Under the pieces are notes generated by a model that was given only the letters and a program-made list of their open reading frames with translations, had not been told where the DNA came from and searched no databases. A stretch of DNA of 23,223 nucleotides from a virus. Position 1 is the first letter of the stretch, and every line of letters begins with the position of its first letter. The stretch covers positions 1 to 23,223 of IMG/VR virus record IMGVR_UViG_3300032103_000260. One strand, given 5' to 3'. This document shows positions 1-23,223 of this stretch, one piece after another. The translations under genes and the position numbers were made by a program.

Positions 1-162
1 GGAACCCCACCCCTACGGGTGGCGCGGTCTTACATGTGAAATTTTTTTCTGGAATTTAAAAACATCTCCTGATAATTTTATAATTTTTTATAAAAAAATC
101 CTAATAGGTAAAAAGGGTTTTTTATAAGTGGATTTCAAATTTTTTTTCAGGAAATTTTTGAT

Positions 163-625
163 TTACAGGGGGATATTATTTAAAATGTAATCAAATGCTG
201 CTGAGTAGGCTTGTTGTGGAGTAGAATAATCATACCCATGAACATCTTTGGGGGGGGGGTAAGTCAGATACAGACTTTAAACCAAGTATCACATCATTAT
301 CAACTTCACTAATAACCCGAACTGTTTTAAAAGTCCAATCAGAAGTTATTGTCGGTATGATAACAATCCAAATACCATGTTTAACTCTTAACCATTCAAC
401 TACTTGCCATTGTTCGGGTGCTGATACTCTTTTAGAGTGCTTATTAAAATGCTCTAATAAATCTAATAAATCAACTCTAAATCCAGTATCAGTAGAACTT
501 CCATTTTTAAAATAAGGTTCTATCAATTTACCGTTTTCATAATAATAGAAACAAGGTATATTAAATCGTTTCTCTTTAAGCAATTTAGCTTGCTCAAAGG
601 TTACGTATGTTGGTTTTATTTCCAT
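163..625 (-). CDS. Phage hypothetical protein, paralog 1 of a three-member family; frameshift in G-run at ~250-259
   Basis: N-terminus YVTFEQAKLLKEK..F, central SAP...VVEWLRVKHGIWI. After the G homopolymer another frame gives DYSTPQQAYSAAFDYILNNIPL*, matching the C-termini of 11035-11452 and 12309-12755. Confidence 0.75.
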
Positions 626-630
626 AGTTT

Positions 631-659
631 ATTATACGTAAAATAACTAATTTTAGTTA
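631..659 (-). promoter_or_regulatory. Phage promoter TAACT-N16-CGTATAAT
   Basis: One of 8 copies with fixed 16-nt spacing, just upstream of ATG at 625. Confidence 0.75.
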
Positions 660-705
660 CATTTTTTATTATAAAAAAACCTGCCTAAATACAGTATTTA
701 TGAAT

Positions 706-1123
706 ATGACAAATAAGAGATGGGATTTAGTAAGGATATTCGAGAGTGTAAATGGTGTAAAGATTAATGAATCAATGCCATAGGGTGATACAGAGAAGTC
801 AGGTAAGATCAGTGATAATGAGTATATAGTTTATCATGGTACAAATGAGAAGTTTAGTAGATTTAGTTTAGCAAAGAGTATACAGGGGATAATTTGGTTC
901 ACAGACTCAATAGATTCGATTAAGAGAGGTGAACATGGTGGTCAGGGGTCAAAGTATATCATGAAGAGAAAGATCACTATAAACAATCCTGCAGGGTGGC
1001 CTGAGTATGAGAAGTATGGTATTGGTCAGTTAAAGGGTATGGGTTATGAGGGTTATACTTCCAGATGGTAGTGAATACAATGATTATATAGTATTTAGTC
1101 CAAATCAAATAATAGTTGTTTAA
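706..1123 (+). CDS. ADP-ribosyltransferase, ART-PolyVal-like (in-frame TAG at 781-783, frameshift ~1049; absent from ORF track)
   Basis: Manual translation: MTNKRWDLVRIFESVNGVKINESMP*GD...YIVYHGTNEKF..F......GIIWFT...ITINNP...GY(E/D)G/VILPDG..DYIVFSPNQI. The YHGT, GxxFT, NP, GYDGVI and YxVFxPNQI motifs are typical of phage ART-PolyVal domains. Confidence 0.7.
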
Positions 1124-1126
1124 TGG

Positions 1127-1290
1127 TTACCTGATCCATTCAATCACTATATGATTATCATTTTTTATATGGGTTAATAATTTTATATTATTAGGTATGT
1201 CATAATGTAACATTTCACCTTCTGGTATATTTGTATTTCTAAAATAGAAGAAATAAGAGATACATTTTCTACAAGAGGATTATTTTTCAT
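1127..1290 (-). CDS. Small EGE-motif protein (frameshifted near N-terminus)
   Basis: C-terminal frame YFFYFRNTNIPEGEMLHYDIPNNIKLLTHIKNDNHIVIEWIR*, similar to the two upstream neighbours. Confidence 0.55.
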
Positions 1291-1532
1291 ACAATAAACC
1301 AATTATCAACTACAACATGAGTATTTTTTGTTTCTATATTATTTTTAAATAGGGTTTTAATATGTTGAGGTAATTCATTATAATCTTCAATATAGATTGC
1401 ATTATAAATAATGGCTTCACCTTCACAGATAATTTCTTTTCTTTTATCATGTTCCAAGTAAGAGAAAAAGAATGCATTACAGGAAGATGGTTTGGAAAGA
1501 ACGTTTTGAACTTTATAGTTTTTATTTACCAT
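1287..1532 (-). CDS. Small EGE-motif protein
   Basis: ORF 1287-1571, with likely start at the internal Met (1532) overlapping the upstream stop. Contains ICEGEAIIY...LPQHIK...NTHVVVDNW. Confidence 0.65.
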   Translation of the reverse strand: MVNKNYKVQNVLSKPSSCNAFFFSYLEHDKRKEIICEGEAIIYNAIYIEDYNELPQHIKTLFKNNIETKNTHVVVDNWFIV

Positions 1533-1773
1533 AGTCACGGGTGTATATAGCATCATGATTAACAATTTCATATTTACTGTTGTTAATCATCATAAGGACA
1601 TACCAATTAATTACGTCACTAGTATTAATTATAATTTTATTTTGTATGTTTTTAGGGGTTTCATTTAGATGAGGGTAGATTATAGATTCACCTTCCAATA
1701 TAAATGAAATTGTCGTATAGTGAATCATGTACGAATATAATCCTCTAATTAATATTACTTTTGGGTTTTTCAT
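1522..1773 (-). CDS. Small EGE-motif protein
   Basis: 83-aa ORF with ILEGESIIY...TPKNIQ...DVINW. Confidence 0.65.
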   Translation of the reverse strand: MKNPKVILIRGLYSYMIHYTTISFILEGESIIYPHLNETPKNIQNKIIINTSDVINWYVLMMINNSKYEIVNHDAIYTRDYGK

Positions 1774-1777
1774 AGCT

Positions 1778-2392
1778 TTACATTCCAGTTATAATTCCTA
1801 ATACATCAATCCAACCAGTACCTAATTTATGTTTCTTTTTTCTTGGTTTATTTGGGTCATAGGTTTCACCGAACATACCTTTTATTACGGGGTATTGGTA
1901 AGTTATTTGTGTTGATGAGGTTTGTTGTGTGGATGATACTTCGTATTTAAGCATTTCTCTATATTGTTCTGGATTTTTTTTATGGAATACAGTTCTATCT
2001 TTGATGCTTACCAGATAAGATGTGTTTATGGGATTGGAGTTTGGTTTAAGGGTAATAGTTATATAGAGTGAATCTTTCCGTTTAAGGGTGATAGGTGAGA
2101 GCAAATATACCGAGTTCGGGGCTTGGCTCATTGTCGTAAATTCTTTAGTGTAGATATTTTCTTTGTTATGATAGATATTGAGAATAACTTTATCACCAGT
2201 TAAAGTTTCTTTATCTGTGACAAAGAATACAAGGTGATCGAAAGATACGGATTGTTTTATTTGTGATTTAGTTACCCACATTATTTTAATGGGTTTATTA
2301 GGTGATAGGCTATCTACTCGATTATAATTATAATCGATTTGTGCCATTATGAATAATGGCATAAGCAATAGAATAATAGATATGGTTTTCAT
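1778..2392 (-). CDS. Secreted/periplasmic hypothetical protein
   Basis: 204 aa; signal peptide MKTISIILLLMPLFIMA followed by Q; promoter motif directly upstream. Confidence 0.75.
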   Translation of the reverse strand: MKTISIILLLMPLFIMAQIDYNYNRVDSLSPNKPIKIMWVTKSQIKQSVSFDHLVFFVTDKETLTGDKVILNIYHNKENIYTKEFTTMSQAPNSVYLLSPITLKRKDSLYITITLKPNSNPINTSYLVSIKDRTVFHKKNPEQYREMLKYEVSSTQQTSSTQITYQYPVIKGMFGETYDPNKPRKKKHKLGTGWIDVLGIITGM

Positions 2393-2398
2393 ATTTAT

Positions 2399-2427
2399 AT
2401 TATACGATAAAGTGCAATATAGAGTTA
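2399..2427 (-). promoter_or_regulatory. Phage promoter TAACT-N16-CGTATAAT
   Basis: Exact motif and spacing, just upstream of ATG 2392. Confidence 0.75.
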
Positions 2428-2610
2428 TTTACCAGAAATTACCAAATTTGGGTTAAAATATTTGTTTTTAATTGATTTGAGGGGGTTTAAATTGCCAGAT
2501 ATTACCAGATTGAATTAGTACTTATGAGATATGAGAGACAATTCCAAAAGGTTATTAGAGTTATTTGAGTACAAAAATAAGGGGTCGATAAGTGAGGGTT
2601 CTTTATTATT

Positions 2611-3405
2611 ATGAAAAAGACATCAACAACAAGATTAATTTAATTATTTGAATCAGTGAATAGAATAAAGTTACCTGAATCAACACCTATTAAGGAATTT
2701 GTAGAATTAAATGAGGTTACTTTAGATTCTGTTAAAAAGCAATTTGTGGATACAAATAAAATACCACAAGAAATGTTTGACCAGATAATGAGAGTAACTA
2801 ACAACAAATTAGCATATGCTGTTTGGATGATTAAAAGAATATTAGATAATTCATTATTAGGTGAGGATGTATATAAGTTCAAGGATTATTTTAGAGCTTT
2901 CGAAAAATACAAGGCACAGTATCCTATGAAGGATATTAATCAATATAAGACAAAAGAACAGGTAGATCAGTTCAAGTAAAAGTCAATTGAGATTCTTGAG
3001 AAAGTAGCTTTAATGGGAAGTGAGCAATCTGGTGATGAAATTGATTTATCTAATAAAGAAAATCTGGTTAGTTTAAATGATATTCAGAAATTAAAGTCAG
3101 TGGGTATTTAATTTTTAGGTATGGTAGATGGATATCAAGTTTTTGAAATACCTAAAGGTGCTTTAGATCAAAAAACCTATGAAACATATAGAGATATTTT
3201 AGGTAGATGCCAAGGTAGAGACAGAGGTGCAAGAATTGAGATAAGTACGATTGCCAGCTACGAATATTATAGAAAATATGTTACTACAAACAGTTTATAT
3301 TTATTTTTTAATTTAAATGATCCAAATTCACCATATCAATTTCATTATGGAGAAAATGGTAGTGATGGACAATTTATGGATAAAAATGATAATTCATTAA
3401 TATAG
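2611..3405 (+). CDS. Jumbo-phage hypothetical protein (KDINQY ... YQFH ... FMDxND type), single gene interrupted by two in-frame TAA and an early frameshift
   Basis: ORFs 2656-2979 and 3121-3405 are in the same frame and read through TAA 2977 and TAA 3109 with protein-like sequence between (KSIEILEKVALMG...KLKSVGI). ATG at 2611 is out of frame by an indel. Confidence 0.6.
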
Positions 3406-3410
3406 TTAAT

Positions 3411-4034
3411 ATGAACGTATATAATTTTTTTAAATTTTTAGAACAAAAGAAAGGTGAGAAAATACCTTTTGAGGCTAAATTATCTTATGGAGATATGAGT
3501 GATGATGAGATCATAAGAATATTACATATAGATATGGAATATTTAAAATATATAAAAAATCCATCAGAGAAGATTCAACATTTTGTACTTAATTATGGAT
3601 TAGATACTACAAATAGTGATGCTTGGATAAGATCAACACTACAATTAATAAAAAAGCCATCACATAGTATAATACTAGAAGCAATTAAATTATTTAATGA
3701 TAGTACTAATATGCTTTATGTTCTTAATTATATCACAAGAAGAGGTGTTAAACTAACTGAAGAAATACAATTAGAATTAATTAATAGAAAACCTGAAATA
3801 TTATTATATTTTTTATCTTTTTATAGTCATGAGAAACCATCTGAAAGAGTGCAGATTGAGGCAGTTAGTAGAAATGGTGATATTATGGGACATATATTTG
3901 ATGCAGGTATTACACCATCAGAAGATGTAATGGTTGCTGCAATAAAGAATAAAAGATCGGTATACGATGATCTTATTAATATTGGTAAGATACAACCTAC
4001 AGAAAAAATGAAACAAGCTGCTGGAATTTCTTAA
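3411..4034 (+). CDS. Alpha-helical repeat protein (DUF4116-like PSExVQxxAV repeats)
   Basis: Internal repeats IKNPSEKIQ, IKKPSHSIILEAI, KLTEEIQLELI, EKPSERVQIEAV, ITPSEDVMVAAI, IQPTEKMKQAAG. Confidence 0.7.
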   Translation: MNVYNFFKFLEQKKGEKIPFEAKLSYGDMSDDEIIRILHIDMEYLKYIKNPSEKIQHFVLNYGLDTTNSDAWIRSTLQLIKKPSHSIILEAIKLFNDSTNMLYVLNYITRRGVKLTEEIQLELINRKPEILLYFLSFYSHEKPSERVQIEAVSRNGDIMGHIFDAGITPSEDVMVAAIKNKRSVYDDLINIGKIQPTEKMKQAAGIS

Positions 4035-4160
4035 TTAATATTCTATTGCTTCACCTTCAAGACCTATGATTTTATTATTGTTAATTAGATAAGTTGCAAA
4101 GTACAATCTTGTACTTGGTGAGTTAATAGGTCTATAGTATGTTTTGTATTTAATTTTCAT
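4035..4160 (-). CDS. 41-aa EGE-motif protein
   Basis: MKIKYKTYYRPINSPSTRLYFATYLINNNKIIGLEGEAIEY*; resembles 14918-15100 (MIIKY...TRRIYF...LEGERLDY). Confidence 0.6.
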   Translation of the reverse strand: MKIKYKTYYRPINSPSTRLYFATYLINNNKIIGLEGEAIEY

Positions 4161-4260
4161 AATAAATTCTTTCACCCTCTAATACTGCTCTTTTAATTCT
4201 TGCTATTGAAAACTGAATAATATATGTTGATGCAATATTTAGAAATAGTCTATTCGCGAC
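4150..4260 (-). pseudogene. 5'-truncated EGE-motif ORF fragment
   Basis: Open frame VANRLFLNIASTYIIQFSIARIKRAVLEGERIYYEN* with no ATG, preceded by TAA at the end of the ncRNA-associated motif. Confidence 0.4.
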
Positions 4261-4305
4261 TTAGATTTCAGGCTTCCTACTGTTGTTTTGTCTTCAAGCA
4301 GAAGA
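4261..4305 (-). repeat. Small RNA motif copy 1 (TCTTCTGCTTGAAGACAAA ... CCTGAAATCT)
   Basis: 19 nt at 4287-4305 identical to 17676-17694; TCTTC/GAAGA hairpin; second shared block CCTGA(G)AATCT. Confidence 0.65.
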
Positions 4306-4317
4306 GTTTTATTATTA

Positions 4318-4877
4318 TGAGCACCCTCTTGTCTTACTTAATGATATAATTACACCTAATGATGATATCCAGTTTCTTAAACTGCTAAGAGTTGGGTCGT
4401 AGTTTTAATAGCTTCGATTGCAATTACACCATAATGTAATACTTACCATTATTCTAATCCATGCCTTTGGATTACTACTTGCTGAGAACTCATTTGTGTT
4501 GTAAGCTCCATAACGCTTCATTTTTTATTCCTTTCTCAAGGGAACAACACATATAGGATTACTCCAATACTCAAATACACTTGGGTAATTTCTTACCGTT
4601 CTTTAAAAGTCTTATCCTGTCAATTGAGGATTAGTAATTTGCATTTACCAAAAAGTAAATGAGATACTCACAAAGGATCAATGTTTAGCCTATAAATAGA
4701 ACGACTTAGTTTCTCACGTTCTTGTACTACTCTCTTGGCTTTGTAGCTTTTCACACAACTATACACCGTAAATTGCGTGATTATATTTATTACATTTGTC
4801 TTGTACTTCAACAAATGTAATAGGTGTAGGCTTTCATTGTTGCCAACAACTAATCACCTGTAGCTATCTCTTGCTAC
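4318..4877 (-). ncRNA. Large structured ncRNA (~560 nt), ROOL/GOLLD-class candidate
   Basis: No ORF of 60 aa or more; promoter and boxA upstream. Hairpins: 12-bp TATTACATTTGT/ACAAATGTAATA (4788-4822), GTAGC/GCTAC (4860-4877), CATTTAC/GTAAATG (4642-4661), GGTAA-GAAA-TTACC (4584-4597), TAATCCA/TGGATTA (4455-4474), CAGTTT/AAACTG (4370-4384). Long-range pairs TGTGTTGT/ACAACACA (4544-4551 with 4495-4502) and TGAGTTCTC with GAGGGTGCTCA. Family assignment unverified. Confidence 0.65.
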
Positions 4878-4901
4878 TTGTTTTTGTTTTATTTTCTTAA
4901 A

Positions 4902-4913
4902 TTTTCAAAGAAC
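4902..4913 (-). promoter_or_regulatory. boxA-like antitermination element GTTCTTTGAAAA
   Basis: Resembles rrn boxA; lies between promoter and ncRNA; identical copy at 17703-17714. Confidence 0.6.
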
Positions 4914-4924
4914 GATTATGTTAT

Positions 4925-4953
4925 ATTATACGTAAAAAAACAAAAAAAGGTTA
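4925..4953 (-). promoter_or_regulatory. Phage promoter TAACC-N16-CGTATAAT driving the ncRNA
   Basis: Exact motif, not followed by an ORF. Confidence 0.75.
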
Positions 4954-5029
4954 TGTTTTGGTTAAAAAATATTTTTTAACTAAAAACTTATATAAAGTAT
5001 TTTGGTTTGCTTGATGTAATTCTTTTTTT

Positions 5030-5452
5030 TTAATTATGATTAATTTGAGATAGGTTTCTCCATGTAAATTCATCATTGTTTATATCAAGTCTTACATGTA
5101 GACCACGATCATCTTCATAAAGAATGGCAATTTTATATCTAACAATAGTTCCATCATGTTTTCTTTTAACTTCATCGATGACCCTATCACCTAATTTGAA
5201 TTCTACACCATCTATTGAACGTTCAACGACTTCATATGAGGTATGTTCTTCTCTTGTTCTTCGAACGATTCTAAATGAATTAAATAGGTTTTCCATCTGC
5301 TTGTTATAGGTATTCTCAGCACCTTCTTTAAGAAATGCTTTGAGTGTATGTGGATCGCTTTCGAGTTCGGTAAGATAATCAAGGAAGAATTTCTTTAGTT
5401 CTTGATTTCTAAATAGTTCAGCTAATTGCGGGTTGTTTCTAAAGTGAATCAT
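5030..5452 (-). CDS. Hypothetical protein
   Basis: 140-aa ORF in operon context. Confidence 0.7.
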   Translation of the reverse strand: MIHFRNNPQLAELFRNQELKKFFLDYLTELESDPHTLKAFLKEGAENTYNKQMENLFNSFRIVRRTREEHTSYEVVERSIDGVEFKLGDRVIDEVKRKHDGTIVRYKIAILYEDDRGLHVRLDINNDEFTWRNLSQINHN

Positions 5453-5470
5453 AATAAGAAATATAATTAA

Positions 5471-6016
5471 TCAACCTAAATGAAATCTTTCTCCAATCAT
5501 CATTAATTTTTCTTGCATTTCCCAATTAGGATTTTGATCTTCTGAATATAAGAAAAACATTTTTCTTTCTGGATCGAGTTTATCCAATATTTTTTTATAA
5601 TTCTTTTTTGTTACAAAAGACATATTCCACTTATTTTTTTTATCTTTAAGATTGTCTCTTAGTTCATATTGAACTTCACCATTCCAAGCTGGTTTTTTGG
5701 GTTTGCCAGTTTCCCAATCTTTTTCTGGTTCATATAATTCATCAAAAGTAAAACCATCTGGAACAGGATACATAGATTTTGATGCTGGCCACATATGTGG
5801 ACTGCATAAATATCTAAAATAATTATTCAGTTCATCAATACTTAATTCTGAAATATGCTTTACCTCATTATATTCGTTTCTATAATCAGGATAAACATTA
5901 GAAATCATTTCTTCAACAATTTCCTTAGTTTCACCTTTAAGAACAAATAATTCTGATGATGAATTTGTAATTATATCAACTACGTTTTTTGGTTTAAAAA
6001 TAAATAATGTTTTCAT
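5471..6016 (-). CDS. DIITNSSSELF-motif protein A (radical SAM-associated)
   Basis: 181 aa; N-terminus MKTLFIFKPKNVVDIITNSSSELFVLK. Confidence 0.8.
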   Translation of the reverse strand: MKTLFIFKPKNVVDIITNSSSELFVLKGETKEIVEEMISNVYPDYRNEYNEVKHISELSIDELNNYFRYLCSPHMWPASKSMYPVPDGFTFDELYEPEKDWETGKPKKPAWNGEVQYELRDNLKDKKNKWNMSFVTKKNYKKILDKLDPERKMFFLYSEDQNPNWEMQEKLMMIGERFHLG

Positions 6017-6017
6017 T

Positions 6018-6399
6018 TTAATAATCGTTTGTTAATAATACAAAACCTAAATTTTTTAAAATTTCATGATGTCTATAATTAATTATATATGCCCAATCTC
6101 TGTCAAATATTAAAGCATAGTAATTAGGTTGAGACAAATTGATTCTTGATTTCCTCACGTTTGTGTTCTGGAATCTTGTCTAAAAAATCATTTAACATCC
6201 AATCTTCCTCATATGTATTGTGTTCACCCTCAAATATCCTTACTTCAAGATCATTAAGACCAATTTGAGTAATGTCAGCCAAAGCATCTTTAACCATTTC
6301 ATAAATAATTTCTTTTTTCTTATCTGCTTTTATTACAAATAATTCTGAACTACTATTAGTAATAATATCAATGCAATTTTCAATTTTAATTATTAACAT
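6018..6399 (-). CDS. DIITNSSSELF-motif protein B (frameshift ~6135)
   Basis: MLIIKIENCIDIITNSSSELFVIK starts at 6399 inside the 230-aa ORF. Another frame continues SQPNYYALIFDRDWAY...LLTNDY* to 6018, abutting ATG 6016. Confidence 0.65.
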
Positions 6400-6816
6400 A
6401 TCTATATTTTTTTTTATGTGTAATGCTTTCATATTATTAGTTAAATATGTATTATATTTGTCAGCTTCTTCTTTTACTTTTTTAAGTTGTTTATGAATTA
6501 ATTCTTTTATTGATGTTGAAGTATCATTTACGTGAATACTCGAAGGACTTGAGCCATTAAATCCAAATACATCATAAGTTTCTTTATTTTCATGAATAGT
6601 TATATTACCACCAACTAAACTAACAGAATAATGCCATCCTAAGTTTTCCCATATATTTTTTTTCCATTTTCCACCTATTTCATTTTCAAATTTCTCAATT
6701 AGTAAATCAGCATTTGCATGTGCTTTTAAATACTCATCATGTGTACAATTTGCACCACAAGCAGGTGCGCAGTAAATTTCACCATTACGAACAGCATCCC
6801 AACTTAATTTTTCCAT
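6400..6816 (-). CDS. Small Cys-motif protein (YCAPACGANC...WENLGWHY), probably fused to the next gene by an A-run indel
   Basis: N-terminal half of ORF 6124-6816; A9 run at the junction (~6407-6415). Confidence 0.6.
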
Positions 6817-6824
6817 GTTAGTTT

Positions 6825-7655
6825 TTATTTGAATCTTAAATCATAAGATGACTTTCTTATTTTAGTGTATGTATCATCCATTATTCTATATCCAGAATAA
6901 ATTTCTGGTTCGTAAACATCAATATCTAAGATATTGTTTTTATTTAAAAATTCATAAAATAGAGCACCAAAAGCGAATTGTTTTTGTCTATCATTAGATT
7001 TACTTTTAATCCAACTAAAACATTTAATCCAATTGTTTTCAGTTTCTATTTGTTTTGCTCTTCCAACAGCTTGATAAGGTAAAATTACGAAATAATCTAC
7101 ATTATCTTTATAATTTTCATATAATTCTTCTAAATCTGTCAAACTATCATCAGAACCAACAATTATATGAAAATTTAATTTAGTTTTTATTTGTTTTAGT
7201 GAATTTGTTGCTTTCTCAAATACTTTAGCAATATGAGGATGCCAACTAAGTGCCACACCACCACAATATTTTTCGGTAGCCTCAAGTATTTTATCAGTCA
7301 AATGCATACCATTTGTAGTGTAATTTGGAATGATTTCAAGATTTCTAACTGTTTTTACAAAATCAATAAAATCAGGATGCATAGTTGCTTCACCAGCACC
7401 ACCTATTGCTATTTGGAATGGTCTATCGTTCAATTCTAGTTTACCCCAAACTTCGTTTGCTTTATCTGTTATGTTACTAAAATTCACACCTGTTTTTAAT
7501 GCATTAGTATAGCAATAAGAGCAATTCGCCAGACATTTGTTGTTAATTGCAACATCTTCTAACTCTGGTGTTATTGGTATACCATTAGTCAATCTAATAG
7601 TTTTAAAGCTATTAGTAAAGAATGATTTATACTTTCCTTGCTCTCTGATTCTCAT
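6825..7655 (-). CDS. Radical SAM enzyme
   Basis: CLANCSYCY (CxxxCxxC), GGAGEATMHPDF (GGE-type motif), NYTTNG; no obvious SPASM cysteines. Confidence 0.92.
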   Translation of the reverse strand: MRIREQGKYKSFFTNSFKTIRLTNGIPITPELEDVAINNKCLANCSYCYTNALKTGVNFSNITDKANEVWGKLELNDRPFQIAIGGAGEATMHPDFIDFVKTVRNLEIIPNYTTNGMHLTDKILEATEKYCGGVALSWHPHIAKVFEKATNSLKQIKTKLNFHIIVGSDDSLTDLEELYENYKDNVDYFVILPYQAVGRAKQIETENNWIKCFSWIKSKSNDRQKQFAFGALFYEFLNKNNILDIDVYEPEIYSGYRIMDDTYTKIRKSSYDLRFK

Positions 7656-7878
7656 AAATTAGTTATTTTACTATTAATGAATTTTGCACACTCTTTCAAT
7701 TGGTTTACGAATTCGTCTCTATCATTTTCATTAACAAAAGACTTTTGCGTTATGAATCATTCTTCCGAAACGTCCAATATCATAATGAAATGAATTCCAT
7801 TGAACAGTCCATGATTTTGCAATAGTAATTTCTGTTACATTATCTTTAGGTATTTTTGTTTTGAATAGACTAAGCATA

Positions 7879-8358
7879 TTATTTAAGTTTTTCATCTAAG
7901 AATTTTTCTTTTGATTCTCCGTAACCATGAAGTAAATCCCAAGCAAGTACGTTATTACTAGTATACATTCTATAGGAATCGTCAACTTTTTCTGCAAACT
8001 CTTTTAGTAATGTTTCAACTTCTTCTGTTGTAAATGTTTTTTTAGGTAATTCATGAAGAATGACTCTACTTAAAACATCTTCTTTGATTTTGTAATGCCA
8101 TTGATCACCATCATGATATTGTTTTTCACATTCGACCAACACTTTATATCCATCTTTAAACTTACCATCTACAATCATTTGTAGTTGTTCGGGTGAGAAG
8201 TGTTGTGATAATACTAAGATTTTCTTTTTGGTGTTAAATAATCCAATAGCTAATTCAACTTTGTGTATTGATTTAGATATAGTATCATAAAACAAATCAC
8301 CAACTTCAATCTTCTCTGTTTCTGAGATAATGATTGGTCTGATTACAGGATAACCCAT
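7879..8358 (-). CDS. Phage hypothetical protein (may extend upstream via frameshift)
   Basis: 159-aa ORF, operon context. Confidence 0.6.
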   Translation of the reverse strand: MGYPVIRPIIISETEKIEVGDLFYDTISKSIHKVELAIGLFNTKKKILVLSQHFSPEQLQMIVDGKFKDGYKVLVECEKQYHDGDQWHYKIKEDVLSRVILHELPKKTFTTEEVETLLKEFAEKVDDSYRMYTSNNVLAWDLLHGYGESKEKFLDEKLK

Positions 8359-8507
8359 ATCATCTTGACCAGCAATATTTAATCCATATGGAAATTTACA
8401 GATTTCACCTGCTTTGTTTGGGTAATCTCAGTGATTATATTCCAAAAATAAAAGTATTCCTTCAAAGAATACTTTATTGTTTAGTGATATGGTGTTATTT
8501 ACTTTCA

Positions 8508-8792
8508 TTATTTAGTTTTCAAAAAGGTTGAAATATCATCATCATCGAAATCGGTATTGATATGGCTATCGGGTATTTGAGAGAAATCACCACCAGTTTT
8601 TTTCCTCCAAATATGTTCAATTTGCCATAGTTCAAGTAAAGCAATTCCTTTACCAGAAGGTATTTGGTCAGGGAAGTATTTGTTAACCAAATCCCATGAA
8701 CGTCTTAATCCACCTGTTCCATTTCCTTGTAAAATGGTCATTTGTCTTAGTTTATTCCACCAATTAAGGGCTTTTTCTTCGTTATTGCTCAT
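8508..8792 (-). CDS. Hypothetical protein
   Basis: 94-aa ORF downstream of a promoter variant. Confidence 0.65.
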   Translation of the reverse strand: MSNNEEKALNWWNKLRQMTILQGNGTGGLRRSWDLVNKYFPDQIPSGKGIALLELWQIEHIWRKKTGGDFSQIPDSHINTDFDDDDISTFLKTK

Positions 8793-8813
8793 GATTCTTT
8801 TGCTGTTATATTA

Positions 8814-8842
8814 TATTATACATAAAAAGAAAGAAAAGGTTA
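8814..8842 (-). promoter_or_regulatory. Promoter variant TAACC-N16-GTAATAAT
   Basis: Same upstream box and spacing, degenerate -10 box, upstream of ATG 8792. Confidence 0.5.
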
Positions 8843-9151
8843 TTCACCAATTATTTCTTTTAGTTTGAGCATATAATCAATATCCTCATTTTCATTATGA
8901 ATATACTTCATTCTATTGTAAATGAATTTAAGATGATTCTGGTTTGCGATCATACGATCAGCTAAAACAAATGCTAGATTAGCACCAACAGCCATAAATG
9001 CAAGTAGTGGTTGTGTACTATCAACTTCCGTATCTTTAATTACTTCACGAATAAGAGCATCATCCGCTAGTGTCGGCAATCGTAGTTCTTCTGATAGTTG
9101 AATCAATTGACTAACTGATAGTTTATTTAATTTGCTGATTAATGTTACCAT
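8840..9151 (-). CDS. Hypothetical protein
   Basis: 103-aa ORF. Confidence 0.65.
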   Translation of the reverse strand: MVTLISKLNKLSVSQLIQLSEELRLPTLADDALIREVIKDTEVDSTQPLLAFMAVGANLAFVLADRMIANQNHLKFIYNRMKYIHNENEDIDYMLKLKEIIGE

Positions 9152-9160
9152 TTTATTCTG

Positions 9161-9442
9161 TTAAGATTTACGTTTACTTAATGTAACAACAAAAGGTTTA
9201 AATTTTTTTTCATACACCTGATTATATAAAATCAATGTAAGTCTATCTGAGTTCAAGTTAGACATAACATATTCAGTACCATCAATGGTTGCATCATGAG
9301 AACCTACACTAATACTTTTAAATTTTTTTATTCTCTTTAGAGCAGTAGCCAAAAAGCAACAATTATTTGAGAGATATCCTGATGATTCCTTTACGTCTTT
9401 TAGGGATATCTTTACTTTAATGTATTGAGGTAATTTTTTCAT
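9161..9442 (-). CDS. Hypothetical protein
   Basis: 93-aa ORF with ATGA overlap to the upstream gene. Confidence 0.65.
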   Translation of the reverse strand: MKKLPQYIKVKISLKDVKESSGYLSNNCCFLATALKRIKKFKSISVGSHDATIDGTEYVMSNLNSDRLTLILYNQVYEKKFKPFVVTLSKRKS

Positions 9443-10260
9443 ATCTTAATCGATTTAACGTATTCAATGTGTTCTTTGCTCATTGGTACACCAGTGAAGT
9501 TGATTGCAAGGAATACCGACAATACATCTTTATCACTTGAATTTTCATCAAGTTCAATGTAAGTCATTTGTCGATATGACATGAATCTTCTTTGTGCTTG
9601 TTCTGACAAATCTGAGAAATAGTTTTCAGACATATCAGGAAATTCATTTTTAAAGAACGATACCAACGTAGTGAAACGTTGCTTGCCATCAACAAGATCA
9701 AAGAATGCAGTATGTTCTATTTTACCTTCCTTTGCTCTTTTCTCAACCCAACCAATAGGACGTTTACGTAAAACGAATTTTCCTATTTCAATGTTGTTAT
9801 AAATGGATTCAATTAGTAATTGCTTTTGTTCGAGAGTCCAAACAAGACCACGTTGATATTCTACTTCATTACCATCTTCATCAATAACCATAGAATTATA
9901 GCAGGTTTAAGGTATTCTTACACCTAACCATTTTTCATTTCTTTCTTCTTTCTCATATCTATCGAATCCACAACGCCATAAAAGTTGTTCGGTATCTATT
10001 TGATATGCTGTTGCACGAAGTTCAGGTTTGAAAGGATTAACACCGATATGTTTCACACATCTTTCAAGACTGGTAAATGGACATGATTGTAGTTCACGAT
10101 AACCATGTTCCTTATATAATACATGATCACCATCAATGGCTTCTACTTGAACATATTCTTTTTTGGTTTTACCGTATGATGAAACAGTAACAGTAACTGA
10201 ATCGCCTTTTTTGATTGGTTGACTAAGAAATTCCTGAATTTGCTGTTCTTTGGTTGTCAT
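9439..10260 (-). CDS. DUF262 (ParB/Srx-like, GmrSD N-terminal-type) protein; one gene with in-frame TAA at 9907-9909
   Basis: YQRGLVWTLEQKQLLIESI, LVDGKQRFTTL, FLAINFTGVPMS are DUF262 motifs. ORFs 9907-10260 and 9439-9891 are in the same frame (VRIP*TCYNSMVID). Confidence 0.8.
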
Positions 10261-10281
10261 ATACTTCAGTGGTTAAAGTAT

Positions 10282-10310
10282 ATTATACGTATCAGATACG
10301 TAAATAGTTA
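10282..10310 (-). promoter_or_regulatory. Phage promoter TAACT-N16-CGTATAAT
   Basis: Exact motif upstream of ATG 10260. Confidence 0.75.
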
Positions 10311-10446
10311 TTCTTCTTTAGGTAATATTTCATCTATTGCAGCCCTTTGATTATAAATTAAATCATATATTTGAGTTAGTTTTTTATCTATCTCATGTAT
10401 TAGATAATTATGGTCAATAGATTTATCTTCCAATGATTTATGAATC

Positions 10447-10656
10447 TCAGGTAAGTTTATGTAGAGTAATTGATTTATTCATTAAACCTCTAGTTATATC
10501 TAAACCAAAGGCATAAAAATCTAAAATATTATCATCTTCTTTTTCAAGAAAGAATTCGTGACTAATACCAGTGTAAGTATCACCGATAAAATTATGTGTT
10601 TCACATACTGCAATCTTGAACTTTTTAACTGGAATATGAATGATTTTATTTTCCAT
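10447..10656 (-). CDS. Hypothetical protein
   Basis: 69-aa ORF; may continue downstream through a frameshift. Confidence 0.5.
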   Translation of the reverse strand: MENKIIHIPVKKFKIAVCETHNFIGDTYTGISHEFFLEKEDDNILDFYAFGLDITRGLMNKSITLHKLT

Positions 10657-10708
10657 GTCTTACTGGATTTGCTTTGGGTATGACTTGACAGATTGTATAT
10701 TATTCATT

Positions 10709-11038
10709 TTACTTCTCACTTATGATTGAAAAATATTTAACGTGTGATGCTACTTTATCTGAATGATCACAATTAATGACTAGGTATGAACCAACACCAT
10801 CATTCCAACACATATTAGATAGTCTTGGTGGGCATGTTGAAATTATTTTTAAAGTATCTTCATGGTTATCCATAAAGACAACCTTAACCGTATACACCTT
10901 TTCAACACCAACAGGTTTTGATTTAGCACAACCAAATAATAATACTATTATTATTGTAGCTACAATAACACCAATAACAAAGAAGAAATCTTGCTTTGGT
11001 TTATTTTTAAATGTCATAATAAATTTATTTACATTCAT
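10709..11038 (-). CDS. Putative lipoprotein/membrane-anchored protein
   Basis: Hydrophobic stretch ending in lipobox-like LLFGC. Confidence 0.65.
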   Translation of the reverse strand: MNVNKFIMTFKNKPKQDFFFVIGVIVATIIIVLLFGCAKSKPVGVEKVYTVKVVFMDNHEDTLKIISTCPPRLSNMCWNDGVGSYLVINCDHSDKVASHVKYFSIISEK

Positions 11039-11452
11039 ATAAGATTAGTTAATACGTATTTTAATCCATCATCAATTGCATTTGCTGGTGAATCAAATCC
11101 TGATTCAGAATTAGCAAGGCAGTCATAGTTATAATTTTTATCAAGAGAATAAATATACCAACCAAACCACACATTATCTTCATCTTTACCAAATTCAACT
11201 TGAATCCAGAGATTAAAGTTTAATCTAATCCATTCCCTTGCAACTAAATGAGTTGGACAAGAATAGTATCCTTCTTTATTACTATAAGTATGATTATTGA
11301 AGTTATGTTTAGAATCCCATTTTCTTATCCAGAATTCATCATCCAATGGTTCTGTTGTATTGTGTACCCATTCATTATGAACCTCTACCCTTTTCTTTAG
11401 GAAGTTTACTTGCTTCAAAAGAACATAGTGAATCTTCTATATTATTAATCAT
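11035..11452 (-). CDS. Paralog 2 of the FExAKLLKEKG family (frameshift ~11390)
   Basis: Likely start MINNIEDSLCSFEASKL.KEKG at 11452; body SCPTHLVAREWIR...FDSPANAIDDGLKYVL. Confidence 0.7.
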
Positions 11453-11718
11453 ACGAGTTCTTCTAATTGGAGTTCTTGTTCTTCAAATGCTTTTTCTATT
11501 TCTTTTACTGATACTGCAAATCTATCTAATGCAAAATACTGATAGGGAAATAAATCATCATTATTTATTTCTGCCAGTTTACAACCATAGATACCTTGTA
11601 TTTTCATGAAACATACTGCAGTAATAGTATATTCCTGATCTTTCTTAACCCAACGGTTCATTGGAACTTCGTTTGGCTTATTTTTATCATTTATACATGT
11701 AACACGTAATTGGTTCAT
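11449..11718 (-). CDS. Hypothetical protein (CIND...YT...G..LAEI...RF type)
   Basis: 89-aa ORF, ATGA-overlapped with the downstream gene. Confidence 0.7.
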   Translation of the reverse strand: MNQLRVTCINDKNKPNEVPMNRWVKKDQEYTITAVCFMKIQGIYGCKLAEINNDDLFPYQYFALDRFAVSVKEIEKAFEEQELQLEELV

Positions 11719-11794
11719 TTGAGTCTATGTTCTTTTGAGATACGATATTCCTTACCCTCAACTTCAATCCATCTATTTTCTTTTACAATACCTT

Positions 11795-12328
11795 TCACTT
11801 TATGAAATATTTACTTGGTACATGATCAGTCAAATATACCATATTTTCTGTTATATAGAAATCATATCCATCTTCATTCATTCTTTTTGCATCAATATGG
11901 ATTATCCAAACCTTATTATTGTATTTGGCATAACGTATACCTACGTTGAATGCAACATCTTCATCATCAGTTAAATGAACATGATGTCTACTCATTTTAC
12001 TTAAACCATCCTTAAGTATTATTTCTTTTTTATCGATGGAAGTACCATGATGTAAAACATCAGGTGGTTTTATTTTTTTAGCTTCAATTTCTATTTCAAT
12101 TGAATGCCCTTGATTGGCTTTAATTTTAGATTTATCCTGATTAAAAGAGAATCTTTTTTTATCATTATTATTGATAATCCATTCCAATTCACTAAGAGTT
12201 ATTTTAAGTTTATCTATTAAATCACAAACACTAACATAGCCTTTCTTATCTAAGATAAGATTTTCTTTTTCAGGCTGATGTCTTAGTAAAAGAGATAAGT
12301 ATCTACTTTTATCTTTCAGAGATTTCAT
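11795..12328 (-). CDS. kptA: RNA 2'-phosphotransferase (Tpt1/KptA)
   Basis: SRYLSLLLRH, DKKRF, IKANQGHS, LHHGT, GLSKMSRHHVHLT, VYLTDHVP: complete Tpt1/KptA signature. Confidence 0.95.
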   Translation of the reverse strand: MKSLKDKSRYLSLLLRHQPEKENLILDKKGYVSVCDLIDKLKITLSELEWIINNNDKKRFSFNQDKSKIKANQGHSIEIEIEAKKIKPPDVLHHGTSIDKKEIILKDGLSKMSRHHVHLTDDEDVAFNVGIRYAKYNNKVWIIHIDAKRMNEDGYDFYITENMVYLTDHVPSKYFIK

Positions 12329-12755
12329 ATTTACTAATTAATTTTAATGTTTTTTTGATTGCTTCTTTTAATGCTTCTTCAGGAGTATCCCATCCATCAG
12401 GTGATTGACCATCATTATCTTTCCACCATTCACCAAAGTCACCATTATTTCTAATCCATTTATAACCATAACGGAAACCATCGTAATAGGTACAGTCATT
12501 AAATAATTGAATACCATATTTTTCTTTAAACCAATCAATAACTTGTGAGTATATTGGTGCAGGTAAAATATTTTTATCTACTTTCCAAAAAGAATTAGTA
12601 TTACTACATGGCATTGAAGTATATGATAGTCTTTCGCCATTATCATGATAGTATGTAAAGCATGGCTCATTAAATCCCATATCTTTAAGGATTAATGTTA
12701 TATCATATGGTGAAAATAAGTGATTCAATTTTTTCATTTTAAAATAATTTATCAT
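12309..12755 (-). CDS. Paralog 3 of the FExAKLLKEKG family
   Basis: LKDMGFNEPCFTYY...PAPIYSQVIDWFKEKYGI...WDTPEEALKEAI. Confidence 0.75.
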   Translation of the reverse strand: MINYFKMKKLNHLFSPYDITLILKDMGFNEPCFTYYHDNGERLSYTSMPCSNTNSFWKVDKNILPAPIYSQVIDWFKEKYGIQLFNDCTYYDGFRYGYKWIRNNGDFGEWWKDNDGQSPDGWDTPEEALKEAIKKTLKLISKYEISER

Positions 12756-13011
12756 GTTTCACTTTAACATATTTTCGAAGGACAACATCTAAATTAGGAT
12801 AAATCATAATTGACATAATTACAATACCATTAGAATCATTTGATTGAGTAAATGCAACATCGTGTATATTTTTATTAATAACATTCTGAAGATATAATTC
12901 TTTATTTTCTTTACTCATATTCAATTTCGATACTTTGATATTATAGCATATAATAATTTCATGAGTAAGACCTTCATTACTTCTTACCTGAATAGTATCA
13001 TAAACTTTCAC
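12739..13011 (-). CDS. Hypothetical protein
   Basis: 90-aa ORF. Confidence 0.55.
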   Translation of the reverse strand: MKVYDTIQVRSNEGLTHEIIICYNIKVSKLNMSKENKELYLQNVINKNIHDVAFTQSNDSNGIVIMSIMIYPNLDVVLRKYVKVKHDKLF

Positions 13012-13065
13012 ATGATCAGGGATAAAAGATAATTTAGCTGGATTATTTTTTTAAATATGTCAAAC

Positions 13066-13520
13066 CTACAATAAGAAATAATCCAGATGTATTTTAGTAT
13101 TACCAACGATTAGAGTTTTCTTTTCTGTAGTGTCTTTACTTATTCTAATTTTAACACTATAGTTTTCACCTACAGTCATTTCATCTGGTACAGAATAAGC
13201 TATAAGTCCTTTAACACCATTTTGATTAGTTTCTTCTATTGCTTGAGAATTATCTACAATAGTTGTTTTCTTAACTTTTGATTTTTTTTTTGAAATTGTG
13301 GCGATGCTAATTCATATGTATTTTCATACTCACGATACTTTGGTTCTACATCTTGATAATCAGAAACACCATCGCTATCCTGATCAGTACGATAAGCAGA
13401 AACAGTATCGACAACTTCAGGTTTAGCCATTTTCATATATCTTGGTTTTAGTTTATTACTTCTACAAGTGAACATGAAAATTAAAATAAGAGATAATGAT
13501 ATGTAAATTAAATATTTCGT
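13066..13520 (-). CDS. Putative lipoprotein with a Ca-binding DxDxDG (TSP3-like) motif; frameshift in A-run ~13285
   Basis: (ACG)KYLIYISLSLILIFMFTC signal/lipobox; DQDSDGVSDYQDVEP; continues ...GLIAYSVPDEMTVGENYSVKIRISK in another frame. Both ends uncertain. Confidence 0.55.
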
Positions 13521-13592
13521 ATGTGATAAATAGTTTATTTTCTTATATCAATCATTACTACATTAAAGTAACTGATTTTAGAAAAATGATAA

Positions 13593-13853
13593 CTATATAA
13601 ATTCTCTACATTTTATATATCTTTTGATTACTCTTCTTCTAAGATACTTCATTACTTCATCAACAGTATTAAATGATTTAAGGGTCATATCGTGTCGTAA
13701 AAAACTTTGATCAAATCCTTTAGGTACAAATTGTAAAGCATTATTTTTGTAATAATCTAATATTCTACCTATATACAAACCATTGAGACAAACTCTACAA
13801 ACACCATGTTTGTCTTGTGTATAATCAAGATTAAAATGAGGTATTTTATTCAT
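13593..13853 (-). CDS. Hypothetical protein
   Basis: ORF 13593-13859 with likely ATG at 13853. Confidence 0.6.
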   Translation of the reverse strand: MNKIPHFNLDYTQDKHGVCRVCLNGLYIGRILDYYKNNALQFVPKGFDQSFLRHDMTLKSFNTVDEVMKYLRRRVIKRYIKCREFI

Positions 13854-13881
13854 AACCAATTAGTTAGGTAAAACGTATAAT
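13853..13881 (+). promoter_or_regulatory. Phage promoter TAACC-N16-CGTATAAT (plus strand)
   Basis: Exact motif, oriented toward the plus-strand nuclease gene. Confidence 0.75.
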
Positions 13882-13922
13882 ATATGGTATAAAATTAGTA
13901 AATTAGTTTTTAATTTCAAAAA

Positions 13923-14546
13923 ATGAGTAGGCTTTTAAAGTATATTATATTGGTTCTATTGTTTCTTTGGGCATTAGCATCAGATGCACAAAATTGTCCT
14001 CAAAACACAATTTTTATTGATAAGAAGGTATATCAGGTTTGTTATTCTGAACAATTTAAAAACCCTATAATTGTTAGCTACAAATTGTATAAACCTAAAT
14101 ATTTAGTTGAAAGAGGTGGTATGAATTTTCATAAAGAAGAGGGTATTACTACAGCAACAGATGAAGACTTTAAATACAATTACTATGATAAAGGGCATTT
14201 AGCACCTGCTGAAGCATTCTCTGGCAGTAGAGAATCATTACTATTAACATTTTCTTATGTTAACTGTGCAGTACAGCATCAAGATTTAAATAGGGGTGTA
14301 TGGAAAGCATTAGAGAAGTATGAGAGAGATTATGCTTTCAATGATAGCATATTAGTAATTAATGAAGTTATATTCTTAAAGAGCAAAGCTACTGGTGATT
14401 ATAGCAAATTAAAGACTGGTGCATACATACCTGATTACTTTCAAAAAACTATCATCAATTTAAGAACAAAGACTAAAAGAGTATTCAGATTTCCTAACAT
14501 AGCACCAAAAGAAGGTAGTAGATATACTGATTACGAAATCCGTTGA
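13923..14546 (+). CDS. Secreted DNA/RNA non-specific endonuclease (NucA/EndoG, His-Me family)
   Basis: YDKGHLAPA, TFSYVNCAVQHQDLNRGVWKALE, IPDYFQK; signal peptide ending ASDA-Q. Confidence 0.92.
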   Translation: MSRLLKYIILVLLFLWALASDAQNCPQNTIFIDKKVYQVCYSEQFKNPIIVSYKLYKPKYLVERGGMNFHKEEGITTATDEDFKYNYYDKGHLAPAEAFSGSRESLLLTFSYVNCAVQHQDLNRGVWKALEKYERDYAFNDSILVINEVIFLKSKATGDYSKLKTGAYIPDYFQKTIINLRTKTKRVFRFPNIAPKEGSRYTDYEIR

Positions 14547-14698
14547 CTAGGAGGGTGATAGTTAATAATTTCACCTTCTCAACGTAAATTGATTTCAACC
14601 TTGTATGTTATTTCATAAATTAATTTGCGTGTATCTTTATCAACACCAATTAATCTAAAAAAACCATGACCTAGTGAATATTCTTTAAATTCTATCAT
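14531..14698 (-). CDS. Small EGE-motif protein (in-frame TGA at 14579-14581)
   Basis: MIEFKEYSLGHGFFRLIGVDKDTRKLIYEITYKVEINLR*EGEIINYHPPSQRIS*. Confidence 0.5.
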
Positions 14699-14916
14699 TT
14701 CTTAATTATGATATGTGCTTTACCATCTATCACTTCAAATCTATAATATTCCCCTTCGATTAAATCAACATCAGACACTACTTCATACTGTTTTATATCT
14801 CCACCAACTTTTTTAATACCACTCCAACCAGTTTTCCAATTACCACCTGAAAGAGCACGAACAACTGGAGTTCTATACTCAATTTTTCCGTTTTTATAAA
14901 TTCCTCTTCCTTTCAT
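14695..14916 (-). CDS. Small protein with EGE motif
   Basis: 73 aa, DLIEGEYYRF. Confidence 0.65.
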   Translation of the reverse strand: MKGRGIYKNGKIEYRTPVVRALSGGNWKTGWSGIKKVGGDIKQYEVVSDVDLIEGEYYRFEVIDGKAHIIIKK

Positions 14917-14917
14917 A

Positions 14918-15100
14918 TTACTTTTTTTTATATGGTGCGTAATCTAAACGCTCACCTTCGAGATTATCACCTTTAAATGTTAGATCACAATCAATAAAAC
15001 TATTACCACTATTGAAATAGATTCTTCTGGTTATGTCCTTATCTATATCAATATCAGTTAAATATTTATGACCTGTTTTACTTCTGTATTTAATTATCAA
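14918..15100 (-). CDS. Small EGE-motif protein
   Basis: 60 aa, TRRIYF...NLEGERLDY. Confidence 0.6.
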   Translation of the reverse strand: MIIKYRSKTGHKYLTDIDIDKDITRRIYFNSGNSFIDCDLTFKGDNLEGERLDYAPYKKK

Positions 15101-15120
15101 TTTACTCTGTTGATTCTTTG

Positions 15121-15288
15121 TTATAAAATTATTTCTCCTTCGTATAACAACAAACCAATATCAGATGTATACACAAGATCACGTATTATTTCTGTTTTTT
15201 CCATATTTTTGGTAACATGTCTAATATATTTACTTCCAATAGGAATAATTTCGCAATAAAAAAATGTAAATACCCATGAATCCATCAT
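15121..15288 (-). CDS. Small EGE-motif protein (55 aa)
   Basis: MMDSWVF...KYIRHVTKNMEKTEIIRDLVYTSDIGLLLYEGEIIL*; shares DLVYTxD..L.L.EGE with 17226-17432. Confidence 0.6.
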   Translation of the reverse strand: MMDSWVFTFFYCEIIPIGSKYIRHVTKNMEKTEIIRDLVYTSDIGLLLYEGEIIL

Positions 15289-15438
15289 ACTCTTCTCGCC
15301 ATATTAAAAGCTGAGATTGGTTTTAATTCTTTAAAATTTTCAGTAGATTTCTTACCTCTTTTTAGAGCTACTGGTTTACCAAAATTGGCTTTACCAAACT
15401 TTTGAATTATTTTTTTTCTTTCTTCGTCACTCATAAAA

Positions 15439-15693
15439 TTATTTATTATATAATTTTTTTAAATAATCACGATATTCTAATTCTTCACCTTCATCTAATT
15501 CAGCACCATTATCTTCATTACGTGTAAAATCAAATATAACAACATTTAATTGATTATCATAACATAAAATTCTTTTATAATCTACACCTTTAAATGTAAA
15601 TGCATAACAAATAATACGATCACTAGTATCTATTTCAAAATGATATTCATTGATTAGTACATTGATTAATTTTTTATGTTGTCTACGAGTCAT
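15439..15693 (-). CDS. Small EGE-motif protein
   Basis: 84 aa, KRILCY...LDEGEELEY. Confidence 0.65.
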   Translation of the reverse strand: MTRRQHKKLINVLINEYHFEIDTSDRIICYAFTFKGVDYKRILCYDNQLNVVIFDFTRNEDNGAELDEGEELEYRDYLKKLYNK

Positions 15694-16577
15694 AATGAAT
15701 ATGAATATAATACCTTAATCTTAATACCATACTTAAATACAGTACCTGTTTTTGTTAATTTCTGTCTTTTTATTGTACCTCTACATAATTTACTAATGTA
15801 ATCTGTTTTTACATTATAATGTCTAGCTGCATGGTATATTGTTTTGTGTTTCTTAACTAAGATATTATTATAATATTCTTCGATAGAATAAATCCATTTA
15901 TATTTTGGTTTCTTTCTTGGTTTAGGTGGTGGTAACGAATTCTCTTGTTTCTTAATTAAGTTCTTAATATTTATTTTGGGAATGCTTGAGTTGCTTTTGG
16001 ATAAAAATATTTGAATTCATATTCTTTAATCCAGAAGAAATCATCTACAAGTCTGTGTTTAAATTTTTTTTCTATCAACAATCCCATATAATTTTGATCT
16101 AGAACCACCATTAATTACTTTATAGTCTTTGAATACTTTAGTTGCAGCATCCTTAATTAACTTCCAAGATTTGATTAATTTACCTGATTGATCATACTGA
16201 TAAATAGCTTTATGTTTTGATTCACTTAATCTATTTAAGGTATGTATATCCTTTTCTTTACCAACCCAATATCCTTCACCTTTACCAAAGAATCCACGTT
16301 TTCCTTTAAGTAGATGTTTAGCGTTTTTTAAATTATTACCATCTTTATGGAAGAGAATGTTTATTAATTTATCATCAAACCATTTTTTATCGGTGGTTAT
16401 ATCAATAGGTACTATTTCAATTTTATTTGCAGGAGTATTTTCAAATAATCTATTTTTTATACCATACAAAGGGCTTCTTGGTATTTGATTTTTTTATTTA
16501 TCAAATAATATAGTTTTACCAATATAGATCAACTTATTATTCTTTTTTAATCCAAAAAGTTTAATTTTATTGTTCAT
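15690..16577 (-). CDS. GIY-YIG-like / NUMOD1-repeat homing-endonuclease-type protein (disrupted)
   Basis: ATG 16577 gives KLFGLKKNNKLIYIGKT, then in-frame TAA 16494-16496, then NUMOD1-like AIYQYDQSGKLIKSWKLIKDAA. After frameshifts there is a second NUMOD1/HTH-like unit SIEEYYNNILVKKHKTIYHAARHYNVKTDYISKLCRG. Confidence 0.65.
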
Positions 16578-16777
16578 CCCTCGTATTGTTTTTTTATTAT
16601 CCAGCTTTTATTTTTGGGTTTATATTGAATAGCACTAAGTTCAACATAATATGTTGAATTTAAAAGTAGTCTATATAAGACAGTCATTGCAGCTTCTCTA
16701 TATTTAGTTGAGATTAGTTTAGTCTTTAATCTTTCATGTAGAAATATCTCCACATATTTTATTGATGAGGTTTCCAT
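16574..16777 (-). CDS. Hypothetical protein
   Basis: 67-aa ORF overlapping both neighbours. Confidence 0.5.
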   Translation of the reverse strand: METSSIKYVEIFLHERLKTKLISTKYREAAMTVLYRLLLNSTYYVELSAIQYKPKNKSWIIKKQYEG

Positions 16778-17175
16778 GATCTACTTTTTAATCTCTCATT
16801 GGTATCAATACATTTCTTACATGCAGTAATTACCCACCCACTTGAATGCATAATATCTTCATTTGAACCACAAAACTCACATGTTTGATATGATAATTCT
16901 TCTGCTTTAGAAATGAGATCATTGACATAATTATTACTTCCATAAACATAAAAACGCAACGATCCAAATTTTTCCTTTATTTGAACAACATGAAATTCTT
17001 CTGGAATAGTACCATAATTTTCATAGTAATAAGTGTTGATATCATTCAATAGATTATCCAGCAAATCGTACCATCCAATCCCACATTCAAATCCAAACAT
17101 AGGTAATGGATATCTACTATCTCTAATGAATAAATGTGAATATTTTTCTGATAATGTGTTATAGTTTTTATCCAT
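16759..17175 (-). CDS. Conserved phage protein with QIKEKFGxLRFY motif and C-terminal Zn ribbon
   Basis: FECGIGW, QIKEKFGSLRFY, CEFCG...GWVITACKKC. Confidence 0.8.
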   Translation of the reverse strand: MDKNYNTLSEKYSHLFIRDSRYPLPMFGFECGIGWYDLLDNLLNDINTYYYENYGTIPEEFHVVQIKEKFGSLRFYVYGSNNYVNDLISKAEELSYQTCEFCGSNEDIMHSSGWVITACKKCIDTNERLKSRSWKPHQ

Positions 17176-17225
17176 AATAGTTATCTTTATAATAAATACT
17201 TTCTATATACTACATAGTATTCAGA

Positions 17226-17432
17226 TCAGTAAAAACATTCTCCCTCAAATAGCATTATTAATCTACTATCATAAGTATAGACAAGATCATGACCTAATCT
17301 ATTTTTATAATCATATATAAATATAGTTCTTTCATATTTATCATTCAATTTAATTTTCTGACAGGTAATAATCGAAGAATCATTATACCTTTTAACGGTA
17401 TACATTTCATGATGTAGATTAATCATTGCCAT
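17226..17432 (-). CDS. Small EGE-motif protein
   Basis: 68 aa ending HDLVYTYDSRLIMLFEGECFY*. Confidence 0.65.
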   Translation of the reverse strand: MAMINLHHEMYTVKRYNDSSIITCQKIKLNDKYERTIFIYDYKNRLGHDLVYTYDSRLIMLFEGECFY

Positions 17433-17613
17433 ATGCCATATACGGGATATCGTGACTAACTTTTTTATCTACAGACAAGTATTCCCCTTCAGGGACATAG
17501 TTGTTGTCATACAAACAATCATTCAAAATGATATTCTCAGTTTTATGTATCTTAACATATCTTAAAAAATCTCCATGTGAAAAAACTCCGTAAACCACCT
17601 TTACAACAAACAT
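17419..17613 (-). CDS. Small EGE-motif protein
   Basis: 64 aa, FLRYVKIHKTENIILNDCLY...VPEGEYL. Confidence 0.6.
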   Translation of the reverse strand: MFVVKVVYGVFSHGDFLRYVKIHKTENIILNDCLYDNNYVPEGEYLSVDKKVSHDIPYMAYGND

Positions 17614-17637
17614 TTACTGCTGGTACAGTTATATAAA

Positions 17638-17694
17638 TCAGATTCTCAGGACTGACACCCATAACGATTATATAGTTTGTCTTCAAGCAGAAGA
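17638..17694 (-). repeat. Small RNA motif copy 2 (TCTTCTGCTTGAAGACAAA ... CCTGAGAATCT)
   Basis: 19-nt identity with 4287-4305 plus the second shared block. Confidence 0.65.
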
Positions 17695-17702
17695 ATTCTA
17701 TT

Positions 17703-17714
17703 TTTTCAAAGAAC
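17703..17714 (-). promoter_or_regulatory. boxA-like GTTCTTTGAAAA
   Basis: Identical to 4902-4913; directly 3' of the tRNA-like gene. Confidence 0.55.
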
Positions 17715-17721
17715 TATTTTG

Positions 17722-17868
17722 TTGTCGAAACAGGACTCGAACCTGTAAGAGTGGTAATTTTCTACCTCAACTATTAACCTGCTTTTCAGGTGCTTAATTA
17801 ATTAGCGTTGTTGCAAGGCATCAGTCAAACGATTTTAGCCACATGTTTACCAATTTCACCATCCGACA
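17722..17868 (-). tRNA. tRNA-Leu-like RNA with 84-nt insertion replacing the anticodon loop
   Basis: Acceptor TGTCGGA/TTCGACA plus discriminator A; TG; Leu-type D arm GTGAAATTGGTAAAC; anticodon stem GTGG/CCAC enclosing 84 nt; T arm ACAGG-TTCGAGT-CCTGT; no encoded CCA. Confidence 0.75.
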
Positions 17869-17910
17869 ATTTAAAACAAATTTAATCAATTTCTGATTAT
17901 TGTCAATATT

Positions 17911-18177
17911 TTACCCATAATATTTATATAATTCATCTGAAGTAATTTTCTTAACTTTAGGTTCTTCAATGTAGTTAAAATATGATATACACTCACCTTC
18001 AACACCATTTAAATGATGTATAGTATAATCTTCATATAACTTAATAATTGGAACAAATACCTTTTTTCTTATCTTATCATCATCAATGGGTAGTTGTATA
18101 ACATCCCTATTAACCTTTATTTCTTCTTTATCCGTTATTTTTGAATTAAATAATATTTAGCTATCAATTAAGAACAT
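17911..18177 (-). CDS. Small EGE-motif protein (in-frame TAA at 18157-18159)
   Basis: MFLIDS*ILFNSKITDKEE...HHLNGVEGECISYFNY...LYKYYG*. Confidence 0.55.
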
Positions 18178-18178
18178 A

Positions 18179-18478
18179 TTATTTACCGTATCTGTCTTTC
18201 AAAGTTTTTGTCAGTCTGTTCAATCTATCAGATGGAACTTCATTATCAATATACACAAAGCATTCACCTTCTTCTATATTATTTTTAATTCCAACAACAA
18301 CATCTTCATACATATCATTTTTGTATTGAAGTTTTTTGTAATAATTAGTTCTAAGAAACTCTACTCTAATTAGATTAAAGTTTACATCAGTTATATTATA
18401 TTTTACTAAATCATATTTATGCATATTCTTATACCATCCCCAAGTAAACCAAATTAAATCTTTTGTTTCTATTATCAT
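18179..18478 (-). CDS. Small EGE-motif protein
   Basis: 99 aa, NIEEGECFVY. Confidence 0.65.
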   Translation of the reverse strand: MIIETKDLIWFTWGWYKNMHKYDLVKYNITDVNFNLIRVEFLRTNYYKKLQYKNDMYEDVVVGIKNNIEEGECFVYIDNEVPSDRLNRLTKTLKDRYGK

Positions 18479-18672
18479 CTTTCACGAACAACAGTGATAA
18501 ATTCACCTTCTATTTGATTAGTATTATCATCAATCAAATAATTGATAATTTTACAAACATCATTTCTAAATTCACCTTTATTATAGTAGCCAGTGCTATA
18601 CATATACTCACTACAATTCTTAGGTCTTTTTTTACACCAATCAATTTTTCCAGTGGTATTTATAGTTATCAT
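18475..18672 (-). CDS. Small EGE-motif protein
   Basis: 65 aa, YLIDDNTNQIEGEFITV. Confidence 0.6.
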   Translation of the reverse strand: MITINTTGKIDWCKKRPKNCSEYMYSTGYYNKGEFRNDVCKIINYLIDDNTNQIEGEFITVVRER

Positions 18673-18949
18673 TTTTACTTCTTAAATTTCTTAATTCACT
18701 AACTTTACATTTAAATAATGTTGTTCTTTTATTTCTTGGATTATCTAAATATGCATATTCACCTTCAATTTTTTTCAGCACAAATTGAGCACCTTTAAAT
18801 GCCCATGAAATATGATATCTTTTTCCAATGATTGGTTTATCTGGAACATTAAAACTACCATCAACATCTGATTGTGTCTTTTTTGACCAATGCTTCTTAC
18901 CTGAAGTAAGAACATAAATCTGATTTTGTGTTAATGGCTTTAACTCCAC
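18641..18949 (-). CDS. Hypothetical protein (contains IEGEYAY)
   Basis: 102-aa ORF. Confidence 0.65.
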   Translation of the reverse strand: MELKPLTQNQIYVLTSGKKHWSKKTQSDVDGSFNVPDKPIIGKRYHISWAFKGAQFVLKKIEGEYAYLDNPRNKRTTLFKCKVSELRNLRSKNDNYKYHWKN

Positions 18950-19363
18950 ATTAATCTATTTTACAATAATCAAATCTCCAAAGTGGATAACCGTTTGATA
19001 CATTACAGTATTCCATAATCAAAATGATCTTTATTTTCTCACCCATGTAATGTATTCAGATAGAAAACCCTCTATCCGAATAGACTGTGCCAGTAGCTTC
19101 TTCATTCTTACCATTACGATAAGTTACATATCCATCATATAATATGGGTATTCGAATTTAGTTCTTTCAACTGGTTGATCAAACTCATCAAGAAACATTG
19201 GATAATAAATAGATTCTGATACATATATTTTTATTTAAATTGTGCCCAAATTATAAGTATAACACAGCCCCATGCAAGAATACCGTATCCAATTTCAAGT
19301 ATTCTTGGCATTTTTGTATATGTCCTAAAAAAAAGACAGTGATATGGGGCATTTAAAAATTCT

Positions 19364-19630
19364 TTAATCATCACCATATGGCTCTTCATAATATGATCTC
19401 ACAAACGGGTCTTGCTTGAATGTGTGAACAAATTCATATTGTTTTTCTTTTGGTATAGCATCTAGCATTTTACGAATTTCTGGTGTATCAGCAATTAGAT
19501 AACCACCAGTAAAGAATATTTCACCGTTTTTTTCAATAACAGGCATATGATTCTTTCTATTCATTCTGTTAGCTAACAAAGTAACTTCTTCGTAGCCATT
19601 AGATGATGGAGTGATATACAGTATTCTCAT
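19364..19630 (-). CDS. Hypothetical protein
   Basis: 88-aa ORF, ATGA overlap. Confidence 0.7.
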   Translation of the reverse strand: MRILYITPSSNGYEEVTLLANRMNRKNHMPVIEKNGEIFFTGGYLIADTPEIRKMLDAIPKEKQYEFVHTFKQDPFVRSYYEEPYGDD

Positions 19631-19857
19631 TTTTTATTTGTTTTGAATCTTCCACTTTTTAAAAAATTTGTTTTAATAACAGATTTCTTTTTTGTCTTAA
19701 CTTCTTCAATTACTTCGTTATAACCTGCTTCATCAAGTTCTTCTTCAATTTCTTTTTTTACTTCAATAGCACCAGACTTCTTTTTTACCCTTTTATGTTT
19801 TTTAGGTGATTTTTCAGTGATAAATCGACCTTTTATTTTTCTCAGAGTTCTGCTCAT
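19627..19857 (-). CDS. Small basic protein
   Basis: 76 aa, Lys-rich; first gene after a promoter. Confidence 0.65.
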   Translation of the reverse strand: MSRTLRKIKGRFITEKSPKKHKRVKKKSGAIEVKKEIEEELDEAGYNEVIEEVKTKKKSVIKTNFLKSGRFKTNKK

Positions 19858-19862
19858 AGTAT

Positions 19863-19891
19863 ATTATATGATAAAAGTTATAAAAAGGTTA
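19863..19891 (-). promoter_or_regulatory. Phage promoter TAACC-N16-CATATAAT
   Basis: One mismatch to consensus, just upstream of ATG 19857. Confidence 0.7.
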
Positions 19892-20172
19892 AAATGGATA
19901 TTCACCATAAGGAATTTTATGGAATTCTAATACCCATATAAGCCTAATATCATTAATCATGTTATCCAATTAAATCAATTAATTTTCTATTTCTAAGAAT
20001 CTTTTCTTTATTGTTATAAAACCAAATAATATCGTCAAATTTTTTCGAACTTGGTGAGATATCTTTAATTTCTTTAGATACTTTATCTGCAAGATCATTA
20101 AGATGTTTTTTATCTTCTTCCTATTGTCTTTCTCTTTCTTCGTCCATAATTCTACTTAGCGAACTTCCCATA

Positions 20173-20508
20173 TCATTTCTTGTTTTTTTGTTTTAAAAAT
20201 TCTTCAAAAGTACCACCTTTACTTCCACCATGACCATCCGATCTTGATGCCCATGATACATATTCATAATGCAAATCATGCTTTTCTTTCAACCAATCAA
20301 AATCATCTTCAGTGCATGGTTTAAATCCACAACCAATTAATGTTGTATAATCGTAAAGATTACCAACCCATTCACGATCAATATTATTCTTGTGAGTATA
20401 CTCATCACTATCTGTCATTTGAAAAATAGCATAATCTGTTGGTCTGTAAAAATATTTTGGATGATGGTATTTCCATTTACGAATATCTTCGTGAATCTCA
20501 AATGTCAT
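20173..20508 (-). CDS. Hypothetical protein
   Basis: 111-aa ORF. Confidence 0.7.
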   Translation of the reverse strand: MTFEIHEDIRKWKYHHPKYFYRPTDYAIFQMTDSDEYTHKNNIDREWVGNLYDYTTLIGCGFKPCTEDDFDWLKEKHDLHYEYVSWASRSDGHGGSKGGTFEEFLKQKNKK

Positions 20509-20758
20509 TTTCTGTATTGTTTTCCAGCCATATTACATTATTACTATAAGTAATTACTTCACTCTCAATAAATCTCGATGATGTTTTGGTGTGAATTAAA
20601 TATTGTTTAATTAGTTTTTTATTGATTACTACTTTGACATTATCATCGATATCTATTTTACTAATCCTAAACATATGCGATAAAATACTTTTCGGCTTAT
20701 AGTCTTTTTTTCTAACTATTAAAGACGCTAACCAATTCACAAATTTATCTACCACCAC
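20498..20758 (-). CDS. Hypothetical protein
   Basis: 86-aa ORF overlapping neighbours. Confidence 0.6.
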   Translation of the reverse strand: MVVDKFVNWLASLIVRKKDYKPKSILSHMFRISKIDIDDNVKVVINKKLIKQYLIHTKTSSRFIESEVITYSNNVIWLENNTENDI

Positions 20759-21003
20759 TTTTTATCTTTATGTATAGAATCAAAAAATGTATACAACAAT
20801 GCTGTTGTCATAAGACCTAACATACCATACCAGAAGTGGTATTCAATACCAATATAATTAAATATTAATTTTATAAATAATAAAAATATCAAACCGAATA
20901 CTGACATAAAAAATAAAAATCCTAACTTAGTGTCATCAATAAATTTAGGAAACCAATTTTTAAATTTGTTAAAAAAATCAGTCATTTGCTTATCAGTCCA
21001 CAT
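20749..21003 (-). CDS. Small membrane protein (2 TM)
   Basis: Two hydrophobic segments, LGFLFFMSVFGLIFLLFI and FWYGMLGLMTTALLYTFF. Confidence 0.7.
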   Translation of the reverse strand: MWTDKQMTDFFNKFKNWFPKFIDDTKLGFLFFMSVFGLIFLLFIKLIFNYIGIEYHFWYGMLGLMTTALLYTFFDSIHKDKKWW

Positions 21004-21008
21004 AATTA

Positions 21009-21287
21009 TTATTGGTTACGTTTTAGTGCTCTATTAATTTCAATACAGGCAACTCCTAATGCTGTAACTTTTCTTAGTACATCCATTATTTCTTTATTAC
21101 CTTCAGTGCCGACTCTTTCATCTTTAGTGGATGCAAGTGTTCTTGCTTTTGAAAGATATTCTTCCACCCACAAAATGAATGATGATGGATTATTGATTTC
21201 TTTGTTAAGATTATTCCAAAGTTTTTCTTGGTAATCTCTTTCAGTGTCAATTACTTGATACGCTTCTTGTTTGGTTAATTTATTCAT
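21009..21287 (-). CDS. Small helical protein, possibly MazG/NTP-pyrophosphatase-like
   Basis: IDTERDYQEKLW...WVEEYL...LRKVTALGVACIE pattern; functional call tentative. Confidence 0.55.
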   Translation of the reverse strand: MNKLTKQEAYQVIDTERDYQEKLWNNLNKEINNPSSFILWVEEYLSKARTLASTKDERVGTEGNKEIMDVLRKVTALGVACIEINRALKRNQ

Positions 21288-21298
21288 ATAATTTTTGA

Positions 21299-21547
21299 TT
21301 AAAATTTCACTTTATCGCTATAACAAATAGTTTTCTCTATCGTGTTGCCTTCTTCATCTTCAAAATATATTTTTTCCATAATTATATGGATTGTCCCATT
21401 ATTACATTTCATTAAAATTTGATAATAGTCTGGATTGTTATCAATCGATTTATTAAGTGATCTATAACTACCGAATTTTTTAATTAAGTTTTCATTATCA
21501 TCGATAGCCCAAATTTTTATTGTATCAGGTTTTTTTAATTTTGCCAT
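21299..21547 (-). CDS. Hypothetical protein
   Basis: 82-aa ORF. Confidence 0.6.
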   Translation of the reverse strand: MAKLKKPDTIKIWAIDDNENLIKKFGSYRSLNKSIDNNPDYYQILMKCNNGTIHIIMEKIYFEDEEGNTIEKTICYSDKVKF

Positions 21548-21905
21548 CTAACAATTCAGGATTTTCATATTTGTTACCTAAAACAACATATCTCGATGGA
21601 TTTAAATAAGAATTATTTATATATCCGTCTTCAATCCATCTAAGTGACCATATACCTATACTATTCCAAACTATCTCTGCAAGTACATTTTTTCTACCAC
21701 CATAATTAAAAGAAACAATATCATCTTCATATATTTCATTACCATTACGGTATTTTAAACCAGTAAATTGAAGTAGAATATAATTACCTTTAATTGCTCC
21801 TGTTCTGCAGTATCCTGATAATTCAAAAAAAATATCTCGACACAATTCAGGTGGATTCATTTCTTTGAATTCAACATCCCGTGCTTTAAATTTTATTGTT
21901 CTCAT
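21525..21905 (-). CDS. YopX-family phage protein
   Basis: MRTIKFKAR...LQFTGLKYRNGNEIYEDDIV...VLGNKYENPELL. Confidence 0.9.
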   Translation of the reverse strand: MRTIKFKARDVEFKEMNPPELCRDIFFELSGYCRTGAIKGNYILLQFTGLKYRNGNEIYEDDIVSFNYGGRKNVLAEIVWNSIGIWSLRWIEDGYINNSYLNPSRYVVLGNKYENPELLDGKIKKT

Positions 21906-21938
21906 TAAAAATTAGTTTATTCTTAAAGACCTATGGTA

Positions 21939-22073
21939 CTATGATATACATGTTAATGTAAGTAATTCTTTTCCAAGAATAATTTCACCTTCAAGTCTAC
22001 GAAAATAAAAAACATCAATTTCAAATGTGTTCCATGTTTTATTGAAGGATTTTGTGAAGGTATAAAACTTCAT
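21939..22073 (-). CDS. 44-aa EGE-motif protein
   Basis: MKFYTFTKSFNKTWNTFEIDVFYFRRLEGEIILGKELLTLTCIS*; FYFR...EGE as in 1127-1290. Confidence 0.5.
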   Translation of the reverse strand: MKFYTFTKSFNKTWNTFEIDVFYFRRLEGEIILGKELLTLTCIS

Positions 22074-22079
22074 AATTTT

Positions 22080-22108
22080 TAACCAAATTTAGTCAAAAAT
22101 CGTATAAT
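22080..22108 (+). promoter_or_regulatory. Phage promoter TAACC-N16-CGTATAAT (plus strand)
   Basis: Exact motif upstream of plus-strand ATG 22168. Confidence 0.75.
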
Positions 22109-22167
22109 ATAGTCTAAACATATAAAAAAATTTAAAAAAACCTTATTTTTACCAAAAATAGAAGATT

Positions 22168-22723
22168 ATGAAAATTACTGAGATTAATAATCGCTTACCT
22201 AAAAAGGTTAAATTAAACAAAAACTTTACTTTGGAAGAAAGTTTTTATGTTAATACTATCCTATTGGTAAAAGGTGCTAATATTGTTGATTGGGATGGTA
22301 AAAGTGAGAAATGCTACAAAGTTTTTGTAACTGCTCTGGCTGAAGATATGGATCATAACCGTTCAGTTGCAATAGCTGATTGGTTTGACAATAAATGGTG
22401 CTCCAACTAAAACATATTATGATGTAAATCGTAAACTTATCGATCAATGGGGTAATCTTAATGACGTAATTTACGTCATGGAAAATGATGATTGTTTTAA
22501 TCTTGTTGAAGATAGTAATAAACCAAAAATTCAATTCGCTATTGATGAATTGAATAAACTCGATGAAGAGTTGAAAAGAAAACACAATACCTTATATGGT
22601 GCATTAACAGTTGATGGACAAAACATAACTGAAAGGGTTAGGATTGGTGGTAAAATGGAAGGTATTGATTTAGCAATAAAAGAAATCAGAAGGCAATTAA
22701 ATGATTTACAGAATCAACTATAA
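22168..22723 (+). CDS. Hypothetical protein, probably one gene split by a frameshift at ~22392
   Basis: ORFs 22168-22410 and 22385-22723 overlap and join as ...ADWFDN/NGAPTKTYY... Confidence 0.6.
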
Positions 22724-22754
22724 ATTATATTTGACTTAGTGATAATCTAAATCA

Positions 22755-22967
22755 ATGAGTAGACAAATTAAAATATATAATAACTATACAAAAATTACCG
22801 TAAATGAAAACAATGGTAAAAGAATTTATTATATTCATAACAAAAAAAATATAATATTTTGTGATGGTTTTATTTTAGACTCTAATGAGTTTGGATTGTT
22901 AGGATTTAGAGAAGGTGAAAGAATATTTAAATTTGAAGAATTGTATTTGGACGGTTTGGAGGTTTAA
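22755..22967 (+). CDS. Small EGE-motif protein (plus strand)
   Basis: 70 aa, KRIYY...GLLGFREGERIFKF. Confidence 0.6.
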   Translation: MSRQIKIYNNYTKITVNENNGKRIYYIHNKKNIIFCDGFILDSNEFGLLGFREGERIFKFEELYLDGLEV

Positions 22968-23223
22968 AACTTTTATTTACCTCAATTAATATGCCTAAAA
23001 TAAAAAACATTGACGAGCAAAAAAAATCTTTATCTGCTCAGATAAAGCAAAAAGAATAATTTAAAGTTACACTTCAACGTAAAGTATCTAAATTAATTAA
23101 AAGTGATGATTCTAGTTTGGAAGATTTATATGATCAGATAAATAAATTAACCAATGAAATTTATGTTCTGAAAAATAAATATATGAAACTATAATCGATT
23201 CATATAGGTCATTCAACATCAGA

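What the first reader, a model, noticed from the sequence alone, without database searches (positions are those of the whole stretch)
1127..22967. Large expanded family of tiny, hyper-diverged 'EGE-motif' genes (~18 copies in 23 kb)
Seen: about 18 short ORFs (41-102 aa, many missed by the ORF track) carry E-G-E followed by hydrophobic residues and usually Y/F, mostly near the C-terminus: PEGEMLHY (1215), CEGEAIIY (1417), LEGESIIY (1688), LEGEAIEY (4051), LEGERIYY (4172), EGEIINY (14571), IEGEYYRF (14750), LEGERLDY (14952), YEGEIIL (15134), DEGEELEY (15485), FEGECFY (17239), PEGEYL (17483), VEGECISY (17993), EEGECFVY (18264), IEGEFITV (18503), IEGEYAY (18759), LEGEIIL (21985), REGERIFKF (22911, plus strand). 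Pairs share more than the motif: DLVYTxD..L.L.EGE (15121 and 17226), M.IKY...RxYF (4035 and 14918), FYFR..EGE (1127 and 21939). DNA variation in the motif is only at wobble positions (GAA/GAG, GGT/GGA/GGG), which points to protein-level selection. Inference: a diversifying mini-protein family with a constant docking motif and variable remainder, such as an anti-defence or host-binding repertoire, or cargo for a shared partner. The common GAAGGTGA could also act as microhomology for shuffling. The 14750 and 18759 hits may be incidental.
Basis: partly seen in the sequence, partly recalled or inferred. Interest (0 to 1): 0.85.

Follow-up and report, generated by a model that had tools for sequence, protein, structure and literature searches.

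The report
Tiny "EGE" protein family in phage
A large uncultured phage and its few known relatives carry dozens of very small, very different genes that all keep one eight-residue signature (hydrophobic-Glu-Gly-Glu-x-Ile-x-Tyr). They form a real, undescribed, fast-changing gene family whose function is untested and is probably to act on the host.

Summary
E-G-E is about 24 times over expectation in the small genes of the first 31 kb (14 seen, 0.59 expected) and is not enriched elsewhere in the 178-kb genome.

The signature is longer than three residues: hydrophobic-EGE-x-[I/L]-x-Y-[E/D]. It is always in frame. Codon usage explains why GAAGGTGAA dominates, so selection acts on the protein.

About half of the members also share a weak profile upstream of the motif. 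Two members only 21% identical are both predicted as five-stranded beta sheets with EGE inside the last strand. I therefore read the motif as part of the fold rather than a free docking tail.

Copy number changes fast:
- This genome has 20 ORFs plus 2 fragments; five of these 22 are truncated or hit by stops.
- A close relative has 24 EGE genes among 28 on one 7.4-kb contig, 21 of them in a row.
- A more distant relative has six.

Intact orthologues are under purifying selection, and one truncated copy is relaxed. No Pfam, PHROG, PDB or fold match was found. Only this phage clade has the family among 1.8 billion representative proteins.

It is a new family of a known kind: a lineage-specific expansion of small accessory genes in a large phage. 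Function is unknown. A repertoire of variable host-binding proteins is inferred, not shown.

Other windows of this scan reported similar arrays with different motifs in E. coli jumbo phages.

The parts
1127..1279 (-). Member A: broken copy. The EGE frame is open for 50 codons but has no ATG, GTG or TTG before the motif. The nearby ATG is in another frame.
   Evidence: family HMM 28 bits
1287..1571 (-). Member B: 94 aa, EGE in mid-protein, with a C-terminal extension shared with A and C.
   Evidence: BLASTP against C gives E = 3e-3
1522..1773 (-). Member C: 83 aa.
4035..4160 (-). Member D: 41 aa (ATG at 4160), with the motif at the C-terminus. It has an orthologue in the relative L025 and pN/pS of 0.24.
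4150..4260 (-). Member E: N-terminally truncated copy with no start codon. The intact 44-aa orthologue is at L025:4426-4560. pN/pS is 0.80.
14531..14698 (-). Member F: a 39-aa ORF that ends at a TGA placed directly before the EGE motif (14570-14578). An intact look-alike lies at L021:1078-1242.
14695..14916 (-). Member G: 73 aa. Doubtful member; it has the motif only and the lowest leave-one-out scores.
14918..15100 (-). Member H: 60 aa with a TTG start. It has the best upstream-profile score.
15121..15288 (-). Member I: 55 aa, a paralogue of K.
   Evidence: BLASTP E = 2e-4
15439..15693 (-). Member J: 84 aa.
17226..17432 (-). Member K: 68 aa, with the motif at the C-terminus. Modelled as five beta strands with EGE in the fifth. 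It has orthologues in two relatives.
17419..17613 (-). Member L: 64 aa. It overlaps the start of K. The L-K pair is conserved in L021, and pN/pS is 0.42.
17911..18156 (-). Member M: 81 open codons without a start. The in-frame upstream ATG is followed by a TAA after six codons.
18179..18478 (-). Member N: 99 aa.
18475..18672 (-). Member O: 65 aa.
18641..18949 (-). Member P: 102 aa with a GTG start and pI 9.9. Doubtful member; it has the motif only.
21939..22073 (-). Member Q: 44 aa.
22755..22967 (+). Member R: 70 aa, the only plus-strand member. Modelled as five strands plus a C-terminal helix, with EGE in strand 5. Orthologues exist in G001 and in two metagenome fragments.
6223..6231 (-). Incidental EGE inside a 230-aa protein. 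It is not a family member.

Best explanation
These are members of one clade-restricted multigene family of very small proteins of about 40-100 aa.

**Shown:**
- The signature hydrophobic-E-G-E-x-[I/L]-x-Y-[E/D] is selected at the protein level.
- Intact members are under purifying selection.
- The genes sit head to tail with overlapping stop and start codons in a variable accessory region next to rIIA/rIIB.
- Copy number swings from 6 to more than 30 between related phages.
- Several copies in this genome are decaying.

**Predicted:** the proteins fold as a five-stranded antiparallel beta sheet. EGE-x-I-x-Y forms the last strand. If the strand is regular, this places the two Glu, the Ile and the Tyr on one face, with a Gly between the two Glu.

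**Inferred:**
- The conserved strand is the keystone that lets such a tiny sheet fold.
- The other strands and loops are free to vary, so the array is a repertoire of variable binders on one scaffold.
- They are most likely made early to bind host or defence proteins.
- The set is renewed by gene duplication, gain and loss of gene cassettes, and decay.
For: **Enrichment and frame.** Enrichment statistics are. All 13 GAAGGTGA sites are in the EGE frame. The conserved flanking Ile/Leu and Tyr use different codons.

**Extended motif.** In 59 instances, +4 is I or L in 54, +6 is Y in 37 of 57, and +7 is E or D in 27 of 54.

**Signal beyond the motif.** With whole groups left out, a profile built only from the region upstream of the motif places 10 of 26 members in the top 5% of 2967 ORFs. 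Six of 26 beat 95% of control coding genes, against 1.3 expected.

**Structure models.** K gives pLDDT 77.6 and R gives 83.8. They are 21% identical. Both have five strands with EGE in the fifth, and they share the same weak top structural neighbours.

**Conservation in orthologues.** The motif is kept in orthologues that are only 38-44% identical.

**Selection (pN/pS).** D 0.24, L 0.42 and K 0.50, against 0.18-0.29 for neighbouring genes and 0.80 for the truncated copy.

**Turnover.** L025 has 24 EGE genes among 28 and L021 has 8 clear members among 14, all intact. G001 has six. Insertions and deletions of whole genes separate phages with about 85% DNA identity.

**Assembly check.** A second assembly is 100% identical over 20.4 kb, so the stop codons are not one assembler's error.
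Against: - No expression data exist.
- No function has been tested and no partner is known.
- About half of the members share nothing detectable beyond the eight-residue motif, so common descent of all copies is not proven.
- The models rest on an alignment of the paralogues themselves and are only moderately confident.
- The fold is a generic beta meander with no informative neighbour.
- Isoelectric points range from 4.7 to 9.9, so no common charge-based mechanism is evident.
- At least one member (29857-30054) appears to start right at the motif. This does not fit a fifth-strand position.
Confidence: 0.55

Rival explanations
1. Docking-handle model. The EGE-x-I-x-Y strand is a constant handle that plugs every member into one shared partner by adding a strand to the partner's sheet edge. 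The partner could be a phage or host protein, for example the phage ClpP-like protease next to the array, or a packaging or export machine. The variable part would be the cargo or adaptor.
For: - The motif is by far the most conserved part and survives where all else has diverged.
- If the predicted sheet is a plain up-and-down meander, the last strand is an edge strand and is free to pair.
- In 25 of 59 cases the motif is within 12 residues of the C-terminus.
- A ClpP-family gene lies at 23.7-24.4 kb, beside the arrays.
Against: - No partner was identified.
- In both models the motif is buried in the regular secondary structure.
- Semi-conserved Arg, Asn and Asp positions in strands 3-4 suggest a conserved fold rather than a linear motif.
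- The motif lies anywhere from residue 4 to residue 80.
Confidence: 0.2
2. Assembly-unit model. Each mini-protein is one small sheet that pairs with copies of itself or with other family members through the conserved strand, building larger mixed beta assemblies such as rings or propeller-like bodies.
For: - A lone five-stranded sheet of 45-70 aa has little core of its own.
- Weak structural neighbours include propeller blades and Rhs repeats.
- The genes are translationally coupled in long runs.
Against: All structural matches are at noise level (Z of 6.3 or below). Copy number varies from 6 to more than 30, which is hard to reconcile with a fixed assembly.
Confidence: 0.08
3. Peptide-signal model. 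The motif marks a processing site. It could be a (I/L)-x-E cleavage site of a T4-type head protease, as in injected internal proteins, or the recognition element of precursor peptides modified by the nearby radical SAM enzyme.
For: - Positions -2, -1 and 0 often read [I/L]-hydrophobic-E.
- A radical SAM gene lies at 6825-7655.
- Long tandem arrays of short genes with one constant element resemble arrays of modified-peptide precursors (my own knowledge).
Against: - Position -2 is I or L in only 24 of 59 cases, whereas Gly, the second Glu, Ile and Tyr, which a cleavage site does not need, are the conserved positions.
- The conserved element is C-terminal, not an N-terminal targeting leader.
- The models are folded sheets.
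- No modifying enzyme was called next to the 21-gene array in L025. The only neighbour with a Pfam hit belongs to the GP88 family, and the other neighbours have no hit on record.
Confidence: 0.05
4. Nucleic-acid signal or chance. GAAGGTGAA acts as DNA or RNA, for example as a ribosome-binding-like site, a recombination hot spot or a promoter part. Alternatively, the tripeptide is a composition artefact.
For: - GAAGGTGA resembles part of the extended Shine-Dalgarno consensus (my own knowledge).
- One deletion junction between this genome and L021 lies within 7 nt of two EGE motifs.
Against: - All 13 copies are in one reading frame relative to their ORFs. Synonymous variants occur, and the flanks are conserved as amino acids, not as bases.
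- Only 4 of 114 long genes have any Shine-Dalgarno-like sequence upstream, so this phage does not use one.
- Codon usage predicts the share of exact 9-mers.
- Flanks of paralogues are no more alike than random, at about 33-35% identity.
- Chance is excluded at P = 4e-15.
Confidence: 0.02

Closest known systems
Hyperplastic (variable) regions of T4-type phage genomes, with their small early ORFs that are swapped as cassettes (PMC4122927, PMC2839356)
   Same: - The arrays lie beside rIIA/rIIB, in a stretch where few ORFs have a counterpart in the relative G001.
- Whole small genes come and go at gene boundaries between relatives with about 85% DNA identity.
- Functions are unknown.
   Different: Those regions are described as mixtures of unrelated ORFs. 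Here up to 24 of 28 neighbouring genes belong to one family with one signature. I did not look for the promoter-stem-loop cassette ends described in those papers.
Lineage-specific expansions of one small domain in jumbo phages, for example about 35 zinc-ribbon copies in Bacillus phage G (PMC7824862). Earlier notes of this scan also report FQxS-motif arrays of E. coli jumbo phages.
   Same: Tens of very diverged copies of one small protein in one phage lineage, united by a short motif and with untested function.
   Different: - A different motif, and no zinc-binding cysteines.
- A predicted all-beta fold.
- Smaller proteins (many are 40-60 aa).
- A visible load of decaying copies.
- A different, uncultured phage clade.
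T4 internal-protein locus (IPI, IPII, IPIII): polymorphic small proteins that share only a short targeting and cleavage signal and are injected to counter host defence (my own knowledge)
   Same: The logic is one short constant element with a variable remainder, in a T4-related phage. The reading -2 to 0 as [I/L]-x-E partly resembles the head-protease site.
   Different: - The constant element here is C-terminal or internal, not an N-terminal leader.
- The residues that a cleavage site needs are not the best conserved ones.
- Packaging was not tested.
Small beta-sheet protein inhibitors such as Ugi and SAUGI (uracil-DNA glycosylase inhibitors) and Ivy
   Same: They are of similar size with an antiparallel five-stranded sheet. 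They appear among the top weak structural neighbours of both models.
   Different: Z is only 5-6, which is within noise for such folds. There is no sequence similarity, and the family is not uniformly acidic (pI 4.7-9.9).

Membership tests
Any Pfam or PHROG family | Score above the family threshold | tested here: not met
   Ten members were scanned. The best Pfam match was E = 0.043, below the cut-off. The best PHROG match was phrog_6119 at E = 0.005 for one member only. That model also matched in 4 of 14 control genomes.
Accessory small-gene expansions in variable regions of large T4-related phages | Location in a region that is poorly conserved between relatives and flanked by conserved genes | tested here: met
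   Only a handful of ORFs in 1-23 kb have counterparts in G001, while rIIA, ClpP and the genes at 31-36 kb are 60-88% identical.
Accessory small-gene expansions in variable regions of large T4-related phages | Many diverged paralogues of one small protein within one lineage | tested here: met
   There are 20 ORFs plus 2 fragments here, at least 32 on two contigs of a close relative, and 6 in G001. The family HMM separates members (23 bits or more) from everything else (12 bits or less), but this test is circular for the training members.
T4-type internal proteins | Conserved N-terminal capsid-targeting leader ending in (L/I)-x-E | tested here: not met
   N-termini are not conserved. The constant element is internal or C-terminal, and position -2 is I or L in 24 of 59 cases.
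T4-type internal proteins | Presence in the virion and injection with the DNA | not testable with these tools
   This needs virion proteomics.
Precursor arrays of ribosomally made, modified peptides | Conserved recognition leader or follower plus a hypervariable unstructured core, next to the modifying enzyme | tested here: inconclusive
   The models are folded sheets with pLDDT 78-84. No enzyme family was recorded for the genes beside the 21-gene array in L025. A radical SAM gene lies 2.6 kb away in this genome.
Ugi / SAUGI-type DNA-mimic inhibitors | Fold match well above background, and an acidic DNA-like surface | tested here: inconclusive
   Z is 5.1-6.3, with unrelated chains scoring the same. 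pI spans 4.7-9.9.
Bacteroidota-type adhesin repeats carrying the motif I-C-E-G-E-S-I-T (P0005, P0006) | Repeat unit of about 77 aa with paired Cys, within proteins of about 900 aa | tested here: not met
   Only the motif region aligns (profile positions 18-45). The EGE proteins are single units without the Cys pair.

The most novel reading that the evidence does not exclude
The conserved EGE strand is a universal plug. Dozens of interchangeable mini-proteins would use it to dock onto one common phage or host machine, or onto each other. The phage would then carry a combinatorial, rapidly renewable adaptor or decoy system built from 45-70-residue modules. This would be a viral analogue of a variable-binder repertoire on a fixed scaffold.
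Probability: 0.15. Interest if true: 0.75.

Novelty: new member of a known kind. Interest (0 to 1): 0.5.

Why it matters
Small phage accessory proteins are where most new anti-defence and host-takeover functions are being found, yet nearly all are orphans with no handle for study. This family offers such a handle:
- It has one eight-residue signature that picks out more than 50 natural variants of a predicted single tiny beta-sheet scaffold.
- It has clear orthologues, and it shows gene birth, replacement and decay over short evolutionary distances.

This makes it a usable natural library for asking what such mini-proteins bind. It is also an unusually clear case of birth-and-death evolution, with visible pseudogenes, in a phage genome. 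It further shows that standard ORF calling misses part of the family.

Tried and rejected
**Searches for close relatives**
- Megablast of the whole window and tblastn of member N against 50,697 phage records gave no match.
- Single-protein pattern scans of IMG/VR with N found nothing. With the 138-aa neighbour they found only two distant loci without EGE genes.
- The rIIA alignment found only G001 again.
- The metagenome scan returned G001 and a 99.99% identical twin of it.

**Family and fold searches**
- PHROG, Pfam and a PDB sequence profile gave nothing significant.
- Foldseek against PDB and BFVD, the VIA-align wide search for both models, the ESM Atlas structure search and the Atlas language-model search all stayed at noise level.

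**Other attempts**
- Complex prediction of R as a homodimer returned no verdict (score 0.01, controls not run). This is no evidence either way.
- The promoter and terminator scan was no better than shuffles in this AT-rich DNA.
- Rfam and ARAGORN found nothing in the window.

**Ideas tested and dropped**
- Stop-codon recoding as the cause of the interrupted copies. Both TGA and TAA are involved, and none of the 24 tRNA genes is a suppressor.
- A Shine-Dalgarno role for GAAGGTGA.
- Recent gene conversion among paralogues.
- The ORF-free stretch 4261-5040 as a decayed remnant of the array.

Full report
**What the window is.** The window is the first 23.2 kb of a 178,249-base IMG/VR virus record. 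The record has 28.8% G+C and is estimated by CheckV to be 60% complete. Genes like rIIA and rIIB and a ClpP-family gene lie just beyond the window. The window itself holds:
- a radical SAM gene;
- a Tpt1/KptA RNA 2'-phosphotransferase;
- a GmrSD_N-type protein;
- a non-specific endonuclease with a signal peptide;
- a YopX protein.

No phage in the INPHARED collection matches it at the DNA level. Only 4 of 114 long genes have a Shine-Dalgarno-like sequence upstream. Their leaders are A-rich, as in Bacteroidota and their phages (my own knowledge).

**The observation.** A six-frame scan finds 19 EGE tripeptides in the window. These are the 18 listed plus one inside a 230-aa protein. All are in the frame of the local ORF. 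The whole genome has 34, of which 23 lie in the first 31 kb. Four more motif-bearing units sit at 29.7-30.7 kb.

The enrichment is specific:
- In ATG-ORFs of 110 aa or less in the first 31 kb, 14 EGE are seen against 0.59 expected. This makes EGE the most enriched tripeptide, at 24-fold.
- Small ORFs elsewhere have 0 against 0.53 expected.
- All genes beyond 31 kb have 8 against 11.4 expected.
- Poisson P is 4e-15. In 5000 residue shuffles the maximum was 5.

The pattern EGE-x-[LIVFM]-x-[YF] occurs 14 times in 1-31 kb and never in the remaining 147 kb.

**Protein or DNA?** GAAGGTGA occurs 13 times, always in the EGE frame. Genome codon usage is GAA 86% and GGT 62%. This predicts that about 46% of EGE sites are exactly GAAGGTGAA, and about half are. 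The background EGE sites in long genes use the same codons. The DNA beside the motif is not conserved, while the encoded Ile/Leu and Tyr are, through different codons. Paralogue flanks are about 33-35% identical, which is random for this composition. The phage does not use Shine-Dalgarno sites. The signal is therefore at the protein level.

**Extent of the shared signature.**
- In the 22 copies of this genome, position -1 is hydrophobic in 16 of 21, +4 in 21 of 22, and +6 is aromatic in 15 of 20.
- With relatives added (59 instances), +4 is I or L in 54, +6 is Y in 37 of 57, +7 is E or D in 27 of 54, and -1 is L, I, F or V in 34.
- Pairwise BLAST links only I with K (E = 2e-4) and B with C (E = 3e-3).
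- A 30-sequence alignment brings out semi-conserved Arg, Asn and Asp positions 15-30 residues upstream.

I ran a leave-one-group-out test in which the profile holds only the columns before the motif.
- 10 of 26 members fall in the top 5% of 2967 ORFs.
- Against the best window of each of 123 control coding genes, 6 of 26 beat 95% of controls (1.3 expected) and 13 beat 80% (5.2 expected).

About half of the members thus share more than the motif.

**Predicted fold.** AlphaFold2 was run with the paralogue alignments.
- K: pLDDT 77.6, pTM 0.60, five strands, with EGE at residues 63-65 inside strand 60-66.
- R, which is 21% identical to K: pLDDT 83.8, pTM 0.69, five strands plus a C-terminal helix, with EGE at residues 53-55 inside strand 52-56.

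Both models draw the same weak structural neighbours (5hal, 7rag, Ugi 1eui_C, 4akm, 4qtq, KhtT), with Z of 6.3 or less. That is noise level for small sheets. Foldseek against PDB and BFVD and the Atlas searches add nothing. If the strand is regular, Glu, Glu, Ile and Tyr alternate onto one face. This is inference, because I could not inspect the coordinates.

**Relatives.** Three sources beyond this genome carry the family.

*G001.* G001 is a 246,768-base IMG/VR record whose rIIA is 65% identical. It has six members, at both contig ends. They include orthologues of K, R, U and V. In the V orthologue the first Glu has become Asp.

*Wider searches.* An exhaustive profile search of 1.84 billion representative proteins returned nine hits at E of 1e-3 or below. 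Seven are small proteins of this clade, three of them new. Two are long adhesin-like repeat proteins that share only the motif. Word-based searches of 5.8 billion proteins found only further clade members.

*The close relative from JGI sample 3300037308.* The new hits led to two contigs of one closer relative. Its neighbouring genes are 82-85% identical in protein, and its flanks are 84-87% identical in DNA.
- L021 (3.8 kb) has 8 clear members among 14 genes. Two further genes on this contig contain an incidental EGE.
- L025 (7.4 kb) has 24 EGE genes among 28, including 21 consecutive genes of 40-96 aa.
- All have ATG starts and overlapping stop and start codons.

At the locus where L025 has that run, this genome keeps only D, an N-terminally truncated E and an ORF-free stretch. 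That stretch has no recognisable remnants of EGE genes.

**Evolutionary regime.**
- pN/pS between this genome and the close relative is 0.24 for D, 0.42 for L and 0.50 for K. Neighbouring genes give 0.18-0.29, and the truncated E gives 0.80.
- The trio A/B/C and the trio at the same place in L025 are only 28-35% identical, although the adjacent 204-aa gene is 82% identical. This points either to replacement by other family members or to very fast divergence.
- Most insertions and deletions end at gene boundaries.
- One does not. Homology between this genome and L021 stops 6 nt after K's EGE and resumes 7 nt after the EGE of the fourth extra gene, with 30 unmatched bases between. That is suggestive of motif-guided recombination, but it is a single case.

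**Broken copies.**
- A has no start in frame.
- E is truncated.
- F ends at a TGA placed directly before its EGE.
- M follows an ATG and then a TAA six codons later.
- A 12-codon remnant lies at 29749-29787.

A Logan assembly of run SRR4101185 is 100% identical over 20.4 kb, including two of these sites. None of the 24 tRNA genes is a suppressor. I read these copies as decaying genes.

**What it most likely is.** It is a clade-specific birth-and-death family of tiny beta-sheet proteins. The conserved last strand probably holds the fold together, and the rest varies. By analogy with early accessory genes of other large phages, the likeliest role is a set of binders for host or defence proteins. 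This is inference; nothing here tests it. The rivals, a common docking handle, self-assembly, a processing signal and a nucleic-acid signal, are set out separately with their odds.

**Novelty.** No paper in the searched library mentions such a motif in phages. Expansions of one small domain in jumbo phages are known (PMC7824862), and so are variable small-gene regions of T4-type phages (PMC4122927, PMC2839356). Other windows of this scan reported analogous arrays with different motifs in E. coli jumbo phages. This is therefore a new family of a known kind. It is notable for the very small size of its members, the density of its arrays and the visible gene decay.

Noticed in passing
window 15971-16469 (minus strand), compared with L021:2897-3784: The close relative has one intact 295-aa gene with a weak NUMOD1 match (E = 4e-4, below the cut-off) and a GIY-YIG-like start. 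It looks like a homing endonuclease. In this genome the same gene is N-terminally cut and split into a 136-aa piece and a 46-aa piece.
   Followed up: partly
whole genome G000 (114 genes of 150 aa or more): Only 4 of 114 long genes have a Shine-Dalgarno-like sequence upstream, and their leaders are A-rich. Together with signal peptides ending in A-Q (1778-2392 and 13923-14546), this suggests a Bacteroidota host.
   Followed up: partly
window 4261-5040: This ORF-free stretch sits exactly where the close relative (L025:1023-4458) has about 20 EGE genes. It has no Rfam match, no remnant of the family and no DNA similarity to L025. Another first-reader note proposes a structured RNA here.
   Followed up: partly
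window 2609-4038, compared with L025:4851-5879: The relative has one 342-aa gene of Pfam family GP88 here. This genome has unrelated DNA with three plus-strand ORFs (107, 94 and 207 aa). A whole segment has been replaced between flanks that are 85-87% identical.
   Followed up: no
G000 63819-63891 (outside the window): ARAGORN reports a tRNA-like gene with a four-base anticodon (acgg) at the end of a tRNA cluster. I saw no link to the frameshifted EGE copy.
   Followed up: no
P0005 and P0006 (proteins from the representative library): These are proteins of about 900 aa made of roughly 77-aa repeats, each carrying I-C-E-G-E-S-I-T. They were the only non-phage hits to the family profile. This is probably a coincidence of one beta-strand motif.
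   Followed up: no
window 5471-6816: Two adjacent proteins (181 and 230 aa) share a 42-residue N-terminal block at 52% identity (BLASTP E = 2e-7), next to the radical SAM gene.
   Followed up: no
L005:700-1437 (genome 23700-24437, minus strand): A ClpP-family protease gene lies between the EGE arrays and rIIA. It is 86% identical in the relative G001.
   Followed up: no
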